Virus record (IMG/VR): IMGVR_UViG_3300037484_000317
Direction: 5' to 3' (one strand)
DNA: 64,000 nt
Source of the DNA: a virus
Taxonomy: Duplodnaviria > Heunggongvirae > Uroviricota > Caudoviricetes
Shown here: positions 1 through 64,000 of the stretch, one piece after another
Layout of the letters: each line of letters begins with the position of its first letter
Position numbering within the stretch: the first letter of the stretch is position 1
Translations under genes and position numbers: made by a program
The notes under the pieces: model-generated
What the model was told of the DNA's origin: nothing
The model's database searches: none
What the model saw: only the letters and a program-made list of their open reading frames with translations

Positions 1-805
1 GGGCGAGCTGTGGACCCATGCTTCTCTTGCTGGGGGATTTCGCAGCACCTTCGCGTTGAACTGGGCCTACAACCAGGCTGTCTACATGAAGTACGACTCG
101 TGTGTTGTCTCTCTGGAGATGACCTACGACCAGTGCATGGACATTATCTGTGCAATGCACAGTATGCACCCCAAGTTCGTGGACATCCGAATCGAGCTGG
201 GTCTTCAGCATGGGGATTCTGGGCCTAGTACCGGACTAGACTACGATAAGATCCGTAATGGAAAGCTGACTCCGGCTGAGGGCACATTCTTACTGGATCA
301 CGTGATTCCGGACTTCGAGTCTGGTGCCAAGTCCGGAGAGTACGGTAAGATCCATATTGAGACTTCGAGCTTCACTGTGGCCGACCTGAAGTCCAAAGCG
401 GAATCCCTCTATTTTCGGACCCCGTTCTCACTCCTGTTTGTGGACCACTCAGGCCTACTGGCTCCCCGCCGTCATCACGGCAACAACGCAACAGATCGGG
501 TCAACGAGGTGATCCGAGACCTCAAGGGCTTAGCTATGGACTTCAACCGGGGTTCCGGTATGGCAGTCGTAGAAATGTCGCAGATCCTGAGAGGGCAACT
601 GGTGGGTGGTCTCCAAATCCCACACACTCTGAGCAGCATACCGGACAATGGGCGTTCCTCTGACGTTGTGACCGCATCCAGCTCTCTTCTATCCGGTTCT
701 CGGATTCTGTTTCAGTGTCTCAAGGCACGAAATGCAGCAAGCCCCTTCCCGGACTTCCAATCTCGTATCACGTCATCCAGGCGTATCCTGAGTTGTGACT
801 CCTGA
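1..805 (+). CDS. DnaB-like replicative helicase, C-terminal part (5-prime truncated at window edge)
   Basis: The frame is open from the window start. LLFVDHSGLL and RVNEVIRDLKGLAMDFNRGSGMAVVEMSQILR resemble the DnaB H4/RecA-fold C-terminal motifs (IIDYLQLM; EISRSLKALAKEL..VALSQLNR). The Ser-rich C-terminal tail is atypical. Confidence 0.4.
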   Translation, partial: GELWTHASLAGGFRSTFALNWAYNQAVYMKYDSCVVSLEMTYDQCMDIICAMHSMHPKFVDIRIELGLQHGDSGPSTGLDYDKIRNGKLTPAEGTFLLDHVIPDFESGAKSGEYGKIHIETSSFTVADLKSKAESLYFRTPFSLLFVDHSGLLAPRRHHGNNATDRVNEVIRDLKGLAMDFNRGSGMAVVEMSQILRGQLVGGLQIPHTLSSIPDNGRSSDVVTASSSLLSGSRILFQCLKARNAASPFPDFQSRITSSRRILSCDS

Positions 806-830
806 CTGACAGAAGCGTAAGCACGATAGG

Positions 831-1268
831 ATGCAACACGTAATCAACGGGGCTAGCGACGACACTGTCCAGGTGGATGGCCCGAAGGGTGGCGAGTTCT
901 ACGCCTATGACCAGGCTGTCTTCTTGGAGTTCCGCCCGAGTGACGATGTGTTCTTAGTCATGTACGTACGTGGTGTGTGGCGGGTGGTGCACTACGTGAT
1001 CGGTCCGAGAGAAGAGATCGACCCCTATCGATTGAAAGTCTCTATCGATGCCATGCCCCCAGACCAAGAGGGTGAGGATGCAACGGGTCGATACACAGAT
1101 CGTGTGACCGTCGATGGTCCTGTGTCGTGGATTGAGGGGTGGGAGTCCTGGCCGCCTAAGGGCGACGAGATACGCTCACGAATTGTCGAAGCTGCCTCCA
1201 ATGGAAACCTCAGCGACCGCACAGCCCGTGACATGTGGGACGCATTCAAATTTCGGAACTGTGAGTGA
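831..1268 (+). CDS. hypothetical protein
   Basis: 145-aa ORF in the plus-strand block, with an ATGA-type overlap to the next ORF. Confidence 0.5.
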   Translation: MQHVINGASDDTVQVDGPKGGEFYAYDQAVFLEFRPSDDVFLVMYVRGVWRVVHYVIGPREEIDPYRLKVSIDAMPPDQEGEDATGRYTDRVTVDGPVSWIEGWESWPPKGDEIRSRIVEAASNGNLSDRTARDMWDAFKFRNCE

Positions 1269-1720
1269 CGATGACACATCCCAGAGCAGTTGTACGTATG
1301 CAGAATGGACAGCAAGTTCTTGACGATCCTGATGCACTAGCCGTCTTCCGAGCCGTCCAAAAGCACAACTGTATCCAGACGTGCATGGAGAACCACGATC
1401 GCATTGTACACTTCGCTAGGCGTATCGCGGAGCGTGGTCTGACATTCGATGAGGTGGTCATCACCGTTCTGAATGTGGATGATCCACATGGTGGTCCTGT
1501 CGCCGAGATGCTCATGCCTGGTCATCCATGGGACGAATACAGGGCCCGTGGGGAGGTGCCATTCGCTCGTGGGCTTGCCGCTCGTGAGGGGATTCAGTCT
1601 GTGGTCGATGAAATCGACTCAGAAGCTGGAGAAAAGCTCCGAAATATTTCCCCACACGGTGGAGAGTCCGTGATCGTCGTGGTCATGGATCATGGTGTGG
1701 TCGAGATTTTCACTTACTGA
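1265..1720 (+). CDS. hypothetical protein
   Basis: 151-aa ORF, tightly packed with its neighbours. Confidence 0.5.
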   Translation: MTMTHPRAVVRMQNGQQVLDDPDALAVFRAVQKHNCIQTCMENHDRIVHFARRIAERGLTFDEVVITVLNVDDPHGGPVAEMLMPGHPWDEYRARGEVPFARGLAAREGIQSVVDEIDSEAGEKLRNISPHGGESVIVVVMDHGVVEIFTY

Positions 1721-1736
1721 GAGCGTAAGGCCCACC

Positions 1737-1964
1737 ATGGCACGTATTGAATTGTTCGTTTTGTTTGGATTGCTGGTGGGTATCCCTATCGGCGTACTCG
1801 GCTCGCACTTCGTTCGCATGTATTTCGCTTGGCGGGATTCGCGTGTGCTTCGGGTCCGAGTCAAAGCCAACCTTCAAGAGAACATCAGTGCGGCCCACAC
1901 AGACACACTGCTGGATGAACTGTCGAAACGTGATGACCTGATTGAAACAAGGAGAAATCGATGA
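1737..1964 (+). CDS. small membrane protein (possible NfeD-like partner of the SPFH protein)
   Basis: Internal ATG of the track ORF 1692..1964, with GAGCGTAAGG 6 nt upstream. A hydrophobic helix (IELFVLFGLLVGIPIGVLG) is present, and the stop overlaps the start of the SPFH gene. Confidence 0.45.
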   Translation: MARIELFVLFGLLVGIPIGVLGSHFVRMYFAWRDSRVLRVRVKANLQENISAAHTDTLLDELSKRDDLIETRRNR

Positions 1965-2863
1965 AGAAGGCTCTGTTACTGACGATGCTGTTGGCCACCA
2001 CTGGATGCAGCGAGACAATCAATCCTGGTGAGGTCGGGGTGTGCGTCGACTGGGGACAGGTCCAGAACTGGACGTACCCGGAGGGATTTCACTGGACGGG
2101 TGGGATGGGTGTCGATGTCCTGCGCATGAGCACTCGTACGATGAGCTACGAGATGGGGTCCAGCGGCACACCGGGGGCCGAAGGTGAAGCTCAGGAAGCG
2201 GGAGTCGAGCGTGGCGACGCAGTGGCTGTGCGGTCTAGGGACCAACTCGAAGTCACGATCGCCGCCACGATTCAATTCCACTTGAGTGGCGCTTCCGCTC
2301 CAGCCATCTACCGTCTCTACGGTATGGGCTACGCGGACACGATCATCCATCCGAACGTGCGCACTTCGATTCGGGATACAGCGGCCAGTTTTACAGCGAT
2401 CAATCTCATCGACCAGCGAGCCGAATTCCAAGACCAGTTGGAAACACGCATCTTGAGTCAACTTCGAACCACGCTCAAGGCGCGTGGTGTACCTGAGAAC
2501 GCCATCGTCATTGAGGCCATCCTCGTGCAGAACATCGACCTCCCCACGGAACTTGACGCTTCGATCAATGCCGTGGTCGTGGAGCGCCAGGGAACTGCTC
2601 GTCAGGATCAGGCTCGTCTGACAGCTTTGGCGAATGCTGCACGCCTTCGGGCAGAAGCCGACGGTGAGGCAACTGCCTTGACCATTCGGGCAACAGCAGA
2701 GGCCGGGGCCAATCGCATCCGGAGCGAGTCCCTCACGCCGGCTGTTCTGCGTGCACGACAGATCGAGTTGATGGGTGACTTGCTGCGCAATGAGCACACT
2801 CGTACTCTCATGGTCCCCATCGGGAACTCCCCACTGTTCACCATGCCCACTACGGTAGAGTGA
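1961..2863 (+). CDS. SPFH/band-7 (stomatin/HflC-like) domain lipoprotein
   Basis: N-terminal signal peptide with Cys (MKKALLLTMLLATTGCSE) followed by an SPFH-like body (…QDQARLTALANAARLRAEADGEATALTIRATAEAGANRIRSESLTPAVLRARQIELMGDLL). Confidence 0.65.
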   Translation: MKKALLLTMLLATTGCSETINPGEVGVCVDWGQVQNWTYPEGFHWTGGMGVDVLRMSTRTMSYEMGSSGTPGAEGEAQEAGVERGDAVAVRSRDQLEVTIAATIQFHLSGASAPAIYRLYGMGYADTIIHPNVRTSIRDTAASFTAINLIDQRAEFQDQLETRILSQLRTTLKARGVPENAIVIEAILVQNIDLPTELDASINAVVVERQGTARQDQARLTALANAARLRAEADGEATALTIRATAEAGANRIRSESLTPAVLRARQIELMGDLLRNEHTRTLMVPIGNSPLFTMPTTVE

Positions 2864-2867
2864 GCCC

Positions 2868-3608
2868 ATGGTAAAAGTAACAGGCTCACTTGGTGGACTT
2901 GAATATCGGAAGACTTCCCGAGAGGCAGAGGCTACCGTGAAGAAGGCTACCGTGAAGAAGGCTACCGTGAAGAAGTCCATCGCAGCAACACGAAAGTCTG
3001 CCACGAAGGCCCCAGCAAAGGCCCCAGCAACCCGATCCCAATGGATGCCGGTTTGGGAGGCAGATCCACGAAGTGGCAATCCCTCTGCCGACTACAATCG
3101 GCAAGCTGGGCGAACTACTGCCACACTGCGAAACGCCGTGGACGTTCTTCTCCAGGGGAAGAACGTGGCGTACATCACTCTTTCTGTAGACCACTCGAAG
3201 GTGCTGTCCCAGATTGCATTTGAGCATCTTCAGACTGTTCTGATGGACACCGACGGGGAGTACAAGCTAGGACATACGGGACAGGCAGTGATTTCTAATG
3301 TCAGTCGTGGCAAAGGCCAGTCCCTTCGATTCGTGAGTCTAAGGCAGGTTGCACTGGGGAACCTTCGCGGTCGCTATGAGGTTGTGATCCCAGATCACCT
3401 AGCCTACGAGTCCGTCTCAGAAGAGAATCTGTCTCTGAGGGGAAAGAATGTAGCTATGATTCGAGAGCGTGAAGAGATCCAAAGGAGGGTCGTGGAAATC
3501 CAGACGTCCCTCTCCAGGTTCCAGGATTACCTTGCTCAATGCACGCCCATCCCCCTAGAATCCTCGGATGGTAACGTCAGAGCGCCCCTTCGAGAAGTGT
3601 GTGCATAG
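2868..3608 (+). CDS. hypothetical protein with N-terminal Lys-rich KKATV tandem repeats
   Basis: 246-aa ORF. The ATVKKATVKKATVKK segment is encoded by 15-bp tandem repeats at about 2936-2985, followed by a KAPAKAPA repeat. Confidence 0.5.
   Translation: MVKVTGSLGGLEYRKTSREAEATVKKATVKKATVKKSIAATRKSATKAPAKAPATRSQWMPVWEADPRSGNPSADYNRQAGRTTATLRNAVDVLLQGKNVAYITLSVDHSKVLSQIAFEHLQTVLMDTDGEYKLGHTGQAVISNVSRGKGQSLRFVSLRQVALGNLRGRYEVVIPDHLAYESVSEENLSLRGKNVAMIREREEIQRRVVEIQTSLSRFQDYLAQCTPIPLESSDGNVRAPLREVCA
2936..3035 (+). repeat. 15-bp tandem coding repeat (gtgaagaaggctacc x3.5) plus short gccccagcaaag repeat
   Basis: Direct reading of the sequence; lies inside CDS 2868..3608. Confidence 0.8.
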
Positions 3609-3616
3609 GCTTGTGA

Positions 3617-3871
3617 ATGAGTCTACCTCTTTCGGATGATCAGTTCTACATTCGGGATGTGGAAACGGGGGGCGACCTGGTTCTATGGTGGCGTCCAGAC
3701 CGAAGGGGCTACACGAGCTGCCTCGAAAAGGCTGGCATTTACTCGAAGGCTGAGGCCGAATCGATCGCCCGCATCCGTGGGACCGATGTCCCCTACCCCA
3801 AGCACGAGGTAGATTCCCTCGCGCGCCTCGTTGTTTTCCAGGATGACCTTCCCAGAAACCAGCAAGGGTAG
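3617..3871 (+). CDS. hypothetical protein
   Basis: 84-aa ORF in gene-dense context. Confidence 0.35.
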   Translation: MSLPLSDDQFYIRDVETGGDLVLWWRPDRRGYTSCLEKAGIYSKAEAESIARIRGTDVPYPKHEVDSLARLVVFQDDLPRNQQG

Positions 3872-3917
3872 CTCGACACCCTACAAGTCGAGACCCAGAA
3901 ACAAGGTAACGTAGGTC

Positions 3918-4580
3918 ATGGTACCAGTCTCTCGAATCCGCGGTCCGAATCCCACCCCAGTCCCACCCCAGATGGCACCCCCTCCCAAGTGGGACCCGCA
4001 GGCAGAGGCCCAAGCCTACTTTGCTGGCCCTCACGCCTCCTGGGCTGAGTGCCAGCGTGGTGATTGGCTCATGGCCTGGGCTGAGTCCATGAACCTAGAC
4101 AAGAGGCACCTGGTGCGTGCACGGTGTGCCATGGCCCGGCTTGTGGTTGACCCGGATAATCTGGACACAGACCAGTGCCTGCTAGCAGCTGAGGAGTGGG
4201 CTATGGGAAAGGCGATCTGGCTAGATGGTAATCTACGACCGGTGACGGATGCACCACTGGATCTTACGAAGATCCGAAATCATGCCGTTACGTGGGCCAG
4301 CATGCGCCTTGCACAGATCGCTGAGGAGAGTGAGGGGACCTTCCCACCGGACTTCTATCGATACTACGCAGCGGTCTCCGCTGCGGATTCGATTTACGTA
4401 CCTGAGCTTCCATCGTTCTCTGTGGCCCTGGCAGTAGCTGGTTGCGCACGGGCTGTAGCCTTGGAAGAGCGGGCACAGTTTCACGACCACTTTGATCGGG
4501 GCGGGGCGGAGTATCGGGCTATGCTTGCGAAATGTGCAGATGCAGTACGAGACGTGGTCGTTTACGATTCCCGGTCGTGA
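3918..4580 (+). CDS. hypothetical protein (Pro-rich N-terminus)
   Basis: 220-aa ORF. Confidence 0.5.
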   Translation: MVPVSRIRGPNPTPVPPQMAPPPKWDPQAEAQAYFAGPHASWAECQRGDWLMAWAESMNLDKRHLVRARCAMARLVVDPDNLDTDQCLLAAEEWAMGKAIWLDGNLRPVTDAPLDLTKIRNHAVTWASMRLAQIAEESEGTFPPDFYRYYAAVSAADSIYVPELPSFSVALAVAGCARAVALEERAQFHDHFDRGGAEYRAMLAKCADAVRDVVVYDSRS

Positions 4581-4753
4581 CGAAGTGGGGCGGCTATGAA
4601 ACCCAGTGCGATGTGCCCTCATGCACGACCCGATTGGCGTCAGTGCCCACATTGTCTGGGAATCAACACGGGCGATTCCGCAAGTATTGTTGCGGCAAGC
4701 ACCTACACAGAGTGGCCACCCGGGTCACGACCGAACCGTGCGCGACGGCGTAA
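4577..4753 (+). CDS. small Cys-rich (zinc-ribbon-like) protein
   Basis: The GTG start overlaps the upstream stop (GTGA). Contains CDVPSC…HGRFRKYCCGKHLH. Confidence 0.3.
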   Translation: MTKWGGYETQCDVPSCTTRLASVPTLSGNQHGRFRKYCCGKHLHRVATRVTTEPCATA

Positions 4754-4761
4754 AGAAGCAC

Positions 4762-5022
4762 ATGAAGCCAAAAACAGGTGACATTGGGTGCGTCGAGTGC
4801 GGTAAGACAGCACGGTACTATTTTTCGGGTGGTTTGTGCCCTTCGTGTCAGATGGAAATCGACGCTAACACAGCGGTCTCAAGTATCGTAGAAGACATAT
4901 CTGATCGACGTGGGCTCAAGTGGGAGTGGGGCGGGATTGACTCTGACATCCAGGATGAGATCAAGCGAGTCTGGGCCAGTGCGATTTGCGATGCCTTCAA
5001 GGACTGGCATCAGCAAGGGTAG
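4762..5022 (+). CDS. small zinc-ribbon protein
   Basis: Internal ATG of track ORF 4606..5022. Contains CVECGKTARYYFSGGLCPSC. Confidence 0.4.
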   Translation: MKPKTGDIGCVECGKTARYYFSGGLCPSCQMEIDANTAVSSIVEDISDRRGLKWEWGGIDSDIQDEIKRVWASAICDAFKDWHQQG

Positions 5023-5062
5023 CTAGACCCTACAGAGTCTGGACAAGGATTGAGGTGGGATT

Positions 5063-5215
5063 ATGAAGCCACTGACGATGACTGAAGAATTAGAGGTCGA
5101 AATCAGGGAAGCTGCTATCAAGCGAGGCGGGTTTGCGGATGGGGTCCGTATGCGGGCCCTGATTGCTGAGATAGACGCTCTACGTAAACAACTGGATGAG
5201 AGACCCAAAGAATGA
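5063..5215 (+). CDS. small protein, MKPLTMT/AEIDALR paralog family member 1
   Basis: 50-aa ORF below the track threshold, with RBS GAGGTGGG upstream. Shares the N-terminal MKPLTMT and the AEIDALR core with the genes at 41679 and 40175. ATGA overlap with the next ORF. Confidence 0.45.
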   Translation: MKPLTMTEELEVEIREAAIKRGGFADGVRMRALIAEIDALRKQLDERPKE

Positions 5216-5550
5216 TCGGCGGCAGAGACATCATCTATCCTCATGGACTGTCGGGTCAGGCACTCGACTTTGTGCAGCGATGCGTTCGTGGTGTCTGGAA
5301 CAAATCTGTGGTGGAGATGGATAGCATGCATCCTACCATCTCGGTCTTCTTCTACAAGGACCATCAGGCTTTCCAGTCTTGGAAAGAGGATGGGGCTACA
5401 CCCGAAAATGACGACACGATGATCCATCTCCTCTCGGAGTCAGGGGAGACTACGTTCGTCGTGGCCTCAACTCAGCCAGAGACTCGAAAGATGGTTGAGG
5501 ACATCATTCTTGGTCTTGACGTTAACTTCACGCATGGACCATTCGCGTGA
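5212..5550 (+). CDS. hypothetical protein
   Basis: 112-aa ORF. Confidence 0.5.
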   Translation: MIGGRDIIYPHGLSGQALDFVQRCVRGVWNKSVVEMDSMHPTISVFFYKDHQAFQSWKEDGATPENDDTMIHLLSESGETTFVVASTQPETRKMVEDIILGLDVNFTHGPFA

Positions 5551-6176
5551 GGCAAAGCATTGCCATCCTTTCGCCAGAGAAACTTCGTTATACCATTGGA
5601 TGGAACAATGCTCCAGACCTCTTCATTGCGGGGCGTGTAGACGGGGATTGGCTCATCCTGGTTTACGGGGATCTTCATTCAATCTGTGTACCTCTCTCCG
5701 CATTCCACCAAGTAGCGTCCGGCCCCAAGCCTGATCCCTCTCGTCTTAGCATCGAGGACTACGGGCAGACCGTGTGCCTTGGGGAGTATGAGATTGCAGC
5801 AGACTGGTTACGTGCTCGTCCCCGGGTTCAGGTTCATGGGTATTTGTCCATTCTCACAGGCTACGAGTTCGATAGGGGTAAGAGGATACTAATGGATCCA
5901 AGAAACGGTCGAATCTACTCTGAGGATGAAATCAAGAGTCTCCCAGCGAAGGGGGCACGCGAACGGCTTGTAGAAATCCCGCAGTCCGCTCTGGCAACCA
6001 TCGAAGAGATGGGTCCAGATGCCCGTAAAGCGTGGGCACGCGAACGACAGACATGCTCATGTGGTCACCGTCGGGTTGAGCACTCGAAGCACGGTAGTGG
6101 ACGATGCCGTGGAAGAGGCATTCAAGTCGGTCGCTGTATCTGTCAGAAGATGCGGCTCGTTAAGGTGGCCTCATGA
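5547..6176 (+). CDS. hypothetical protein with C-terminal Cys/His cluster
   Basis: 209-aa ORF ending …CSCGHRRVEHSKHGSGRCRGRGIQVGRCIC. Confidence 0.5.
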   Translation: MRQSIAILSPEKLRYTIGWNNAPDLFIAGRVDGDWLILVYGDLHSICVPLSAFHQVASGPKPDPSRLSIEDYGQTVCLGEYEIAADWLRARPRVQVHGYLSILTGYEFDRGKRILMDPRNGRIYSEDEIKSLPAKGARERLVEIPQSALATIEEMGPDARKAWARERQTCSCGHRRVEHSKHGSGRCRGRGIQVGRCICQKMRLVKVAS

Positions 6177-6382
6177 TCTCAACGCCTATCCATGATGGAC
6201 GCCTCGGGGTGCATTGCGGGTCCGATGATTCGGATCTCGCGCACTGGACCATCACGGGCGAAGTGACCTGCGTAGAGTGCCATAAGGCAGCGAGGGTTGC
6301 ATCGGATCGGGCATGGGCAAGGATAGACGCTCATGAGGCAGCGTTCGAGGCACGTATGGAAGATCTGGCCAAGGGCACATAA
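6173..6382 (+). CDS. hypothetical protein
   Basis: 69-aa ORF with Cys/His pairs. Confidence 0.4.
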   Translation: MISTPIHDGRLGVHCGSDDSDLAHWTITGEVTCVECHKAARVASDRAWARIDAHEAAFEARMEDLAKGT

Positions 6383-6687
6383 TGGGCTGGGCAGACACGT
6401 ACATCGCTGGACTGAAGCGCGGGGAGACTGTGAGCTTCCGTCCACGGGGCGGCAGCATGACTGGCAAGATCAACAGCGGCGACCTGTGCACTGTGGCGCC
6501 CCTGGGAGATACAGTACTGAAAGTCGGAGACATTGTGCTGTGTCAGGTGCATGGCAATCAGTACCTGCACTTGGTGAAGAAGCGTGCCGATGACGAACGA
6601 TACATGATCGGCAACAATCGTGGGGGTGAAAATGGCTGGATTGGACGAGCCAAGATCTTCGGTATCTTGAAGAGCGTTCAGGCTTGA
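6382..6687 (+). CDS. S24 (LexA/UmuD/signal-peptidase-like) peptidase-fold protein
   Basis: RPRGGSMTGKINSGDLCTV resembles the GDSM…GD motif of S24 peptidases, with a downstream KKR candidate catalytic Lys. Confidence 0.45.
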   Translation: MGWADTYIAGLKRGETVSFRPRGGSMTGKINSGDLCTVAPLGDTVLKVGDIVLCQVHGNQYLHLVKKRADDERYMIGNNRGGENGWIGRAKIFGILKSVQA

Positions 6688-6741
6688 TATAAGGAAAGGT
6701 ACATCTGCCTCTCAATACTGGGTCTATCCATCATTGATGGT

Positions 6742-7581
6742 ATGAACCACGAGAAGGTATACCAAGAATTGATGAGGACACGTCAGAGTTTGGACCGTAA
6801 GAGCCGAAAGGACGGGTCTTTGGAGCGACACCATATCCGTCCGAAGTGCCTTGGAGGCACTAACGCGAAGGAGAACCTTGTCTACCTGACTCCCCGGGAG
6901 CATTTCCTGGCACACCTGCTGTTGGTCCGATTCCTGACGGGAAAGCCAAAAGCACAAATGTCTTTTGCTCTCCTTATGATGACTCGGAACAACCCGAATC
7001 AAACGAGGATTGTGTCCTCTTGGCAATATGCGGTTGTAAAGAAGGCCATCAGCGAGAATTGCCGTGGATCAAATCATCCGGCGTTTGGTTTAAGGAAAAC
7101 TGAGGCTCAGAAGAAAGTGATCTCAGAGCGGATGTCTGGACCAAACAATCCCCATTACGGACAGATATCCTGGAATCATGGGTTGACGGCGGATACTTCT
7201 CCGATCCTTCGACGGGCCGGAGAGAAGTACAGCCTTTATGTCAAGGAGAACCCTAGTGTTTTGCAAGGACGTTCCCATACGGAAGAGACTCGACAGAAAA
7301 TCAGTAGAGGCCATCTTGGGAAAACGAAGAGCGAAGATCATCTCCAGAAAATTTCCCTTGCTTTAAAGGGCAGGAGCCCCACACGAGAAGCTATTGAAAA
7401 AAGCGCTTTGCTTCATCGCGGGGTCTCGCAAGAGACTCTTGTTTGTCCAAAGTGTTTGAAATCCGGTGGGACAGTCGCGATGAGACGGTGGCATTTCGAG
7501 TTCTGTGGGATTCGAAAGCCCATCTCGGAAGAAACGCGTGAAAAGATGCGTAGGGCGGCAAGGCTTCGGGTTCGAGCGTAA
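6742..7581 (+). CDS. HNH homing endonuclease with NUMOD3-type repeats
   Basis: HHIRPKCLGGTNAKENLVYLTPREHFLAH is an HNH motif. Repeated NHPAFGLRKTEAQKK / GPNNPHYGQ NUMOD-like modules follow. The gene is low-GC relative to its neighbours and freestanding. Confidence 0.75.
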   Translation: MNHEKVYQELMRTRQSLDRKSRKDGSLERHHIRPKCLGGTNAKENLVYLTPREHFLAHLLLVRFLTGKPKAQMSFALLMMTRNNPNQTRIVSSWQYAVVKKAISENCRGSNHPAFGLRKTEAQKKVISERMSGPNNPHYGQISWNHGLTADTSPILRRAGEKYSLYVKENPSVLQGRSHTEETRQKISRGHLGKTKSEDHLQKISLALKGRSPTREAIEKSALLHRGVSQETLVCPKCLKSGGTVAMRRWHFEFCGIRKPISEETREKMRRAARLRVRA

Positions 7582-7588
7582 GAGGCAC

Positions 7589-8020
7589 ATGGAACAGCGA
7601 CGTGTCAAACAAGTGCTAGTAGTCCGCAAAGATTTGCACATGAGATCCGGAAAAATCGCGGCGCAGGCGAGTCACGCTTCGATGAAAGTCCTACTCGACT
7701 TGATGGTTCAATCTGGAACGAGTTTTTTCCCGTTTGCACCATATGCAACAACGAGATCATTGACTCTCTCCCTGGAAGACGGCACACCCCTTCAACTCTG
7801 GCTGGATGGGTCCTTCACGAAGATCGTCGTCTCTGTCAACAGTGAGAGTGAGTTGGATGCTGTCTACCAAAAGGCGCAAGCAGCAGGGCTCTTGTCGGCT
7901 CTCATCGTGGACAACGGATACACGGAGTTTCATGGCGTGCCCACCAAGACCGTAGTGGCAATCGGTCCGGCGTGGGCCGATGAAATCGACCTGATCACTG
8001 GGGGCTTACCTCTCCTGTGA
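7589..8020 (+). CDS. pth2: peptidyl-tRNA hydrolase, PTH2 family
   Basis: KQVLVVRKDLHMRSGKIAAQASHAS matches the PTH2 signature (VLVVRTDL…GKIAAQCSHA). Starts at an internal ATG 8 nt after the HNH stop. Confidence 0.7.
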   Translation: MEQRRVKQVLVVRKDLHMRSGKIAAQASHASMKVLLDLMVQSGTSFFPFAPYATTRSLTLSLEDGTPLQLWLDGSFTKIVVSVNSESELDAVYQKAQAAGLLSALIVDNGYTEFHGVPTKTVVAIGPAWADEIDLITGGLPLL

Positions 8021-8199
8021 CAGACGATATCAGACCTCGTGGCACTGTAGAGGTGCGGTGCTCCGCTCCTGGATGCGAATGGCGCTTCTGGGTTGAAACG
8101 CTTGATCCACGTCTCCCTAACGGCCCCTTCTATTGTTCCGAGGGGTGCGATCCACCGGGGTCACCTCCGCGCCCACGCCTCCAGAAATCTCCCGTCTGA
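8017..8199 (+). CDS. small Cys-rich protein
   Basis: 60-aa ORF with CSAPGCEW…YCSEGCD. Confidence 0.35.
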   Translation: MTDDIRPRGTVEVRCSAPGCEWRFWVETLDPRLPNGPFYCSEGCDPPGSPPRPRLQKSPV

Positions 8200-8213
8200 G
8201 GCGTAAGGGGTAC

Positions 8214-8657
8214 ATGGACTACACGAAGATTTATGGGGGTTGGAACTCCCTGCCCGATTGCCGTATCCGTTTGGATTTGGGTGACGGTGTGGAGCACTTG
8301 TGGGGGAAGATGCTTCCGGACGGTACGTTCGGGATCAACAACATGCCCCTCGATGCCTCCTACCAGTGGCAGGATATCGTCAGCTCGCAAGAGCTTCGAA
8401 ACAGTGCCGCGCTCATCCACCGACGTTGGAAGTGCAAGACGTACTTCTGCTTCAAAGAGGATCCCAAGGGGGACCAGACACTGCGGCAGACTATCGCAGA
8501 GACCCTTCAGGCAAGAGGGCTCTACCCGGGGTTTTGGACCACAGGTGTGGGCTATGCCCTCTTCAAGGAAGACCTTGGGGAAGAGGCTAGTCAGAAAGTC
8601 ATCTCGGATGCCCTGGATGGTAAGGCTGAGTTGGTTGCGAATCCAAATCTGTCGTGA
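8214..8657 (+). CDS. hypothetical protein
   Basis: Internal ATG, preceded by TGAGGCGTAAGGGGTAC. Confidence 0.5.
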   Translation: MDYTKIYGGWNSLPDCRIRLDLGDGVEHLWGKMLPDGTFGINNMPLDASYQWQDIVSSQELRNSAALIHRRWKCKTYFCFKEDPKGDQTLRQTIAETLQARGLYPGFWTTGVGYALFKEDLGEEASQKVISDALDGKAELVANPNLS

Positions 8658-8708
8658 CCCAGGCGGTGAGAATGCATTTCACGGCTGTGGTTCCCGTGAC
8701 ATTCTGAC

Positions 8709-9332
8709 CTATTTGTATCTCCACAAGTAACCACCGGCCCTAGGTCTATTGCCCTTGCAACATGCGCAAATGTGCGCCCTAAGCGAGCCTGTTGCCTTTT
8801 CAGCAGCTAGGGCTGAATCGTAAACGGCTAATACGACACCTGTAGGGTCCAAACATTCCACAGGCTTCCGTTTCACCAAACTTAACTTTTCGCATGTGGC
8901 AGGACTCTTTACCCTACCAATTTGGTCTCTCCTTTTTCGTTCCCTCACATCTTTCCGTTGATTCAGCCTCACTGCCGAGGCACTCTTTCTGCGGCGGGTT
9001 TCCTCGGAGTCCTGTTTCTTCTGCCCCCCATAACCACCTGCACTCTTATTGTACAGTCGGCACCCAAGGGCCTTAAATCTAAGGATGTGATCCCGCTCCC
9101 CAATGAAAGCTGCCGCCTCGCTTTCATAAGGGTACTTTTCCACAAGGTGAAAATTCTGTGGCCCGTATTTCCGGATGGCCTGGTACAAATGGCTGTTTCG
9201 GAGATTGTTTCTGGAGCTGAAAGCATGCATCCTATGTTGTCTGAGGCGCTCATCTGGATTGTTTGATTTCCCAACATAGTAAGTTGGGACCAGAGCGGCC
9301 TTGTTTTGAAGCACGTAAGCGAAAGATTCCAT
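8709..9332 (-). CDS. GIY-YIG homing endonuclease
   Basis: AYVLQNK…YYVGKSNNPDERLRQH…Y is a GIY-YIG motif. The gene is on the opposite strand in a plus block, low-GC, with a Lys/Arg-rich DNA-binding tail. Confidence 0.75.
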   Translation of the reverse strand: MESFAYVLQNKAALVPTYYVGKSNNPDERLRQHRMHAFSSRNNLRNSHLYQAIRKYGPQNFHLVEKYPYESEAAAFIGERDHILRFKALGCRLYNKSAGGYGGQKKQDSEETRRRKSASAVRLNQRKDVRERKRRDQIGRVKSPATCEKLSLVKRKPVECLDPTGVVLAVYDSALAAEKATGSLRAHICACCKGNRPRAGGYLWRYK

Positions 9333-9340
9333 ACCCTACT

Positions 9341-10249
9341 ATGACACAACGTACGATTGTCATCGGTGATATTCACGGATGCCTAGAAGAATTCGAAGAG
9401 CTGCTTAGAACCATCGAGTTCAAGCAGTGTACAGACAGGCTCGTGCTCTTGGGGGACCTCGTAGACCGGGGACCGGACCCTGTGGGCGTCGTTCGTCGTG
9501 CTCGTGAGCTGGGTGCGGAGTCCGTGCTCGGGAACCACGAGGAACGTCACCTTCGTTTTCGAAGGCACGAGGCGAAGAAGTACACGAACCCCAGCTACAA
9601 GAACCCGATGAAGCCATTCGTTGGGGAACGCCTTGTGGAGCACCACGCGTACTCCGCAGAGGACTTCGCTTGGATGGCCGCCCTCCCCATCACCATCCGC
9701 CTACCGGGGAACTGGATCGCGGTGCACGCTGGATTTGAGGCGGCCTACCCACTGGAGAAGCAGCGGCCGGAGAAGATGCTCCGGGTCCGGTACGTGGACG
9801 CCACCGGGAAAATGAAGGCCATCTCCAGCGACACGGAGAAGCCTGAGGGCACGGTCCAGTGGGCCACGGTCTACAGGGAGCCTGTGCACGTCGTTTATGG
9901 GCACATGGCCCTGAGCATGGAGAAGCCGGTCTTCACGAGCGTAGCCCTGCCCAGGGCTCCGGAAACCTGGCGGGATGAAAACCTCAGGGAAGCCCCACTC
10001 TCCCTCTCAGCACCCGAGGGTCTATCGCTTTCCATCCTTCATGCGGAAGACAGGAGAGTCCTAGCAGAGATTGGGGCTACCCTCTCGCTGCTCGCCCCTG
10101 ACGAGACCTGGCTACGCTGTGCCCTGGACACCGCTTGCTGCTTTGGGGGGTCACTCTCGGCGCTCATCCTGCCTGACAGGGGTGAGCCCACGACGGCAAG
10201 CGTCAAATCCAAGGCCACCTACGCCCAGGTTTGGGCGGGGGATGACTGA
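9341..10249 (+). CDS. PPP-family Ser/Thr protein phosphatase (lambda-PP/ApaH-like metallophosphoesterase)
   Basis: IVIGDIHGC…LVLLGDLVDRGPD…GNHE are the canonical GDxHG/GDxVDRG/GNHE motifs. Confidence 0.7.
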   Translation: MTQRTIVIGDIHGCLEEFEELLRTIEFKQCTDRLVLLGDLVDRGPDPVGVVRRARELGAESVLGNHEERHLRFRRHEAKKYTNPSYKNPMKPFVGERLVEHHAYSAEDFAWMAALPITIRLPGNWIAVHAGFEAAYPLEKQRPEKMLRVRYVDATGKMKAISSDTEKPEGTVQWATVYREPVHVVYGHMALSMEKPVFTSVALPRAPETWRDENLREAPLSLSAPEGLSLSILHAEDRRVLAEIGATLSLLAPDETWLRCALDTACCFGGSLSALILPDRGEPTTASVKSKATYAQVWAGDD

Positions 10250-10427
10250 CGGGGGCCTGAGGCGGAGCCGATTCCAACTTTGTGGCCCGCTTCAGTAGGT
10301 CACTAGCATGCCCGAGAGATATACAACGGGCCATGCAGTCACGTTGGTGCTGCCAGATCTCGATGATGGCGTGTGCTTCACGACGTAGTTTGTTTGCCGC
10401 TGGGTTGCGGTCGGTTCGGTAAGGCAA
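10203..10427 (-). CDS. hypothetical small protein
   Basis: 74-aa ORF with a 4-nt overlap to the upstream minus gene. Its 3-prime end overlaps the convergent phosphatase gene. Confidence 0.25.
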   Translation of the reverse strand: MPYRTDRNPAANKLRREAHAIIEIWQHQRDCMARCISLGHASDLLKRATKLESAPPQAPVSHPPPKPGRRWPWI

Positions 10428-10429
10428 AA

Positions 10430-10753
10430 TCAGTCTGGCATGTCGAAAAGCGCCATCTCGGAATCTGTCAGCCTGTACCAGAGCTTGTCCAAGGCGTCTA
10501 GAAGGACGTTCAAAACGTCGGGGTCTTCGTTGTCAGCCGACACTTGAAGGACTCCAAGGTACGCACGAAGATTGGCGCTTTGGGGTGCCCCTGACTTTTC
10601 CAGGAAAGATCTGACGTTACTGACAACAGTTGCCCCGGTCAGTTCAGAACGGTTGACTGCGGCGTCCCGCTGGTTACGGGTGGGATGCGTGTGAACTTTC
10701 CCAGGAAGGCGAAAGCTATCCATAGCTTCTTCGAGGCTCAAAACTTTGTCCAT
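10430..10753 (-). CDS. hypothetical protein
   Basis: 107-aa ORF in the minus block. Confidence 0.5.
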   Translation of the reverse strand: MDKVLSLEEAMDSFRLPGKVHTHPTRNQRDAAVNRSELTGATVVSNVRSFLEKSGAPQSANLRAYLGVLQVSADNEDPDVLNVLLDALDKLWYRLTDSEMALFDMPD

Positions 10754-10764
10754 GCTCGGACTCT

Positions 10765-11077
10765 ACCACCGAAGACCTTGCAGCAAGGTGGCCGCATCCT
10801 CTGGCCCAATCTGTTGTGTGAGCACCACCTGAGCCCTATCCACAAAGGCGGGACGTGATGGGAGAAGGTGGCGTCCAGTGTAGGTTATGACCAGGAGCCC
10901 AACGATTAGATCTTCGTTCAGCAGAGACACATCGACGTCTTAGAGTAGAGCATCACTCTGCACACCACCTTCATCCAAGTCGTCATCGACCCAATGAAAG
11001 AGGACATCCAGTGCACGATCGTCGTGCTCACCTGCATGTAGACGATGGATCTCAATCAGTAGGGCAGTGCTGTCCAC
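10765..11077 (-). pseudogene. about 104-codon ORF interrupted by a single in-frame TAA (pseudogene, two mini-genes, or readthrough)
   Basis: Hand translation of the minus strand: GTG…VDSTALLIEIHRLHAGEHDDRALDVLFHWVDDDLDEGGVQSDALL-TAA-DVDVSLLNEDLIVGLLVITYTGRHLLPSRPAFVDRAQVVLTQQIGPEDAATLLQGLRW-TAG. It exactly fills the gap between the two flanking minus genes. Confidence 0.4.
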
Positions 11078-11081
11078 GTAC

Positions 11082-11285
11082 TCAGACTTTGTATATGCCC
11101 ATGATGAATTCGAGTGGAGCTTTTGGGGCTAATGTAACATGCGCCTCGAAGGATCCCTCTTGCCATTCGAATTTGGCACTGTGGTAGGCACCACTGAGGA
11201 CCATTTGTCGAAATCGGTCCAGTGCTAGTAGGAACGCTAGCTCCTCATATTGGCTCTGTCTTTCTGTAGCCTCTTCTATGGTCAT
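11082..11285 (-). CDS. hypothetical protein
   Basis: 67-aa ORF overlapping the DHH gene stop. Confidence 0.4.
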   Translation of the reverse strand: MTIEEATERQSQYEELAFLLALDRFRQMVLSGAYHSAKFEWQEGSFEAHVTLAPKAPLEFIMGIYKV

Positions 11286-12196
11286 ACGTTCCTGGGTCCA
11301 GGTCCAGTTACGGTCCGAGTTTCACAGGGCCCGGACCACAGCTCATCTGGTCTCTGGTAGCTAGTGAATGACGCAGCGTGCATGTGTCCATAGCCACCAA
11401 ACTTCTCGGCAAGCTTGGCCACATCAAAGCTACCCTTGGACCGAAGTGAGTACTTGAACGACTGGTCTGCCTTTTGATGCCATGCTACTGCAAAGGAATC
11501 CTCCCGTGAGTCATCCTGTGCCAACCTGCTCAGTAGTTCACTCACGATGATCCCTGACGCATTCACGATGGGTACGTTCTCGTATCCAGCGAACATGTTC
11601 CTCACTACATTATGTTCGTAGTTGCTGAGGTCAATCTCCCGAGCACGGAGGATGGCCTGTCCTTCCCCAGTGACCCGCTCAAACTCCCCCTGGTTGGAGA
11701 GATCGTCATTCAGGTAGGACCACTTCTGAAAGTCTTGGCCCCGAAATGAATGACTCTGCAAGTAGGCGTTGATCCAGCGGGAACAGAACAGATTCCATCG
11801 CCAGAGGTCTCTGTCCTCTACGTAATCTACAAGCAGGGGCCGCATGGCCCCAGGATGAAAATAGTCCCATGCCATCCCCGCCCCGCTCCGCTCCATGTCG
11901 AACTGGCAATAGGGCAAGTCGGCACAACGATCTCTCGCCGATTGGTGATGGTCTAGAACCAACAGACTCTTAGCACTGGCTGTGCCCTCCATGAGAAGTC
12001 CGCGTGAAGGACACCAGTCAAGGATGTAGACCTCCCGATCTTCTACCGAGAGAAAGTACGGGACTTCATCCCCAGCGTCATTGGTCGGAACGTACTCCGC
12101 CGAATCCCCGAACTTGCGCCAGGCGGCCCATGCAGCCACCCAGCCGTCTAGGCAATTGCCGTGGTACACCACGAGGATGTCTTTGTGGTCAGTCAT
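11282..12196 (-). CDS. DHH/DHHA1-family phosphoesterase (NrnA/GdpP/RecJ-like)
   Basis: ILVVYHGNCLDG … LVLDHHQS are the DHH motifs I-III. Confidence 0.6.
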   Translation of the reverse strand: MTDHKDILVVYHGNCLDGWVAAWAAWRKFGDSAEYVPTNDAGDEVPYFLSVEDREVYILDWCPSRGLLMEGTASAKSLLVLDHHQSARDRCADLPYCQFDMERSGAGMAWDYFHPGAMRPLLVDYVEDRDLWRWNLFCSRWINAYLQSHSFRGQDFQKWSYLNDDLSNQGEFERVTGEGQAILRAREIDLSNYEHNVVRNMFAGYENVPIVNASGIIVSELLSRLAQDDSREDSFAVAWHQKADQSFKYSLRSKGSFDVAKLAEKFGGYGHMHAASFTSYQRPDELWSGPCETRTVTGPGPRNV

Positions 12197-12407
12197 CTTG
12201 TCCTTCTTCGATCTGTCGCAGTCCCTCGCGCCTGGCTGTGCGCTTCATCCGACGGCGCCAAGCATCCCTCTTTGCCTTCGGCATGTTGGGGCGCGATCTA
12301 GTCTTGAGCCAATCATTCTCACAGCATGGGCAGAAGCCTGGTATCCAGCTCTTCTGTACCGATCCACTCCTGATCCCTTTTGGGACATTCCATAGGGTCG
12401 CACGCAT
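12189..12407 (-). CDS. hypothetical small basic protein
   Basis: 72-aa ORF immediately upstream of the DHH gene; contains CPCC. Confidence 0.3.
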   Translation of the reverse strand: MRATLWNVPKGIRSGSVQKSWIPGFCPCCENDWLKTRSRPNMPKAKRDAWRRRMKRTARREGLRQIEEGQDD

Positions 12408-12479
12408 AGCTATCTTTCTTTGACGTTAGTGTCAATGTCGCATAACCAGCTCTTTCCTATGGGGTGTATTGGAAATCAT

Positions 12480-13067
12480 CTACTGAGTCTTGCCAGTCAT
12501 GATATTGATCTGTGGGTGCTTCCTGTCGAAGTTCAGGAGAGCTTTGTCCCGTCTAGCATCCAGTTGGGTTTGTAGCTTGGCCATTTCCTCTTGGATACGT
12601 ACGGAGTCCGCATCATTTAGCATGCGTGCCACTTGTGCACGACTGGATTCGATCTTTGCGTTCTTCGCGTAGATCTTCTGGAGGTTGGGCAGGTGCTTCA
12701 AGTCCACCTGGGAACGGCATTGTATGCTGTCCTTGGCTCCACCCTGAAAGGAAGCGTCATCAGTCTCGAATAGACCGTAGCCATCCCATATTTCACGGAT
12801 CGTGCGATGGTGGGATTCAGCAATATTAATCCAAGAGGCAATTGCCTTGAACTTACCGACGAGGGTTCGTGTGGTGTCCAACGTGAAGTGAAGCGCCATG
12901 TGAGTCATCTGCACTTCAATGACTTGAAAGCGCCTGAATCTGGAGCCACGAATCCGTTCGAGATCCTTTCTCAGGACCGCGAAGAACTCATTGACGCTCT
13001 TCGCCTCACGAAGTGCATGAGTCGGAGACTCCAGTGTCTTTTTTGGCTTATTCATGGGCTCCTGCAT
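12480..13067 (-). CDS. hypothetical protein
   Basis: 195-aa ORF. Confidence 0.5.
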   Translation of the reverse strand: MQEPMNKPKKTLESPTHALREAKSVNEFFAVLRKDLERIRGSRFRRFQVIEVQMTHMALHFTLDTTRTLVGKFKAIASWINIAESHHRTIREIWDGYGLFETDDASFQGGAKDSIQCRSQVDLKHLPNLQKIYAKNAKIESSRAQVARMLNDADSVRIQEEMAKLQTQLDARRDKALLNFDRKHPQINIMTGKTQ

Positions 13068-13584
13068 GGATGGTCACCGTGGGTCTGTGCCCAGCTGCGG
13101 GCGTAACCCTGTTGTGCTCGTAGTCTACCACGAGAGGGTAGGGATAGGCCGTCACGACACTCTCCACGTAGATCGGAACCTCCGCACCACCCACGACACA
13201 GCGTACCCATGTGGCTGTGGAGTTGTGTGAGGCAAAGAGCCCGTTGGGTTCTGCCATCTCTGTCACGGCACCAGAAGAAGAGTAGGCGACCTGGAGAGGA
13301 TTTGTCAGGGACGTGTCGTATGGGATTGGGTAGGCGATAGACGGGCAGTCACCCTCGATGACACCGGTAGCAGACCGCCATACAGAGTGCGTTGCCACCC
13401 TGGTGTTTCTGGCCTTGTACAAGTCGATTACTACAGCACGTTCTAGACTGTAGTCGAAAGCTGGGACTGGTTGTGCCCGTTGATACACCGTCTGCTGGTT
13501 TTCTACGGCGGCACGGTCACGGGATTCGGATCCCAGGTCACAACCCACACTGAGTACGCACAGAACAAGCGCTAGAGTCTTCAT
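13048..13584 (-). CDS. lipoprotein (candidate o-spanin-like)
   Basis: MKTLALVLCVLSVGCDLGS is a signal peptide with an LSVGC lipobox. Confidence 0.5.
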   Translation of the reverse strand: MKTLALVLCVLSVGCDLGSESRDRAAVENQQTVYQRAQPVPAFDYSLERAVVIDLYKARNTRVATHSVWRSATGVIEGDCPSIAYPIPYDTSLTNPLQVAYSSSGAVTEMAEPNGLFASHNSTATWVRCVVGGAEVPIYVESVVTAYPYPLVVDYEHNRVTPAAGHRPTVTIHAGAHE

Positions 13585-13597
13585 TTGGAGCTACCTT

Positions 13598-13966
13598 CTA
13601 GTTGCAGGGAGAGGGATCAATCGAACGATCATCAACAGGGATTTCAGAGAGAGCACGTCTCACACGGGCACTCAGGGCTTGCTTCTGTGACTCAAGTGTA
13701 CTGACTACGCTGCCTTCGCCAGCTACTCGTGCACGAGCCAAGTCCACATCGATTCGCCTGCACTCTTCGATGTTGTTCAGTATCTCAGTACGCCGGGCCT
13801 CTACGTACCCGTGGCTACGGATGTTGCCCTCCCGCTCGGCGTCCATCAGGCTGGGACGTACTGCCCACACCCAGAAAAGGACGATGAATGCCAGGGCAAA
13901 GAGCCCAATGACCAGGTAGATGAACGCCTTACCTACAGCCCATCCTTCGTTGTCAGAAAGCATCAC
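13598..13966 (-). CDS. type-II membrane protein with coiled coil (candidate i-spanin-like)
   Basis: N-terminal TM (FIYLVIGLFALAFIVLFWVWAV) followed by a charged coiled-coil region; directly upstream of the lipoprotein gene. Confidence 0.45.
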   Translation of the reverse strand: MMLSDNEGWAVGKAFIYLVIGLFALAFIVLFWVWAVRPSLMDAEREGNIRSHGYVEARRTEILNNIEECRRIDVDLARARVAGEGSVVSTLESQKQALSARVRRALSEIPVDDRSIDPSPCN

Positions 13967-14220
13967 GTCCCCATTTCTACGCCGAGAGACTCCAGGTCTC
14001 CAGCTGTTACCAATCGAATACGATCCTCAGGGATCTTTCCGATGATCTCCGCGTTCGAGCGGAGCCTTTCCGGATTGGTGGGCACGCCCAGGCACACGTT
14101 GCAGCAGACTGTGAAGTGTGGGTAGGCATCTGAGTTGAACTCACCATCCAGTCCAATGTTCTCCGGAACGGGCATGAATGGCGAGGCGTGTGGTACAAGC
14201 ATTCCTGGGAAAGCGAGCAT
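13963..14220 (-). CDS. hypothetical protein
   Basis: Internal ATG of track ORF 13963..14280. Confidence 0.35.
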   Translation of the reverse strand: MLAFPGMLVPHASPFMPVPENIGLDGEFNSDAYPHFTVCCNVCLGVPTNPERLRSNAEIIGKIPEDRIRLVTAGDLESLGVEMGT

Positions 14221-14243
14221 GGTGTGAATCCCTCTGGCGTGTG

Positions 14244-14501
14244 TTACGCCTCTACGACCACGTATTCTGAGTCCCACCAATTTCGATTTGGGTTATTGGA
14301 CTCCTCTTGCTCCACAAGGGTGTCCGTTGGTTGTGGTGTATGCAGCCCCAACTCGAACATTTCGTCGAAGTCCCTGGCGAACTTGTCACCCAGAGCGTGA
14401 TGCTGCCCATCGTCTAGATACACGTCCCCTTCCTTCTCAACTGACCTGGCTGCGCAGATGGCAATCCACACACCATTGATGAGTCGAAGTCGGATTGCCA
14501 T
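14244..14501 (-). CDS. hypothetical protein
   Basis: 85-aa acidic ORF. Confidence 0.45.
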   Translation of the reverse strand: MAIRLRLINGVWIAICAARSVEKEGDVYLDDGQHHALGDKFARDFDEMFELGLHTPQPTDTLVEQEESNNPNRNWWDSEYVVVEA

Positions 14502-14507
14502 GCTTGG

Positions 14508-15074
14508 TCAGTACTCAGCCCCAAGGTCGAAACGCCACTCCATCAGCTCCACAGTCATACCGAACGACGGGTTGTTGAATCCCGCAGTGTATTCTGGAGG
14601 ATGGTGATGAACCTCAGCATGGAAGCGATTACCCCAACCTTCGTTTTCTCCCGGACGGAGTTTCCGAGCACCAATGTATGTGGACATCCCTAGGACGTTG
14701 AACCACCGGTGGAAAGTGAAGTACCGTACGGTTTCCTTCGGTACTTCGGGTACTACCTCCTTGTATCGGTAGTGGGGTCCCAGATAGGCAGGGTCATTCT
14801 CAATGACCTCTACGTCAGTTCGACCCCTTAGGATACTTGCTGTCATCTCCCGAGTGATCAGCAGAGGGCTTATCCGAAGGAGTTCTGCCATGGACTTTGC
14901 GAACTCCTTTGCAGAGAAGGTACCGAACGTATCGTCGTTGTCCCCGAAGATTTCCGCATAGCTCATGACGGCGCTGCGTATCACTTGCTGTATGAAATCA
15001 CCCACTAGAACTTCTCCCAGTGCTTCAGAGGATTGAGGGGGTCTGGGAACCGCCCGACCAACCAGCCAAGACAC
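14508..15074 (-). CDS. hypothetical protein
   Basis: 188-aa ORF. Confidence 0.5.
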   Translation of the reverse strand: MSWLVGRAVPRPPQSSEALGEVLVGDFIQQVIRSAVMSYAEIFGDNDDTFGTFSAKEFAKSMAELLRISPLLITREMTASILRGRTDVEVIENDPAYLGPHYRYKEVVPEVPKETVRYFTFHRWFNVLGMSTYIGARKLRPGENEGWGNRFHAEVHHHPPEYTAGFNNPSFGMTVELMEWRFDLGAEY

Positions 15075-15757
15075 CGATCTCGCAGCTCGGCTTCCACCTC
15101 AGTCTTCCGATCGAAATGGGCTCGATATTCTTCGCTGCTGACGTTGTCCGCAGGGCGAGGGAACTTCTGTTCACTGGTCACAGCGAACAGGGCCTCGCTC
15201 TCACCGCCAGGTACCTGTGCCAGCACATCGTATTTGATCGTGCCATCTTCGTAGTGACCATCGCTGAAGTCCTGGCGGATGTGGAATCGGTTCTCGATGG
15301 ACATATGAGAGCTTCGGTCGTAGAACGCTGCCTTGTAGAACACAGAGAGGCGACGGAAGCCCAAGGCATCATAGATGTAGGCCCACATGTCGTGATCTGA
15401 GGTGCGCTTGGTCCACCCCTCTGGCATCTTCGCAGGGCGGAATAGCTTGTCGTCACCTGGAGGTAGCAGCTCGAATCTCAAGCTGACAAGCATCTCTTCC
15501 GTGAGGCCGTGCATCAGCCTCTGTGGGATCTGCTCGGACTGAGCGAATTGCTCCGTGCCAGCCCGCTCCATGCCTGTGATGTACTTCTCTGACCCATTCA
15601 ACGTTGCCCCCATCAGATGGGCGAGTGGAGATCGCTCTGAGGTATTCTCAATCTCTCCGGGTTCTGCGGGTACCCGGCGAAGCTCCTTCACTACCTCTTC
15701 CGGAGAGACCCGAAGAAGTCCCATCAGTTCCACCATGTCACCCATCTTGCTTTTCAT
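15005..15757 (-). CDS. hypothetical protein
   Basis: 250-aa ORF; the true start may be downstream of 15757. Confidence 0.5.
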   Translation of the reverse strand: MKSKMGDMVELMGLLRVSPEEVVKELRRVPAEPGEIENTSERSPLAHLMGATLNGSEKYITGMERAGTEQFAQSEQIPQRLMHGLTEEMLVSLRFELLPPGDDKLFRPAKMPEGWTKRTSDHDMWAYIYDALGFRRLSVFYKAAFYDRSSHMSIENRFHIRQDFSDGHYEDGTIKYDVLAQVPGGESEALFAVTSEQKFPRPADNVSSEEYRAHFDRKTEVEAELRDRCLGWLVGRFPDPLNPLKHWEKF

Positions 15758-15772
15758 GCGTGTTCCCCTGTC

Positions 15773-17050
15773 CTACCAGCGACCGATGCTGAGGACGAGA
15801 CCGTTTTGTCCCGCCCACGATTGCACAACGTTCAACTCGGTACCCGTTGCGACCCGATTACATGCGCCCCGGACCTGAACGATGGACCGGGAGGCGTTCT
15901 GGACTTCAATGGTCAACACCCGCTCTGCACCCTTGCTCACCTGGTGAACTACGCTCCAGATGGAGACAGCACCGCTGGTGATTCGAGAGGCGTAGGACAC
16001 CACACAGTGGTGCATGGCGCGGCCCTCATCCATGAGGGCCTTTCCCGTGAGGATCTCGTCGATGAACCACTTGTTCTCACCACCCCGATTTGGGTTGGAG
16101 AAATCGAAATTCCCGGGCTTGATCCCCGAGTGCTTGAAGGTAACCCTCTGATCGAATCCGAAAGATACCCGACCGGTGCGCGGGTCCGCAACCTGATTGG
16201 CCCGGACGCGTTGAGCGGCCTGCATACCAGCGTGCCACTCTTTCATGGATCGCAACAGAGCAAGCGCAGAACGCCCCTTCATGGTGAATGTGATGTCCTC
16301 ATCACGCTTGAACCGGATGTAGTCCGTCAGGGGTCCAATCTGGTTCCGTTCCAGCATGGGATTTGCTGCGCACCAGTGAAGCACGGTGGCCCAGAAGGTC
16401 TCCTGTTCGACTGTCCCGATGGTACGGCCTGGTTCTGTCTCCATCCAAGCCTGGAGCAGTCTGCGGTCGCCCCCCATGGCGTTGACTTGCGTGCGCCGGA
16501 TGCCTTCGAGTACGCTTTCGTCGCTGGTCGTCTTTGTCAGGAGGTCGTGGCACATCGCCTTGGTCATCGGAACGGGCAGTTCGCCCTTCTTGACCAGCTT
16601 GTAGAGGCTCTCACCGGCAGCCACCTGTACCACGATGGGGATCAGGGTGGGTGGCCGGCGCTCGAAGGGAAAGAACCCACTCCAGAGGAAGGCCGGTGTG
16701 CGGTACCGCATCAGAAGGTGCTCGCAGAGGGAGCGGAAGAGCATGTCGCGCCCCTTCCCCCGTGGCTTCCAGGATTCTAGGGGACGAACGAAGGGTTCGT
16801 GTCTCAGAACGTGCTCCACCGCCGGGAGATACTCCGGAAGGATGAGTCGAGGCGCCCTCTTGGCAATGAGCGCCAGGGGCCCAACGCGCCCCACCTCAAG
16901 GCCCACGGGCCGACGGGAGAGGCTGGCTTGGATACGAGCTTCCTGGTCCGCTTGGAGAGTCGCCGCCTTCAGCTTGGACTCCGCCTGAACCCGTCGCCGA
17001 TCAGCGGCGGCACGCACCTCAGCCAGCTTCTGTTTGTCCCTCTTGTCCAT
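15773..17050 (-). CDS. hypothetical protein (C-terminal His/Cys region; possibly PcfJ-like, low certainty)
   Basis: 425-aa ORF. The C-terminus contains MHHCVVSYASRITSGAVSIWSV…VQVRGACNR. Confidence 0.5.
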   Translation of the reverse strand: MDKRDKQKLAEVRAAADRRRVQAESKLKAATLQADQEARIQASLSRRPVGLEVGRVGPLALIAKRAPRLILPEYLPAVEHVLRHEPFVRPLESWKPRGKGRDMLFRSLCEHLLMRYRTPAFLWSGFFPFERRPPTLIPIVVQVAAGESLYKLVKKGELPVPMTKAMCHDLLTKTTSDESVLEGIRRTQVNAMGGDRRLLQAWMETEPGRTIGTVEQETFWATVLHWCAANPMLERNQIGPLTDYIRFKRDEDITFTMKGRSALALLRSMKEWHAGMQAAQRVRANQVADPRTGRVSFGFDQRVTFKHSGIKPGNFDFSNPNRGGENKWFIDEILTGKALMDEGRAMHHCVVSYASRITSGAVSIWSVVHQVSKGAERVLTIEVQNASRSIVQVRGACNRVATGTELNVVQSWAGQNGLVLSIGRW

Positions 17051-17054
17051 GCGA

Positions 17055-17264
17055 CTAGAACACCCTCGTCAGTTTTCCCACAGGGAGACCAGCGGACAAA
17101 GCCTGTTCGATCTCTCGCATGTCCGAATCCGCACGCCTCTCGATAGCATCGAGTAGGTCACGAGCAAGCTTACGCTCGCAGACGTTGCAAGTCCCATCCG
17201 GAAGCATGCGGCACTGGCATCCGTACTTGCAGCAGCACGGATCCTTGTGGGTTGGGTGGGTCAT
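17055..17264 (-). CDS. small Cys-rich protein
   Basis: Contains CCCKYGCQC…CNVC. It is the first gene after the conserved promoter copy at about 17305-17346. Confidence 0.45.
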   Translation of the reverse strand: MTHPTHKDPCCCKYGCQCRMLPDGTCNVCERKLARDLLDAIERRADSDMREIEQALSAGLPVGKLTRVF

Positions 17265-17304
17265 TGTGGTTCTTGGTGGATAGATTGAGGGGATCCTGGA
17301 TCTC

Positions 17305-17346
17305 TCCTCATTTATGTAACGGACGATAGGTTGTCGATTACACGTT
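17305..17346 (-). promoter_or_regulatory. conserved bipartite promoter motif (minus strand)
   Basis: On the minus strand: CGTGTAAT-N14-CCGTTACAT AAATGAGGAGAG, then ATG of 17264. Confidence 0.55.
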
Positions 17347-17548
17347 AGGCGTTGTCAGGCAGCGTTGGACATCGTTTGCTGGCGCGATGCGTAGCAAGCT
17401 CAGCATCGAGACGTGCAATCGACCGCGTGGCCTGCAACGCATACCATTCGGTTCCTCGCGGAATTGCAAGGCTATCCTTGTCTCCGTGCCTCCACGCCTC
17501 GATCTCTTCAAGGTAAAATTCGCAGATCCCGCACTTGTTGGGACTCAT
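17345..17548 (-). CDS. hypothetical small protein
   Basis: 67-aa ORF containing CGICEFY. Confidence 0.4.
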   Translation of the reverse strand: MSPNKCGICEFYLEEIEAWRHGDKDSLAIPRGTEWYALQATRSIARLDAELATHRASKRCPTLPDNA

Positions 17549-17835
17549 CGGGAGAGACCCTCAGACCTTACGCGTTCTGCACGCAGGACGTTCTGCTCCT
17601 CTTCCTCAGCAGCCAGTAGCAGGGCAACCGCTCGCCGGATGCTATGCTTCCCAGGGGGTGGAACCTTGGGTGGGTACTTGTAGTTGTAGCGAGTCACACA
17701 GCTACGGGCCCACGCCTTCCACTTGCCCCAGGGAGACGTGCCCGTAATGGGGGTGAGGGACGGAAGGCGCTCTATGTTGGGATCCCGCCACGCAGTGACC
17801 GACCCATCCTTGGTGTTTACGACGATGTTATGCAT
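17545..17835 (-). CDS. hypothetical protein, paralog of 43333..43638
   Basis: Internal ATG with GGTGAGG RBS. NTKDGSVTAWRDPN…TGTSPWGKWKAWARS…KYPPKVPPPGKHSIRRAVALL aligns with the 43333 product. Confidence 0.5.
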   Translation of the reverse strand: MHNIVVNTKDGSVTAWRDPNIERLPSLTPITGTSPWGKWKAWARSCVTRYNYKYPPKVPPPGKHSIRRAVALLLAAEEEEQNVLRAERVRSEGLSR

Positions 17836-17842
17836 GGTTGAC

Positions 17843-17883
17843 CTCACCAGGGTAACGGGTGAGCGGTTGCAAATTACACGTTC
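17843..17883 (-). promoter_or_regulatory. conserved bipartite promoter motif (minus strand)
   Basis: On the minus strand: CGTGTAAT-N14-CCGTTACCCTGGTGAGG, then ATG of 17835. Confidence 0.55.
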
Positions 17884-17900
17884 ACCAATCAAGGACGGTG

Positions 17901-18242
17901 CTAGCCTCTTCGGTTCCATGGTGGGAGGTGGGTCTTGTGCGTGCCGCCCCTCTTGGCGACCCACGCAACGAAATTTGCCACCTTCTCGTGGGCGCGTAGC
18001 TTCTCGACCGTGTTGAAGTCGGTGCCAAGCAACTTCTCTGGGATGAATCTGTGGATTGCGTCGTGGCAGTCGGAGCACAGTTGGGCTTTGGTCTGTAGCT
18101 GCTCCCGGGTGAAGTTCCTGGCGAACCACTTGCGTGTGTGCAGCGTGCGGGGGATCAGGTGATGTCCCGTCAGAGGTGCCTCACGAGCACAGAGTTCGCA
18201 GCCTGTCACCGGCAGGAATTCATCATTGTTACCATTCCGCAT
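17901..18242 (-). CDS. HNH nuclease
   Basis: GCELCAREAPLTGHHLIPR…CSDCHDAIH shows the CxxC…HH…CxxC…H HNH architecture. Confidence 0.6.
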   Translation of the reverse strand: MRNGNNDEFLPVTGCELCAREAPLTGHHLIPRTLHTRKWFARNFTREQLQTKAQLCSDCHDAIHRFIPEKLLGTDFNTVEKLRAHEKVANFVAWVAKRGGTHKTHLPPWNRRG

Positions 18243-18415
18243 ATGGCAAAAATCATTAGCATGGCAGGTAGAAAGACTGCCGTGACTACGTTGATTGGAA
18301 ACTTCCACCTGGTTTTAGACAAGGCAGCACGCAACTCCTCATTTTCTTTGCGGAGGGCATCGAGCTGCGCTTCGTAGTTTGCACTTCGATAGGTCACTGA
18401 TCTTGGTCGGGTCAC
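18206..18415 (-). CDS. tail-anchored membrane protein with coiled coil
   Basis: Coiled-coil stretch QLDALRKENEELRAAL followed by C-terminal TM AVFLPAMLMIFAICGMV. Confidence 0.4.
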   Translation of the reverse strand: MTRPRSVTYRSANYEAQLDALRKENEELRAALSKTRWKFPINVVTAVFLPAMLMIFAICGMVTMMNSCR

Positions 18416-18432
18416 TGATCTTGGTCGCCAAG
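18396..18432. repeat. 18-bp perfect tandem duplication (gtcactgatcttggtcg x2) spanning a gene junction
   Basis: Direct reading; it duplicates the codons across the stop/start overlap of 18412..18624 and 18206..18415. Confidence 0.7.
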
Positions 18433-18624
18433 CATGTCGAGGATGCTCCGGGCTACCTCCCTGGTTTCATCTCGTGTCATCCTGACTATTTTACGAACCA
18501 TGCCGGCTGTTCCAGATGGGGTGCAAACCAGGATATTTCCACTCTTTTCAAGCACGAAGGACACAGACCGTCCACGTGATTCCCGAATACTGACACCATC
18601 CTTGGCTTTGATGACTTCACACAT
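18412..18624 (-). CDS. hypothetical small protein
   Basis: 70-aa ORF. Confidence 0.45.
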   Translation of the reverse strand: MCEVIKAKDGVSIRESRGRSVSFVLEKSGNILVCTPSGTAGMVRKIVRMTRDETREVARSILDMLGDQDQ

Positions 18625-19048
18625 AGGGGTTTGTCTTTCTGTTCGTGATTAGGCTCTGGGATTTGAGCATGGCGCGCTCTTCACGAGATACTGCGATTTG
18701 GTCGGGATTGGCGCTCTGCCCTACCCGCCAGTCACGTACGCCTGCCAGAGTTTCACCAATGCGTTCATCAACCTCACGGTCCTTCTCAGACAACGATTCC
18801 CAGGGTAGCAGGTGATTCGTCTTTGGGTCGGATTGTTCTCGCGCCCACACGACCCACACTGCACGTACAAGGCGCCCTAGGTATTCACGCCGGAGGCTTT
18901 CCCCAGTGTTGAAGTGTCCCTCGTCACAACGCCATGACTCATCAGCCCATTGCGTGAGATGTTTGCCGCATCGTTCATCGGGAGGGGCGTGTGCACGTGC
19001 TGGATACAGACATAGGCCCCACAGCGTATCACCCTTGTTTGTCGTCAT
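18617..19048 (-). CDS. hypothetical protein
   Basis: 143-aa ORF. Confidence 0.5.
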   Translation of the reverse strand: MTTNKGDTLWGLCLYPARAHAPPDERCGKHLTQWADESWRCDEGHFNTGESLRREYLGRLVRAVWVVWAREQSDPKTNHLLPWESLSEKDREVDERIGETLAGVRDWRVGQSANPDQIAVSREERAMLKSQSLITNRKTNPYV

Positions 19049-19083
19049 TCGCTACCCCACTCCATGCATCCTACGAGGATTGA

Positions 19084-19317
19084 TTAACGGTATGGAAGAG
19101 AAGCGGGGTGCACGCGTTCGCAAGCTTCGAGTGCCATCGCAGCCCCCTCTTTGAACCACATGGTTGTATGACGTGCTCCGTTACTAGAGGCAAGGGAGCG
19201 TAAAATTCGGTTCCCAAGACCATCGGAAAGAGCTTGCTGTCGGTGGTTCCAAACCGCTTCCAAAGCGTGCTCGTATCCGCGAACGAAATCCCTCATGTCT
19301 GAAGTGTGAAGGCTCAC
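19084..19317 (-). CDS. hypothetical protein
   Basis: 77-aa ORF. Confidence 0.4.
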   Translation of the reverse strand: MSLHTSDMRDFVRGYEHALEAVWNHRQQALSDGLGNRILRSLASSNGARHTTMWFKEGAAMALEACERVHPASLPYR

Positions 19318-19511
19318 GACGGTAAGACCAGCTTCATTTCAGTCCACTCCCCATCGATTCGGTATCGGAGACGGGTCATGTCATCATTACACGTCACAAG
19401 GTCGGCCTTCATCATGGTGTCGCGATCTAGCTTGGTAGTAGATCGGTAGATGGCCTTGAGTTGTGTCCGGGTCACCGTGACGGGACCATTCTTGGACTTG
19501 ATGATGATCAC
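19314..19511 (-). CDS. hypothetical protein
   Basis: 65-aa ORF with ATGA-type overlap. Confidence 0.45.
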   Translation of the reverse strand: MIIIKSKNGPVTVTRTQLKAIYRSTTKLDRDTMMKADLVTCNDDMTRLRYRIDGEWTEMKLVLPS

Positions 19512-19514
19512 GAC

Positions 19515-19778
19515 TTACCCCTTGCTGTCTCCAAGAGCCAGTACCACTGCCCTGCGAGCTTCATCTTTCCGTTCTTGCGCCACTCTTACGTAGTCACGAT
19601 CGGAACAAGTGGACATTTGCTCTGCGTAGTGGTCAAGGGAGGCGCTGACCAGTGCGTCGACTAGTTCCATGACACACTCTGTTTTGTTCTTGACCTGCGG
19701 TGCTTGCACACAGATGGGTGCTCGCACGCAGATGACTACAGTGTCCGGTCCAACCTGGGTTTTTTGTGGTCTCTTCAC
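19515..19778 (-). CDS. hypothetical protein
   Basis: 87-aa ORF. Confidence 0.45.
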   Translation of the reverse strand: MKRPQKTQVGPDTVVICVRAPICVQAPQVKNKTECVMELVDALVSASLDHYAEQMSTCSDRDYVRVAQERKDEARRAVVLALGDSKG

Positions 19779-20050
19779 TTTTCCAACTTTGAGATTGCTA
19801 GAAGCACCACACGGCCAAGTCGTGTCATGTGGTCCGTCGGACAGCTGGATTCACCCTGCATCCTGCATGTCGGACAAATGTGCGCTATGGTGATGTGTAC
19901 TGGGTCACATCCTGGAGTGGCGATATCGACCGATACTTCTTTCCACCCGCCCACTGGGGGTCGGTTGCCTGGCTCCCGGATACCACATGCATCACAATCG
20001 ATTACGTTGATGGCAGTCATCTCAGAGTTTCTTTCACAAGTGCATTGCAC
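19775..20050 (-). CDS. Cys-rich zinc-binding small protein
   Basis: Contains CTCERN…CDACG…CDPVH…CPTC. Confidence 0.45.
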   Translation of the reverse strand: MQCTCERNSEMTAINVIDCDACGIREPGNRPPVGGWKEVSVDIATPGCDPVHITIAHICPTCRMQGESSCPTDHMTRLGRVVLLAISKLEK

Positions 20051-20346
20051 GCACGGATATGCTTGACTTCGGCCGCATTCCGTAGGGATACGTTCTTAGA
20101 CCAGACCTCACGAGCCCTGTTGTACTTCTTCTCCGCTACAACCATCTCCCTTTTGAAGATGGCGACTTGAGCCTCGTAAGCTTTCAGATCATTCAGCGTG
20201 CTACGCGCAAGGTCGGCCGCAATCTTCTGTTGGATTTTGCTCATGTGGTTCTTACGCCCGCACCACAGGCCCTCAGTAGTCTGCGGGTACCCATCCTTCT
20301 GCACGACGCCTGGCAAAAAACCCCGACTCCAAAGAGTACTTCCCAC
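20017..20346 (-). CDS. hypothetical coiled-coil protein
   Basis: 109-aa ORF. Confidence 0.4.
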   Translation of the reverse strand: MGSTLWSRGFLPGVVQKDGYPQTTEGLWCGRKNHMSKIQQKIAADLARSTLNDLKAYEAQVAIFKREMVVAEKKYNRAREVWSKNVSLRNAAEVKHIRACNALVKETLR

Positions 20347-20995
20347 CGATTCCGCTGCGACGAATTTCTCCGATGTCCATCAGGTGTAGCAGTAGATTTT
20401 GAATCTCCCCCGTCAGGGAGTCAAGCACGTTTCTTGTTCCTTGCTGGTGGAGGTATCGAGCCATGATTGGCTGTACATGTTGGTTGAATAAACCGTCCAC
20501 GTCTTTCCGGTAGTCCCATTCACCCTCGGCAAAAGCGATAGTGACATGGTCCCCACTTTGGATTACCTCGAAGGTGGGAGTCCGTGTTTTGCTGGACTCA
20601 ATAGACGAAGGTCTCTTCTCTGGGGGGCATGTGCAGAGATCTGGATAGCATCCGGCGTATGCCGGGTGGGTCATGTCCCCGAAAGGCCACCCACATTCTT
20701 TACAGGTTGGGAGCGGGCGTTGTACGAGAGAATAGACCCGTTCCACATCCGCGAGGTCCAAAATTGCCGCAGTGGTGCGCCGTATTTCAACCCGTATCTC
20801 GTCTTCACACTTGGAAAGAGATGAACCCTCCGCACGGATCTCATACCCATCTCCAGTCACACGCACCTTGCATGACCCGTTAGGTTCGATGCTCACTCGG
20901 AATCTGTGCGTCCCATGGACATATCCAAAGTAGGAGAGTGCTCCCTCAGCATAGGAGCACTCGACACCAAGGAAGGTGATTGTGGATTTAGTCAT
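20273..20995 (-). CDS. hypothetical protein
   Basis: 240-aa ORF containing CKECGWPF…CTCP. Confidence 0.5.
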   Translation of the reverse strand: MTKSTITFLGVECSYAEGALSYFGYVHGTHRFRVSIEPNGSCKVRVTGDGYEIRAEGSSLSKCEDEIRVEIRRTTAAILDLADVERVYSLVQRPLPTCKECGWPFGDMTHPAYAGCYPDLCTCPPEKRPSSIESSKTRTPTFEVIQSGDHVTIAFAEGEWDYRKDVDGLFNQHVQPIMARYLHQQGTRNVLDSLTGEIQNLLLHLMDIGEIRRSGIGGKYSLESGFFARRRAEGWVPADY

Positions 20996-21327
20996 CGCAG
21001 TGGTGTCCTTCGGGCTTCGTTCTCGCAGAACTCGCGGGCCTCCCTCATGGTCCGGAGAGTCTTTTCAGAGAAGCCTGGACCGGTTGTAGTCCACCCCTCT
21101 CTTACACGCAGCACTCTGTAGTTGCGCTTTCCGTCAAGGGTTGCCGTGTACACACCGCAACATACCTTGTGCCATCGGAGACCCCCGAGAAGGATTTGAT
21201 AGACGGCCCTACCGTTCTTGTCAATCAGGAGTGGTTTTCCATCCTTCCTGTCAAGATTGGCTTGTCGCATGGCATCAAACATCACACCAGCTAGTGCCTG
21301 ATCCTCTGGAGAATTACTGAACTTCAT
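20992..21327 (-). CDS. hypothetical protein
   Basis: 111-aa ORF. Confidence 0.5.
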   Translation of the reverse strand: MKFSNSPEDQALAGVMFDAMRQANLDRKDGKPLLIDKNGRAVYQILLGGLRWHKVCCGVYTATLDGKRNYRVLRVREGWTTTGPGFSEKTLRTMREAREFCENEARRTPLR

Positions 21328-21545
21328 TGCTCACCCGTAGCTGCTGGAACACCATCCACGAAGTCGGCCACTGCGTCTTGCGCCTTGTGCAGCAGATTCA
21401 CAGCGTCAGTGAGCCGTGTATCGCAACCCATCTCTTCGACGGCGACCATTGCCTCACGGATGGCTAGCTCTGCGGGGACCATTTTGTCGAGGCGAATGCG
21501 GCGTGGAAATGAGTCAGTCATCGGTTTCTCCCGAAGATAGTCCAA
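21324..21545 (-). CDS. hypothetical protein
   Basis: 73-aa ORF. Confidence 0.4.
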   Translation of the reverse strand: MDYLREKPMTDSFPRRIRLDKMVPAELAIREAMVAVEEMGCDTRLTDAVNLLHKAQDAVADFVDGVPAATGEQ

Positions 21546-22731
21546 GAGACGAACGCTGCTCCCCCGTCAGCTCGGTGACGTCCAGCACACTCCACACCGC
21601 AGCTGGGCGCACCGTTCCGTTCTCGTCAGTGGTCGCTCCTCCCAGCCCCGCCACGAACCGCATCTCAAACTCGGCGCCGAGATAGTGCCACTTTACCGGA
21701 ACTACACTCAGCTGCGACTGGAAGTCGCAGAGCGTAGGACCATCTCCCATACCCACCAATCGATTGCGATTGAACTTGCCGCCGTCCTGAAGCGCTGCCT
21801 TGGCAATGCTCGCCATCATGGGGTGGAAGCTCTCTTCCTCCAGGAACTGGTTGCGGCATAGGTACTTGCCCTCTCCAAGGAATGGATAGAACACGTTGAT
21901 CCAACCGCTGATGTACGGCCCCCCACTCCCGCCCCCTCTAATGTATAGTGAGCGCCAGAACGCGATGTCTGGCTTGCCCTGTGCCGTTTCGACGATCTTC
22001 GTGCAGATCATCTCCAGCGGGTCGATCCACCAGCCGATGTTGCCGAACTCGCGGAGATTCCCCACACGCGTGAGCACAGACTGCCAGTCTTCGACCGTTC
22101 CTTCGAGGGTGATCTCCGGAAACCCACAGCACGTTCGCATGCCGTAGTCGAAATACCTGCTCATCGCGTCCATGAGCACGACCTCACTCGCCGCCCGCTC
22201 GACAACCCCTGTCGTCGTGAAGTCACAGACGAGCAGATCCTTCTTCTTGCCGATGTGCTTCTCGATCTGCTCACTGAACTGACCGAAAAGCCGCGTCCAG
22301 TCGTTGTCTGGAGAGTTCTTCACGAAGTCGTCCACCTGGACTTCTAGGTACTGCTTGCCCTCGAACGACACGAACTGCTTACGTAGTTCCTCCGCGTTCA
22401 TCTTCACGTGCTTTGCGAAGCCGTGAGCGATTGCTAACCAGAGATGATCTGGCGATAGTGATAGCCCCCGATGCTCGTTGTACGCAACGCCCACCGTGCG
22501 CACAAGCGCACTGCTCGTCGTATGCTCGATAAGCTGCACGTCCGAAGCACCATCGACCTGCGCACCGAACGCTGCACTCTTCTCCCCCCAACGCGAGGCC
22601 TCGCGCGAAAACTGCGCACCTACCACCGCACTCCATGGCCGTACAGTGGACCGCACCTCTTTAGTCACCTCGTCGACCTTGAATGTGAAGCTCATCGCGT
22701 CTCCATGTTGTTCATTGGTGGATTGCCGCAA
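21514..22731 (-). CDS. hypothetical protein (conserved-looking, 405 aa)
   Basis: Long ORF containing GGSGGPYISGWINVFYPF. Co-directional with, and 22 nt downstream of, the 749-aa ORF. Confidence 0.55.
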   Translation of the reverse strand: MRQSTNEQHGDAMSFTFKVDEVTKEVRSTVRPWSAVVGAQFSREASRWGEKSAAFGAQVDGASDVQLIEHTTSSALVRTVGVAYNEHRGLSLSPDHLWLAIAHGFAKHVKMNAEELRKQFVSFEGKQYLEVQVDDFVKNSPDNDWTRLFGQFSEQIEKHIGKKKDLLVCDFTTTGVVERAASEVVLMDAMSRYFDYGMRTCCGFPEITLEGTVEDWQSVLTRVGNLREFGNIGWWIDPLEMICTKIVETAQGKPDIAFWRSLYIRGGGSGGPYISGWINVFYPFLGEGKYLCRNQFLEEESFHPMMASIAKAALQDGGKFNRNRLVGMGDGPTLCDFQSQLSVVPVKWHYLGAEFEMRFVAGLGGATTDENGTVRPAAVWSVLDVTELTGEQRSSLGLSSGETDD

Positions 22732-22753
22732 TCGGTGCAGGCCTGTCTATTCG

Positions 22754-25003
22754 TCATGTGCTTTTCTTTTTGGCCTTTATCTTGGACACGGACAAGGGGG
22801 CCTTGAAGAACTTCTTGGCCTTAGGAAGAAGCGCTTCGTACTCCGTCTTCGTGAGGACTCGGATTGCGGCTCGTTCCTCCCGTTCCTTGAGACCCTTACG
22901 CTTAGCTGGATTAGTCATCCATGGCGTTCCGTAATCGAAAGCCACCTCCACAAGGGTGTCACCCATGTGCGACACCTCTCCGAGCTTGATCACTCTGGCC
23001 ACAGAGTAGAGGGGGATAGCCGTGGTTTTGGCATTGCACGACCAGAAGCAGTTGTGCTCAGGGGGCTGCCCGTTGTCTTCCCACGCGTCGATAGCGTACT
23101 TCTCAGCGTCCTCTTTACTGGCCCATTGCCCTCTTGCCCAGGCGAAGTGCCCATCCTTCAACTTCCGGGAGTCAAACTCGACGGCGTAGGCATCCTCAGG
23201 CACCCATCGCTGGGATGCTGCGTGCGTGCGATGCTTCTCAGTGAAGGTCGGACCGAGATCAAATCTCTCGACCCAGGCTTCCGCCCGACCCTTCTGCTGG
23301 AGCCACCACACGTAGTCGGGATCTGCAAGGTCTGGGTACTTCTTGGCCAGCTCCCGGTACCTCTTCACTGCCAGGAGCATCCGTTCCCGAACGTGCCACA
23401 CTTCCCGAGAGTGCGACCCATCGCGCACGTCCATTCCGAACGAGATCACGGATTCCAGCACACGGAAAGCGAGTTTCGCAAAGGATGGTGCAAGCGTCTT
23501 CGGCTCGAATAGACCACCGTACTCCTTCGAGAATGGATACCAGTGGCACTGGTATCTGAAAGACGGGGGCTCGATGTCCTCCGCTGTGGGGTCTACCTTG
23601 GACAGGGGGAATCCCTTCTCGTGCCAATCGACGCCGCCACCAATGACGCAGAGTGTTGCATCAGCTACCCGCTGCCACGATGTGAGACGCTGCTCTTCAG
23701 TCATCTCCGCCCACGGGGTCGTATCTTCCGTTTCCCGGTCCCGGATGGCCCCGTACAGCGTGGGCCACTGCTTCACCTTGGCTTGCACATAGGCGTGTGC
23801 GTTGACCTCTACGGCTTTCCAGCTCTTCAGGAAATCCCGCACGGGATCTGGCTTTCGCACCCATTCGAAGGTGGCAAACAGGACTTCTTTGCCGGAGGTG
23901 TCGTCGTCTCGCGCGTCGTCATTGTGACGAAAGCGGTAGACGCCAGGCTTCACACTGATGATCTCTGCGAGCCCTCCGCCAACCTCTTTGAGGGAACCAC
24001 CGAACTTCTCCGCTCGGCGATCGAACTCGTCGGAGTCACACAGAGAATACCACCACAGGTCCGTGCAAATGCCTGCTAGGCGCACACCCTCGAACTTAGG
24101 CTTGCGCTTGTAAGGAACGTACTCCTTGCCGTTCCAGTACTCGTCCTGAGGCTCGTTCGCGATCTTGAACTTGCCGTCGGCCAACTTGAACACAGCGGGG
24201 CTGGTATTCCCCACCATGGCGTGAGACATACCGATAGCGGCGTATGCTTGTGAGGTCTGACGACAGCCAATGACGGTGTTGATACTCTCAATCTCGTCGT
24301 CGCCCTCAGGAAGAGGGAACCACCTGCGAAGGTCGTTTGCCACTATGATCTTCCCGCTCGGGACGTTCAACTCCCATTCGTTGAGTTCAAAACCGTTGGG
24401 CAGAGGGCAGTCCTTGCCCGAGAGTCGTACCTTCTTCCCATTTGTCTCCAAACGGAAGCGTTTCTCTCCGCAGTAAGAGCATTCAGTCGAAAGGGTGGCA
24501 ACGGACAAACCGAGATCGACCCATCGGTCCAAAGTCGTTCCAGTGTGCAGTGCGCCTTGTAGGATGTTGAGATCCTCTTCAATGAGGTCTCTTCCCAAAA
24601 GGTGCACGTCCAGGATTCTCTTCTTGAAATCGTCTGGGTCGTACAGGACAGATCCGTTCTTCCAGTGGCCCCTGAGGTCCACTTCGAGCTTGGCTGACCG
24701 GAAGGCCCCTACCACCTTCGAGCGCAACTTGTAGTCGATCGGAGGCCGACCAGCGGTGTCCTTGATGTAGTCCGCAAGGAGGTCCACGGGGGTTGCCGCT
24801 GCGTTATCAAGCACGGTGGGGTGTGCCTGACGCAACTCACCCTCATCGAAGACGCCATTGGTCGTCTCGATTGGGCATAGGCCACCCTTGAGATGAGCTG
24901 CACGAAGGGTAGGCAAATCTCCCAAAGTTCTAAAGGAGAATGCCTTGACCGTGGTGTGCTCCCCGCTCGCGACTATAACAGCTAGATCTCCAGGCTTGAA
25001 CAT
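22754..25003 (-). CDS. large hypothetical protein (749 aa) with Lys-rich C-terminal tail
   Basis: Longest ORF in the window. It is preceded by a copy of the conserved promoter motif at about 25026-25058. Confidence 0.6.
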   Translation of the reverse strand: MFKPGDLAVIVASGEHTTVKAFSFRTLGDLPTLRAAHLKGGLCPIETTNGVFDEGELRQAHPTVLDNAAATPVDLLADYIKDTAGRPPIDYKLRSKVVGAFRSAKLEVDLRGHWKNGSVLYDPDDFKKRILDVHLLGRDLIEEDLNILQGALHTGTTLDRWVDLGLSVATLSTECSYCGEKRFRLETNGKKVRLSGKDCPLPNGFELNEWELNVPSGKIIVANDLRRWFPLPEGDDEIESINTVIGCRQTSQAYAAIGMSHAMVGNTSPAVFKLADGKFKIANEPQDEYWNGKEYVPYKRKPKFEGVRLAGICTDLWWYSLCDSDEFDRRAEKFGGSLKEVGGGLAEIISVKPGVYRFRHNDDARDDDTSGKEVLFATFEWVRKPDPVRDFLKSWKAVEVNAHAYVQAKVKQWPTLYGAIRDRETEDTTPWAEMTEEQRLTSWQRVADATLCVIGGGVDWHEKGFPLSKVDPTAEDIEPPSFRYQCHWYPFSKEYGGLFEPKTLAPSFAKLAFRVLESVISFGMDVRDGSHSREVWHVRERMLLAVKRYRELAKKYPDLADPDYVWWLQQKGRAEAWVERFDLGPTFTEKHRTHAASQRWVPEDAYAVEFDSRKLKDGHFAWARGQWASKEDAEKYAIDAWEDNGQPPEHNCFWSCNAKTTAIPLYSVARVIKLGEVSHMGDTLVEVAFDYGTPWMTNPAKRKGLKEREERAAIRVLTKTEYEALLPKAKKFFKAPLSVSKIKAKKKST

Positions 25004-25025
25004 TCAGGTGTTTCCATTCTTGACC

Positions 25026-25058
25026 ATGTAACGGGTCAGACCTACGGGATTTCACGAT
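25026..25058 (-). promoter_or_regulatory. conserved bipartite promoter motif variant (minus strand) upstream of the 749-aa ORF
   Basis: On the minus strand: CGTGAAAT-N14-CCGTTACATGG, about 25 nt before the ATG of 25003. Confidence 0.45.
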
Positions 25059-25201
25059 CCCTGAGAATGAGGGCTATGATGCGCAACTCAGTTGCACTGT
25101 ATCCTGTCTCTATCCAGACCCGTCCCTTGAGTGATGATGCAAACATACCTCGTAGTGGTTTCGGGAAACGCCCAGTTACTGTTGCAAGTGGGCTTCTGGG
25201 A

Positions 25202-25534
25202 TCAGCCATGCTGGTTCCTCTTGCGTTTCATCGTCACCTGATGGACCAGCTTTGGTAGTTTGGCGTGACCCTTCCCAGCCACAAACCCGTCCATCCAATC
25301 AAGTGCCCTAACGTGTGAGTGTTCGCCAAGAATGCGGTGCAGTCGACGACGGCGACCATCTACCGTCTCTTCAATGTCAGCACATTCCCCTTGACTAGGG
25401 GAGACGTAAAACTTGATGCTCAGATTGGACCCTGGCGGACCATCTTGCTTGGCACTCGTGACCCATGCACCCGGAGCCCCACGTGGGGTGACGAATCGTT
25501 GTGTGCTCAATCCAGCTCTTGTGTGCGTGCTCAT
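25202..25534 (-). CDS. hypothetical protein
   Basis: Internal ATG immediately after the upstream stop. Confidence 0.4.
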   Translation of the reverse strand: MSTHTRAGLSTQRFVTPRGAPGAWVTSAKQDGPPGSNLSIKFYVSPSQGECADIEETVDGRRRRLHRILGEHSHVRALDWMDGFVAGKGHAKLPKLVHQVTMKRKRNQHG

Positions 25535-25538
25535 GGCC

Positions 25539-25868
25539 TTAGATACCAATGCCTGACACAACCCTCATTCCGTAGTGTGCCAGAACCCTGATTGAGGTTT
25601 CGTTTTCCGCCACCTCGTTACGCCTACCGTACTGAGCTGTCACTAGTGCTGTGAGAGTTTGCAGGTAGGCTTGTTGGGGGCTCATCTCGCCACGCTCCCA
25701 AAGTAGCTGCCTTACTGCGGGTAGGGCCTTCTCGAATGCGAACATGGCGTGCATCTCGTTCTCTTCGAGATAGTCCCGAGATCCCGGGGTGGCGTCTGAG
25801 ACCTCCACGTACCCAATGGCAAACACCCTGTCGTCGATCTTCAGCTCAACCAGAGCCTCTTCCCTCAT
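25539..25868 (-). CDS. hypothetical protein
   Basis: 109-aa ORF. Confidence 0.45.
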   Translation of the reverse strand: MREEALVELKIDDRVFAIGYVEVSDATPGSRDYLEENEMHAMFAFEKALPAVRQLLWERGEMSPQQAYLQTLTALVTAQYGRRNEVAENETSIRVLAHYGMRVVSGIGI

Positions 25869-26533
25869 GGTGTTCCAGGTGGGTAGGAGGTGTAGCGCTG
25901 GCGGATTGCTTCACGGTCGTGGTCGGTGATTCGCAACCGTGGATAGTCCTGGGGCGAAGGCGCGCGAAGCGCCGGATTCATAATGCTCTGGAGGTCTCCC
26001 ACGTCGTGTGCAAGGCCGAGTACGTGGCCCAGTTGGTGCTCCAGCGCGACCGCGCGTACGGCTAGGATCGGTACATTGCACAGGCTCACGATGGTCAGCC
26101 CTGTCCCCTCGTACTCGCGTGCGTAGGTGCCAGGATTTGGGCGTTCAACCCGATACTCGAATGTAGTGGACCCCCCACACGTTGAGCAGTACCCACGGTC
26201 AGGCTCCTCAAAGGCGTCATCCACAGAGATGAGTACATGGCACTCACGATTTGGATCTACGTGATTCGCAGGTTCCACCTCAAAGGCTACAAATCCTAAC
26301 CGCCTATTGATGCGCGTCGTGATCAAAGACAGAAGAGCATAGTCCTCGTCCGTCCCCTCACCCTGGTTCATGCACGTCAGTAGAGGGAACTTGTGTTGTT
26401 CCCAATGGGGCGCATTCTCCAGGAACCCGACTTCCGTGGGTTCCGGTTGGTTGCTCCGCATTGCGTAATACGCTGCCAGGTACAAAACCACGGACGCTAC
26501 TGCAATGAGTGGAAGTAGTTTGGAGAGTTTCAC
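25865..26533 (-). CDS. membrane-anchored metzincin-like zinc metallopeptidase with HQxxH variant motif
   Basis: N-terminal TM. ALEHQLGHVLGLAHD fits HExxHxxGxxHD with Gln in place of the catalytic Glu, followed by the Met-turn SIMNP. Confidence 0.55.
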   Translation of the reverse strand: MKLSKLLPLIAVASVVLYLAAYYAMRSNQPEPTEVGFLENAPHWEQHKFPLLTCMNQGEGTDEDYALLSLITTRINRRLGFVAFEVEPANHVDPNRECHVLISVDDAFEEPDRGYCSTCGGSTTFEYRVERPNPGTYAREYEGTGLTIVSLCNVPILAVRAVALEHQLGHVLGLAHDVGDLQSIMNPALRAPSPQDYPRLRITDHDREAIRQRYTSYPPGTP

Positions 26534-27873
26534 TCGACCTCAGGCCCGAGTGCTGCACGCACCCTGCTGAGAGCTTCCTTAGCCCCCTTCAGTTCTTGCG
26601 TGGTGTCGAGTAGCGTCTGACGAGACTCCTCAATGATTTCAGAGAGTGACACCCCCATTGTGCGAACAGGGAGATTCACGGTCTGCCAGGCCGCGTCTAA
26701 CTCTTGATTGGCTTGGACCAACTCCTGACGGGCCTTGACCAACTCTTGATTGATGTCACACAGTCTTTCAACGGATCCCATTGCCCGACGTGCAGTCCAT
26801 GTCAGTGGCTCTCCGTTCTGTGGCTTGAGAATTTCAGCCAGTGCATCGATGGTATCCTGTGCGTTCTCGGGCGCACTACAAATACGATCGGCCACACGTA
26901 GGCGCAAAATAGCTTCCACAGCTCGGTCTGTGGTGGCATCGAACGTCTCGACAAGTGCTTCAACGCCAGAGGCGACGACGAGCTTGCTCCACAGATAAGA
27001 GACTGGATCCTTCGGAACCTGATTCAGGTTCATGTTGTTTTGCTTCTGGATCTTGTTAGACCAGTCAGACCTATCGAGTTCTTCCCGTAGGAAACTCACA
27101 GTTGTACGGGATCTTGTTTCAAGATCCGTGAGTGCCTCCCGGAGCCTCTTTATCTCATTCCGGTAGTAGACTGCTTCGGATGAGAATGTGTCTCTCTCCT
27201 GAATCAGACGTTCAACCAGATTGCACACCGAAAGAGTCGGATCCCCCTGTACGTCCTCGCATCGTGGTAATCGAAGTTCAGCGGAGTCCGTCTTCAGTGA
27301 CCTTGCGATTTCCTCAAACTCCCGTACGGTCGGTGCGGAACCAGCTTCGATATCGCCCAAACGTTCCGGTGAAATGGCGGAGAGGGTCGCCACCGAGTTT
27401 ATCTCCAGGCCGAGATCAGTACGACGCTTGCGAATGTTGTAGGCGATGTTCACGCCCGGGGTACTCCAAGACTGCTCTGTCTTGGCCCATTCGCGCAGGG
27501 AGTCCCTCTCGTCAGGGGTGAGGGCGGTCGGGTTCGGCATGGACCATCCCTCTGGCATAACCCACTCCCTGCCACTGTTCTTCGAAGCTCTCGAAGCTGG
27601 ATCGTCCACGAGAGTCTCTGCAACCGTGAGGGAGTACCCCATATTCCTCCGGCAGTGCCCCCTGTAATCCGTCTGATTCAGCCAGTTGTGACCCCACTCC
27701 TGAGCTTCGTTGAAGGTGTCGAATCTCTCAGGGAAGGATCCCCCACCATTCCCGTTCCTGTAGCAAACGTGGAACACCTTTCGCATGTGATTGGCCTGAT
27801 TTGTCATTGCGTCCCTTACGCTTTGCGCACAGAGGACCGACCCCAATGACCAACGTCTCCAATCCTGGACCAC
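26530..27873 (-). CDS. hypothetical protein with XRE-like HTH segment and C-terminal coiled coils
   Basis: LEINSVATLSAISPERLGDIEAGSAPTVREFEEIARSL is HTH-like; the C-terminus is coiled-coil-rich. Confidence 0.5.
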   Translation of the reverse strand: MVQDWRRWSLGSVLCAQSVRDAMTNQANHMRKVFHVCYRNGNGGGSFPERFDTFNEAQEWGHNWLNQTDYRGHCRRNMGYSLTVAETLVDDPASRASKNSGREWVMPEGWSMPNPTALTPDERDSLREWAKTEQSWSTPGVNIAYNIRKRRTDLGLEINSVATLSAISPERLGDIEAGSAPTVREFEEIARSLKTDSAELRLPRCEDVQGDPTLSVCNLVERLIQERDTFSSEAVYYRNEIKRLREALTDLETRSRTTVSFLREELDRSDWSNKIQKQNNMNLNQVPKDPVSYLWSKLVVASGVEALVETFDATTDRAVEAILRLRVADRICSAPENAQDTIDALAEILKPQNGEPLTWTARRAMGSVERLCDINQELVKARQELVQANQELDAAWQTVNLPVRTMGVSLSEIIEESRQTLLDTTQELKGAKEALSRVRAALGPEVE

Positions 27874-28028
27874 TCGGGTAGGGACGAGAGGGTGTCATCC
27901 TCGGTCAGTCGAACCCAACAATCCTGCCCACGTGCTCCGATGAGTACGCCACGCACCTCGCGTAGCATCCCTGTGCCGACACGCGTCCCAGATCCTCGGG
28001 TCACGAAAACTTCAGTTCCAAATCTCAT
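27816..28028 (-). CDS. hypothetical small protein
   Basis: 70-aa ORF preceded by the conserved promoter copy (28037-28078) and AAGGAG RBS. Confidence 0.45.
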   Translation of the reverse strand: MRFGTEVFVTRGSGTRVGTGMLREVRGVLIGARGQDCWVRLTEDDTLSSLPEWSRIGDVGHWGRSSVRKA

Positions 28029-28036
28029 GGCGAATT

Positions 28037-28078
28037 CTCCTTACCTGGGTAACGACTGAGAACCAGTGGATTACACGG
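28037..28078 (-). promoter_or_regulatory. conserved bipartite promoter motif (minus strand)
   Basis: On the minus strand: CGTGTAAT-N15-CGTTACCCAGGTAAGGAG, then ATG of 28028. Confidence 0.55.
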
Positions 28079-28637
28079 ATGAGAGCTTCTTGGCGGCAGG
28101 TTGCGGGGAATCCACAAGAGCCCGAGTGGACCAGTAGACGATGGATTCCGCGAACTGCTGTGCCGTGAAATCCCCACGGGTTCCTCCTTCGAGCACAAGG
28201 AAATTGCGAGCCATGGTCATGGGATCCATGGGCTCCTCCTCCACGGACTCCCGAGCGTTGATGGACACGATCTCGAAATCGCAGTCCGTCGTTGCCTCAT
28301 TCCCTTCCACCAGAACCGCATGGGAGTAGAGCACCACAAAGGCGTACTTGGCCTGTGTCTTCTTGCCTTGGGCTCGGACGCTCAGGTAGGGGGCTTCCGG
28401 TTCCCTACGAGCCCCAAAGACCGCCCTGAGGGGCGTCTCCAGGTTCACCTGCACAGTGCTGGAGCGGAACCTCTCAGGTGGGACAGGGACCAGCAGGACA
28501 CCTGGCTTGTAGCCCTGCTTTCCCTCATGGAAACAGAGGCAGACCAGCTGAATCAGTTCGTCCTCTGTGCCCTCGAAGTGAGAGTACGGGGACTCCGGTG
28601 TCTGTCGACGAACGAAGTCATTGAGTGCGATAGTCAT
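28071..28637 (-). CDS. hypothetical protein
   Basis: 188-aa ORF. Confidence 0.5.
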   Translation of the reverse strand: MTIALNDFVRRQTPESPYSHFEGTEDELIQLVCLCFHEGKQGYKPGVLLVPVPPERFRSSTVQVNLETPLRAVFGARREPEAPYLSVRAQGKKTQAKYAFVVLYSHAVLVEGNEATTDCDFEIVSINARESVEEEPMDPMTMARNFLVLEGGTRGDFTAQQFAESIVYWSTRALVDSPQPAAKKLSSV

Positions 28638-28924
28638 CGGACTCCCTTTCCGGGGCCAGATGCGGCAAAACGCTGTGCCAGCATCCTTCCAATCACCTCA
28701 CCCCGTTGCTTCAGCTCTTGCATCCTAGATTGGGTCACTGGGTCACAACCATTGAAGGTCGCCCCTGCAAGGAATCCGATGCAGTAACGGTACAGGCCCC
28801 AATTTACGGTGGCCTGATGTAGGTCCCCAGAGGACATGGACACCTTCTGATTGCACGCTCTGCGCAACCTGATAAGCGAGTTGTCCGCATCGTCCAAGGC
28901 GGTCTTGATGTCGTCTTCTCTCAT
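28634..28924 (-). CDS. hypothetical protein
   Basis: 96-aa ORF. Confidence 0.45.
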   Translation of the reverse strand: MREDDIKTALDDADNSLIRLRRACNQKVSMSSGDLHQATVNWGLYRYCIGFLAGATFNGCDPVTQSRMQELKQRGEVIGRMLAQRFAASGPGKGVR

Positions 28925-29259
28925 GGTTGCTTCTTCCCAGCATTTCGCATCTCGGCTGCTTCAAGGGTAAACAGCCACGTCTCGATGCGTTCTTTCGCCT
29001 CTACCAGACCCAGGCCACACTCTTCTCGCAGGATCCTGATTGCCGAGATCTTCGAACTGGTGGAGTTAAAAGGATTCTCCAATCCGAGAGCAACCCGCTT
29101 CACTAGATGGCTCATCCCAGGACGGGGGCCCAGATGGTTCTGGAGTTCGGCTGCTAGTTGTACGTTCGCTGCCTCTGCGTCTCCCACTCGCTTTTTCAGC
29201 TTGCGGATCTCTTCCTTGAGGGCGAGGATCTCAGCTTCGTGGCTACCGAGCATGGTCAT
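28921..29259 (-). CDS. coiled-coil protein with ribosomal L7/L12 C-terminal-like domain
   Basis: KISAIRILREECGLGLVEAKERIE resembles the L7/L12 C-terminal motif (KIAVIKAVR..TGLGLKEAKDLVE). The N-terminus is coiled coil. Confidence 0.5.
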   Translation of the reverse strand: MTMLGSHEAEILALKEEIRKLKKRVGDAEAANVQLAAELQNHLGPRPGMSHLVKRVALGLENPFNSTSSKISAIRILREECGLGLVEAKERIETWLFTLEAAEMRNAGKKQP

Positions 29260-29429
29260 ACAGGAGCCTTTCGTGATCCCAGGTTACCCGATTCGCGGTG
29301 CTCCGCGCACGCTGCACACAGCGGGTCATCCGCAAGTGCGACTTCATCGCAGTGACGCAGCCGTGTCATGCCCCACTCAGCGTTCGTGTCCGTTCGGTAC
29401 TTGACGTACCCCTTACAATGGTTGGTCAT
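29256..29429 (-). CDS. small Cys-rich protein, tandem paralog of 29426..29629 (approximate coordinates)
   Basis: Hand-translated 57-aa ORF MTNHCKGYVKYRTDTNAEWGMTRLRHCDEVALADDPLCAACAEH…. It shares CKGYV(K/R)(F/Y)R…CD…D.LC.ACA.H with the adjacent gene, and its stop overlaps the next gene's ATG. Confidence 0.4.
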   Translation of the reverse strand: MTNHCKGYVKYRTDTNAEWGMTRLRHCDEVALADDPLCAACAEHRESGNLGSRKAPV

Positions 29430-29629
29430 GCGCGAACCTTACGGCAAGAGGAGGCAGAGAAACTCCGCCTCGCGTGGGCAGCACATGCCTTACACAGTCC
29501 ATCTTCAATGGCCAGCCCGTCACAGGGGCGCAATCGGGACTTGCCCCCGAACGCCTCACCCTTGGGGATGCGGAATCTGACGTAACCCTTGCAGGGTCCG
29601 TTGACCACCTCGCTGGGACTTGAATTCAT
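29426..29629 (-). CDS. small Cys-rich protein
   Basis: 67-aa ORF containing CKGYVRFR…CDG…LCKACAAH. Confidence 0.45.
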   Translation of the reverse strand: MNSSPSEVVNGPCKGYVRFRIPKGEAFGGKSRLRPCDGLAIEDGLCKACAAHARRSFSASSCRKVRA

Positions 29630-29635
29630 GTGTGG

Positions 29636-29761
29636 TTACCAGAACTTAGCCAGGAAGTGGCACAGAACGTACAGGCCAGCCACGAACCCCACCACAGTAG
29701 CGACCCCGATGATGTTGATCATCAGCTCGATCGACGTGTACCCTGCGTTCCGCTTGTTCAT
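29636..29761 (-). CDS. 41-aa prepilin/type-IV-pilin-like peptide
   Basis: MNKRNAG|YTSIELMINIIGVATVVGFVAG is a near match to the class-III signal / N-methylation motif (G-F/Y-T-x-I-E-L-hydrophobic). It has its own promoter copy (29790-29832). Confidence 0.45.
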   Translation of the reverse strand: MNKRNAGYTSIELMINIIGVATVVGFVAGLYVLCHFLAKFW

Positions 29762-29789
29762 TGTGTTGTGTCCTTTTGGTTGGTCATCT

Positions 29790-29832
29790 TCCCTACGCCC
29801 TGGTAACGAACGGGCTGGAAGATTTACACGAT
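29790..29832 (-). promoter_or_regulatory. conserved bipartite promoter motif (minus strand) for the pilin-like gene
   Basis: On the minus strand: CGTGTAAA-N14-CGTTACC, then AGGGCGTAGGGAAG, then ATG. Confidence 0.55.
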
Positions 29833-29853
29833 CCGGACGAAAGATTCTCCGAA

Positions 29854-29896
29854 ACGTGTAAGGAGAGGAAGGTCGACCGTTGCCAGGGCGAGGAAG
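29854..29896 (+). promoter_or_regulatory. conserved bipartite promoter motif (plus strand), divergent partner
   Basis: CGTGTAAG-N14-CCGTTGCC AGGGCGAGGAAG precedes the ATG at 29908. Confidence 0.55.
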
Positions 29897-29907
29897 CCGC
29901 ATTCAAA

Positions 29908-30315
29908 ATGAGCCGCAAGTACAAGACCAAGAGAAAGTCGCAGATGGATGCCCAAGTGGCGTACTTATGTAAGTTGCTTGTTCACGCGACGGACCAGCTC
30001 TACTCAATGGCCTTGGAGCGTACATGTGTCAGACCTTATGGTCCGGATGACCCCAGGGCGTTCGAGTGGATGAGTAAGATTCGGCCAGGTGATATGGTCG
30101 TAGAGAAGACCTCATTCAGACTGAACCCCGAAAGACTTGGCCGTATCCTTGCGATAGAAGAAAGCAAGAATTTGTACTGGCTGGTACTGGCTGATGGTCG
30201 GGTTGTCTCCTGGTCAAACTGCTCGTTCGTTCGCATTCCAGACCTTCGACACTGGAGGGGTTTGCCTATGAAGAAGTCGGGGGACCCGGATCCGGACACT
30301 GAGGATTGGGGATGA
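29908..30315 (+). CDS. hypothetical protein
   Basis: Internal ATG (MSRKYKTKRKSQ…) downstream of the promoter motif. Confidence 0.5.
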   Translation: MSRKYKTKRKSQMDAQVAYLCKLLVHATDQLYSMALERTCVRPYGPDDPRAFEWMSKIRPGDMVVEKTSFRLNPERLGRILAIEESKNLYWLVLADGRVVSWSNCSFVRIPDLRHWRGLPMKKSGDPDPDTEDWG

Positions 30316-30332
30316 AAGGAGTAAGACGATCA

Positions 30333-30581
30333 ATGAAGCCACGCACCGTAACACTCGCCGATGGGCGCGAGGTTCTGAACCGACCCCTCCGGCGTATCGG
30401 TGGTAAAGACGCCTCACAGAACGAACGCGAGCCCAAGATGCAGCGTTTTCGCAGTGGGACCGGGGAGACGCGCGATCTCGGGTGGCAATGGCAGTGCCGA
30501 TGCGGAAACACGGGAGCGAAGAAGTACATGAGCGCGTGGTGGTGCCCAGCCTGCGGACGCGAAAAGGGCGCGGCGTTTTGA
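30333..30581 (+). CDS. small zinc-ribbon protein
   Basis: Contains CRCGNTGAKKYMSAWWCPACG. Confidence 0.4.
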   Translation: MKPRTVTLADGREVLNRPLRRIGGKDASQNEREPKMQRFRSGTGETRDLGWQWQCRCGNTGAKKYMSAWWCPACGREKGAAF

Positions 30582-30609
30582 TGGGCGACACAACGTGGAT
30601 GGGCGACCA

Positions 30610-30882
30610 ATGAAGCTAAGTCAAATACAGTTCGACCTGCTCCGTGCTATCGCCAGCTCCGCTTCCAAGCGAATCGTTACGATCGGTGGTGGCTACTGGG
30701 CTGTAGATGGTGTTCGTGTGTCGGAGGGAGCACGTACGGTGCACGCGCTTGAGAGACGGGAACTCGTAGCGAAGCTCCCAGGCGCCAGATACAGTTCGAC
30801 CTACGAGTTGACGAAACTCGGTGTGATCCTGTTGTTGGATGCAGGGATGCACATTGGTTCCGAGGGACGGATGGCGCCATGA
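30610..30882 (+). CDS. small winged-helix-like protein
   Basis: QFDLLRAIASS…RTVHALERRELVA is wH-like. Confidence 0.4.
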   Translation: MKLSQIQFDLLRAIASSASKRIVTIGGGYWAVDGVRVSEGARTVHALERRELVAKLPGARYSSTYELTKLGVILLLDAGMHIGSEGRMAP

Positions 30883-31328
30883 CTGGACCGTATCGACCTG
30901 TGCCCCAAGCTCCGAAACAAGCGGTCTGCGCTCTTCTGACCAGGAACACTGGGCAAATCCTCGGTGTGTCGAGAAGGGGGAAGCCCGACGACATGAACTT
31001 GCCTGGGGGAAAGGTAGACCCTGGTGAGTCCCTCGAACAGGCTTGTGTCCGAGAGGTCTTTGAGGAGACCGGACTTCACATCTCCAATCTCCAGCTCGTG
31101 TTCCATCGTCTGTGTGACGGGGAGACCCCGTATGAGGCGTACACTTATACTGCCAACTTCACGGGAATTCCCTCCACACAGGAAGAGGGGCTCCATGTGA
31201 GGTGGATTGAATGGGAAGATTTACTCAAACCGTCCAACACGTTTGCTGTGTACAACAACCAGCTCTTTCGGTGTTACGCAGACAAGATCTACACGGACAG
31301 AATTGCTTCAGGTAGAACTCGACCATGA
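30879..31328 (+). CDS. Nudix hydrolase
   Basis: Nudix box GGKVDPGESLEQACVREVFEETGL (GX5EX7REUXEEXGU). Confidence 0.75.
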   Translation: MTGPYRPVPQAPKQAVCALLTRNTGQILGVSRRGKPDDMNLPGGKVDPGESLEQACVREVFEETGLHISNLQLVFHRLCDGETPYEAYTYTANFTGIPSTQEEGLHVRWIEWEDLLKPSNTFAVYNNQLFRCYADKIYTDRIASGRTRP

Positions 31329-32308
31329 CTGAACGACACCCTCATCGAGACCTTGTGGTAGTGGGTTACGGCGGGGAGCTGGGTCCACGCAAAATCCCCT
31401 ACCTAGTCACCCCACTGTACGCCATTGAATCCATACCTCGTCGGCGCACTGGCCCTTGTACCATTCTCATGCCGCCCTATGAAGAAAACGAAGATGGGGT
31501 TGTGGCTGACGGGTACACGACATTTCAGCACTTACGAGATCTAGCGGAGACTGGTGACGCTACCCTTCTTCCGCAACCAGTTCAAGCACTCCACAACGGG
31601 TGTTTGTACGGGCCTGTTGGAGAGGGCCCAGTTGTCTACACGACTCGTGCTTTGGCACTCCTCATACTAACGGACTTCGCGACACTCAAGAGAAACGCTG
31701 GTGATTCCCTACGAGATGCGGGGCACTTGTCGGCTGCCTTAGAGCAGTACGAACTCGCTGCGGCTGTCTCACAAGATCCTGTTGACTACAAGCGAATGTT
31801 GCTCTGTGAGCCATTTCTAAGTGAGAGTCGAAAGAGGCGTATCACTGCCTGGAGTGAGGGGGGGCGCTCTATCTTGACAGATGCTCCGCCCGAGGTTCCA
31901 AGCGGTCCGGAGGGAACAAATGTCGATGACATCGTTAACCTTTGCGACTTGCCGGATGGCTCGGTTGTGGACTTCGCAGGTTTCAAGTACACACTGGGCC
32001 CTGTCGTTTTCAACGCGTTGGGAAATGAGCGGACATTGTTGGGGGGCGAAGGGGGTGTGCGAACGTGCTCTGCAAAAGCAATCGCCCGCCTCGTTTCGGT
32101 GCCCACACCACCCAAAGAGCCTGTGATGATGTCCTTCCGGGCGTTCGTCTACCATATGCTCCGGGATTGTGTCCCGGCTGGGGAGATCGAACGCTGGGTC
32201 CAGGACATCGAGAAGAACCCTCCCCCATGGGAGTTCTCCAACAAGCACCTGGCAGCCTATGCCACGGAAATCTGCGAACGACTTTCCAAGGTTGCCCCCT
32301 CTGAGTAA
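31325..32308 (+). CDS. hypothetical protein
   Basis: 327-aa ORF. Confidence 0.5.
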   Translation: MTERHPHRDLVVVGYGGELGPRKIPYLVTPLYAIESIPRRRTGPCTILMPPYEENEDGVVADGYTTFQHLRDLAETGDATLLPQPVQALHNGCLYGPVGEGPVVYTTRALALLILTDFATLKRNAGDSLRDAGHLSAALEQYELAAAVSQDPVDYKRMLLCEPFLSESRKRRITAWSEGGRSILTDAPPEVPSGPEGTNVDDIVNLCDLPDGSVVDFAGFKYTLGPVVFNALGNERTLLGGEGGVRTCSAKAIARLVSVPTPPKEPVMMSFRAFVYHMLRDCVPAGEIERWVQDIEKNPPPWEFSNKHLAAYATEICERLSKVAPSE

Positions 32309-32385
32309 AACCCCAGGTATAGTCTATCACTCGGTACAGGGACCACCGGGTTACACACGGTCCCAACACACGGGAGAGACAGTAC

Positions 32386-32592
32386 ATGGGCAATTCCAAT
32401 GCATACGAGATCAGGCACGCACTTCTTTCACAGGCAAAAGACATGCTCTTCGAGGAGTGGCATGGTGTCGTCAATGTAGAAGCGATGGCGGCTAACTTTG
32501 AAAATCGTGCTCCGAAGCCGGTTCCGGCTCCAACTGTGGCTGAAGTCAAGAGTGTCGCTGAGAGCCTCTACGAATTCGTGCAGAAGAGGTAA
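32386..32592 (+). CDS. hypothetical small protein
   Basis: 68-aa ORF followed by a strong terminator. Confidence 0.45.
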   Translation: MGNSNAYEIRHALLSQAKDMLFEEWHGVVNVEAMAANFENRAPKPVPAPTVAEVKSVAESLYEFVQKR

Positions 32593-32618
32593 ACCACTTC
32601 AAGGCTGGCCGGAAACAA

Positions 32619-32650
32619 GGGGGCGGGGGATTTGATCCCCTGCCCCTTTT
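32619..32650. terminator. bidirectional rho-independent terminator between convergent genes
   Basis: GGGGCGGGGGA-TTTGA-TCCCCTGCCCC: an 11-bp stem with one G-U pair and a 5-nt loop, followed by TTTT. Its reverse complement is also followed by T-rich sequence. Confidence 0.6.
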
Positions 32651-33032
32651 ACTTGCGGCGTGTCTTGGTTGGGTTTTGGCGGTGCTTCCGAGGTCGGTCT
32701 TCCTCCTTCACGAATGCTTCCCAGTCCTCCCGAGTCACTCCCTGAATTGCTCCCGCATGCATGAGGATCGTGCCCAAGCCGAACGCGGCCCCTGTGATAA
32801 ATCCGTGGTTGACACGACGGGATAATGTCCCGTTCTGGATCATCATTGTCTCCACAACGTGGAGCGCCTCATGGAGGAGGATGATGACTTTTCCCATTTC
32901 AGACTGACCTGGCTTGAGGGAGAGCACCCCAGTCGCCTCGTCCCAGCTCCCAAGGGCGTCGGGGATCTCTTGCTCTTTGATTGTGATTGGGGCTCCCAGG
33001 GATCGGAAGGTGACTGGTAGTTTCATAGCCAA
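32649..33032 (-). CDS. hypothetical protein
   Basis: 127-aa ORF on the opposite strand within the plus block. Confidence 0.45.
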   Translation of the reverse strand: MAMKLPVTFRSLGAPITIKEQEIPDALGSWDEATGVLSLKPGQSEMGKVIILLHEALHVVETMMIQNGTLSRRVNHGFITGAAFGLGTILMHAGAIQGVTREDWEAFVKEEDRPRKHRQNPTKTRRK

Positions 33033-33058
33033 CTTTACACTTCAAAGGCGTAAGAGAA

Positions 33059-33106
33059 TCGTGTAAAAGTTCTTCTCCGCCCCGTTACTAAGAAGAGAGA
33101 GGTGGC
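33059..33106 (+). promoter_or_regulatory. conserved bipartite promoter motif upstream of ligA
   Basis: CGTGTAAA-N14-CCGTTAC, then AAGAAGAGAGAGGTGG RBS. Confidence 0.55.
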
Positions 33107-33117
33107 CCATTGCCGCC

Positions 33118-35025
33118 TTGGGAGCCCTTGTGACCGAAAGCTCAATCAAAAAGCAGCTCGCCGACGCACTCGCCGACCTCCGCCATGCCTACTACAACAC
33201 GGGCGAGCCTCTCATGGACGATGATGAGTTCGACGCTCTCGTAGAACGCGCTCGTGCCATGGGCCTCGACGTGGATTCGGTTGTAGGGGCCCCCACGGAA
33301 GGGTCCGTTCCCCACAAGACCCCCATGCTGTCCCTTGAAAAGGTGACGACGGCTGAGGGTGTACGGAAGTTCGTGTCGGAGGTCGGTCGCGGGCAGGTCT
33401 TGCTCATCCAGTGCAAGTTCGATGGTGTGAGCCTCTCCCTGCACTACGAGAGTGGCAAGCTTGAGAGGGCCCTGACGCGTGGGGACGGCATGTCGGGCGA
33501 GGACGTGACGCACATCGTTTCGCTCCTGCCCAGCGTGCCCACGGCGCTTCCGGGTGCCGATGCTCCCGGTGCATTCACGGGGGAGATTCGCGGTGAGGTG
33601 GTCATCCACAAGGTGGACCTTCACGCCAAGTTCAAGAACACCCGCAATGCTGTGAGCGGTCTGCTCAACGCCCGAACGAAGTCCCCTGGAGACGCAGCCA
33701 AGTACAAGTGCCGCTTCTACGCATTTGAATTGCTGCATGCTCCCCGAGTAGAGAAGTACAGCCTTAAGGCATGGGGATTCTCTCAGCCCACAGGGTACTC
33801 GTGCACCACCTTCGAGGAGGTCTACGAACACATCCAGACCATCTTGGCGGGGCGCTCGGATCTCCCATACAGCATTGACGGTGTGGTGGTCAAGGTCGTG
33901 GACCTTGAGGTCCGTGCCAAGCTCGGCAATCGAAGCAACTCCCCCCGCTGGGCGTTCGCCTTCAAGCCGGAATCCGAGACGGCTGTGACCCGGCTCAATG
34001 GTGTGACGTGGCAGGTCGGTTCCGGTGGCCAGGTGACGCCTGTAGCCGAGCTGGAGCCCGTGGATCTGATGGGTACTACCATCGCTCGTGCTTCGCTGCA
34101 CAATCCCCTCCAGATTCAGACGCTGGGCATCTGCATCGGCGATGAGGTCGTCATCAAGCGGGCGAATGACGTGATCCCTCAGGTGGTTCGTGTCTCTGTG
34201 CCTGCCGCAGAGCGGGCTAGGATCGTCACACCGTCCGTGTGTCCCGCATGTGCGACGCGTCTCGTGCAGGAAGGCAACAGCCAGCAGGTCCAGTGCCCAG
34301 ATATCAGTGTGTGCCCGGCACAGATCTGTGGCCGCCTTCTCAAGTGGGCAGCACGCCCCGCTGCGGACATGGACGCCATCGGTCCCGTGTGGGTCGAGAA
34401 GTTCGTGGACAGTGGACTGGTGAAGTCCCCCGCTGACTTCTACACCCTGACAGAAGCCAGGCTCTCGGGCCTGGAAGGTATGGGACCGAAAAATCCCGCG
34501 AAGTTCCTCAAGAATATCGAGAAGTCCAAGGCTCTCGGTATGCGTCGGGCTCTCATCGGGTTTGCAATCCACAATGCCAGCGATGGTACAGCCAAGCGTC
34601 TCTGCTGGAACTTCAAGACGGTGGAAGAGGTGGCTACTGCCACTGAGGGACAGCTGATGTCCATCGAAGACATCGGACCTGTCGTCGCAGCGAGCATTCG
34701 ACAGTTTTTCCAGAGCGCAGGGTCGTTGCTCACGGGTCTTCGGACGGCGGGTGTGAACCTCGACCGTCTCCCAGAGGATGCCCCGGCTTCTGCCAATGCC
34801 TCCCTCGTGGGCAAGACCTTCGTGATCACGGGTGCCGTGAGTAATGGCCGCGCAGCCTTCTCCAAGGAGCTGGAGGTGCTTGGCGCCAAGGTGAGTAGCT
34901 CGGTAAGTGCCAACACGACCGCGCTCATCACGGACGATCCTGACGCAACCAGCGGCAAGGCGAAGCAGGCGAGAGACCTGGGCATTCCGTTCCTGACGGA
35001 GGCCCAAGTTCGGGCGATGTTCTGA
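33118..35025 (+). CDS. ligA: NAD-dependent DNA ligase
   Basis: Adenylation motif CKFDGVS (KxDG), an OB/zinc finger CPACATRLVQEGNSQQVQCPD…CPAQ, HhH and C-terminal BRCT-like segments. The start is TTG per the track; a GTG at 33130 is an alternative. Confidence 0.8.
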   Translation: MGALVTESSIKKQLADALADLRHAYYNTGEPLMDDDEFDALVERARAMGLDVDSVVGAPTEGSVPHKTPMLSLEKVTTAEGVRKFVSEVGRGQVLLIQCKFDGVSLSLHYESGKLERALTRGDGMSGEDVTHIVSLLPSVPTALPGADAPGAFTGEIRGEVVIHKVDLHAKFKNTRNAVSGLLNARTKSPGDAAKYKCRFYAFELLHAPRVEKYSLKAWGFSQPTGYSCTTFEEVYEHIQTILAGRSDLPYSIDGVVVKVVDLEVRAKLGNRSNSPRWAFAFKPESETAVTRLNGVTWQVGSGGQVTPVAELEPVDLMGTTIARASLHNPLQIQTLGICIGDEVVIKRANDVIPQVVRVSVPAAERARIVTPSVCPACATRLVQEGNSQQVQCPDISVCPAQICGRLLKWAARPAADMDAIGPVWVEKFVDSGLVKSPADFYTLTEARLSGLEGMGPKNPAKFLKNIEKSKALGMRRALIGFAIHNASDGTAKRLCWNFKTVEEVATATEGQLMSIEDIGPVVAASIRQFFQSAGSLLTGLRTAGVNLDRLPEDAPASANASLVGKTFVITGAVSNGRAAFSKELEVLGAKVSSSVSANTTALITDDPDATSGKAKQARDLGIPFLTEAQVRAMF

Positions 35026-35037
35026 GGGAAGAACCTA

Positions 35038-35460
35038 GTGACTGGTGAACTCGTGCCAAACAACTTTGGGGAAATGGTCCCAACACGCAATTGCCACGCC
35101 CTCAAGAAGGGCAGTGGGTTCAACCGTGGGTATTGCGAGCGATCTGGGCAAGCTGAGTACGCAGGTCGTTGTTGGCAGCATCGGCCACTCGCACGCGATG
35201 AGAAAGAGGCGGTTCGAAAGGCCAAGATTGCCAAGACTCGTGCAACTGACTGGTACGAGACTGAACTCGCTGCACTGCGTGTAGCACGAATAGCGTATGA
35301 GAAGAAGAGCGAGGAATTGCTCGAATGGCTCAGTAGCAACAAGGCGACGCTTCCGAAGGCGATTCGTGCTCGTGTAGAGGAGGTCGACGTGCTCAACGAT
35401 GCGTGGATCGACGCAGACGCTAACGTAGACCTCGCCAGAGAAGCGCTGGGTGCCCTGTGA
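35038..35460 (+). CDS. hypothetical protein
   Basis: 140-aa ORF. Confidence 0.45.
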   Translation: MTGELVPNNFGEMVPTRNCHALKKGSGFNRGYCERSGQAEYAGRCWQHRPLARDEKEAVRKAKIAKTRATDWYETELAALRVARIAYEKKSEELLEWLSSNKATLPKAIRARVEEVDVLNDAWIDADANVDLAREALGAL

Positions 35461-35491
35461 ATGGCCAAATCGGATTCTGAAAGGTGTAGTG

Positions 35492-35674
35492 ATGAACATG
35501 TCTGAACACAAAGAGGATCGAGTCTTCAAGAAGGCAATCAAGAGCGCACTCATCGGTGTGCGTGAACGACTGACGAACGGGGATATAGATGGCGTGGAGA
35601 AGGGTCTTCGGGAGGCAGCCGAGATGACTGAGGTATTCCGGATTCGGTTCAATGAGCGGAATACTCACGGATAG
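35492..35674 (+). CDS. hypothetical small protein
   Basis: Internal ATG (MNMSEHK…). Confidence 0.4.
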   Translation: MNMSEHKEDRVFKKAIKSALIGVRERLTNGDIDGVEKGLREAAEMTEVFRIRFNERNTHG

Positions 35675-35686
35675 GGGGCGAAGACA

Positions 35687-35992
35687 ATGAAGGTTCTGAA
35701 GAAGGGTACGCCTCAAAAGGGATGGGCCAAAAAGTACGACTGTTCCGGGAATGGGAACAGAGGTGGCGGATGCGGGGCCAAGTTGCTCGTGGAGCAGAAC
35801 GATGTGTTCCGGACCGCGTCTCATCACTACGATGGTAGCAATGAGGCCTACAACACATTCAGGTGTCCTGAGTGCGGAGTCTGGACGGACATTCCTATGG
35901 GGGATGTAGGATTCGACGTACGGTTGTTGGATCCGCAGAGAGATGGTAAGAAGAGTGGCGCCCCATTGATCCCTGAATCTGATCCCCTTTGA
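35687..35992 (+). CDS. zinc-ribbon protein
   Basis: CSGNGNRGGGCG…CPECG. Confidence 0.5.
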   Translation: MKVLKKGTPQKGWAKKYDCSGNGNRGGGCGAKLLVEQNDVFRTASHHYDGSNEAYNTFRCPECGVWTDIPMGDVGFDVRLLDPQRDGKKSGAPLIPESDPL

Positions 35993-36237
35993 TTAGTGAC
36001 GACAGGCGAGCGCGCGCCAAGCAACGCGGAGCGTGTGACGCACCGTGGACGTGTGCACCGGCCCCAGGAGACGTGGGACTTGATCTTCGCGCCACGTGCC
36101 CGAAGTGCAGCAGGCGGGTAGCTGTGACACGCGGTGGCCGGTACGCAAACCACAACTCAGTGGATAGGCGTAAGGTAGCCTATGAATCAGCCTCCCAGCT
36201 ACACCGGATTCCCAAGTCCTTCCCTTCAACTGATTGA
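35989..36237 (+). CDS. possible zinc-ribbon protein (TTG start)
   Basis: CDAPWTC…CPKC; overlaps the next ORF by 55 nt. Confidence 0.25.
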   Translation: MISDDRRARAKQRGACDAPWTCAPAPGDVGLDLRATCPKCSRRVAVTRGGRYANHNSVDRRKVAYESASQLHRIPKSFPSTD

Positions 36238-36778
36238 GGAAGTGATAGAACAGTGTGGTGGGGATGAGTCGTGGCCTGTCAGTGCCAAACTCCTTGTTCA
36301 TAGATTACGGGCGGAGATTGCCCGTTGGCGGAATGGGACTTATCACCCTGACCCGAAGACAAATGCCGAGATCCTAGCCGACCTTGAGGAAGGTCGGGCA
36401 GTAGACCGCTCTGCCGGGATTGTTGAGGGTTGGCACAAGAGCCAGGGTGGGTATGAAATCCAGACCCTGACCACCCTCTCGATCAAAGTTGTTCGAATCA
36501 ATCGGCCTATTACCCCCACCACTGATCATTTTGTGCATGTCCTGGTAGAACGCAGGGGATGCCAAGGCCACTTTGCGCTCATGTCCCGGGACATGACCAG
36601 AGAAGAAGCTGAGTCATTTGCCCACGATCTTGGATACGACTTTGAGGGCTGCACACCGCTCTGCATTCACTGCGGAGACACGGGAGTCCTTCTAGAAGTG
36701 AGTCCAGGTGATGTTCCCCGAGAGCGCAAATGCCCTTGTGTTTCAAACGATAACAAAGAGGTCTATGGATCAGAGTGA
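36182..36778 (+). CDS. hypothetical protein with C-terminal Cys cluster
   Basis: 198-aa ORF containing CTPLCIHCGDTG…CPC. Confidence 0.5.
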   Translation: MNQPPSYTGFPSPSLQLIEEVIEQCGGDESWPVSAKLLVHRLRAEIARWRNGTYHPDPKTNAEILADLEEGRAVDRSAGIVEGWHKSQGGYEIQTLTTLSIKVVRINRPITPTTDHFVHVLVERRGCQGHFALMSRDMTREEAESFAHDLGYDFEGCTPLCIHCGDTGVLLEVSPGDVPRERKCPCVSNDNKEVYGSE

Positions 36779-38402
36779 CATGCAGAAGGCACTTGTTGGG
36801 CAACATGACAAACTCATGGGACTGATTCGTAGTCGAGCCAAGGACTTGGCTGCTTCAATCGATACGTGGCTTCGTACCGAGTACAGAGAGCCGGAAGAGA
36901 CGATGCCCAAGGTCAAGGATGGAGAAGGAGGCCCGACAGCCATGTACTACGACCTGGCTGTCAAGTACGAGAAGATGCAACAACGGGCAGAGGCCGCAGA
37001 GAAACGTACTGAGGATGTGGTTAGAGCCATTAGCAAGGCCATTACCGGTGAGGACCGTGGGATCGATACTCTGAAGTTGGTCGGTGGTAGATTACTGAAG
37101 CTGATCAAGAAGCACACTGCCAATCATCAACAGGTTGATGAGATGAGGCAATATCTGGCCGCTTTTGACATCGAGATTCGAAATCTGCACCGTAGTCTCA
37201 AAATTGCCGAGGCAAAGTGCCTGTGCGAGCCCACCGACGCGTGCAAGACGCATGGTCGGTGCTGGACTCATAGCAAGGAGGATCTCTCCGAAACATTTGG
37301 AGAGGCCGCAGAACGTCTTGGCATCCTAGATCGTGGGGAATACGAGGAAATCACAGGCGGCACCTACCCACTAGAGAATGATGAGGGATGGGGCTGCACG
37401 TGCATGCTGAACGAAGAGGGGGACATGATTGTGATGATTAGCGCTACCTGTCCCAAGCATGGGGGTTCCGCAGGCTTTCAACCGATGAGGTCCCGGCAGG
37501 GTTGGCCAAGGATCTTGAAAGTGAAGCCCTTCCTGTGCCCCGTATGCAACCGCAAGATGCTAGCCAATGGTGCCAGCTACAAGTGCTCGAACTGCGGTAA
37601 CACAGAACTTCGTTCGTGCACTTGTGAGTGGTCCATGGTCGAATCCGATGTGATCGAGAAGCTGAATCCCACTTGTCCAATGCACGGGGATGAACCCACT
37701 CGTGTGCGGATGGAACCTCCGGAAAAGGAACAGGACCGCGCGAACCGGATGCATGAGGGCATTGCCCGTACCATAGAGGAGGCGGAGTCCCTTCTTCACA
37801 TGGTGGGGCTCCCTGCTACCTTGTGGCCCTCGTTCACGCTTGAAGGATCTGGCGGTGTGGTCGCCTACAGCAAGAAGGAGTTTGATGACCTGATCCGAGA
37901 GTGTTTTCGACTGAGTGTGACACACGAGTGTCGGATACTCGGGTTTGTCTCTGGTGCCAAAGAGGTCATGAAGAGCAGGTATCTCCCTCGTGGATCCAGT
38001 GTGGAAGAGATCATGGAAAGAGTCTCGGACAGACTTGGGGCACAACCGCAAGAGAAGGCTGAGTCTGTCTCCGCTCGCAAGGCAGATAGAGCCGCTTGTA
38101 CCGTAGAAGAAGCAGAAGCCATTGTCGCAGAGATTGGCTTCCCTGTTATCCTGATCCCATCTCTCTCGCTTGATGAGAGAACCATTACTGCCGCTACAGA
38201 CAGGGAAGAATTCAACAAGCAACTCCCAATAGTCTTCGGGCGAAGTCCAGTTCATGAGATTCGAATTGTCAAGTTGGGTCCCGTGCGCTTTCTTCTGGAT
38301 GACTTGAGACAGGCTCGGAAGCTGTGCGGGACTGTGGATTACTCCTCCAGCCAGGAAGCTCTTTTGAAGTTCTGGCAATCCATGCGGAGTGTTCTAGGAT
38401 GA
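36765..38402 (+). CDS. large hypothetical protein with internally repeated Cys modules and duplicated C-terminal segments
   Basis: Repeats GWGCTCMLNEEGDMIVMISATCPKHGG / RSCTCEWSMVESDVIEKLNPTCPMHGD, and TIEEAESLLHMVGLPATLWPSFTLEG / TVEEAEAIVAEIGFPVILIPSLSLDE. Confidence 0.55.
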   Translation: MDQSDMQKALVGQHDKLMGLIRSRAKDLAASIDTWLRTEYREPEETMPKVKDGEGGPTAMYYDLAVKYEKMQQRAEAAEKRTEDVVRAISKAITGEDRGIDTLKLVGGRLLKLIKKHTANHQQVDEMRQYLAAFDIEIRNLHRSLKIAEAKCLCEPTDACKTHGRCWTHSKEDLSETFGEAAERLGILDRGEYEEITGGTYPLENDEGWGCTCMLNEEGDMIVMISATCPKHGGSAGFQPMRSRQGWPRILKVKPFLCPVCNRKMLANGASYKCSNCGNTELRSCTCEWSMVESDVIEKLNPTCPMHGDEPTRVRMEPPEKEQDRANRMHEGIARTIEEAESLLHMVGLPATLWPSFTLEGSGGVVAYSKKEFDDLIRECFRLSVTHECRILGFVSGAKEVMKSRYLPRGSSVEEIMERVSDRLGAQPQEKAESVSARKADRAACTVEEAEAIVAEIGFPVILIPSLSLDERTITAATDREEFNKQLPIVFGRSPVHEIRIVKLGPVRFLLDDLRQARKLCGTVDYSSSQEALLKFWQSMRSVLG

Positions 38403-38436
38403 CAGCGTTCCTGACTGTCAATGAGGTATAACAACT

Positions 38437-38688
38437 GTGGCAAACCACCAAGCCTGCGATGACTGCGGCAACCCCCAGCACGCCGAGTACGCCCTGAAGA
38501 AAGAGCGATGGCTCGCGGTCGCCAGGATCGAAGAGATCCTCTGTCTTGACTGCTTAGGCCGCCGGATGGTAATTCGGTATCCAACGGTCAGGTTGACGCT
38601 GCCCGATTTTGAGTTCCTATCGGTAGGCGGATCAATCCTGATCGACTCCAATCCCGGTACTCCCGGGGGTCCTGTTGATGGAACCTAA
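38437..38688 (+). CDS. hypothetical small Cys-containing protein
   Basis: 83-aa ORF with a GTG start. Confidence 0.4.
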   Translation: MANHQACDDCGNPQHAEYALKKERWLAVARIEEILCLDCLGRRMVIRYPTVRLTLPDFEFLSVGGSILIDSNPGTPGGPVDGT

Positions 38689-38866
38689 GAGACACCCTGG
38701 AGCATCTCCATCGGCACCATGGGGACAGCACCCAGTGGTTGCAAGAGAATAGGCGTAAGGAGATCCTGGCGCTTGAAAAGAGCGGCCACGTGGAAAACAC
38801 CGGACGTGGAAGTACGTTCTTGACGGATGGGGGCCATCGCGCTCTTGGCTGTCGCTAGGGGACCAA

Positions 38867-39220
38867 ATGAAAGATATGCTGGAATCAATCTACGGCACCA
38901 CCTTCGCGGCTAGCTTTGCGGAAGTGGTTTTCATCATAGCAGAGGCAAGGAAAATTACTCCAGATGACGTTATTGGTGATGACCAGGAACGCCGATTCTG
39001 TGGAGCTGTGGCCTCTCGTGTAGCAGCCGCTGCTGTGACCACTTGGAAAGAGATCAATGCCGAACGTGCCCCAGACCCGGCGTCTTTGGGATTCTGCGCA
39101 CGTGCGGACCAGCGCTCAGAGTATCGGGAAGTGACTGGAAAGGATGTTGGTACACCCCCAAGACCCAGACGTACTGGGTCGAGCTTCACTCCTTCATTCC
39201 AGGATGGTGAGGACGTATGA
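38867..39220 (+). CDS. hypothetical protein
   Basis: 117-aa ORF. Confidence 0.45.
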   Translation: MKDMLESIYGTTFAASFAEVVFIIAEARKITPDDVIGDDQERRFCGAVASRVAAAAVTTWKEINAERAPDPASLGFCARADQRSEYREVTGKDVGTPPRPRRTGSSFTPSFQDGEDV

Positions 39221-39582
39221 CTCTCAATAGATACGACCAAGCATATGCGGAGGCCGCTGGAAGAGTGGCCCTCAAGGGCTATCCACCTACTCCCTGCAAG
39301 TCTTACGCTATGCTGCGCCCTCTGGAGCCCGGAAAGATCGTATGGGAGGAGTCCACACCCAACCACCATGTGGCCTATCTGGATGAGGGGCACAACGTTT
39401 GTATTGAGGTGATTCGGAACCGTAGCTGGAAGAAACTAGGATTGGTATGGAACATCGTGATGTTCGGCAACCCGCATACCGGTTTTCCTCCTCATGACAG
39501 CCTAGATAGCGCAAAGAGAACTGCCGAGATCGAGAGCCTTCTATTGATCCGATTGATGGCTGAACGAATGGGGATGGAATAG
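39217..39582 (+). CDS. hypothetical protein
   Basis: 121-aa ORF. Confidence 0.45.
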   Translation: MTLNRYDQAYAEAAGRVALKGYPPTPCKSYAMLRPLEPGKIVWEESTPNHHVAYLDEGHNVCIEVIRNRSWKKLGLVWNIVMFGNPHTGFPPHDSLDSAKRTAEIESLLLIRLMAERMGME

Positions 39583-39584
39583 CT

Positions 39585-40175
39585 GTGGCACGGTGGAAAG
39601 ACTCAGTGGGGGACACTATGAGCCGATGGCAAGATGCGTATTCCGTGGGTGACAATGTTGAGGTGAGAACCATGCCAGAGAATCCATGGTTCCCAGCAAA
39701 GGTGAGCCGATTCGACCGCGACACCATTTACGTGTCCGTTCCTGGAGAATCTAGGGAGATGGCTGTGCGACGTCGTTCGGACATCAAGGTAGAGGACGAA
39801 GAGGAACCATTTGCAGCGCCGCTGGAAGAAGAGATTCTAGAAGAGGCACGTCGAAATCTGAGCCTGGCTTTGAGTCTGGAAACAGAGACCAGCGATGGGA
39901 TCCTTATGGCCCACGTTCGGGAAGCCTTGCGTCTGATTGGTGGTGCTATTCGTGATCGGGGACGTGAGGGTCCTTACCCGATCACGATGGAGGCTACTCA
40001 GGACCGAAGGCTGGAGTCTGCCGAACTGGAACTCAAGAGGTTGAGTTCCGAGTACGAGAGCCTGAATACACGCCTGAGGCAGGCAGAGGCAGCAAACGAA
40101 AAATCCATCTTTGAGATCGGCAAACTGCGCACACAGATAGAGGATGTCCGCGCAGGCAGGCAAAGGATACGGTAA
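39585..40175 (+). CDS. hypothetical protein, Tudor/SH3-like N-terminal segment plus coiled coil
   Basis: WQDAYSVGDNVEVRTMPENPWFPAKVSRFDRDTIYVSVPG, then a coiled-coil stretch. Confidence 0.45.
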   Translation: MARWKDSVGDTMSRWQDAYSVGDNVEVRTMPENPWFPAKVSRFDRDTIYVSVPGESREMAVRRRSDIKVEDEEEPFAAPLEEEILEEARRNLSLALSLETETSDGILMAHVREALRLIGGAIRDRGREGPYPITMEATQDRRLESAELELKRLSSEYESLNTRLRQAEAANEKSIFEIGKLRTQIEDVRAGRQRIR

Positions 40176-40381
40176 TGAAAGCCATCACGATGAGTGACGT
40201 TCAGGAGATTGCGATCAGGACAGATCACGGACATGGGTGTCCGGGGGCAAACCCGTGCACAAGTCCGTACTGCACCCTGTCCCACAAGTCCAAGACCTGC
40301 GTACCGTGTGTTCTTTTAGCGGAGATTGATGCCTTGCGTGGTCGACTCCAGGCCGAGATTAACGCTGTGATGGGAGACTGA
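40175..40381 (+). CDS. small protein, AEIDALR family member 2
   Basis: MKAITMS… LLAEIDALRGRLQAEI. Confidence 0.45.
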   Translation: MKAITMSDVQEIAIRTDHGHGCPGANPCTSPYCTLSHKSKTCVPCVLLAEIDALRGRLQAEINAVMGD

Positions 40382-40386
40382 GACAG

Positions 40387-40653
40387 ATGCCAATAGATCC
40401 ACAGACCAAGTCTTTGGAAACCATTCGAGAGATTGGTTTCGACAACACATTCCATGTTGGGCGGGGGCACACTGAGGTAGTCTTCTTTCTTGGGCCGCAC
40501 ATGCTGGATGGTCGTGAACGATCCGATCACGCAACAGAAGAGGCGCTCCTGGATTTCATCGACTACTGGGAAAATCAGATCCAGGTAGCCAAAGACTACC
40601 TGGCCAACGATCGAGACAGCAACACACATAGTTGGATTCGAAGGGGGACCTGA
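40387..40653 (+). CDS. hypothetical protein
   Basis: 88-aa ORF. Confidence 0.4.
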   Translation: MPIDPQTKSLETIREIGFDNTFHVGRGHTEVVFFLGPHMLDGRERSDHATEEALLDFIDYWENQIQVAKDYLANDRDSNTHSWIRRGT

Positions 40654-41666
40654 TGGAGATCACATTTTGGGGAGTCCGTGGTTCGGTTCCATCGCCCATG
40701 GTTGGACAGGAGGTCGAAGACAAGATCTTCGGTGGCATCGCTGAGGCTCTTGCTGCCGGACTACCACGTGGTGCTTCCTCTGACGAGATACGAGCTTTCA
40801 TCAAGAGCCTCCCGTTCTCGAAGAGGTCTACTCACGGAGGCAATACCACGTGCGTAGAAGTACGGTGCGGGAACACTCCAATCATTCTCGACATGGGCAC
40901 GGGTCTGCGGGAGCTGGGTACTCGACAGATGCAGGAACTCTTCAAGACCAAGAGTCTACTGGGCCACATCCTCCAGAGTCACGTTCATTGGGACCACATT
41001 CAAGGCGTCCCATTCTGGAAACCTCTCTATGCCCCTCGCCGTATGTTCCCCAACTGCCAGTTTACATTTTACGGCGGCAAGGAATGGGAGTTGGATTTGC
41101 AGGCGGCCCTCAAGCAACAGATGCAGGGGCAGGTCTTCCCGGTTCAGTTCGAAGAGATTCGACGTATCGGTATGACCATGCAGTTCGAGACTGTGTTCGA
41201 TGCGTGGTCTACAGTGTTGGCTACAGAGGACTCTAGTGTTCACGTTCTTGCCCGAAAGCTGAACCATCCGCAAGAGACATTTGGATACCGTCTCACGTAC
41301 GGAAAGAACGGAACCCCGCAGCAAAAGACTGTAGCCTTCACCACGGACCATGAACCATACTCTAGGGGTATCCCGAAAGGTTTAGTGGAGTTGGTGAGGG
41401 AGGCAGACGTGTGGATCACAGACTGCCAGTACACACTCCATGAGTACACAGGGCAAGTCGGTGGGGTACAGAAGTTTGGCTGGGGACATTCTTTCCCGGA
41501 GTACATCGCCACGGTGGCGAATGAGGCCAAGCCCAAGATGATCATCACCACGCACCACGATCCAGAAGCTTCGGATGAGGCTATCGAGGCCATCGCTGCC
41601 GCTGTACAATCCGATTGCGGCATTCCAACGATGCCTGCCTTTGAAGGTCTGTCGTTCACTGTCTAA
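40632..41666 (+). CDS. MBL-fold metallo-hydrolase (RNase Z/PhnP-like phosphodiesterase family)
   Basis: HxHxDH motif SHVHWDHIQG; a second His/Asp cluster lies downstream. Confidence 0.6.
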   Translation: MDSKGDLMEITFWGVRGSVPSPMVGQEVEDKIFGGIAEALAAGLPRGASSDEIRAFIKSLPFSKRSTHGGNTTCVEVRCGNTPIILDMGTGLRELGTRQMQELFKTKSLLGHILQSHVHWDHIQGVPFWKPLYAPRRMFPNCQFTFYGGKEWELDLQAALKQQMQGQVFPVQFEEIRRIGMTMQFETVFDAWSTVLATEDSSVHVLARKLNHPQETFGYRLTYGKNGTPQQKTVAFTTDHEPYSRGIPKGLVELVREADVWITDCQYTLHEYTGQVGGVQKFGWGHSFPEYIATVANEAKPKMIITTHHDPEASDEAIEAIAAAVQSDCGIPTMPAFEGLSFTV

Positions 41667-41678
41667 TTGGAGCCCGAC

Positions 41679-41960
41679 ATGAAACCACTTACGATGACAG
41701 CTGGACGAGAAGAGTATCTTCGCAAGATCATGGAAGGTGGGGTCATCCTTCTGGCCAATGAGAGGGCGGAGATCATTGCGGAGATTGACGCACTTAGGAT
41801 CCACGCTGATTCCTTGCGTGCAGCTGCGGAACGCGTGAGTACAACTCAGAGAGCACTTCGTGAAGTATCTGTGGGCCCTGGGGCTGGTCAGATGATGAAA
41901 CTGTTCGAGGAATCCGCCAGGGACTCTTTGGATGCACTAGATAAGGTTCTGGGAGTCTGA
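41679..41960 (+). CDS. small protein, MKPLTMT/AEIDALR family member 3
   Basis: ATG after a TGGAGC RBS. MKPLTMT… IIAEIDALRIHADSL. Confidence 0.45.
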   Translation: MKPLTMTAGREEYLRKIMEGGVILLANERAEIIAEIDALRIHADSLRAAAERVSTTQRALREVSVGPGAGQMMKLFEESARDSLDALDKVLGV

Positions 41961-42026
41961 CGTGACCGACTCTTCCCTAGATACCCAGCCTTCATCCAGA
42001 AGAGTAGGCGACAACCGGAGTGATCC

Positions 42027-42614
42027 ATGGCTCATTACTACTCGCTTGATCACCTAGTCACTTTCATCGAGGGTCCCAACGGTGAAGCGTGCTGCCGTAT
42101 TCTCGCTGACCACAGGAAGCTTTTCCAGGTTGTGCAAGGCTCGACGAACAATCACCAGGCATGGGCCGGTGGCTACTTCGATCACGTGCAAGAGGTAATG
42201 AACATCGCTATCGTGCTCTACAACAAGCTGCACGAAATCCGTGAGCTGCCGTTCACTGAATCTGACACTCTCTTGATCCTGTTCCTCCACGACATTGAGA
42301 AGCCGTGGAAGTACGAGTTGAAGGACGGCATCCTCTTCCACGTTCCCTCTCTGGAGACGAAGGATCAGGCTCACGAGTTCCGCGCTGCGAAGCTCCGCGA
42401 GTACGGGATCGTGCTCACGGAGGAGCAGCAGAACGCTCTGCGATACGTTGAGGGGGAGTTCGAAGACTACTCCTCTCGCCGGAGAGTCATGGGGCCGCTT
42501 GCAGCTCTCTGTCACATGGCAGACGTGGCCAGCGCTCGAATCTGGTTTGACCACCCGAAGGAATTCTCGGACGATGAGCCGTGGTTGGACGCAGGACGAC
42601 AACGTGACAAGTAA
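42027..42614 (+). CDS. HD-domain phosphohydrolase (YfbR-like 5-prime-deoxynucleotidase family candidate)
   Basis: H…HD motif: GGYFDHVQEVMNIA … LILFLHDIEKPW. Confidence 0.6.
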   Translation: MAHYYSLDHLVTFIEGPNGEACCRILADHRKLFQVVQGSTNNHQAWAGGYFDHVQEVMNIAIVLYNKLHEIRELPFTESDTLLILFLHDIEKPWKYELKDGILFHVPSLETKDQAHEFRAAKLREYGIVLTEEQQNALRYVEGEFEDYSSRRRVMGPLAALCHMADVASARIWFDHPKEFSDDEPWLDAGRQRDK

Positions 42615-42843
42615 GGCAGTGCTTGATCAGGAATTCTTCTGCCCTGGTTGCGGTCAGAAGAAGGCGGAATGCGCGTGTCCTGAGTGTCCAATCTGCCACC
42701 ACAAGGTCGATCCTACCTATTGTTATTGTGGATCCCCCAAGGAAGAGCACGGTGGCTATGAGGGTCATCCTTTCGTTCCAAATGGGTGTGGTTGTGGATT
42801 CAATCAAAGCGTGGATAGTGACAAGGACGATACCCCATGGTGA
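42604..42843 (+). CDS. small Cys-rich protein
   Basis: GTG start overlapping the upstream stop. CPGCGQKKAECACPECPICHH…CYCG. Confidence 0.35.
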   Translation: MTSKAVLDQEFFCPGCGQKKAECACPECPICHHKVDPTYCYCGSPKEEHGGYEGHPFVPNGCGCGFNQSVDSDKDDTPW

Positions 42844-43052
42844 ACGAAAATCTCTGCACTGCCAAGTACGTGGGATGTCTGGCAAGTCCTTGCAAAGAGT
42901 CCGTGTGTCCCCCAATGTGCCAGAGTTGTATCAATCAAGAGGTGACCTATGCTCGTCAACGAGTCAGTGTTCTACGTTGCGAGTTGGAGGTACATCGTCT
43001 TGAATTGGCACGACTTGGTTATGACGCTTCCCACAAGGTAGCTTCAAAGTGA
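42837..43052 (+). CDS. small Cys-rich protein
   Basis: 71-aa ORF. Confidence 0.35.
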   Translation: MVNENLCTAKYVGCLASPCKESVCPPMCQSCINQEVTYARQRVSVLRCELEVHRLELARLGYDASHKVASK

Positions 43053-43063
43053 GACCCTAAGCG

Positions 43064-43285
43064 ATGGCACTGACCCAACGAGAGAAAAACCTTCGACCTG
43101 TCATCCAGAGGCATGCTGGTACGTTGAACTGGGAAGTGTCACGCGTCGAGTGCCGTGGATGCAGCTATGGTCGTGGACGCACAAGAGAGGCAGCTCTAGT
43201 GGCGTGGTGTGCAGATGTGAACAGGCGTAGGGAAATGGGCGAAGAGGTAGCGCCCATCCCAGAGATGCCCAACCGGGCAAACTGA
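43064..43285 (+). CDS. hypothetical small protein
   Basis: 73-aa ORF. Confidence 0.4.
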   Translation: MALTQREKNLRPVIQRHAGTLNWEVSRVECRGCSYGRGRTREAALVAWCADVNRRREMGEEVAPIPEMPNRAN

Positions 43286-43286
43286 T

Positions 43287-43328
43287 CATGTAAATGTTGG
43301 ATCCCCATCCGTTACATGGGTGAGGATC
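43287..43328 (+). promoter_or_regulatory. conserved bipartite promoter motif upstream of the 43333 paralog
   Basis: CATGTAAAT-N13-CCGTTACATGGGTGAGGA, then ATG. Confidence 0.5.
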
Positions 43329-43332
43329 CAAC

Positions 43333-43638
43333 ATGGAAAACGAGAAACCCAACGAATGCGCTGTGGTAGGGACCAAGGACGGTCCTGTCTCCGCGTGGCG
43401 CAAGCCCGACTCGTTCTGGGACCCGGACACGAAGCGGCGGCCGACGTTCAGCATCGTCGGATCTTCCCCGTGGGGTGCGTGGTCGGCCTTCATGAGGGAC
43501 GGACGGTTCGCCCACGGCTACACGTATCCCGAGGGGGCTCCGACCGTGGGGCGCTCTGCAATCCGCCGTGCGGTATCCAAGCTGTACGTCATGGAAGAGG
43601 CCGCGCTGGAGGCCCGACACCCCGTGGTGGCGACGTGA
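43333..43638 (+). CDS. hypothetical protein, paralog of 17545..17835
   Basis: GTKDGPVSAWRKPD…VGSSPWGAWSAFMRD…YPEGAPTVGRSAIRRAVSKL. Confidence 0.5.
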   Translation: MENEKPNECAVVGTKDGPVSAWRKPDSFWDPDTKRRPTFSIVGSSPWGAWSAFMRDGRFAHGYTYPEGAPTVGRSAIRRAVSKLYVMEEAALEARHPVVAT

Positions 43639-43919
43639 TCACCGCCTCCCAATTGCGTAGCCTGTGCCCGACCGACCGGGTGTACGTCCGGTCCACGGAG
43701 GACGCTGACTGGTTCCGTGCCGAGGTCAAGGTCATAGGCCGTGCCCCTGGGCGGGGTAGGCCAATGGCTGCGTACTGTCGTCCAGTGGACGATTCTAGTG
43801 GGGTCAAGGTGCCCGCTTGGTACCGGCGCATCGACATTCGGCTGGATGCACCTAGCTCTGGTGGTTCTAGCGTCCGATTTGTCGAGAGACTCTGTGCCGA
43901 GTGCTCTGGAAAGGCGTAA
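43635..43919 (+). CDS. hypothetical protein
   Basis: The GTG start overlaps the upstream stop (GTGA). Confidence 0.4.
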   Translation: MITASQLRSLCPTDRVYVRSTEDADWFRAEVKVIGRAPGRGRPMAAYCRPVDDSSGVKVPAWYRRIDIRLDAPSSGGSSVRFVERLCAECSGKA

Positions 43920-43926
43920 TCGGAAC

Positions 43927-44409
43927 ATGACCCCCACGCAAGAGGACATCCTTCGAGTGCTTCAACCAAACATCGGTCTGAACACCACTGCGATCTCGTT
44001 TCTGCTCAAGTGGACAGACCCACGGTCTGGACAGCAAAGGGTTCGTGCCGTCTCGAAGGCTCTCCAATCTATGTGGAAGGAAGGCCTTGTTCGACAGCAC
44101 GGTAGGAAGTGGGAGATCACGACGGATGGACAGATCAGCATCGCCTCTGAGAAGACGAAGGCGGTGATCTCTGGTCTCTCAGAACTAGTTCGGAAAGAAC
44201 AACTCTGTCTCTCGTCCTTCGTGATCCACTGGATTCGCTCTATGTTCGATGAGAACGATACTACAGGCCCACGAGTGGCCTACTTCGAGTTGCTCTCTTC
44301 GATCACAGACAGCGATATTGCCAGGATGCTGAACACCTATGGGCAAAGAAAGCACTGGTCGAAAAACTACTTGGAGTTTTTGGGACAAGCCAACAGGCAG
44401 GACACATGA
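43927..44409 (+). CDS. winged-helix-like DNA-binding protein
   Basis: Internal ATG. ILRVLQPNIGLNTTAISFLLKWTD…VRAVSKALQSMWKEGLV. Confidence 0.45.
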   Translation: MTPTQEDILRVLQPNIGLNTTAISFLLKWTDPRSGQQRVRAVSKALQSMWKEGLVRQHGRKWEITTDGQISIASEKTKAVISGLSELVRKEQLCLSSFVIHWIRSMFDENDTTGPRVAYFELLSSITDSDIARMLNTYGQRKHWSKNYLEFLGQANRQDT

Positions 44410-44792
44410 CTGAGCCTGCACAAGAGTACCCACGATACGAGAAGAAGTTCGGATCTTACTACCTCATGGGTAGTCCGCCCTCCGCTTTGGGGAACGGAAG
44501 AATCATTACCATGACGGATATAGTGGCAATTGCATTTGACATATCTGTATCGGATGGCTCTGCGCTTCTCCTCAAACATGGCTCTCCCACCAACGTAGAA
44601 AAGTACGTCCAGGAGTATCGGAAGAGGCTTCTGAACGACGGGGATGACTTTTCTCGTGACCTTGCTGCTGCCATCCGATCAATCACCCTTTCCCCAGACT
44701 TCGATGTGGAAGAGATCAATCATTGCCTTCACATCTCTGGCTACTTGACTGTCATGCTTCGGAAACACTGCCCAGAAGCCTTGTCCCTGTGA
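44406..44792 (+). CDS. hypothetical protein
   Basis: 128-aa ORF. Confidence 0.45.
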   Translation: MTEPAQEYPRYEKKFGSYYLMGSPPSALGNGRIITMTDIVAIAFDISVSDGSALLLKHGSPTNVEKYVQEYRKRLLNDGDDFSRDLAAAIRSITLSPDFDVEEINHCLHISGYLTVMLRKHCPEALSL

Positions 44793-44799
44793 GAAACAA

Positions 44800-45222
44800 A
44801 TGAGCAAGACAGCCGAATTGGAACTGGCGAAATTCGCAGAGACAGACACGTACGAGGAAGCCCTTCGGGCCCTCGTGAAGTCGATCTCAAATCCAGACCC
44901 ACCCCTTCCGGCATTCAGCGTGCACGATGGGGAGTTATGCTATTCGTACTCGTACCTGGCGGCGATGGAACGTGCTGAAGCCCTGTTGAAGCAACGAGAT
45001 GATGGGACTCGACAGACGGTACGTGAGGGTAACACATTCGAGACACGTATGGCAGTCATCGAAGAGATTGAGAAGCATACGTACCGGGGAGTTCTGGCAG
45101 GGTCTAATATTGGTGGGCGGCTCGATGACCTGATTACTGCTGCACGTACTAGTGAACACCAGTGCGAATGTGGCCGGAAACTATCTATAGGCCGCTGCCA
45201 CATTTGCGACAATGACGAATAG
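44800..45222 (+). CDS. hypothetical protein with C-terminal CxxC…CxxC
   Basis: 140-aa ORF. Confidence 0.45.
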   Translation: MSKTAELELAKFAETDTYEEALRALVKSISNPDPPLPAFSVHDGELCYSYSYLAAMERAEALLKQRDDGTRQTVREGNTFETRMAVIEEIEKHTYRGVLAGSNIGGRLDDLITAARTSEHQCECGRKLSIGRCHICDNDE

Positions 45223-45227
45223 CAAGC

Positions 45228-46751
45228 ATGAAATTCGACTTCCTCACCCCTGCTGATAAGCCAGCCTGCTATCATGTAGCCAACCCACAGGGTTTGGACG
45301 TCAAGTTGTTTGCGAATCCCAACGTCCTCCTAGAGAAGGATGGGTTCGCGCAGCTCTTTGACTTCCTGGACGTGGCCCGTGCCGTTTCCGACGTGCGGGA
45401 GGCGGAAGTCAAGGGCAGGTTGTCCTACTTTAGGGATGCCCCTGCTGGCATAGACAAGGTCGTTCTGACTCCGGATTTCCACAAGGGGTCTTTCGTTCCT
45501 GTGGGTGTTGTCCTTCGGGCCAATCACTTCGTCATCCCACAGGCCATCGGAAACGACATCTGCTGCGGGATGCGTCTCTTGGTGACGGACATTCCGGTAG
45601 AGGCACTGGATCCCTACTGGCCTGACATCCAGAAGCGGCTACGTGCGATCTTCTTTGCAGGCGAGCGGAATATCCCAATGTCTCCCCGCCAGCGAGAGGC
45701 TGTACTTCGTGAGGGTTTGCCTGGTCTCTTGCGGTTTGCCGAAGACAACGAGAAGACCGGCATTTGGACTCGGTTTGACCGTGCTTCTGAAATGGCCAAC
45801 GTGTCCAGGGCGCACAACAATGGTCAGGTAGAGACTACTCGTCTCTTTGGATTCGAAAAGTTCATCCGCTCTTCCGGAAAGGTGGATGGACGAGATCCTC
45901 AGATCGGATGTGTGGGAGGTGGAAACCACTTTGTGGAGCTGCAACGCATTGATGCTCTCTACTCGTCTCAAGCGCACGAGTGGGGATTGAGCAAGGGATG
46001 TCTGGCTATCATGGTCCACTCCGGGTCTGTGGCGCTGGGTCATACCGTTGGTGGCTACTTCATGGGACGCGCTAAGGAGCTTTTCCCGACGACCGTGAAG
46101 GCTCCGGCAGAAGGCTTCTACCCCATCCCCACAGATGGCCCACTGGCAGATGAGGGACGTTTCTACCTAGACGGGATGGGCAATGCCGCGAACTTCGCTT
46201 TTGCCAACCGCCTCTTTCTTGGGTTGATGGCAGTTCGCGCAATCGAAGAGGCCACAGGGCGCACGGTTTCATCTCGGCTAGTGTATGATGCACCCCACAA
46301 TCTCGTGTTCCACACCGGGAAGAGCATGGTCCATCGGAAGGGTGCCACACCTGCGTACGGCCCTGATGAGAAGGACTACAACGGTCGCCCGGTAATCATT
46401 CCCGGGTCCATGGGGGCGGCTAGTTATCTTCTAGCAGGTCTCGGAAATGAGAACGCTCTTTCGAGCGCATGTCATGGAGCAGGACGGGCTTTGTCGAGAA
46501 GCAAGGCTTCTCATGTGGCTAAGGATGTCTACGAACGTGAGACTGGTGGGCTGCGAATCGTGGGTCCCGTAGACTTCAGGGACCCAGCTCTTTCTCGCCG
46601 ACGGGACATCCTAGATAACTACGAGAAGAGAATGATGGAGGAAGCGCCGTACGCGTATAAGGCTGTGGAGCCTGTAGTTGACTCTGTTGTCGATGCTGAG
46701 ATTGCAACGAGGGTCGCTCGACTCTGGCCCATTTGCACGGTGAAGGGGTAA
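45228..46751 (+). CDS. rtcB: RtcB RNA ligase (long, archaeal/eukaryal-type, 507 aa)
   Basis: GGGNHFVELQ metal-binding motif and the C-terminal HGAGR motif carrying the GMP-attachment His. Confidence 0.8.
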   Translation: MKFDFLTPADKPACYHVANPQGLDVKLFANPNVLLEKDGFAQLFDFLDVARAVSDVREAEVKGRLSYFRDAPAGIDKVVLTPDFHKGSFVPVGVVLRANHFVIPQAIGNDICCGMRLLVTDIPVEALDPYWPDIQKRLRAIFFAGERNIPMSPRQREAVLREGLPGLLRFAEDNEKTGIWTRFDRASEMANVSRAHNNGQVETTRLFGFEKFIRSSGKVDGRDPQIGCVGGGNHFVELQRIDALYSSQAHEWGLSKGCLAIMVHSGSVALGHTVGGYFMGRAKELFPTTVKAPAEGFYPIPTDGPLADEGRFYLDGMGNAANFAFANRLFLGLMAVRAIEEATGRTVSSRLVYDAPHNLVFHTGKSMVHRKGATPAYGPDEKDYNGRPVIIPGSMGAASYLLAGLGNENALSSACHGAGRALSRSKASHVAKDVYERETGGLRIVGPVDFRDPALSRRRDILDNYEKRMMEEAPYAYKAVEPVVDSVVDAEIATRVARLWPICTVKG

Positions 46752-46759
46752 CTCCAACC

Positions 46760-47341
46760 ATGATCAATCTGGCAGGGCATAAGGACCCGGACCCCATCTG
46801 TGAGGAAGAACTCTTCATCGCAGGTATTGCCCCCGTGCGACAAGAGTGCTTTCCGACAAATCGTGAGGTCAAGACTCGGGTCACGGGGCAGCTTGGTGGC
46901 ATCACGTTCCATCGTGCCTGGTACTACTGGGTTGCGGATGGTGACGTGCCCCTGGACGTAGCCCACAAGATGTATGCACAGGAGCCCTACGGGAAGCGTG
47001 ACGTGCGGGTCGCTGGGCACTGTGGTTGCCCGCCTCCAGAGGAATGGGCAGAGCACCGAGATGCAAACGGGAAACGGGTGATTCTACTTAGTCCAGGGGA
47101 CAGAGACCTCGTCACCCAGTTCTACGCGGGGACTCTGGCCCCATTCATGAACGATGTCATCCTCAAGATGTGCACAGAAAATACCTGTGTGACAACCAAG
47201 GAGGAACGAGACAAGCTCTCTGTATCAGCGTTCGTCACGACATATCACATTGACTCTCAGGCCGGACTCAAGGTCTTTGCGGATGCGATGCGAGAACGAC
47301 TGACACAAACGGATAGTTTGGGTTGGTCCCGTGGTGATTGA
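46760..47341 (+). CDS. hypothetical protein
   Basis: Internal ATG. Confidence 0.45.
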   Translation: MINLAGHKDPDPICEEELFIAGIAPVRQECFPTNREVKTRVTGQLGGITFHRAWYYWVADGDVPLDVAHKMYAQEPYGKRDVRVAGHCGCPPPEEWAEHRDANGKRVILLSPGDRDLVTQFYAGTLAPFMNDVILKMCTENTCVTTKEERDKLSVSAFVTTYHIDSQAGLKVFADAMRERLTQTDSLGWSRGD

Positions 47342-47347
47342 CATCCC

Positions 47348-47791
47348 ATGATCATCAATCCGTTTGGTCCCTATTCGTTCGTGAACAGCGCGATTGCCAT
47401 AGGTGGCATCGCTGCGTACGGGGAGCCCCTCGATCGATTCGGATTCATACTGAATGTGGCTTTGGAGTTCTTTGAGGACCCACCCGGGGAGAGGTCCGTA
47501 ACGAGCGGAGGTCAGCCGGTCCAACAGATGCGGCTGGTAGACACCAACGATATTGAGTCCCAAGTTCCATCGGTTCTACGGGCTGTGGGCTTGGTCCACG
47601 CTGCACGTCTGGAAGACAAGTTTGTACTTGTGACGTGTGCTGCCGGCCGAAATCGGTCAGCCCTCGTGGTCGCGGAGTATCTCATTCAGCATGGGCATGA
47701 CGCCCAGAAGGTGATTTCCGGTATCCAGGCAAGGCGGGCCAAGTCCCTGACCAATGAGACGTTCGTGAACTGGCTACTAAGGCGTCGATGA
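47348..47791 (+). CDS. dual-specificity/tyrosine protein phosphatase
   Basis: CX5R P-loop VTCAAGRNRS. Confidence 0.65.
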   Translation: MIINPFGPYSFVNSAIAIGGIAAYGEPLDRFGFILNVALEFFEDPPGERSVTSGGQPVQQMRLVDTNDIESQVPSVLRAVGLVHAARLEDKFVLVTCAAGRNRSALVVAEYLIQHGHDAQKVISGIQARRAKSLTNETFVNWLLRRR

Positions 47792-48621
47792 ATAGGGATC
47801 CAGTAAATATGAACCACGTCGAATTTCAATCCTGTCGAGTGCTCTCTAATAACGAGGTTTCTGAAGACCAGTGGAGTGCTATTCAACACGCCTATAAGAG
47901 CATTGAAGAGCTTGCACTCCGTGACTGGAGTCCGGATAAGAGTGACGAATCCTCGTCGCTTGTCCCAAGGTTCAACCAGGTTGGCAGCGCAACCTGTACC
48001 CTTTTCGAGGGTGACGCCTTCATGACTTTGTTGGATGCCATCACAACGTTGCACACTCGGCCCCGTGTGGAATCCTCCATTCGTGACTCGATCGTATCTG
48101 GGCATGGTCGTTGTCTGGAGACCAATAACCGCACCATTACTGTTCCTGTCACGCCCATCGTGTTAAGGGATCTCCCTTACAACTTGGGTGTCACACCTCT
48201 CATCTTGGTGAATTCCTTTGAGGCATTAGTTGTTGCCTTGCGTGCTCGTTACGGCCCCCGTGATTCTTCAAATGGGTTCCGAGACGACGCGTTGAAGTGT
48301 TGGCCTGCGCTGGAGCGTGTGCAGCGTGCTGGCACTGTCGGATGGATGGCCGTATCTCGACCCGAGGTTGGTGACTTGTATGCCGCAGAAGGTGAGATGC
48401 TCAAAATCGAAGCGTGGCGAAGAGACTTGACGCCTTCGTTCCGCGGCTTCATTGATGCTCTAGCCCGAGACTATTCCCGGTACGTGGATGTACCTACCCC
48501 ACTGTTTGTAGTGCCGATTGATGCGGCTGGTGTTACGCGCCCGGAACAGAGGGATGAACTTTTCAAGCTCCTCCCTTTGCTAAGACACCCTCGCGTGCTC
48601 TATCTCATCAACAGTGACTAG
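47788..48621 (+). CDS. hypothetical protein
   Basis: 277-aa ORF. Confidence 0.5.
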   Translation: MNRDPVNMNHVEFQSCRVLSNNEVSEDQWSAIQHAYKSIEELALRDWSPDKSDESSSLVPRFNQVGSATCTLFEGDAFMTLLDAITTLHTRPRVESSIRDSIVSGHGRCLETNNRTITVPVTPIVLRDLPYNLGVTPLILVNSFEALVVALRARYGPRDSSNGFRDDALKCWPALERVQRAGTVGWMAVSRPEVGDLYAAEGEMLKIEAWRRDLTPSFRGFIDALARDYSRYVDVPTPLFVVPIDAAGVTRPEQRDELFKLLPLLRHPRVLYLINSD

Positions 48622-49661
48622 TGGATTACGCTGCATCCGAGTCCGAGATCGAAAAGATCACTGAGCGCGTCAGTGGATTGATTCGAATGGCGCGTGGTGG
48701 GGTAAACCACAACGAGTGCCTCTCTGCGTTATCCGCAGCAAAGAAACTGATTGGGTTTTACAAGCTCAATCCGAAGGATTTCGGGCTGAAGGTTCCGAAG
48801 GCACAACCCTCTCAACGCTCCGAACCTGAATGGGAGATGCCTCCATCTTTCGTACAAGTAATCCCCCATGGTACTTCGATGGGTGGGTCTCCAGCCAACC
48901 CACTGGTTGAAGAGATGAAGTATCACGATGGATGGCTTCTGTTTACGAACTGGGTTGGACACAGGAACGTGGAACAAATGTGGGCAGAGTGCTTCGATGC
49001 CCCCAGCATGCTCTGGTATGCGTGGCTTCGTGGCGTGCCACTTGGGTATCAGGTTCTTGCGTTGTGCGCTGTTGCGAATCTTTCCCGAAAGAGACTGAGT
49101 CATCCTGATCCACGTTTTGCAGAAGCGCTGAAGGTGATGATGCAGATGTGCGTGAACGACCCCAGTAGGCCACTTGATACAGCAGTACTCGTGAAAGCCA
49201 TGGAACTGGCAAATTCCGCTTATCCTTCGGAGTTGCTTCGGGGGACACCCAAGACAACAGTTGTCGAACCCAACAAGTTAATGGCGGCTGAAGTGTCGAA
49301 GGTCATTGAGCAGATCGCAGAATATGCCATTCGGGCCGTAGCTGAGTGGCCAGAAACTACAGCTGCCACTCAACGGCGTATGAACGATGCATTGCGCAGC
49401 GTCGAAAGTAGTATCGGGTACAGTCTTGACTGTTGGCCGGAAGCTGCGGATGCGGTTCGCAAGTACATCCCATTCGAAGTGCTACAGGAAGCCCTGTTCC
49501 AAGACATCTTTGCGGATGGTAAATACCCGTACAAGCCACTAGATGGTGCCATGAGAAAAGCTGAACTGGGTGGCACCTCGCCCAAGTTCTGTGATCAGTG
49601 TGGCGCAAGACATGCTCCTAGGGCCCAGTTCTGCGCCTCTTGTGGGAAGAAGGCTCTATGA
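48621..49661 (+). CDS. hypothetical protein with C-terminal zinc ribbon
   Basis: CDQCGARHAPRAQFCASCG. Confidence 0.5.
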   Translation: MDYAASESEIEKITERVSGLIRMARGGVNHNECLSALSAAKKLIGFYKLNPKDFGLKVPKAQPSQRSEPEWEMPPSFVQVIPHGTSMGGSPANPLVEEMKYHDGWLLFTNWVGHRNVEQMWAECFDAPSMLWYAWLRGVPLGYQVLALCAVANLSRKRLSHPDPRFAEALKVMMQMCVNDPSRPLDTAVLVKAMELANSAYPSELLRGTPKTTVVEPNKLMAAEVSKVIEQIAEYAIRAVAEWPETTAATQRRMNDALRSVESSIGYSLDCWPEAADAVRKYIPFEVLQEALFQDIFADGKYPYKPLDGAMRKAELGGTSPKFCDQCGARHAPRAQFCASCGKKAL

Positions 49662-49945
49662 TTCCTTCCGTAGGATCGATTAGCACGACCAACGTTTTTC
49701 ACTTCATTGAAGCACTTGGAGTCCAACAGCTACGGAGAGACCTTCCTCATTGGAAGTGGGTTGCATTGCACCGTGGATTTGGATGGTGGTATCAGGGCAC
49801 GTACGGAAAGCGGATGGCCATGGTCTACCCGTGCGCAATGTTGACCGGAATTGAGGATGTCTATCGCACTGTGTGGATGGTGTGCGAGGAAAAGACAGAT
49901 ACGCAGTTTGCTTTGTGGTACTGGACTGCGAAAGAAGGGGCATAG
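49658..49945 (+). CDS. hypothetical protein
   Basis: ATGA overlap with the upstream stop. Confidence 0.4.
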   Translation: MIPSVGSISTTNVFHFIEALGVQQLRRDLPHWKWVALHRGFGWWYQGTYGKRMAMVYPCAMLTGIEDVYRTVWMVCEEKTDTQFALWYWTAKEGA

Positions 49946-49946
49946 A

Positions 49947-50243
49947 ATGCGAAGAGAGCTGTCAGCGGATAACACTGGACTCATCCTGGATGGAAATCCA
50001 GACGAGCGGGCTCCAGCCTGGGGCAAGATCACCTATAGTGTGAGTGAACCTAAGGGGCGCGAGTCGTACATGGGTGGTGGGGTCTATTGGTGTAGTCACT
50101 GTGCATCCTGGCGTCCCTTCGAGGAAGGTTGCGCTGACGCGGCCGAGCGCACTACTGGACCGATTTGCGACGAGTGCTGGTCCCGGTGGGTGGGCTTGGG
50201 GATGACAGGACGTTGGGTTGAGGGGGACGCTCTGTGTACGTGA
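49947..50243 (+). CDS. zinc-ribbon protein
   Basis: CSHCASW…CDECWSRW. Confidence 0.4.
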   Translation: MRRELSADNTGLILDGNPDERAPAWGKITYSVSEPKGRESYMGGGVYWCSHCASWRPFEEGCADAAERTTGPICDECWSRWVGLGMTGRWVEGDALCT

Positions 50244-50452
50244 AGCGTTGCACGATCACCGTGGGGAACCTGTGGGGAGTGTCCGCAGTCGAGCGTGAGG
50301 TACGTGGCGTTCTCTTTCGGGAGGGGTTCGAGTTCACGATCGAAAAACAGCGGGGCTGGATGAACACGGTCTTCTACCTGACGGTTCGAGGACCCATCCC
50401 GGAGAAAGTAGAGAATGTTGTCTCCAGAATCAGTGCGTGGATCAATCAGTGA
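50234..50452 (+). CDS. hypothetical small protein
   Basis: 72-aa ORF. Confidence 0.4.
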   Translation: MYVKRCTITVGNLWGVSAVEREVRGVLFREGFEFTIEKQRGWMNTVFYLTVRGPIPEKVENVVSRISAWINQ

Positions 50453-50464
50453 CCTGGGATCAAA

Positions 50465-50508
50465 TCGTGTAATCCTCCGACCCCCATCCGTTAGTGGGGT
50501 GAGGACAT
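50465..50508 (+). promoter_or_regulatory. conserved bipartite promoter motif
   Basis: CGTGTAAT-N14-CCGTTAG TGGGGTGAGGA, then ATG at 50513. Confidence 0.55.
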
Positions 50509-50512
50509 CACC

Positions 50513-50710
50513 ATGCGAAGGACCACAGCGGACATCCGACAGAGTCTGACCCGTCACGGCTACGTGGCCAAGGGTCCCGTGGACCCGGTCGATAGCGTGG
50601 TGCGCAACCTCATTCGCCACGAACGAGACCTCCAGCACGATCGGCTACCCCGCTGCCTGATGTACTTGTTCGAGTACCTGGAAATTGCAGAGATGGAAGG
50701 GGAGAGCTGA
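50513..50710 (+). CDS. hypothetical small protein
   Basis: 65-aa ORF. Confidence 0.45.
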   Translation: MRRTTADIRQSLTRHGYVAKGPVDPVDSVVRNLIRHERDLQHDRLPRCLMYLFEYLEIAEMEGES

Positions 50711-50910
50711 TGGCCAAGCGCGTTCGGGATCGGGTGGAATGCGTCAAGCTCACGAAGGTCTCCCACGCTTGGAAACGTGGCGCGTACCTCCATGCGGCAG
50801 TGTACGTCGGCGCCAATGTGAGGGTCACCGCTGACAACTACCCGGTCGGTTCCGTGTTCCTGGATGCTCTTCCAATCTCGGAGCAGCGTCGCCTCAAGCT
50901 GAGTGCGTAA
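50710..50910 (+). CDS. hypothetical small protein
   Basis: 66-aa ORF. Confidence 0.45.
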   Translation: MAKRVRDRVECVKLTKVSHAWKRGAYLHAAVYVGANVRVTADNYPVGSVFLDALPISEQRRLKLSA

Positions 50911-50918
50911 GGAATCTC

Positions 50919-51359
50919 ATGATTGAAAAGCACATACGAAAAGATGGGCGCAGCGAAGAGGTTGTGATCGTTTACCCGGGGCACCCCCTCACGATTGCAA
51001 CGCTCATCCTTACGAAGTACGGGACGAGCGGTGTGGACCTGGCGGTGGCATTTGCCAAGCATGAGGCCAAGGACGGCTACTCTTGTCCCAATGCGCTTGC
51101 AGATGTGGACATCCCTGGGGCTGGGGACTGTGTTTACAACGCCCTGGACATCTTGCAGGGCATCCGGACGGGGATCCGGACCCCTGAGGCTGCCGTGGCT
51201 GAGGCCGCAGCCATATGGCGGTACGAGCGGGCATCCGACTACAAGGACAAGCTGGAGGCTGGGGAAGCCGAAGCCAAGTCTATCGAAGGGGACTTCCTTC
51301 TGCTAGCGAGGCGCATCGAGGTGTGGGGTGTTGTTGGAGATGGTCATGCGGCCGGATGA
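50919..51359 (+). CDS. hypothetical protein
   Basis: 146-aa ORF. Confidence 0.5.
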   Translation: MIEKHIRKDGRSEEVVIVYPGHPLTIATLILTKYGTSGVDLAVAFAKHEAKDGYSCPNALADVDIPGAGDCVYNALDILQGIRTGIRTPEAAVAEAAAIWRYERASDYKDKLEAGEAEAKSIEGDFLLLARRIEVWGVVGDGHAAG

Positions 51360-51915
51360 TGCGGCGATGATTGAGGCGTGCGAAGCGACCCGGGACGTTC
51401 TTCGCATTGAGGAACTCCTACAGTGCAAGAGGCTGGAAGTAGGGGCCATCGAGGAGACCCTTCGTTTCAAGAATGGGGAAGTGGAGGCTCTCGAAAAGAG
51501 CCTGGCTTGTGCACGGGAGATACACAAGATGGCTCGGGAGAATCTGAGAGCAATCCTGAAGGTTGAGGAGGATGCTGCGGGGATTTCGGTGGAAGATCTT
51601 GAAGCAGCTGGCATTAGTGATTTGGTGCGGCGAGTCCGTGAGCGTGCCCAGACAGATCAGCCTGGCGCCTTCGATGACCTACTTGCAACAATCGAGGAGA
51701 ACGCGAAGACCGACCCCCACACGATCGACCTCATCTTCAAGGATTTGGACACGGCCACGGACTCCCCGGAGCTTCTGATTGCGGTGCTCACGGCAACTCT
51801 CCGCTGGAAGGATTACACTCCCAGGCGCATGCGTTTCATTCAGGAAGTCGCGAACCGACTCAACGCAGAGGTGGGCGAAGTCCGCACCAACAACATCCTA
51901 AATGGTCTGCGGTAA
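51346..51915 (+). CDS. hypothetical protein
   Basis: The internal start is ambiguous; the frame runs 51328..51915. Confidence 0.45.
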   Translation: MRPDDAAMIEACEATRDVLRIEELLQCKRLEVGAIEETLRFKNGEVEALEKSLACAREIHKMARENLRAILKVEEDAAGISVEDLEAAGISDLVRRVRERAQTDQPGAFDDLLATIEENAKTDPHTIDLIFKDLDTATDSPELLIAVLTATLRWKDYTPRRMRFIQEVANRLNAEVGEVRTNNILNGLR

Positions 51916-51930
51916 GCGTAACCCACAATC

Positions 51931-52188
51931 ATGCCTGACAAGAACAAACTCAAGGTGCTGGCGGAGCAGGGTGTGCGGATCGTACCGACGTGCGGAACGT
52001 GTACGCACGGGAAGTTCTTCGGACGGCCGTGGGGAGAGTGCTCTCTTCGAACGTACCAACATGAAAAGCACACCGGGCTACGGCAAATGCCAGCCCATCT
52101 GTCGTTCACCTGTCCCAGTTATGGGTCCGGGTCTGCGAATCTCCAAGAGCTGGGTGAGTACGCCACCCTGATTCCTACGAAAGACTGA
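51931..52188 (+). CDS. small Cys-containing protein
   Basis: CGTCTHG…C…CPSYG. Confidence 0.4.
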   Translation: MPDKNKLKVLAEQGVRIVPTCGTCTHGKFFGRPWGECSLRTYQHEKHTGLRQMPAHLSFTCPSYGSGSANLQELGEYATLIPTKD

Positions 52189-52213
52189 ACTACGAAAATC
52201 GTCGTTCTGGTAC
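52186..52213 (+). promoter_or_regulatory. sigma70-like promoter (TTGACA-N16-TATGTT) upstream of the methyltransferase gene
   Basis: cTTGACAcctgaaccttctggtaTATGTTacc; this is a different class from the CGTGTAA/CCGTTAC motif. Confidence 0.45.
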
Positions 52214-52867
52214 TTGACACCTGAACCTTCTGGTATATGTTACCAGTACCCAAAGACAAACAAGATGGCACCCAAAGAAACACGAAATCCTTTCCGATGG
52301 TCACGAGACACTCCGGCAGTCACGCCGAGTATCGTGCTGACTGACCCTCGCTACCCACACAACGTGGGGGCTGCGGTCCGTGCATGCTCGTGCTTTGGGG
52401 TGAAGCAAGTGTGGCTCACGGGTCATCGGGTCGCAGACCAGGTGGCAAAGGCTCAGAGGCTTCCACGTGAAGAGCGCATGAAGGGCTTCTCTGACGTTCA
52501 ACTGGTCCTGGAAGACCGTCCGTTCGACTACTTCGGGAAAGTCACCCCTGTCGCAGTGGAGCTTCTAGAGGGGAGTGAGAACCTCCTGACGTTCGAGCAT
52601 CCTGAGAACGCGGTGTACATCTTCGGACCCGAGGATGGCAGCATCCCTGGTCCGGTGCGCAAGCTGTGTCATCGTCGGGTGTTCATTCCTACACGGCACT
52701 GCACCAATCTAGGCGCCGCAGTGTATCTCTTGTTGTACGACCGCATGGTCAAGGATTTTCATGCGGGCCGGATACAGTCCCTGCCAATCAGCGAGACTCT
52801 GGCTGAAGATCGTGGCTGGGCTGTGGATGACAATCCCGAGTTCTCGGTAGCGGTAGCAGGAAAGTAG
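52214..52867 (+). CDS. SPOUT (SpoU/TrmH-type) RNA 2-prime-O-methyltransferase
   Basis: VVLTDPRYPHNVGAAVRACSCFGV… and AVYIFGPEDGSIPGPV match the TrmH/SpoU motifs. Confidence 0.7.
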   Translation: MTPEPSGICYQYPKTNKMAPKETRNPFRWSRDTPAVTPSIVLTDPRYPHNVGAAVRACSCFGVKQVWLTGHRVADQVAKAQRLPREERMKGFSDVQLVLEDRPFDYFGKVTPVAVELLEGSENLLTFEHPENAVYIFGPEDGSIPGPVRKLCHRRVFIPTRHCTNLGAAVYLLLYDRMVKDFHAGRIQSLPISETLAEDRGWAVDDNPEFSVAVAGK

Positions 52868-52870
52868 ATC

Positions 52871-54040
52871 ATGGCACTCTCAGAAATCAGCTCGTCAAAC
52901 GTCCCCGTCAAGATCTGGTCGCCCCTCAAGGACGTCGAGTCGGCAGCGTTGACGCAGCTTCGTAATACGGCCTCTCTTCCGTGGGTCGCACACCACGTAG
53001 CGGTTATGCCCGATGTCCATTTCGGAATCGGAGCGACGGTAGGAAGCGTTGTCGCCATGCGCGGGGCTGTTTCCCCGGCTTGCGTGGGTGTCGACATTGG
53101 CTGCGGAATGGCTGCAATCCGCACCAGTCTCCGCTCGCATGACCTTCCTCACTCCCTGCTTGCACTGCGCACGGACATCGAGACCGCAGTGCCTGTCGCA
53201 CACAACGGGCACAGCAAGGGAATGAGCCCTTATGCCCGCAAGAGTGAGCTGTGGGCAGAGTTCAAGGACTTGCACCCCAAGGTTCAGGACTTGCTCTCCA
53301 AGGCGCAGATTCAGCTTGGCACTCTGGGGGGTGGCAATCACTTCATCGAGATTTGCATTGATACTGAGAAGCGCGTGTGGGTGATGCTGCACTCGGGCTC
53401 GCGGAACATCGGCAAGTCCTTGGCTGAGATCCACATCGCGGTGGCCAAGAAGCTTGAGCACAACCAACCCCTGGTGGACCGAGACCTTGCGGTGTTTCTT
53501 GCGGGCACAAAGGAGATGCAGGACTATCGGCGAGATCTGTACTTCGCACAACGCTACGCGGCTGAGAACCGACAGGTGATGATCTCGCTGGTCAAGGACG
53601 TGATGGTCAAGCACTTCCCGCAGGTCACCTACGACCCGGTGATTGCGTGCCATCATAACTACGTCTCTGAAGAGACGCACTTTGGAGACGATCTGTTCGT
53701 GACTCGCAAGGGTGCCATCTCGGCCCGCAAGGGTGAGCTTGGGATCATTCCTGGCAGCATGGGCACCAAGTCCTACATCGTGAGTGGGCTTGGTTGTGAA
53801 GAGAGCTTCTGCTCGGCTTCGCATGGTGCTGGGCGCCGCATGTCACGAGGTGACGCAAAGCGGCGCTTCACACGAGATGACCTCGAAGAGCAGACGGCTG
53901 GTGTCGAGTGCCGCAAGGACGGGGGCGTGATCGACGAAATCCCAGCTTGTTACAAAGATATCGATCAGGTCATGGCGAATCAAGGCGATCTCGTGGCGAT
54001 CGTACACGAACTGAAACAAGTCCTGTGCGTTAAGGGATGA
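52871..54040 (+). CDS. rtcB: RtcB RNA ligase (short bacterial-type, 389 aa)
   Basis: GGGNHFIEICID and C-terminal SHGAGRRMSR. Confidence 0.8.
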   Translation: MALSEISSSNVPVKIWSPLKDVESAALTQLRNTASLPWVAHHVAVMPDVHFGIGATVGSVVAMRGAVSPACVGVDIGCGMAAIRTSLRSHDLPHSLLALRTDIETAVPVAHNGHSKGMSPYARKSELWAEFKDLHPKVQDLLSKAQIQLGTLGGGNHFIEICIDTEKRVWVMLHSGSRNIGKSLAEIHIAVAKKLEHNQPLVDRDLAVFLAGTKEMQDYRRDLYFAQRYAAENRQVMISLVKDVMVKHFPQVTYDPVIACHHNYVSEETHFGDDLFVTRKGAISARKGELGIIPGSMGTKSYIVSGLGCEESFCSASHGAGRRMSRGDAKRRFTRDDLEEQTAGVECRKDGGVIDEIPACYKDIDQVMANQGDLVAIVHELKQVLCVKG

Positions 54041-55122
54041 AGATGGATCAGACTACAGCAGTCGAGCGTTTGCGGAAGGCAAAACGTCCTGAAGACATCT
54101 TCGGGACGCTTGCGGAAGGCCCACTTCCGACGCGCTTGCACGCACTGAAGCACCGCTTCGATAGTCTTCTACTGCATGTGCATCCGGACCGTAATCCTGA
54201 CTTGCCGGATGCGGGACTACACATCACTCGCCTTATGGCTCTCCGAAAGGAAGCAGAGAACCTGTTGCAGACGGGGGCTTACGGCAAGGTGCGCAAGGCC
54301 GTGGTCGAAGCCGTGCTCAAATCTCGTACGGGCGTGTACAAGGTGCACAAGGAATATCGGGTGGGGGAGGTTGCAGACTTGTTCCTCGGCGAGACGGACA
54401 AGGGGCAGAAGTGCCTGTTGAAGGTGGTTCGGCACCCGAGTGAAAACGACCTACTTGATTTCGAAGCACGGACACTTGCGGAGCTGCACAAGCAGACTGG
54501 GGACAAGGCGAAGACCTTCCAGAAGTACCTTCCGAAGCTTCTCGACAGCTTTCCGCTAATCGAGGGGGGTAAACACCGGAGGGTGAATGTCTTGGACGTG
54601 GCTGAGGACTACGTCTCTCTCGCGGAGATTCACGCCGCATACCCTGACGGCATTGACCCCCGTGATGCGGCCTGGATGATTCGACGAGTCTTCGAGGTGC
54701 TCGGCTGGATTCACGAACTGGGGTACGTCCACGGTGCGGTGCTTCCAGAGCATGTGCTGGTTCACCCGACAGGACACGGAGCACGCCTAGTGGGCTGGTC
54801 CTATGCGGTCAAGACAGGACAACGGCTCTTGGCAGTCAGTGCTCTTCGCAAGGACATGTACCCGCCGTCTGTCATGAGCCGTAAGCCCGCCACACCAGTG
54901 CTTGACGTCCAGCTCGTTCGTGAGTGCGCAACTATCTTGCTGTCCGACAAGAACGGTTTGCTGCGGGCCGATGTACCGAAGGCACTCTCGGCTTTCCTGA
55001 CCAAGTGTAAGAGTGGAAAAGTCCTGGACGGTTGGGATGCCTACCGTGAGTACAACGAAGTTCTGAAGAAGTGTTATGGCAAGCGGGAGTATCGCGCGTT
55101 TGCGATGCCGACGAGTGTCTGA
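54037..55122 (+). CDS. J-domain (DnaJ-like) protein fused to a degenerate protein-kinase-like domain (pseudokinase)
   Basis: J-domain EDIFGTL…LKHRFDSLLLHVHPDRNPD…LHITRLMALRKEAENLL with the HPD motif. The kinase fold is QKCLLKVV (VAIK-like), …FEARTLAELH (alphaC), IHELGYVHGAVLPEHVLV (HRDLKPEN with D to A and K to V), and HGARLVGWSYAV (DFG replaced by VGW). Confidence 0.55.
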   Translation: MKMDQTTAVERLRKAKRPEDIFGTLAEGPLPTRLHALKHRFDSLLLHVHPDRNPDLPDAGLHITRLMALRKEAENLLQTGAYGKVRKAVVEAVLKSRTGVYKVHKEYRVGEVADLFLGETDKGQKCLLKVVRHPSENDLLDFEARTLAELHKQTGDKAKTFQKYLPKLLDSFPLIEGGKHRRVNVLDVAEDYVSLAEIHAAYPDGIDPRDAAWMIRRVFEVLGWIHELGYVHGAVLPEHVLVHPTGHGARLVGWSYAVKTGQRLLAVSALRKDMYPPSVMSRKPATPVLDVQLVRECATILLSDKNGLLRADVPKALSAFLTKCKSGKVLDGWDAYREYNEVLKKCYGKREYRAFAMPTSV

Positions 55123-55136
55123 GAAGGAGAGTCAAA

Positions 55137-56108
55137 ATGGGATATTCAAGCTGGTCGGGCGACGCATACGATCACATCAGCAGGCCACGTGCGAAGATGG
55201 ACTACGGCACTGCGAGGGCAACAGTCTTCTCGTCTCGACTCAAGTCGAGTCTCGACCCGAAGGGTGTGAAGGTTCGAGAGTCGCGAGACAGCGCCGACCA
55301 TCCGGAGAGCAACGCGATCGGCGTGCTGTTCGATGTGACGGGCAGCATGGGGCAGACGCCGTATGAGTTCGCCCAGAAGAAGTTGGGTGGCCTGATGAAG
55401 ATGCTCGTCGACAAGGGTGTGATCGGCCACCCCCAGGTACTCTTCGGCGCGATCGGCGACTCCTACTCGGACACAACGCCGTTCCAGGTCGGGCAGTTCG
55501 AGTCGGGCGTCGAGATGGACACATGTCTCACGGACATCTTCATCGAGGGCGGCGGCGGTGGCCAAAACAAGGAGAGCTACGGGCTGGGGCACTACTTCTT
55601 CGCACGTCACACGTCGATCGACTGCTCTGAGAAGCGTGGAAAGAAGGGCTACCTCTTCACGGTCGGTGACGAGCTGGTCTGGCCGACAATCACGGCCGCC
55701 GAAGCCGAGCGGGTCTTCGGGGACACGATCGAAGATACAACGGTGGCTGACCTCATCCATGAGTGTGAGAGCCGCTACAACGTGTTCCACATCGTCGTGG
55801 GGACGTCCACCGGTAATCGGCCTGAGATCCTCGCAGGATGGAAGGCGCTGCTCGGCGAGCGTGCACTCAAGCTCGATGACCCGGACAACATCTGCGAGCT
55901 GATTGCAGCGACCATAGGCCTCTGCGAGGGGCACAGCCTCGATGTGGTGAATGGCGTTCTGCGGGACTCCGGAGCCAGCGCAGGCGCCGTGAAGTCGGTT
56001 GGGGCTGCCATCGTTCCGCTGCGGGACTCCCTGGCGCGTTCGGCCGTTGGTTCGATCCTCGGGAACCTCCCAGCAAGCGCTGCACCCAGCGGCACCATCC
56101 GCCTCTGA
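55137..56108 (+). CDS. von Willebrand factor A (vWA) domain protein with MIDAS
   Basis: VLFDVTGSMG (DxTGS MIDAS) plus downstream T and D residues; a GAAGGAGAG RBS precedes the internal ATG. Confidence 0.6.
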   Translation: MGYSSWSGDAYDHISRPRAKMDYGTARATVFSSRLKSSLDPKGVKVRESRDSADHPESNAIGVLFDVTGSMGQTPYEFAQKKLGGLMKMLVDKGVIGHPQVLFGAIGDSYSDTTPFQVGQFESGVEMDTCLTDIFIEGGGGGQNKESYGLGHYFFARHTSIDCSEKRGKKGYLFTVGDELVWPTITAAEAERVFGDTIEDTTVADLIHECESRYNVFHIVVGTSTGNRPEILAGWKALLGERALKLDDPDNICELIAATIGLCEGHSLDVVNGVLRDSGASAGAVKSVGAAIVPLRDSLARSAVGSILGNLPASAAPSGTIRL

Positions 56109-56111
56109 GCC

Positions 56112-57374
56112 ATGTCCACCCACATCGTCACTGATCTGGGTTTTGGTGACGGTGGGAAGGGCACCATAGTCGATGCGGATGCGCGTCGCTGTTCGAGTCC
56201 ACCACTTGTGGTGAGGTACAACGGCGGCGCGCAAGCTGGACACAACGTGCATACAGCGGACGGGCGGCACCATACATTCTCACAGTTTGGGGCCGCCACG
56301 TTTGTACCGGGCTCTAGGACGTTGCTTTCGAAGCACTTCATCCTGCACCCGGGTGGGCTCATGGTTGAGAACGAGCACCTTGTCTCGCTTGGCGTTACTG
56401 ACGCCCTCAAGCGTCTCAGTATCGACGCACGAGCGCTGGTCATCACGCCGTATCATCAAGCCGCCAACCGTCTACGGGAAGCTGCTCGTGGTTCGGCTCG
56501 GCATGGCACTTGTGGTTTAGGGATTGGGGAAACGGTCGCCGATTCACTAGAGCACAGGGACGAAGCTTTGCGTGTGGCAGATCTTCTGGACCCCGCAACC
56601 CTTCGGCGAAAACTTTCCTCCGCGTGTGAGAGGATGCACCAGCAGATGCCATTGCCGTGGTCCGTGCGAGCGAACTTTGAGCTATGGCGTACGGCAGATC
56701 TGCTTACGAAGATCGGAAAGTTTCTTCATGTCATCTCCGCAAGTGATGCAGATTCTCAAATCAGAGAGTCAGAGCATGTGATTTTCGAGGGGGCACAGGG
56801 CGTGCTCCTCGATGAGTGGCTTGGGTTCCATCCGCACACAACGTGGAGCACCACGACCACGGCAAACGCTGACGCCATGATTGCGGAGACTGGCCGCACC
56901 GGGCCCGTAGAGCGAATCGGCGTCGTTCGTGCGTACGCAACCCGCCATGGTCAGGGCCCGTTCCCCACGGAGGATGCAGCACTCACAGAGCAGCTCCGCG
57001 ATACCCACAACACGGACACTGGACCTCAGGGCAGCTTCCGTGTCGGTTGGTTTGATGTGCCCCTCACCAAGTACGCATTGAGTGCGTGCCCTGGGATCAC
57101 GTCTCTCGCTGTGACGTGTCTCGATCGTCTTGCAAATGTTCCCGAGTGGTCTGTATGCGAGGCGTACGAAGGGGGAGATCGTCTAGTAGTGAACCACGGG
57201 CATGACCTCGCGTACCAGGAGCAACTGACGCACTACCTCATGGGGTGCACGCCCGTGCTGCGGGGGGTACCCAGTGATGTCCAAGGGTACGTGCGCGAGA
57301 TCGAGCAGTGTACAGGTCTGCCGGTCTCTGTCATTTCGCTGGGCCCCACAGCAGAAGACAAGCGCTGGATTTAG
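56112..57374 (+). CDS. adenylosuccinate synthetase family protein (PurA-like; candidate PurZ)
   Basis: P-loop GDGGKGTIVD (canonical GDEGKGK), VVRYNGGAQAGHNV, TCGLGIGET, FEGAQGVLLD, AYATRHGQGPFPTE, and SLGPTAEDK are collinear with PurA along the whole length. Confidence 0.75.
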   Translation: MSTHIVTDLGFGDGGKGTIVDADARRCSSPPLVVRYNGGAQAGHNVHTADGRHHTFSQFGAATFVPGSRTLLSKHFILHPGGLMVENEHLVSLGVTDALKRLSIDARALVITPYHQAANRLREAARGSARHGTCGLGIGETVADSLEHRDEALRVADLLDPATLRRKLSSACERMHQQMPLPWSVRANFELWRTADLLTKIGKFLHVISASDADSQIRESEHVIFEGAQGVLLDEWLGFHPHTTWSTTTTANADAMIAETGRTGPVERIGVVRAYATRHGQGPFPTEDAALTEQLRDTHNTDTGPQGSFRVGWFDVPLTKYALSACPGITSLAVTCLDRLANVPEWSVCEAYEGGDRLVVNHGHDLAYQEQLTHYLMGCTPVLRGVPSDVQGYVREIEQCTGLPVSVISLGPTAEDKRWI

Positions 57375-57417
57375 ATTCAGAGGTGTAAGGGATGCCAGTT
57401 CCGTGGGAAGGGGCACG

Positions 57418-57816
57418 ATGTCGATGACGCACAAGATTGATGCAGAGGCTCTTCGGGAGTTGGTTGGTAGGCTAGCCGGTGAGCTAGCCGGTAACGAAGA
57501 TGCAATCGAGCATGTCAACGATGTCCTCGTTGAACATGGGTTTATGATTAGGGGGCTTTATGGTGTGGTTGATTCGAGGCGCCCCCCGTATGTTCGTGTA
57601 GGGCTAAATGGGACTGCGATGCGTCGTCAGGGATCTGGTTACTATCGCGAATGGGGTGCATGGGGTGTGGGTGATGTCTTTGTCGATGGGCGACACGTTG
57701 CTTCCGTCCCGGATGGGGCGAAGAACTATTGCCGGGGGGTATTCCACGGTCTGGACCTGATCCCAATCTCACGGGAAGAGTATCTCAAAGACGGTGGGGA
57801 ACCCCGGGAAGGGTGA
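57418..57816 (+). CDS. hypothetical protein
   Basis: Internal ATG. Confidence 0.45.
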   Translation: MSMTHKIDAEALRELVGRLAGELAGNEDAIEHVNDVLVEHGFMIRGLYGVVDSRRPPYVRVGLNGTAMRRQGSGYYREWGAWGVGDVFVDGRHVASVPDGAKNYCRGVFHGLDLIPISREEYLKDGGEPREG

Positions 57817-57817
57817 T

Positions 57818-58093
57818 ATGACTGCATGGGTCGAAAAAAGTCCGGGTCAGAACGCTGCTGTGATCGACGAAGACAGCGGTCTAGGTGACTCCGCAGTACT
57901 TGTGGGGCTGGACAGACTTGATTGGATTCGGCTTCCTGAGAAGCTGGGTGGGATGCAGGTACGTGTCCTTTCCAGAGAACAGACGTTGTGCCCATTCCAC
58001 AAGAATCATGATTGCGCCCATTACCACCTAGACAGTGGATTCTCTGTGGCTGAGTGTGACCAGTTCTATTGGTACAGGAAGGTCACCCCGTGA
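57818..58093 (+). CDS. hypothetical small protein
   Basis: ATG after the upstream TGA. CPFHKNHDCAHYH. Confidence 0.4.
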   Translation: MTAWVEKSPGQNAAVIDEDSGLGDSAVLVGLDRLDWIRLPEKLGGMQVRVLSREQTLCPFHKNHDCAHYHLDSGFSVAECDQFYWYRKVTP

Positions 58094-58692
58094 AGCACTA
58101 TCCAAGCGTCAGTCGAGAGCCCCGGTACGGAGCACCATGCTACGTGTTCCCGAAGTACGACGGGTCGAACATCCGCGTCGAGTGGTCGCCCAAGAAGGGC
58201 TTCTCGAAGTTTGGATCCCGCAAGGTTCTGATCGGAGATGATGCTCTGCTTGCTGCTGCGTTCCCCCTACTTCGTGAGCATGAGGATGCCCTCGCGAAGA
58301 TCTTCCGTGGGGAGCGATGGGAGCGGGTGATTTGCTTCTTCGAGTACTGGGGCCCGAAGTCGTTTGCTGGGCTGCACGAGCCCGGGGACGTGATGAGCAC
58401 GACACTCATTGACCTTGACGTGTTCAAGCGGGGTCAAATCGACCCACGGGACTTCATCAAGCTCACGGAAGGCTTGCCCAACGTGGCGCAGTGCATCGGC
58501 ACTCGGTTCAACGCTGAGAACGCTGAACAGGTCCGGGACGGTACGTTCGAGGGGCAGACCGATGAGGGTGTCGTCTGCAAGGTGCCGTCATCTCGCAAAT
58601 GGGAACCGCCGTACATGTTCAAGAGCAAGCGGTCTACCTGGATTGAGCGGGTCTATGCTCTTCACGGGGCACGAGCGGAAGAGTTCCTGTGA
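58090..58692 (+). CDS. ATP-dependent RNA ligase, minimal nucleotidyltransferase domain (Rnl2/Rnl-like)
   Basis: Motif I FPKYDGSNIRV (KxDGxN adenylation Lys), III ICFFEYWG, IV LIDLDVF, V EGVVCKVPSSRKWEPPYMFKSK. The GTG start overlaps the upstream stop. Confidence 0.6.
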   Translation: MKHYPSVSREPRYGAPCYVFPKYDGSNIRVEWSPKKGFSKFGSRKVLIGDDALLAAAFPLLREHEDALAKIFRGERWERVICFFEYWGPKSFAGLHEPGDVMSTTLIDLDVFKRGQIDPRDFIKLTEGLPNVAQCIGTRFNAENAEQVRDGTFEGQTDEGVVCKVPSSRKWEPPYMFKSKRSTWIERVYALHGARAEEFL

Positions 58693-59093
58693 TGCAACTC
58701 GACCTAAGCGAGATCACCCAAAAGTACTTTCCTGAGGTGGACGAACCTGAGGACATCAACTGTGGGCGGTGCTATCAGTGGGCGTGGTTGGCGTACCTCA
58801 AGACCCGGGGCCAACTCTTGACCTACGATGACGACGATGGGGGGTTTAGTTCACACGCTTTCATCCGGGTAGGCGACAAGTACTACGACAGTGAACGGCC
58901 ACAGGGTGTCGAAAGTGTCGAGCACCTACCCTTCTTTGAGAATGAGCCGCTTACGATACGTGTTACCGAGGTGTCGGCACGGAAGTTCAGATCCTATTGG
59001 CAGGTGTGTGATACTTTTGACCCTTGGAATATGGGCCCATGGCCTACGCGACTACCCAAGCGACTACCCAAGGTGCAACATGCCGAACAGTGA
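58689..59093 (+). CDS. hypothetical protein
   Basis: 134-aa ORF. Confidence 0.45.
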   Translation: MMQLDLSEITQKYFPEVDEPEDINCGRCYQWAWLAYLKTRGQLLTYDDDDGGFSSHAFIRVGDKYYDSERPQGVESVEHLPFFENEPLTIRVTEVSARKFRSYWQVCDTFDPWNMGPWPTRLPKRLPKVQHAEQ

Positions 59094-59427
59094 GTTCCTT
59101 AAACGTTGGGCGGTTCCCGTGAAGCACAAAGAATTCACAGGTGAGTTCTTTTGTCCGTGCGGTTGCGGGCTGGTGTGCAGAGAAGTGCGCTGCGTCCACT
59201 GCGACAAGGTTATGCCTCCCGGGGAGTCCGACTACTACATGGTCCTTCATCCCATTTGGAGTAAGGCCACACATGGCAAAGAGCGTGACGGTCAAATGCA
59301 CTGGGATTGTCTAACTATCCGACTTGCAGGCTTAGGGCACACGCTCACTTTCGCAGATCTGATGGCTCTCCCGATGAACGAAGCCTTCAAGCGCGAAAAG
59401 CTAGAACATCACCCTACGATCATGTAA
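59080..59427 (+). CDS. Cys-rich hypothetical protein
   Basis: FFCPCGCGLVCREVRCVHCD. Confidence 0.4.
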   Translation: MPNSEFLKRWAVPVKHKEFTGEFFCPCGCGLVCREVRCVHCDKVMPPGESDYYMVLHPIWSKATHGKERDGQMHWDCLTIRLAGLGHTLTFADLMALPMNEAFKREKLEHHPTIM

Positions 59428-59462
59428 TCGATCCGACCTCGCCCGTTACCAAGGTGGAGAGC
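59420..59462 (+). promoter_or_regulatory. conserved bipartite promoter motif
   Basis: CATGTAAT-N14-CCGTTACC AAGGTGGAGAG, then ATG at 59466. Confidence 0.55.
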
Positions 59463-59465
59463 TAG

Positions 59466-59798
59466 ATGAAAAAAGAACTCTGGAAACGAGAACCAGCGAA
59501 GTGGTCAGATACGGAGCTGATCGGAGAACTGACGAGTCGCTACGCGCCAACTCAGGTCCCTCCTTGTCGTGTCTGTGGTGGTGAACTATCCATTCAAGCG
59601 GTCGGTGGCGGGCTGCCGACAAAGTGGGCATGCTCTGGGTATGGGGAGGATGGCATCCATCTACCTGACCGCAGCCTGGCCGACCAGCACTACAGAGACT
59701 CGCAGTTCGAAGACCGCCGTCAGGGTGGCGACGGGGCAGTGATAGAAGCTCTAAGTCGCTGGGCAGCAGTGGCCAAGACAGCGACCAAGAAGAAGTAA
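59466..59798 (+). CDS. hypothetical protein
   Basis: 110-aa ORF. Confidence 0.5.
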   Translation: MKKELWKREPAKWSDTELIGELTSRYAPTQVPPCRVCGGELSIQAVGGGLPTKWACSGYGEDGIHLPDRSLADQHYRDSQFEDRRQGGDGAVIEALSRWAAVAKTATKKK

Positions 59799-60025
59799 TG
59801 CGTACACGATTTCAGGTCTGTGATAGTGACTCTCTTCGGGAAACAGCGGGAACGCGAGCTGACGCATTCCGTATCGCCTGCGATATCGCAGAGCGTGACC
59901 AAATCCCTGTCACTGTTCACGATCGAATGGCCCACCTGGGGTGTCCCCAAGAGTGGGTGATTCATCCTGGAACAGGGTTCAAGAACTTCCTGTGGCTACC
60001 CCCAACAAAGACCCGAACAGCATGA
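59798..60025 (+). CDS. hypothetical small protein
   Basis: 75-aa ORF. Confidence 0.4.
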   Translation: MRTRFQVCDSDSLRETAGTRADAFRIACDIAERDQIPVTVHDRMAHLGCPQEWVIHPGTGFKNFLWLPPTKTRTA

Positions 60026-60507
60026 AACTGACGAAGAAAACGTGGGACTCCGTGCGTGGAACACCGCAGGCAAAAGCTCTGCGGGATGCGGCTGTTCTCT
60101 GGGCTGGTGCATACACCGGATCTGAAGCCGGATTTGCAGCAATCGACCAGCAACTCATCGAGGCAGCCCTATCACTTGCCGCCGACCGTTCCCGCTTCTC
60201 TCGCGGCTACGAGGCTGCTGTGCAGGATGCTATCGAGATTGTCGAAGACAACCCGTATACGTCAGCACCCTGTGGGCGTCGCATCGCAGAACAGCTCTTC
60301 TACCGCACGAGGCGTGCGTCAGGATCCGACTTCGCACGTATGGAGGATGCCCTCTGGGGTCTTCTGCAATCTGTGTTGTCGGTTGGGAATAGACCCAAGC
60401 CTCTTGAACAGGCGATCAAGGTTGCTGGAGATCTTGTGACTGGGATCGAGAAACGTCGGTTGCGTAAGAAGTACACTGGTCCGAAGCGAGATCGCCGTGG
60501 AACCTGA
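60022..60507 (+). CDS. hypothetical protein
   Basis: Internal ATG. Confidence 0.45.
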   Translation: MKLTKKTWDSVRGTPQAKALRDAAVLWAGAYTGSEAGFAAIDQQLIEAALSLAADRSRFSRGYEAAVQDAIEIVEDNPYTSAPCGRRIAEQLFYRTRRASGSDFARMEDALWGLLQSVLSVGNRPKPLEQAIKVAGDLVTGIEKRRLRKKYTGPKRDRRGT

Positions 60508-60829
60508 AACAATCTATTTCCTCATGGTGGAATCCAAAAACATCATGCTGGGCACTAAGAGCTGGGACTCTCTGTGCTATCTCCCAGACGCTCAGTCAGC
60601 TGATGACCTTCTCTCAAAGGTCAATGATTTCCATGTCGCCTACTGGAAGACGTATCAAGCCAAAGTCCGTGACTTGAGTGGGAGAACTCCCAGTCGAGAC
60701 ACCTCGGAGCCCATGGCATTCCTTGTTGCACTCAGTAGAGAGCTAGGCACCTCACCGCGACAGATTCAAGGTCCGGCCTTCATCACAGGATTTCAGGTAA
60801 TCCCTGTACCACTAGCGCACAAGGCGTAA
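60497..60829 (+). CDS. hypothetical protein
   Basis: 110-aa ORF. Confidence 0.45.
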   Translation: MEPETIYFLMVESKNIMLGTKSWDSLCYLPDAQSADDLLSKVNDFHVAYWKTYQAKVRDLSGRTPSRDTSEPMAFLVALSRELGTSPRQIQGPAFITGFQVIPVPLAHKA

Positions 60830-60837
60830 GGGACAGG

Positions 60838-62058
60838 ATGAAATTCTCGATCAGTAGGAAGAGCCTTTTGCAGGGTCTGGATTGTATTCGCACCACGGCT
60901 GCTAAGAAGAGCACAATTCCAATCCTGAACGGTGTCTGTCTCAAGGCAGAGGGAAGTGGCGTATGCTTCTCCGCAACAGACTGCACTGTGTTCATTCGGA
61001 CTCAGATCGCAGCGACGGTTGCACTGGAGGGCTCCGTTGTGGTGAATGCCCGAGATCTCTACGACATTGCGAAGGTGTTACCAGACGGACCTGTGACCTT
61101 CGAAGTGAGCGAGCACCTTGTACTGGAAGTGACTTGTGGGAGAATTAGCCACAAGTTGCAGGGCCATTCGAGCGAGGACTTTCCGGTGTTCCCTGAACGT
61201 GTGGATGCGGGGTGTGTGAAGATTGATGTGGGGATGGTCAAGGAGTTGATTGACTGCACCCAGTACGCAATCTCGAATGGGAATTGGAACAGCCCGGGTA
61301 CCTGTGGGGCTTCCTTTGAGTGTGATGGTGGCACTCTTCGTATGATCGCTACAGACGGCCTGCGCCTCAGCAAGGCGGAGATCAAGATGGATGGGGTTGT
61401 GTCCGACTTCAAGATGCTCGTGCCGTCCAAGGGCATCCAAGAGCTGCTGGGGCTCGTTGAAGGGGTTCAGGTCAGTCGTAAAAAGGGAGATCATCGAGGC
61501 GCGGCCCGATGGCAACCTCTGGTGGTTGAAGTGAGTCAAGAGCGTGGGACAGCGTTCTTTTACAGCTCTGGGATACAACTCTCGGTACGGCTTATCGAAG
61601 CTACATTTCCTTCGTACGAGTACGTCATCCCCAAGAAGGATGAGATCGTTGTACTTGCCTCGCGGATTGTTCTGCTAGAGGCATTGAAGAGGATCTCTCA
61701 TGGTAAGTGGGGTAGCGTTCGGCTTGAGTTCCTTCCAGGGAAGTGGAACAGAGACAGCTCTGAATATCTTTCAGGGAGTCTGAAGATCTTCAGTGCCGAT
61801 CCTAATGTGGGTGAAAGATCCGAGGAGGTCACCGTGGATTACACGGGGGACCCCATCACTATCGGGTTCGAAGCGATGTACCTGCTCGATGTGCTCGGAG
61901 CCCTGCATTCCGATGAGATTTCGCTAGGATTTTCTGTGACCAAGGGGACATCGAACACAATCAATCTGATGACTATCCGACCTGTACAAGAGTACAGTTA
62001 CATCGATTTCGTGGGTTTGGTCATGTCATTGCGGGCAAAACCAGACGGGACCTTTTGA
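60838..62058 (+). CDS. dnaN: DNA polymerase III beta sliding clamp
   Basis: The N-terminus MKFSISRKSLLQGLDCIRTTAAKKSTIPILNGVCLKAEGSGVCFSATDCTVFIR is collinear with DnaN, and the three-domain length fits. Confidence 0.7.
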   Translation: MKFSISRKSLLQGLDCIRTTAAKKSTIPILNGVCLKAEGSGVCFSATDCTVFIRTQIAATVALEGSVVVNARDLYDIAKVLPDGPVTFEVSEHLVLEVTCGRISHKLQGHSSEDFPVFPERVDAGCVKIDVGMVKELIDCTQYAISNGNWNSPGTCGASFECDGGTLRMIATDGLRLSKAEIKMDGVVSDFKMLVPSKGIQELLGLVEGVQVSRKKGDHRGAARWQPLVVEVSQERGTAFFYSSGIQLSVRLIEATFPSYEYVIPKKDEIVVLASRIVLLEALKRISHGKWGSVRLEFLPGKWNRDSSEYLSGSLKIFSADPNVGERSEEVTVDYTGDPITIGFEAMYLLDVLGALHSDEISLGFSVTKGTSNTINLMTIRPVQEYSYIDFVGLVMSLRAKPDGTF

Positions 62059-62059
62059 A

Positions 62060-62102
62060 TCGTGTAAGGAGAGGGCACCTGTCCGTTACCAGGGTGAGGA
62101 CC
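62060..62102 (+). promoter_or_regulatory. conserved bipartite promoter motif
   Basis: CGTGTAAG-N14-CCGTTACC AGGGTGAGGA, then ATG at 62106. Confidence 0.55.
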
Positions 62103-62105
62103 ACT

Positions 62106-62501
62106 ATGACCTACCCGACCGCCCCTGAACTCAAGGAAGCAATCTACGCCCTGGAATGCGCGTGCTACGCCAACGGGATGAGCCTCGAAGCGAATGAAAA
62201 CAACGAAGTGCGCAATGCAGCTCGTGCTGCCGTGGGCGAGCAGATCAAGGTTCTGCTCAACCGCATTGCAGTCGCAGAGCGCACGGTCGATGCCCTTGGA
62301 GTCAGTCAGACCCAGATGGTCCGTGAGCATGGGGAGCGCCTTGCTCTAATGGGGGCTGCTCTGGCCGTAGCCGATACGGCAATCACGCACACTGTTGGGC
62401 TTTCATGCATGACTCCACTAGCGGCTCGTCCGTGCCCATGCTTCGCGTGCTGCACGACCCGAGCCTACAATGAGGCTCGCGCCAAGACGAGGGATCTGTG
62501 A
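62106..62501 (+). CDS. hypothetical protein
   Basis: Internal ATG downstream of the promoter motif. Confidence 0.5.
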   Translation: MTYPTAPELKEAIYALECACYANGMSLEANENNEVRNAARAAVGEQIKVLLNRIAVAERTVDALGVSQTQMVREHGERLALMGAALAVADTAITHTVGLSCMTPLAARPCPCFACCTTRAYNEARAKTRDL

Positions 62502-62950
62502 TTATGGACCTAGACACTCAGACGAAGAACCTGGTAGTTATCGGGAGCCTGCGTACCAAGATGGCTGAGGCAAAGCGCCGTTTGGATGCGGCTATTTCTG
62601 TTCACGATCAGGTCAGGGCGTCCGGCGAATCGCCAGAGATCATTGGGGCAGCCGACAAGATCTCTACGGAGGCTGCATCTGCCTACAACAAAGTGTATCT
62701 TGAGGTTTTGGACCTACAGATCCTGATTGACAGGAGCCCAAATACAGGAGCCTACACAAATCTAGCTGTCTGCGATGCGGCATTCGTCGTCGCACTGGCT
62801 GAGTACCACATTGCCGTTGCTGGCTTAGCCAGCAGGAAGGCTGCGTGGGAGGAGCGTGCCTTGAAGTCGGCCCAGGAAACCCTGGAGGCTGCACGAGTTG
62901 CTGTGCTCAAGGCGTGGGCAACACTCGGCCAGACCTACATGACACCTTGA
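62498..62950 (+). CDS. hypothetical protein
   Basis: 150-aa ORF. Confidence 0.5.
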   Translation: MIMDLDTQTKNLVVIGSLRTKMAEAKRRLDAAISVHDQVRASGESPEIIGAADKISTEAASAYNKVYLEVLDLQILIDRSPNTGAYTNLAVCDAAFVVALAEYHIAVAGLASRKAAWEERALKSAQETLEAARVAVLKAWATLGQTYMTP

Positions 62951-62955
62951 GGCGT

Positions 62956-63141
62956 ATGGCGCAGAACAGAACCCCATCAGACATCGGTTCGATCCTGGAA
63001 GCACGCAACCCAGGGGCTGACTCTGGCAGTATGCCTCGCCGAAGGCGTAAGCGTCCTACGCGAGCTGAACGCTCGAAGGCATCCACTCACCAACGAAATC
63101 TGGATAGCATCGCTCGATGGCTGGTCTCGGACAAGGACTGA
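62956..63141 (+). CDS. hypothetical small basic protein
   Basis: Internal ATG. Confidence 0.35.
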   Translation: MAQNRTPSDIGSILEARNPGADSGSMPRRRRKRPTRAERSKASTHQRNLDSIARWLVSDKD

Positions 63142-63142
63142 C

Positions 63143-63364
63143 ATGGGGACACTGAGTGCTCTTCGCGCAAATGGGAGGGGTCCGCGCCCACGTTCCAATG
63201 GTAGCCATACGGGCCCGTTGCGGAAGATCCTTGCGACCGAGTACAAGGGGGTCACCCCCTTCGAAACGCTTGAGTGCGGTCACACCATCATGGCCAAACG
63301 CGACCTGATGGGATTCACAAATGCTGTTCGGCGCAGGTGCTGGGAGTGTAAGAGCATTCCATGA
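63143..63364 (+). CDS. small zinc-binding protein
   Basis: ECGHT…CWEC. Confidence 0.4.
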   Translation: MGTLSALRANGRGPRPRSNGSHTGPLRKILATEYKGVTPFETLECGHTIMAKRDLMGFTNAVRRRCWECKSIP

Positions 63365-63756
63365 ACGACACCCCGACTGAACTGGCGCGTGTGACCCAAG
63401 AACTGAATGACATCCTTTTGCGAGCAGAGGATGTGTTGCACAGGACGTACACGGTTGGGGCACGGGTGCGAGTCTGTCCGCAGTACGGTCAGGACTACCT
63501 GGTTCTCCGCGAGCACAACGCAAAACGCCGACTGTTCCATGAGCGCCTGCGGCCCAATGGAACCGTGAAACACAGCACTCGGATTCAGAGTGCGCCCCGT
63601 TGGTTTCGTATTGAGGCAGCCAACAACCTCAACAAGTTGGTGGCTGCGCTTGATGTGGAAGTGCAGAGGAATGAGGCAAGACTAGAAGCCTTGAATGAGA
63701 GGATCCTGAATGGGGTTGGGGTGATTCGCATCGTTGGTCCCAAGGACATGCTGTAA
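63361..63756 (+). CDS. hypothetical protein
   Basis: 131-aa ORF. Confidence 0.5.
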   Translation: MNDTPTELARVTQELNDILLRAEDVLHRTYTVGARVRVCPQYGQDYLVLREHNAKRRLFHERLRPNGTVKHSTRIQSAPRWFRIEAANNLNKLVAALDVEVQRNEARLEALNERILNGVGVIRIVGPKDML

Positions 63757-63768
63757 AAGGAGGATGCG

Positions 63769-64000
63769 ATGGCAATCATCGTTTGTCCAGAGTGCTACGG
63801 AAGGGTGTCCGATCGTGCACCATCATGTCCACACTGTGGATTCGTAGTCTCTTCCAGTACAGGAGAGCTTCTACATTGCGGGCACTGTGAGGGAACTGGA
63901 ACCTGCACAAAAGGTTTTTCCTTCTGGGGGCCGCGTTCGTGTCCGGGTTGTCTTACAAAAGCTGATGTGCACCAGTCGGCAGAAAAGGTTGTTCCTTGTT
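63769..64000 (+). CDS. zinc-ribbon protein (3-prime truncated at window edge)
   Basis: AAAGGAGG RBS 6 nt upstream. MAIIVCPECYGRVSDRAPSCPHCG…CGHCEG…CPGC, with the frame open to the end of the window. Confidence 0.45.
   Translation, partial: MAIIVCPECYGRVSDRAPSCPHCGFVVSSSTGELLHCGHCEGTGTCTKGFSFWGPRSCPGCLTKADVHQSAEKVVPC

Follow-up and report, generated by a model that had tools for sequence, protein, structure and literature searches.

Introduction

T4-type freestanding homing endonucleases, among them SegF, SegG and MobE, spread by a process termed 'intronless homing' (reviewed in PMC2988022; for MobE, PMC2790892). Two genes of a comparable kind are found in a 64-kb stretch of DNA from a virus of the class Caudoviricetes (IMG/VR record IMGVR_UViG_3300037484_000317), which is referred to below as the window. 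As in the T4-type systems, these genes are freestanding, are not part of an intron or intein and are located between or beside conserved genes; likewise, the predicted cleavage site lies within the neighboring conserved gene, some distance from the insertion point, and the neighboring sequence appears to be co-converted, which results in mosaic alleles. One of the two encoded proteins combines an HNH domain with a distinct C-terminal region, as is also the case for MobE (PMC2790892). In contrast to the T4-type systems, the putative targets are pth2, which encodes a PTH2-type peptidyl-tRNA hydrolase, and a calcineurin-like metallophosphatase gene, neither of which was found described in the literature as a target of a homing endonuclease. 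A second difference is a scar at a related locus, L033, where the junction lies inside the target ORF and the 5' end of the target is duplicated; no such junction is known for the T4 examples.

The other protein resembles I-TevI and I-BmoI, as it possesses an N-terminal GIY-YIG catalytic domain with the residues Y, Y-x-G, R, E and N and a C-terminal DNA-binding module. Unlike those enzymes, it is encoded by a freestanding gene instead of an intron (no Rfam match), and its predicted target is a metallophosphatase gene and not thymidylate synthase. A further parallel is provided by mitochondrial atp6 of Allomyces macrogynus with ORF360, for which Paquin et al. reportedly described in 1994 that the endonuclease element carries a replacement piece of the target gene. 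At L033, too, the endonuclease gene seems to have moved together with a portion of the host gene, and the displaced resident portion was left behind as a truncated relic; however, the 5' end and not the 3' end was replaced, the setting is a phage instead of a mitochondrion, the endonuclease ORF is separate and not fused in frame, and the relic of the window itself is at best decayed.

PTH2 is well documented in jumbo phages, and a role in ribosome rescue or against toxins has already been proposed as a hypothesis, in which ribosomes are rescued after tRNA cleavage (PMC7824862). Like the phages considered by Iyer et al. 2021 (PMC7824862), the virus studied here is a large phage encoding an archaeo-eukaryotic-type PTH2 together with enzymes for RNA repair, RtcB ligases among them; genes for two RtcB copies and a kinase are located elsewhere in the window. 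In contrast to the locus described below, no homing endonuclease tied to PTH2 is reported in that study, and the function of PTH2 is hypothetical both there and here.

The two endonuclease genes of the window are probably independent of each other, each being located at the 5' end of its own conserved target gene. The observations behind this reading are the protein domains and intact catalytic motifs, the exclusive adjacencies of the HNH gene to pth2 and of the GIY-YIG gene to the phosphatase gene, the relic at L033, the scattered PTH2 alleles and the low GC content of both genes.

Gene Layout and Base Composition

The HNH, PTH2 and GIY-YIG genes are all present where the first-pass annotation had placed them (Table 1), and the GIY-YIG gene, for which a position about 700 bp downstream on the opposite strand had been given, is on the minus strand and has its 3' end 688 nt after the PTH2 stop codon. 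HNH and PTH2 adjoin as described there, with a gap of 7 nt (7582-7588) in place of the 8 nt given; the AAGAGG ribosome-binding site of PTH2 overlaps the HNH stop codon. Two small ORFs are located between PTH2 and the GIY-YIG gene. The start of the first, Cys-rich ORF overlaps the PTH2 stop codon, and homologs of the second, with 47-57% identity, are found at loci L158-L161, where no homing endonuclease gene adjoins them. The GIY-YIG and metallophosphatase genes are divergent, and their start codons are 8 nt apart. A scan of 112 ORFs across the 64 kb revealed no other NUMOD3 or GIY-YIG proteins. Near the endonuclease genes, no sigma-70 promoters or terminators beyond shuffled expectation were detected that would define transcription units.

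Table 1. Features of the pth2 and metallophosphatase region, in coordinates of the window
Feature	Position	Strand	Description
HNH-NUMOD3 endonuclease gene	6742-7581	+	279 aa, freestanding, intact; pth2-associated clade
PTH2-type peptidyl-tRNA hydrolase gene	7589-8020	+	143 aa, intact; putative homing target of HNH endonuclease
Small Cys-rich ORF	8017-8199	+	60 aa, bystander; no family match
ORF, no assigned function	8214-8657	+	147 aa, bystander; common to distant jumbo-phage relatives
GIY-YIG endonuclease gene	8709-9332	-	207 aa, freestanding, intact; probable partner is the metallophosphatase gene
Calcineurin-like metallophosphatase gene	9341-10249	+	302 aa; putative target of GIY-YIG endonuclease
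Possible decayed relic of resident pth2 5' end	6689-6717	+	ATAAGGAAAGGTACATCTGCCTCTCAATA, reads IRKGTSASQ; suggestive only
Candidate recognition/cleavage region in pth2, codons L16-S31	7634-7681	+	LHMRSGKIAAQASHAS; predicted

The earlier remark that both endonuclease genes are low in GC holds as well. Their GC contents are 0.504 (HNH) and 0.497 (GIY-YIG), compared with 0.559 for the whole window, and only 0.9% and 1.0%, respectively, of same-size stretches of the window are equally low or lower, which places each gene in about the lowest 1%. PTH2, with a GC content of 0.532 (22nd percentile of the window), is unremarkable. In five loci carrying the HNH gene, its GC content follows that of the host (0.31 to 0.62) and is always 2-6 points lower. 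Since the gene tracks each host genome in this way, its low GC content is no proof of recent import, and the tracking favors long residence over recent transfer.

The HNH Endonuclease and Its Association with pth2

The HNH protein contains a NUMOD3 domain (Pfam, 1.9e-11; 44.1 bits against a gathering score of 20.4) and an HNH domain, which at 0.0065 and 17.0 bits stays under the Pfam gathering score of 21.4; it also matches PHROG 655 'homing endonuclease' (3.6e-41). The residues E28, H30, H31, N45, H54 and H58 of the E-HH..N..H motif are invariant in eight homologs, and the C-terminus carries the conserved motif CPxCxKxGG..AMxRWHFxxC, a zinc-finger-like tail of the type CxxC..H..C. No PDB homolog was found at E<=1, so that no solved homing endonuclease matches the protein by sequence. 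The gene forms an ORF of its own, from start to stop codon, and is followed by a complete PTH2 gene. It does not belong to the intron-encoded type, as there is no Rfam match and the window, L031 and L033 each contain a complete PTH2 downstream of the HNH gene that has an N-terminus of its own; a group I intron in pth2 was considered and is ruled out by the absence of Rfam matches, since neither a group I intron nor any other Rfam family was found at E<=1 in 6000-10500. With these domains and intact catalytic motifs, the product of the HNH gene is presumably an active homing endonuclease, and the first-pass annotation of both genes as freestanding homing endonucleases is borne out by the domains and catalytic residues.

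Proteins with at least 44% identity form a clade of six: those of the window, P0002 (L031), P0003 (L037), P0004 (L035), P0005 (L033) and the IMG/VR locus L038. All six genes abut the 5' end of a PTH2 gene. By comparison, PTH2 adjoins none of the 102 more distant homologous loci (101 HNH-NUMOD3 loci and P0007, which has 39% identity), one of which has PTH2 at a distance of 5 kb. The genes flanking the HNH-PTH2 loci are unrelated, and HNH and PTH2 are the only genes in common. Within the loci compared, the HNH gene is thus specifically tied to pth2. It could be argued that jumbo-phage genomes acquire homing endonuclease genes at arbitrary places and that two of these genes happen to lie near pth2. 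With about 110 genes, two random genes are estimated to lie within four genes of each other approximately 8% of the time, and no empty site was found among close relatives; however, all six clade members adjoin a gene that is rare in phages (33 of 50,697 records), an adjacency seen at none of the 102 distant loci, and the pairing of the GIY-YIG gene with a phosphatase gene recurs in an unrelated context (see below). Coincidence is therefore extremely improbable as a general explanation and is effectively refuted for each endonuclease with its own partner. The closeness of the two endonuclease-target pairs to each other may still be due to chance.

The HNH gene is missing from approximately 30 PTH2 loci, among them those of the nearest detectable phage relatives, L158-L161, in which PTH2 comes straight after a gene encoding a SIMPL-domain protein. 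Presence and absence can be compared at the level of the family, with six loci containing the HNH gene and about 30 PTH2 loci without it; no closely related pair with an otherwise identical site was found. A megablast search with 5500-10500 against the 50,697 phage records gave no match, and scans of IMG/VR and the metagenome collection for PTH2 yielded best identities of 59-63% with no neighbors in common. Exact-product look-ups of the PTH2, HNH and GIY-YIG proteins (the last two as called by JGI) matched no stored contig, and the 147-aa ORF and the phosphatase, each used as a single query, gave no match in IMG/VR.

HNH and PTH2 are co-directional in three of the six loci (window, L031 and L033) and divergent in the other three, and the loci split into two subclades that match these orientations; independent events may therefore number as few as two. 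Old vertical co-inheritance of HNH and pth2 with repeated loss may also have shaped this distribution. A related proposal is that the HNH protein is a domesticated partner of PTH2, either as a regulator or as part of a two-gene module, which is inherited vertically and is no longer mobile. Consistent with this idea, the two genes are adjacent in six loci and tightly packed, being 7 nt apart or sharing nucleotides between the stop codon of one and the start codon of the other; the HNH ORFs, with identities of 44-59%, are intact, and their GC content is adjusted to each host. However, flips between co-directional and divergent arrangements are unlike an operon, the HNH gene is absent from about 30 PTH2 loci including those of the nearest relatives, and the combination of HNH, NUMOD3 and a zinc-finger-like tail is the architecture of phage homing endonucleases. 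Together with the recombination scar at L033, these findings make domestication unlikely, and the HNH element is better regarded as a homing endonuclease gene that is presumably mobile at present.

The PTH2 Protein and Its Alleles

The PTH2 protein matches Pfam PTH2 (PF01981) over the entire profile (1-115 of 115; 1.4e-30; 106.3 bits against a gathering score of 23) and aligns with the archaeal Pth2 structures 2zv3 (9.7e-17) and 1rzw. In this alignment, GKIAAQ is opposite GKMVAQ and IVDNGYTEF is opposite IRDAGHTQL; the GK lysine as well as the D and T of D-x-G-x-T are therefore kept. In work on S. solfataricus Pth2, catalytic roles are assigned to the lysine of GK and to the aspartate and threonine of D-x-G-x-T. 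As had been remarked before, PTH2 is rare in phages in general, being found in the 33 records mentioned above, though it is well documented in jumbo phages. A conserved linkage of PTH2 to a phosphoesterase, suggested by the order PTH2, hypothetical gene and phosphoesterase in Xoo-sp13 and XacN1, was considered and rejected; the neighbors in these phages have no detectable similarity to the genes of the window.

The PTH2 of the window is 63% identical to the allele of L001, which lacks the HNH gene, and only 44-49% identical to the other HNH-linked alleles. The HNH-linked alleles are mutually 38-50% identical and fall at scattered places between the unlinked alleles of the PTH2 tree without forming a clade, which argues that pth2 is a homing target and not cargo. 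When the alleles are split at the AQ motif, the N-terminal and C-terminal parts have different nearest relatives. The sequence ..MRKGK.. is present in 17 of 25 distinct alleles without the HNH gene and in none of five distinct HNH-linked alleles (hypergeometric p ~0.01, calculated by hand; Fisher 0.016 on an earlier count of 14/22); the window has RSGK at this position. Codons L16-S31, which cover the catalytic lysine of GK and the AQxxHAS motif, are a candidate for the recognition and cleavage site of the HNH enzyme, and the HNH-linked pth2 allele would be immune to cleavage.

A pth2 Relic at L033 and a Possible Relic in the Window

At L033, a 5' relic of a canonical PTH2 gene, 24-25 codons in length, is located just upstream of the HNH gene, 19 nt before its start codon. 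The relic, MSTIKQVIVVRSDLNMRKGKMVAQY*, breaks off exactly behind the Gln of GK..AQ, the catalytic motif, and is the top match (48 bits) among the sequences tested to an N-terminal profile of alleles without the endonuclease gene. It is followed by the HNH gene and then by a complete PTH2 gene with a different N-terminus. This order is best read as a recombination scar, in which the endonuclease gene and a different pth2 allele took the place of the 5' part of the resident pth2; the footprint implies that part of pth2 travels with the endonuclease gene.

A similar but decayed relic may mark the left junction of the HNH element in the window. The stretch 6689-6717 agrees with the last part of the L033 relic in 21 of 33 positions, which is the joint best of ~128,000 window positions in an ungapped rank test, and the pentamer CAATA is found 28-29 nt ahead of the HNH ATG in all three co-directional loci (frequency in the window, 1.7e-4 per nt). 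Gapped local alignment against shuffled sequences gave no significant result for this stretch (p=0.15; range 0.09-0.22), and it was not detected by a PTH2 N-terminal HMM. As the support comes from the ungapped rank test and the CAATA position, the assignment is suggestive only. In the divergent loci, no relics were seen on the far side of the HNH gene.

The GIY-YIG Endonuclease and the Metallophosphatase Gene

The GIY-YIG protein matches Pfam GIY-YIG (3.5e-7; 30.8 bits against a gathering score of 22.6) and PHROG 314 'homing endonuclease' (2.5e-21). The catalytic residues Y5, Y18, G20, R28, E78 and N94 (numbered for the query without Met1; +1 in the full protein) are invariant, as is the C-terminal module CCKGNRxSAGGYxWxY. 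A comparison with PDB sequences gave no significant match (best E-value 0.27). At locus L018, one weak tblastn match (E=0.006) to the GIY-YIG gene is located beside PTH2; no conclusion is drawn from it.

Among 5.8 billion clustered proteins, there is a single close homolog, P0095 (L139), with 57% identity. Its gene is located directly upstream of a metallophosphatase gene whose product is 46% identical to that of the window, and no other gene nearby is in common; PTH2 is not present on the 8.6-kb contig. The metallophosphatase itself belongs to Pfam Metallophos (4e-16) and PHROG 246 'NinI-like Ser/Thr phosphatase' (9.8e-26). In IMG/VR, 16 of 17 homologous phosphatase loci have no GIY-YIG gene nearby, and at L152 a distant GIY-YIG homolog is found 1.2 kb past the 3' end of the phosphatase gene. 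Since its only close homolog adjoins a homologous phosphatase gene, the partner of the GIY-YIG gene appears to be the metallophosphatase gene and not pth2, and the metallophosphatase gene is the likely target of the endonuclease, a link that is based on two positive loci in all (window and L139).

These data also bear on the proposal of the first-pass annotation that HNH, pth2 and GIY-YIG form one mobile cassette, in which pth2 is cargo that is moved between phages and counters host toxins. The three genes lie within 2.6 kb and include the sole two homing endonuclease genes of the 64 kb, the L033 relic indicates that an exchange of pth2, or at least of its 5' part, can accompany the HNH gene, and RNA-repair genes are located elsewhere in the window. 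However, the close GIY-YIG homolog is found beside a phosphatase gene in the absence of PTH2, the GIY-YIG gene occurs in no other HNH-PTH2 locus, and no other locus carries both endonuclease genes or all three genes. Furthermore, two bystander genes separate pth2 from the GIY-YIG gene, the 147-aa ORF being an ordinary gene of related jumbo phages, and the HNH-linked PTH2 alleles form no clade. A cassette bracketed by both endonucleases is therefore very unlikely, and its GIY-YIG half is contradicted by these data. What survives of the suggested mobility of pth2 is its 5' part, which seems to travel with the HNH gene as seen at L033, whereas the scatter and low mutual identity of the linked alleles speak against the gene as cargo.

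Proposed Mechanism

In the favored reading of two independent homing endonuclease genes, the small HNH lineage would be specialized on genes for PTH2-type peptidyl-tRNA hydrolases. During co-infection, the HNH enzyme would cut or nick pth2 alleles that lack the endonuclease gene, most likely in the stretch coding for the catalytic ..MRKGKxxAQxxHAS.. motif. Repair by recombination with the genome that bears the endonuclease gene would then bring in the HNH gene and the adjoining cleavage-resistant 5' part of that genome's own pth2, a process that would correspond to 'intronless homing' with co-conversion. Indirect evidence for cleavage and preferential inheritance is limited to the relic at L033 and the mosaic pth2 alleles. 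The scar at L033 could have been formed in this way: the first 24 codons of the resident pth2 would have been left behind ahead of the endonuclease gene, which is now followed by a complete pth2 that differs in its N-terminus. The GIY-YIG gene would act likewise on the metallophosphatase gene and not on pth2.

A more far-reaching version, which we put forward tentatively and consider possible rather than probable, is that the HNH element is a self-contained 'exon-replacement' homing unit. The ORF would be broken behind the Gln codon of GK..AQ, the catalytic motif, where the unit would insert and supply a start codon of its own as well as the first ~25 codons in a cleavage-immune version. The gene would thereby be rebuilt without an intron or intein, and in a further round of homing the old 5' end, left stranded, might act as the left homology arm. 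In that case, the conserved left end of the element would be the junction ..GCN CAA TA.., which the window, L031 and L033 share at 28-29 nt ahead of the HNH ATG.

Implications

The findings are in line with ordinary homing-endonuclease biology and add two putative, previously undescribed targets, pth2 and a calcineurin-like phosphatase gene, to the phage genes that are parasitized by freestanding homing endonucleases; they add nothing on what phage PTH2 does. For annotation, they imply that being 'flanked by two homing endonucleases' does not by itself mark a gene as cargo, as each endonuclease may belong to a different neighbor. The comparative set, which consists of six loci with the HNH gene, about 30 without it and one with a clear recombination scar, makes the recognition site predictable. 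If the junction inside the ORF is general, it would show how endonuclease genes can enter the part of a gene that codes for an essential catalytic motif, with no need for a self-splicing element.

Organization of the HNH-pth2-GIY-YIG region

Searches against Pfam and PHROGs support all three domains named in the first-pass annotation, confirming the trio of HNH, PTH2 and GIY-YIG genes (table). The stop codon of the HNH gene is separated by 7 nt from the start of pth2, whose ribosome-binding site (AAGAGG) overlaps this stop, and the divergent start codons of the GIY-YIG and phosphatase genes are only 8 nt apart. A Pfam scan of 112 ORFs of the window revealed a single NUMOD3 protein and a single GIY-YIG protein; thus, the only two homing endonuclease genes of the 64 kb are located no more than 2.6 kb apart.

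Genes of the pth2 region and the basis of their assignment (window positions)
Feature	Position	Strand	Basis
S24-peptidase-like ORF	6382-6687	+	ORF map, sequence
HNH-NUMOD3 ORF	6742-7581	+	Pfam, PHROGs
PTH2	ATG 7589, stop 8020	+	Pfam, PHROGs
Cys-rich ORF, 60 aa	8017-8199	+	ORF map
ORF, 147 aa	8214-8657	+	ORF map
GIY-YIG ORF	8709-9332	-	Pfam, PHROGs
Calcineurin-like metallophosphatase gene	9341-10249	+	ORF map

Both predicted endonucleases look intact and functional. Among homologues, the HNH catalytic residues are invariant, as is a zinc-finger-like C-terminal motif (CPxCxKxGG..AMxRWHFxxC). The GIY-YIG protein retains the catalytic Tyr, Tyr-x-Gly, Arg, Glu and Asn as well as a conserved C-terminal module (CCKGNRxSAGGYxWxY), which shows a weak likeness to the DNA-binding tail of I-HmuI (E=0.31). 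PTH2 can be aligned with six solved Pth2 structures of archaeal and human origin, from which it differs by an insertion of around 30 residues between its two conserved blocks; the lysine of its GK motif and, in D-x-G-x-T, the Asp and Thr are kept. The stretch 6000-10500 gave no hit to a group I intron or to any other Rfam family, and the downstream genes are complete. Both endonuclease genes are therefore freestanding, and an intron-encoded endonuclease was rejected. Scans for consensus promoters and terminators around the region added nothing.

With GC contents of 0.504 (HNH) and 0.497 (GIY-YIG), the endonuclease genes are the lowest of all window ORFs of at least 150 aa and each is among the lowest 1% of window stretches of the same size, in agreement with the low GC noticed initially; the GC content of pth2 (0.532) is unremarkable, and that of the window is 0.559 overall. 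Low GC could be taken as a sign of recent arrival. This explanation was rejected because the GC content of the HNH gene follows that of the host across five loci, ranging from 0.31 to 0.62 and always lying 2-6 points below the host, a pattern that suggests long residence together with an intrinsic compositional bias of the gene.

Gene content of the window

The gene content is of the large-phage type and includes two RtcB ligases, an NAD-dependent DNA ligase, a sliding clamp, a kinase and a PurZ-like adenylosuccinate synthetase; no tRNA genes were found in the 64-kb window, and none of 50,697 phage records contains a near DNA match to it. For the HNH, GIY-YIG and 147-aa proteins, entries of 100% identity all come from a single JGI metagenome contig of 160,816 bp, from which the window presumably derives. 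The adenylosuccinate-synthetase-like gene (56112-57374, +; PHROG 1211 of the PurZ family, 1e-85; Pfam Adenylsucc_synt, 1.3e-76) adjoins a kinase-like gene and a PHROG 2971 gene (neighbours at 54037-56108), and the phage may replace adenine with 2-aminoadenine (Z-genome). The RtcB-type RNA ligase paralogues (45228-46751 and 52871-54040, +) comprise one divergent protein of 507 aa and one canonical protein of 389 aa. Proteins with DUF4419 (21514-22731, -; 3.8e-74) and with similarity to PcfJ (15773-17050, -; 1.2e-14) are also found in this phage context. Antisense to the PcfJ-like gene, the NUMOD3 part of the HNH protein gave a tblastn match at 16832-17026 (+; 34% over 70 aa, E=3e-4), which could be a chance low-complexity similarity or an old endonuclease remnant.

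The HNH gene is associated with pth2

Among 5.8 billion clustered proteins, 93 homologues of the HNH protein were identified, only four of which, besides the window's own protein, exceed 45% identity over the full length. The genes for P0002 (59% identity, locus L031) and P0005 (50%, loci L033/L034) are located directly upstream of a co-directional PTH2 gene; those for P0004 (46%, L035/L036) and P0003 (L037) are divergent from a PTH2 gene that starts about 100 nt away. The same divergent arrangement is seen in the IMG/VR locus L038 (44%), where 52 nt separate the HNH gene from the PTH2 start. All six members of the HNH clade thus adjoin the 5' end of a PTH2 gene. For comparison, 101 control loci with more distant HNH-NUMOD3 homologues were collected from IMG/VR and GTDB genomes, and none of them has PTH2 adjacent to the HNH-NUMOD3 gene; one jumbo-phage contig encodes PTH2 at a distance of 5 kb. 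Downstream of the HNH gene of P0007 (39% identity) comes an unrelated gene, which encodes more than 333 aa. PTH2 itself is present in only 33 of the 50,697 phage records. Pairwise tblastx comparison of the five longer loci revealed that only the HNH and PTH2 genes are common around the pair, so that their association is not a by-product of conserved synteny. Judged by these sequence comparisons, the HNH gene and pth2 appear to form a genuine homing pair in which pth2 would be the target and not the cargo.

Most pth2 genes have no such endonuclease gene beside them. None of 30 PTH2 loci found via PTH2-based searches of IMG/VR, metagenomes and the annotated jumbo phages Xoo-sp13, XacN1 and RsoM2USA has an HNH homologue beside PTH2. 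The nearest detectable relatives of the phage (L158, L159/L160 and L161), which were reached through the 147-aa ORF, share with the window an M10 peptidase, PTH2 (55-57% identity), an RNA-ligase-like protein (58069-58689 in the window) and the 147-aa protein. Their gene order differs from that of the window, and PTH2 directly follows a SIMPL-domain gene without an endonuclease gene. The presence or absence of the HNH gene at pth2 is thus a polymorphism at the level of the family; no close relative giving a strict empty-site comparison was found in the collections searched.

Several of the related contigs carry other features. An unrelated HNH_3 homing endonuclease gene (L158, 4542-5045) and a NUMOD3-like segment (L157, 3038-3262) are located within a few kb of the homologous module, and the homologous modules in L158, L157 and L152 seem to attract homing endonuclease genes in general. 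PTH2 of L001/L011/L012 has no HNH gene adjacent, yet contains an 8-residue insertion (YPDGKGGFFKPR) that is also present in the HNH-linked L031 and L033 alleles; this allele may have lost the endonuclease gene and kept a co-converted, possibly immune 5' segment. In the 259-kb metagenomic contig L020, the N-terminal ~14 residues of PTH2 (9906-10396) are out of frame with the gene body, which may come from a frameshift or an error in assembly, or may mark a pseudogene.

A disrupted pth2 copy and the predicted cleavage target

Locus L033 contains two versions of the PTH2 N-terminus. One belongs to a 25-codon ORF (MSTIKQVIVVRSDLNMRKGKMVAQY*) that overlaps the stop codon of the gene before it; 19 nt separate the end of this ORF from the true start of the HNH gene, an ATG at 9971 (MDYHRIY...). 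Scored with an HMM made from PTH2 N-termini of alleles without the endonuclease gene, this fragment reaches 48 bits, the best of all tested sequences and above every full-length HNH-linked PTH2. Downstream of the HNH gene follows a complete PTH2 with a different N-terminus, which carries an 8-residue insertion (..IRTHYPDGKGGTFKARTGKLIAQ..). In the simplest reading, a resident canonical pth2 would have been broken just past the Gln codon of the GK..AQ motif, and the endonuclease gene would then have been copied in together with pth2 sequence of foreign origin, either the 5' region or the entire gene. No comparable duplication of the pth2 5' end was found among the PTH2 loci without an HNH gene.

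The breakpoint of the L033 relic lies in the most conserved stretch of pth2, which encodes the catalytic lysine, and the GK..AQ stretch is probably the cleavage target of the HNH endonuclease. Three observations agree with a target in this stretch. The sequence ..MRKGK.. is found in 17 of 25 distinct alleles without the endonuclease gene and in none of five distinct HNH-linked alleles; the window allele has RSGK instead, and the other four have RHGK, RTGK, RTGK and RLGK (hand-calculated p ~0.01; an earlier count of 14/22 versus 0/5 gave 0.016 in a Fisher test, both values being uncorrected for relatedness among alleles). When PTH2 was split at the AQ motif, the two parts had discordant nearest neighbours. 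The N-terminal part of L033 matches L001, which has no endonuclease gene, at 86% identity, and nothing exceeds 50% identity to the C-terminal part of L033; the window PTH2 is nearest to L003 (90%) in its N-terminal and to L001 (62%) in its C-terminal part. As the N-terminal parts are short, this discordance is only suggestive of co-conversion tracts ending at the AQ motif. The HNH-linked PTH2 alleles are scattered over the PTH2 tree and mutually 38-50% identical, and the HNH proteins of the linked loci share 44-59% identity with that of the window. A portion of pth2 appears to travel with the endonuclease gene. A possible and moderately unusual feature is that the junction falls within the target ORF, whose 5' end would be exchanged; the evidence for it comes mainly from a related locus.

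A similar junction may exist in the window. A 33-mer at 6689 (ATAAGGAAAGGTACATCTGCCTCTCAATACTGG, translated IRKGTSASQYW) agrees with the end of the L033 relic in 21 of its 33 positions and is the tied best of ~128,000 window positions. All three co-directional loci have the pentamer CAATA, which is rare in the window (1.7e-4 per nt), 28-29 nt upstream of the HNH start codon; in L033 its CAA is the final codon of the relic, and TA comes next. Since gapped local alignment against shuffled sequences was not significant and the PTH2 N-terminal HMM did not detect the segment, it is graded as a possible decayed left junction.

A probable link between the GIY-YIG gene and the metallophosphatase gene

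The only close homologue of the GIY-YIG protein in the 5.8 billion clustered proteins is P0095 (57% identity). On the 8.6-kb contig L139, its gene is located directly upstream of a metallophosphatase gene, with an overlap of 4 nt; this phosphatase and that of the window share 46% identity over 193 residues. The window phosphatase has an insertion of ~47 residues (residues ~208-260) relative to the L139 homologue, between the conserved GH motif and the C-terminal block. The L139 contig encodes no PTH2 and shares no neighbour genes with the HNH-pth2-GIY-YIG region. The GIY-YIG and phosphatase genes are co-directional in L139 and divergent in the window, the 5' end of the phosphatase gene being adjoined in both; the HNH-pth2 pair likewise varies in orientation between loci. 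By these arrangements, the GIY-YIG gene would be an element of its own, with the phosphatase gene as its target. In IMG/VR, 16 of 17 loci with phosphatase homologues have no GIY-YIG gene within 5 kb, and in L152 a 28-34% identical GIY-YIG gene (6806-7429) is located 1.2 kb past the phosphatase 3' end. With two positive loci only, this link is much weaker than that between the HNH gene and pth2.

Relation to known homing systems

It was initially proposed that the HNH, pth2 and GIY-YIG genes might constitute one mobile cassette, with pth2 acting against toxins. The HNH-pth2 pairing and, as suggested by the L033 scar, the mobility of part of pth2 with the HNH gene agree with this idea; the inclusion of the GIY-YIG gene and the role of pth2 as cargo do not fit the loci described here. 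A function of phage PTH2 in ribosome or tRNA rescue under host attack, alongside RNA-repair genes, has already been proposed for jumbo phages (Iyer et al. 2021, PMC7824862).

In fungal mitochondria, endonuclease elements bring along a replacement for part of the host gene, and the relic-plus-replacement layout of L033 resembles these elements. The behaviour that we infer for the HNH gene corresponds to intronless homing. The seg and mob endonucleases of phage T4 cut within a neighbouring conserved gene, away from the endonuclease gene, and flanking markers are then co-converted (PMC2988022; MobE in PMC2790892). A cut in a neighbouring conserved gene and co-conversion are likewise predicted here. 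A literature search retrieved no paper on a homing endonuclease tied to pth2.

Follow-up and report, generated by a model that had tools for sequence, protein, structure and literature searches.

A repeated two-box motif as a putative sigma-type promoter class in a lineage of uncultivated large phages

The window, a 64 kb stretch of viral DNA (IMGVR_UViG_3300037484_000317), contains a two-box motif that the initial annotation reported at least 11 times. All 11 sites exist, at coordinates within 1–2 nt of those originally given, as follows.

17306–17347, minus strand: promoter-like site; box 1 CGTGTAA 17338–17344, box 2 CCGTTAC 17316–17322; 0 mismatches.
17842–17883, minus strand: promoter-like site; box 1 17874–17880, box 2 17852–17858; GGTGAGG; ATG 17835.
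25018–25059, minus strand: promoter-like site; variant box 1 CGTGAAA 25050–25056, box 2 25028–25034; ATG 25003.
28039–28080, minus strand: promoter-like site; box 1 28071–28077, box 2 TCGTTAC 28049–28055; ATG 28028.
29793–29833, minus strand: promoter-like site with a 14-nt spacer; box 1 29824–29830, box 2 TCGTTAC 29803–29809; start ATG 29761.
29852–29893, plus strand: promoter-like site; box 1 29855–29861, variant box 2 CCGTTGC 29877–29883; ATG 29908.
33057–33098, plus strand: promoter-like site; box 1 33060–33066, box 2 33082–33088; NAD-dependent ligase (ligA), TTG 33118.
43284–43325, plus strand: promoter-like site; variant box 1 CATGTAA 43287–43293, box 2 43309–43315; GGTGAGG; ATG 43333 (paralogue gene).
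50463–50504, plus strand: promoter-like site; box 1 50466–50472, variant box 2 CCGTTAG 50488–50494; GGTGAGG; ATG 50513.
59418–59459, plus strand: promoter-like site; variant box 1 CATGTAA 59421–59427, box 2 59443–59449; ATG 59466.
62058–62099, plus strand: promoter-like site; box 1 62061–62067, box 2 62083–62089; GGTGAGG; ATG 62106.

Sites are named below by the first base (C) of box 1: 17344, 17880, 25056, 28077 and 29830 on the minus strand, and 29855, 33060, 43287, 50466, 59421 and 62061 on the plus strand. Site 17344 heads a leftward operon that includes a PcfJ-like gene (15773–17050). The genes downstream of 17880 (17545–17835) and 43287 (from 43333) had been called paralogues, an assignment borne out by 45% identity (E=5e-21). 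Site 25056, which lacks the GGTGAGG block, precedes the gene for a 749-aa protein, followed by DUF4419. At 28077 and 59421 the TAA of box 1 doubles as the stop codon of the preceding gene; an HTH_3 protein (26530–27873; 447 aa, XRE-type HTH) is encoded directly downstream of the former and DnaN downstream of the latter, and site 62061 lies directly after the dnaN stop (62058). The block headed by site 50466 comprises SpoU, RtcB, J-domain kinase, vWA-like and PurA-like genes. Sites 29830 and 29855 form the divergent pair noted originally, back to back: the right arm stands at the head of the rightward block, and ATG 29761, beyond the left arm, opens a 41-aa prepilin-like peptide that is also conserved downstream of the motif in a relative (L004:4392).

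Both boxes are over-represented in the window, with 11 occurrences of CGTGTAA and 10 of CCGTTAC (3.6 expected for each). The joint pattern CGTGTAA-N15-CCGTTAC with up to two mismatches occurs 11 times against 0.12 expected, and its maximum amongst 100 dinucleotide shuffles was 2. Ten of these matches are annotated sites with at most one mismatch, and the remaining one (24107–24135) is an antisense, intragenic match with two mismatches. The eleventh site, 29830, is also genuine, with a spacer of 14 nt; the 22-nt register originally described as fixed applies to 10 of 11. In a weight matrix scan of 128 kb of both strands, with spacing permitted to vary by 1 nt, the 11 sites scored 22.9–31.3 bits and no other position exceeded 12 bits; shuffled sequence reaches 11.5 bits on average.

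All 11 sites lie at gene junctions (seven in six gaps of at least 50 nt, four in tighter junctions of less than 50 nt) and share the orientation of the gene that follows, as had been claimed. Placement immediately upstream of a start codon was found for eight or nine sites. At 17344, by contrast, about 45 nt of leader separate the predicted start near 17309 from ATG 17264. At 29830 the adjacent ATG, taken previously as the start, is out of frame with the gene that begins at 29761, and the ligA site is real with TTG 33118 as its start codon. Back-to-back divergent pairs recur in relatives (L018 5371/5401, L314 3592/3610 and L164 3265/3316). Sites L020:434, L148:1135 and L162:5922 have no nearby ORF start, which indicates that the motif can occur independently of translation starts.

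The consensus architecture, aAtCGTGTAAt-N14-yCCGTTAC-N3-GGTGAGG, is present at more than 57 unique sites. Its carriers include contigs _000235 (252 kb) and _000502 (64 kb), about 16 metagenome contigs and MFGX01000114, a phage contig mis-binned into a MAG; protein identity between the window and _000502 is only about 30%. Mean pairwise identity between sites is 0.96 for box 1, 0.89 for box 2, 0.69 for GGTGAGG and 0.27–0.31 for spacer and flanks, the spacer value (about 29%) being at background level. At three orthologous genes the boxes are kept and the spacers have diverged: at the ligA orthologue (L167:1104) both boxes are retained at 7/7 positions and the spacer matches at 6/15, and the boxes are also kept at L153:3557, the orthologous site of 17880. 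The exact 17-base motif was absent from 185,579 bacterial and archaeal genomes, including Myxococcota, except for the one mis-binned phage contig. This indicates that it does not mark an ordinary host regulon.

The hexamers GTGTAA and CGTTAC are separated by 16 bp (15 bp in a few sites), a flexibility of only 1 nt, and judged from the sequence this geometry is that of a sigma70-family promoter. Box 1 (aAtCGTGTAAt) would be a −35-like element and box 2 (yCCGTTAC) a −10-like element, both read on double-stranded DNA by the bacterial RNA polymerase core with an alternative sigma70-family factor. Position +34 is T or C in 56 of 57 sites and position +35, 7 nt past the end of CGTTAC, is G or A in all 57, a classic −1/+1 preference. 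Transcription is therefore predicted to start about 7 nt after box 2, at the invariant purine preceded by the invariant pyrimidine, so that the mRNAs would open with GAGG(A), placing the Shine–Dalgarno sequence at the start of a leader of just 9–18 nt. A start point at this position would also explain why GGTGAGG keeps a fixed distance from box 2 but a variable one from the ATG. The GGTGAGGA block is more than a ribosome-binding site, being in fixed register with box 2 and probably containing the start point. If the start is +35, the conserved GG at +32/+33 would be untranscribed and would need another explanation, such as a discriminator. The sites would act as operon-start and internal promoters within tightly packed replication, nucleotide-metabolism and RNA-repair gene arrays.

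The initial annotation had proposed a phage-specific promoter class, unlike sigma70 elements, that marks transcription units. Placement, orientation, divergent pairs and conservation of boxes but not spacers all favour this proposal, as do the sigma-type geometry and the absence of the exact motif from prokaryotic genomes. We infer initiation at the sites, its start point and the identity of the reading sigma. The motif is very probably a promoter and, if so, its reader is most likely a sigma70-family factor; on balance, the eleven sites appear to represent a sigma-type promoter class specific to a lineage of uncultivated large phages. Amongst the readers suggested originally, an alternative sigma is more likely than a phage RNA polymerase, and a 5′-UTR operator gains little from the data. 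A sigma70-like TTGACA-N16-TATGTT reported upstream of the SpoU gene at 52186–52213 is in fact at 52214–52241, on the earliest possible start codon of the SpoU ORF. The window holds fewer matches of this kind than shuffled sequence does (4 versus 7.6), which is no better than chance, and neither sigma70-like promoters nor intrinsic terminators were in excess there.

Foremost among the candidate readers is a sigma-32 (RpoH)-family factor, which may be phage-encoded, as in IMGVR_UViG_3300037484_000502, or a host paralogue. The published sigma-32 consensus is CTTGAAA-N11/16-CCCCAT (PMC545781), with CTTGAA as the −35 element (PMC10216364). Of known patterns, sigma-32 in the form CTTGAAA-N13-15-CCCCAT was the best match: CGTGTAA-N14-yCCGTT agrees with it at 5/7 (−35) and 4/6 (−10) positions at the same spacing, the likeness to CCCCAT being partial, and CGTGAAA and CATGAAA occur as natural box 1 variants. 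We estimate the probability that so good a fit to some known sigma consensus arises by chance at between a few percent and 10%.

The sigma encoded by contig _000502 has regions 1.2, 2, 3 and 4; RpoH is its best family match (212 bits), and it shares 55–59% identity with chromosomal sigma-32 of Myxococcota. A motif site precedes the gene by 2.5 kb, in the same orientation. At the positions of Escherichia coli L253, E265 and R268, known −35-contact residues that are invariant in the 99 closest bacterial homologues, this sigma has F, Q and E; alanine substitutions at these residues lower −35 binding or activity (PMC10216364). No sigma gene was detected in the 64-kb window (Pfam, PHROGs, tblastn and a sigma HMM), nor in the small metagenome contigs or the roughly 68 kb of _000235 that were covered, and an alignment-based IMG/VR scan for sigma-32-like genes did not return _000235. 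The only sigma is thus that of one relative and, since neither a sigma nor an RNA polymerase gene was found in the window or in fragments of the other relatives, the reader is one that we infer. With 59% identity to bacterial RpoH, the _000502 sigma seems to have been captured later and within a restricted lineage, in contrast to the motif, which spans the family; this one gene is also the basis for suggesting a Myxococcota host. A heat-shock-type alternative sigma, rather than the host housekeeping sigma, is probably the reader. Given a sigma reader, the sigma-32 family is somewhat favoured, and the complete chain from promoter to sigma-32-family reader is put forward tentatively.

It is unlikely that the reader is instead an ECF-type (group 4) sigma of host or phage. 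Box 2 has CGT followed by T, like many ECF −10 elements, and TGTAA resembles TGTAAC, the −35 element of Bacillus subtilis sigma-X; in addition, Myxococcota-type hosts have many ECF sigmas, one of them near rpoH in L149. However, box 1 lacks the AAC that is the hallmark of ECF −35 elements: its AA is followed by T in 35, A in 16, G in 6 and C in none of 57 sites. TGTAAT-N15-CGTT is also 1–2 nt shorter than the usual ECF N16–17, searches of the window and relatives gave no Sigma70_r4_2 or ECF protein, and the exact motif does not occur in bacterial genomes. Because sigma-32 recognises its −35 element much as sigma-24 does (PMC10216364), sequence is a poor guide for telling the two classes apart.

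A promoter for a phage RNA polymerase, single-subunit or non-canonical multisubunit, with its genes outside the window, is quite unlikely. In its favour, the relatives reach jumbo size (252 kb), many phages of this class carry polymerase genes of their own (PMC7824862), and the conserved G-rich initiating region is reminiscent of T7-type promoters; the inspection covered only part of each genome. Against this, a pair of short boxes on either side of 15 unconserved bases, with 1 nt of flexibility, is typical of sigma2/sigma4 recognition, and atypical of contiguous T7-like promoters and of the short single elements of phiKZ/AR9 type. No polymerase domain was found in the window, 68 kb of _000235, 20 kb of _000502 or the small contigs, nor a DxDGD-type motif amongst the window proteins, and an N4-like hairpin is unsupported.

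The motif might also act at the RNA level, as a translational operator or processing site in the 5′-UTR of longer transcripts, with protein-bound boxes and a spacer that masks the ribosome-binding site; we regard this as improbable. The ribosome-binding site is in fixed register with the boxes, and the spacer is complementary to the Shine–Dalgarno region at several sites, amongst them 17880, 50466, L165, L160:259 and 43287, where a 10-bp inverted repeat joins it to the ribosome-binding site and start codon. Spacer plus downstream sequence folds slightly more stably than the same region with its spacer shuffled (mean z −0.54, t −2.4), but the gain is small (about 1.3 kcal/mol) and limited to some of the sites, and pairing of spacer with ribosome-binding site barely differs between cognate and non-cognate combinations (−9.1 versus −8.4 kcal/mol, p=0.05). 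There is no hairpin around box 1 (z −0.2) and no match to an Rfam family; some sites lack nearby ORFs and some are back-to-back divergent, and the pyrimidine/purine pair at the expected start point would be left unexplained.

Equally improbable is an operator for a phage transcription factor over an unrecognised core promoter, including sigma appropriation of the T4 MotA type (activator box plus host −10): the XRE-type HTH protein downstream of site 28077 is a candidate and box 1 lies near −30 to −35, as the T4 MotA box does, but the boxes are strictly oriented and neither palindromic nor direct repeats, box 2 is unlike a housekeeping −10, sigma70-type elements are not enriched, and the HTH protein has no detectable homologue in motif-bearing fragments of relatives.

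Compared with known systems, the motif shares with T7-like and N4-like single-subunit polymerase promoters extreme copy-to-copy conservation and the G-rich initiating region, but those promoters are contiguous (about 20 bp) or form hairpins, and no such polymerase gene was found here. ECF promoters (such as those of sigma-E, sigma-W and sigma-X: xxAAC-N16-17-CGTx) are likewise short, highly conserved and bipartite, with CGT in the downstream box and very low mismatch tolerance, and differ in the −35 AAC and the longer spacer; no ECF sigma was found here. Sigma-32 heat-shock promoters (CTTGAAA-N13-15-CCCCATnT) are similar in two-box layout, box spacing (N14 here) and C-rich −10 box, and the variant CGTGAAA matches their −35 at 6/7. 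They differ in that the motif has G and T for T and A at −35 positions 2 and 5 and CGTTAC, not CCCCAT, as its −10 core, and fronts phage replication and RNA-repair operons, not chaperones; the sigma of the relative is also non-canonical at three contact positions.

To our knowledge, an RpoH-family sigma has not been described as a phage promoter-specificity factor. The middle and late promoters read by phage sigmas (SPO1 gp28 and gp33/34, T4 gp55, phiEco32 gp36) follow the same logic, a non-host consensus being repeated before phage operons and the host core polymerase redirected; large phages (‘group 2’ jumbo phages) have captured sigma genes of cellular origin (PMC7824862). The present consensus is unlike any of SPO1, T4, phiEco32 or the ‘group 2’ jumbo phages, and the candidate sigma, of the RpoH family, is documented in only one relative. 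A further comparison is with co-occurring large environmental phages (L324, L329 and L330; also L327/L328) with ligA closely related to that of the window (up to 81% identity). Their gene junctions are likewise densely occupied by a repeated promoter, CTTGACA-N14-GTGCTAnnnT, which differs in having a canonical −35 and an extended −10; it is absent from the window, as the CGTGTAA motif is from their contigs. These phages encode RpoD-like sigmas, which suggests that promoter type tracks sigma type.

The repeated two-box motif of the window is real: it is a promoter-type signal whose statistical support is overwhelming and which has been conserved in evolution, and it marks out a single gene class in a lineage of uncultivated jumbo phages. 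It comprises box 1 (CGTGTAA, a candidate -35-like element) and box 2 (CCGTTAC, a candidate -10-like element), followed by a GGTGAGG block. The initial annotation listed at least 11 copies, and all of its coordinates are correct to within 1–2 nt. Named by the first base of box 1, the sites are 17344, 17880, 25056, 28077 and 29830 on the minus strand and 29855, 33060, 43287, 50466, 59421 and 62061 on the plus strand. There are 11 copies of CGTGTAA and 10 of CCGTTAC (approximately 3.6 expected for each), and the joint pattern CGTGTAA-N15-CCGTTAC, with up to two mismatches, gives 11 matches against 0.12 expected and a maximum of two in any shuffled sequence; these counts are far beyond chance. Ten of the matches, with zero or one mismatch, are annotated sites. 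The eleventh, at 24107–24135 on the plus strand (CTTGTAA-N15-CCGTTCC, two mismatches), lies antisense within a 749-aa gene with no GGTGAGG after it, and is probably due to chance or possibly an antisense promoter. The constant register described for the boxes holds at 10 of the 11 sites and fails at 29830(-), where the spacer is 14 nt and the site is recovered once a spacing change of ±1 is permitted. Under this relaxed spacing, the 11 sites reach 22.9–31.3 bits with a weight matrix, against no more than 12 bits for any other position on either strand; shuffled sequence reaches 11.5 bits on average.

Each of the 11 sites is found at a junction between genes and is oriented in the sense of the downstream gene, in agreement with the reported coding-strand placement. 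Seven occupy six gaps of at least 50 nt and four fall within shorter junctions, while the first 17 kb of the window contains no site. The pair 29830(-)/29855(+) is arranged back to back exactly at a strand switch, as proposed for the divergent pair at about 29790–29900 between the opposite-strand blocks, and two paralogous genes (17545–17835 and 43333–43638, 45% identical) do each have their own copy. The TAA of box 1 also serves, at 28077 and 59421, as the stop codon of the preceding gene (28071–28073, minus strand, and 59425–59427, plus strand), indicating extreme packing of promoters between genes.

The window has a G+C content of 55.9%, and neither a tRNA nor a near match among 50,697 phage records was found. 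A codon-usage gene map reveals three strand blocks, plus to approximately 10.3 kb, minus to 29.8 kb and then plus. Genes identified with Pfam and PHROGs include those for a DnaB-like helicase, homing endonucleases, PTH2, an NAD-ligase, two RtcB proteins, SpoU, a PurA-like enzyme, DnaN, NUDIX and phosphatases, together with many unknowns; the window represents the section of a large phage genome devoted to replication and metabolism. Features relevant here, including those in the related contig IMGVR_UViG_3300037484_000235 (_000235), are as follows.

6742–7581 and 9263–10249: several homing-endonuclease genes (NUMOD3, GIY-YIG; PHROG homing endonuclease), in the motif-free left part
7505–8020: PTH2 peptidyl-tRNA hydrolase
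29636–29761, minus strand: 41-aa peptide, MNKRNAGYTSIELM..., with a prepilin-type N-terminus (also at 4226–4339 of locus L004)
45228–46751 and 52871–54040: two RtcB ligases
52214–52867: SpoU methylase
54037–55122 and 55071–56108: protein with an N-terminal J-domain-like HPD segment and a kinase-like body, then a vWA-like protein (also at 9097–10464 of locus L148)
56112–57374: PurA-like adenylosuccinate synthetase, 41% identical to the 'PurA-like' gene of cluster-C mycobacteriophages
2284–3948 of locus L082: Ro60/TROVE protein of _000235

The two RtcB ligases, SpoU and PTH2, with Ro60/TROVE in _000235, suggest a means of counteracting host tRNA or RNA damage in the lineage. The PurA-like gene also has tblastn matches in Vibrio, Acinetobacter and Salmonella phages, and the N-terminus of its product is GFGDGGKGT. 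The 41-aa prepilin-like peptide is the true first gene after site 29830 and is conserved in _000235, where it likewise follows a motif site; the ATG at 29787, which adjoins the motif, is out of frame and opens a 9-codon ORF only. The J-domain kinase/vWA-like pair is kept in a second related contig, IMGVR_UViG_3300037484_000502 (_000502), where Pfam detects DnaJ at 8e-9 and Pkinase at 1e-30; the DnaJ match of the window copy is weak (E=0.035). A sigma70-like TTGACA-N16-TATGTT, annotated at 52186–52213 upstream of SpoU, is in fact located at 52214–52241, starting at the earliest TTG available to the SpoU ORF; matches of this kind are rarer than in shuffles. Sigma70-type consensus matches are not enriched in the window (4 vs 7.6 and 4 vs 7.1 in shuffles), nor are intrinsic-terminator-like hairpins.

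Searching IMG/VR with the motif alone retrieved _000235 (252,521 bp) and _000502 (63,912 bp), both from one metagenome. The known sites of _000235 are all located between 5 and 120 kb. The remaining matches are single and without flanks and were attributed to chance; a 14-base pattern gave mostly noise among the matches listed. A 19-base version identified 18 metagenome contigs, approximately 16 of them true members, many with two to six sites in a few kb. Comparison of the 17-base form AATCGTGTAA-N15-CCGTTAC with 185,579 species genomes yielded 24 scattered chance matches, none in Myxococcota, and one true phage contig. This is MFGX01000114.1 (7.9 kb, three motif sites), filed under a 'Candidatus Fraserbacteria' MAG from Rifle sediment and almost certainly a mis-binned phage fragment of the motif lineage. 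Text matches to the two boxes in the literature were confined to primers and unrelated sequences.

Proteins of the window are approximately 30% identical to those of _000502 and 37–66% identical to those of SESE01003716. The consensus of 57 unique sites from the window and its relatives is gAAtCGTGTAATc...CyCacCCGTTACtagGGTGAGGa, with a mean pairwise identity of 0.96 in box 1, 0.89 in box 2, 0.69 in the GGTGAGG block and 0.27–0.31 in the spacer and flanks (spacer 0.29). Upstream of three orthologous genes (the paralogue-family gene, ligA and the prepilin-like peptide) the boxes are kept (7/7 and 6–7/7), while the spacers match at only 5–8 of 14–15 positions. Divergent motif pairs also recur in the relatives, again at strand switches. 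Together, these observations constitute the phylogenetic footprint of a functional, strand-specific signal.

LigA itself was rejected as a marker of the lineage, since the motif is missing from contigs whose LigA is 73–81% identical, and these use promoters of the sigma70 type. Identity to the LigA of the window is 81% in L327 and L328, 73% in L326 and approximately 50% in L324, L329 and L330; these contigs, with the closest LigA (L324 and L326–L330), have promoters of the form TTGACA-N13-14-(T)GTGCTA, and in three of them an RpoD-like sigma is encoded beside a Gp80-like gene. It appears that ligA has been exchanged among co-occurring phages.

Promoters of the sigma70 family consist of two short conserved elements separated by an unconserved spacer of near-fixed length, with hexamers 15–19 bp apart. 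The motif has both these two elements and the upstream, co-oriented placement of such promoters. In hexamer form it is GTGTAA-N16-CGTTAC at 10 of the 11 window sites and N15 at one (N15 is rare overall), so its geometry is that of sigma70-family -35/-10 recognition. A start point is sought 6–8 nt downstream of the -10 element, with a pyrimidine at -1 and a purine at +1, the usual preference of bacterial RNA polymerase. A purine is present 7 nt after the last base of CGTTAC in all 57 sites (G in 52), preceded by a pyrimidine in 56 (T in 52). Initiation at this conserved purine, a start point predicted from sequence, would generate mRNAs that begin GAGG(A) and have leaders of 9–18 nt. GGTGAGG is fixed 3 nt after box 2, whereas the distance to the ATG is variable (the first ATG is mostly 15–24 nt after box 2); a start point within the block would account for its being locked to box 2 while the ATG distance floats. 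GGTGAG is also the ribosome-binding site of motif-free genes at 39206, 39662 and 21335, and is thus the local Shine–Dalgarno sequence, fused at motif sites to the predicted start point. Sigma-dependent initiation, with short leaders starting at the ribosome-binding site, is the most likely mechanism.

Four sites in the relatives (position within locus, L020:434, L148:1135, L162:5922 and L167:841) have no ORF start within approximately 45 nt and may belong to long leaders or to small non-coding RNAs. The first three argue against a purely translational element.

The motif might alternatively act at the RNA level, as a structured operator, and at several sites the spacer can be paired by eye with the ribosome-binding site, or hairpins drawn around box 1. 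The registers of these hairpins are inconsistent, however, and duplexes between spacer and ribosome-binding site are scarcely more stable in cognate than in non-cognate combinations (-9.1 vs -8.4 kcal/mol, p=0.05), indicating no cognate-specific pairing. Shuffle tests on the 57 sites gave z values of -0.54 for the spacer/ribosome-binding-site pairing, -0.2 for the box 1 hairpin and -0.39 for the whole element, and the motif has no match in Rfam; this evidence falls short of a general structure. A perfect 10-bp inverted repeat, TGTTGGATCC/GGATCCAACA (43295–43304/43324–43333), allows the spacer to pair with both the ribosome-binding site and the start codon of the gene at 43333. Comparable repeats are seen at few sites only; occlusion of the ribosome-binding site may have been added locally in a subset, and is not a common principle. 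Recognition by a phage-encoded RNA polymerase conflicts with the architecture, in which the boxes are split and their spacing flexible, and no polymerase gene was found in the sequences examined. An operator for a transcription factor conflicts with boxes that are asymmetric and oriented. A MotA-type activator, an N4-type hairpin and a T7-type contiguous promoter were set aside on anatomy.

A search for a phage sigma or RNA polymerase, called for by the initial annotation, found neither domain in the window (Pfam on ORFs of at least 60 aa, PHROGs and a D.D.D motif scan); tblastn with the sigma of _000502 and a sigma-32 HMM on six-frame ORFs likewise detected no sigma there, and an XRE-type HTH protein was the sole regulator-type find. 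No sigma was identified in 68 kb of fragments of _000235 (Pfam, sigma HMM) or in the small motif-bearing contigs. A single-protein scan for a sigma of _000235 matched only the query itself, an alignment-based IMG/VR scan recovered 80 other viral sigmas, none from _000235, and a homologue search with region 4 alone gave no match. The search succeeded only in the relative _000502, in which one candidate is encoded.

7097–8032 of locus L009 in _000502, minus strand: candidate sigma, 312 aa, with sigma regions 1.2, 2, 3 and 4

A motif site of the same orientation is located 2.5 kb upstream of this gene. The best family match of its product is RpoH, at 212 bits, below the 323-bit equivalog cut-off. 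The sequences closest to it (55–59% identity) are chromosomal sigma-32 genes from Myxococcota MAGs and from Sandaracinus, in bacterial contexts of approximately 72% G+C; no close homologue was found among cultured phages. At columns invariant in 99 bacterial homologues it has F, Q, E and G at the equivalents of E. coli L253, E265, R268 and T128. Alanine changes at L253, E265 and R268 lower -35 binding or activity in a study of the sigma-32 open complex (PMC10216364); changed -35 contacts in a sigma-32 are in keeping with a -35 box that departs from CTTGAA at two positions.

The best candidate reader, though unproven, is a re-specified factor of the sigma-32 family. The fuller proposal is put forward tentatively, as a possibility on the doubtful side: that a sigma-32/RpoH captured from a Myxococcota-like host, with its -35 contacts re-specified (L253F, E265Q, R268E, E. 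coli numbering), reads the orthogonal promoter aAtCGTGTAAt-N14-yCCGTTAC and so controls a replication and RNA-repair class across the whole environmental jumbo-phage lineage. The motif is family-wide, and a sigma with 59% identity to bacterial RpoH may be a late capture. As it is known from one relative, the motif could instead be read by a sigma-32 paralogue of the host, by some other alternative sigma or by a phage protein not recognised as such. That the exact motif is missing from bacterial genomes speaks against an ordinary host regulon sharing this consensus and is still compatible with a host factor. The conserved J-domain kinase of the lineage may possibly act on the DnaK–sigma-32 control circuit, a circumstantial link to the sigma-32 proposal by analogy with the J-domain protein Rki of phage RB43, which stabilises sigma-32 (PMC3486835).

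If correct, these predictions provide a transcription map (operon starts, leaders and a regulated gene class) for a lineage of large phages so far encountered only in metagenomes of sediments and aquifers. As a 30-nt signature, the motif picks out members of the lineage in raw metagenomes when protein similarity is of no help; approximately 20 contigs were found in this way, one in the 'Fraserbacteria' MAG. No novel type of mechanism is involved; it is textbook knowledge that alternative sigmas read promoter classes specific to phages. The motif would be of greater significance were the sigma-32 link to hold, as the first class of phage promoters under a domesticated heat-shock sigma. The clean consensus and a sigma-32-derived factor with changed DNA contacts would then represent a testable case of sigma specificity rewired after viral capture, and possibly an orthogonal sigma/promoter pair for synthetic biology.

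Among known promoter classes, a T7-like single-subunit polymerase promoter (approximately 20 contiguous conserved bases, -17 to +6, plus a cognate polymerase gene) was rejected, given the 15-nt unconserved spacer and the lack of a polymerase domain in any sequence examined. A housekeeping sigma70/sigmaA promoter was also rejected, as neither box resembles TTGACA-N16-18-TATAAT, a dissimilarity already pointed out in the initial annotation. Co-occurring phages with RpoD-like sigmas (L324, L329) have dense CTTGACA-N14-GTGCTAnnnT promoters and none of the CGTGTAA motif, whereas the window has none of theirs. ECF promoters are characterized by AAC in the -35 element and CGT in the -10 element, 16–17 bp after the -35 hexamer. 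CGT is present in 56–57 of the 57 sites, but an ECF (group 4) promoter is disfavoured, since the base after AA is C in none of the 57, leaving no AAC hallmark, and the spacing, 15 bp as TGTAAT-N15-CGTT, is 1–2 nt short. The published sigma-32 consensus is CTTGAAA-N11/16-CCCCAT (PMC545781), with CTTGAA as its -35 element (PMC10216364); the -10 element was taken as CCCCATnT, 13–15 bp from the -35 box. CCCCAT agrees with the phage yCCGTT at four of six positions and its CAT core is absent. In the -35 region, CTTGAAA is matched by CGTGTAA at five of seven positions and by the variants CGTGAAA and CATGAAA at six and five, respectively, and the N14 spacing agrees with that of sigma-32 promoters.
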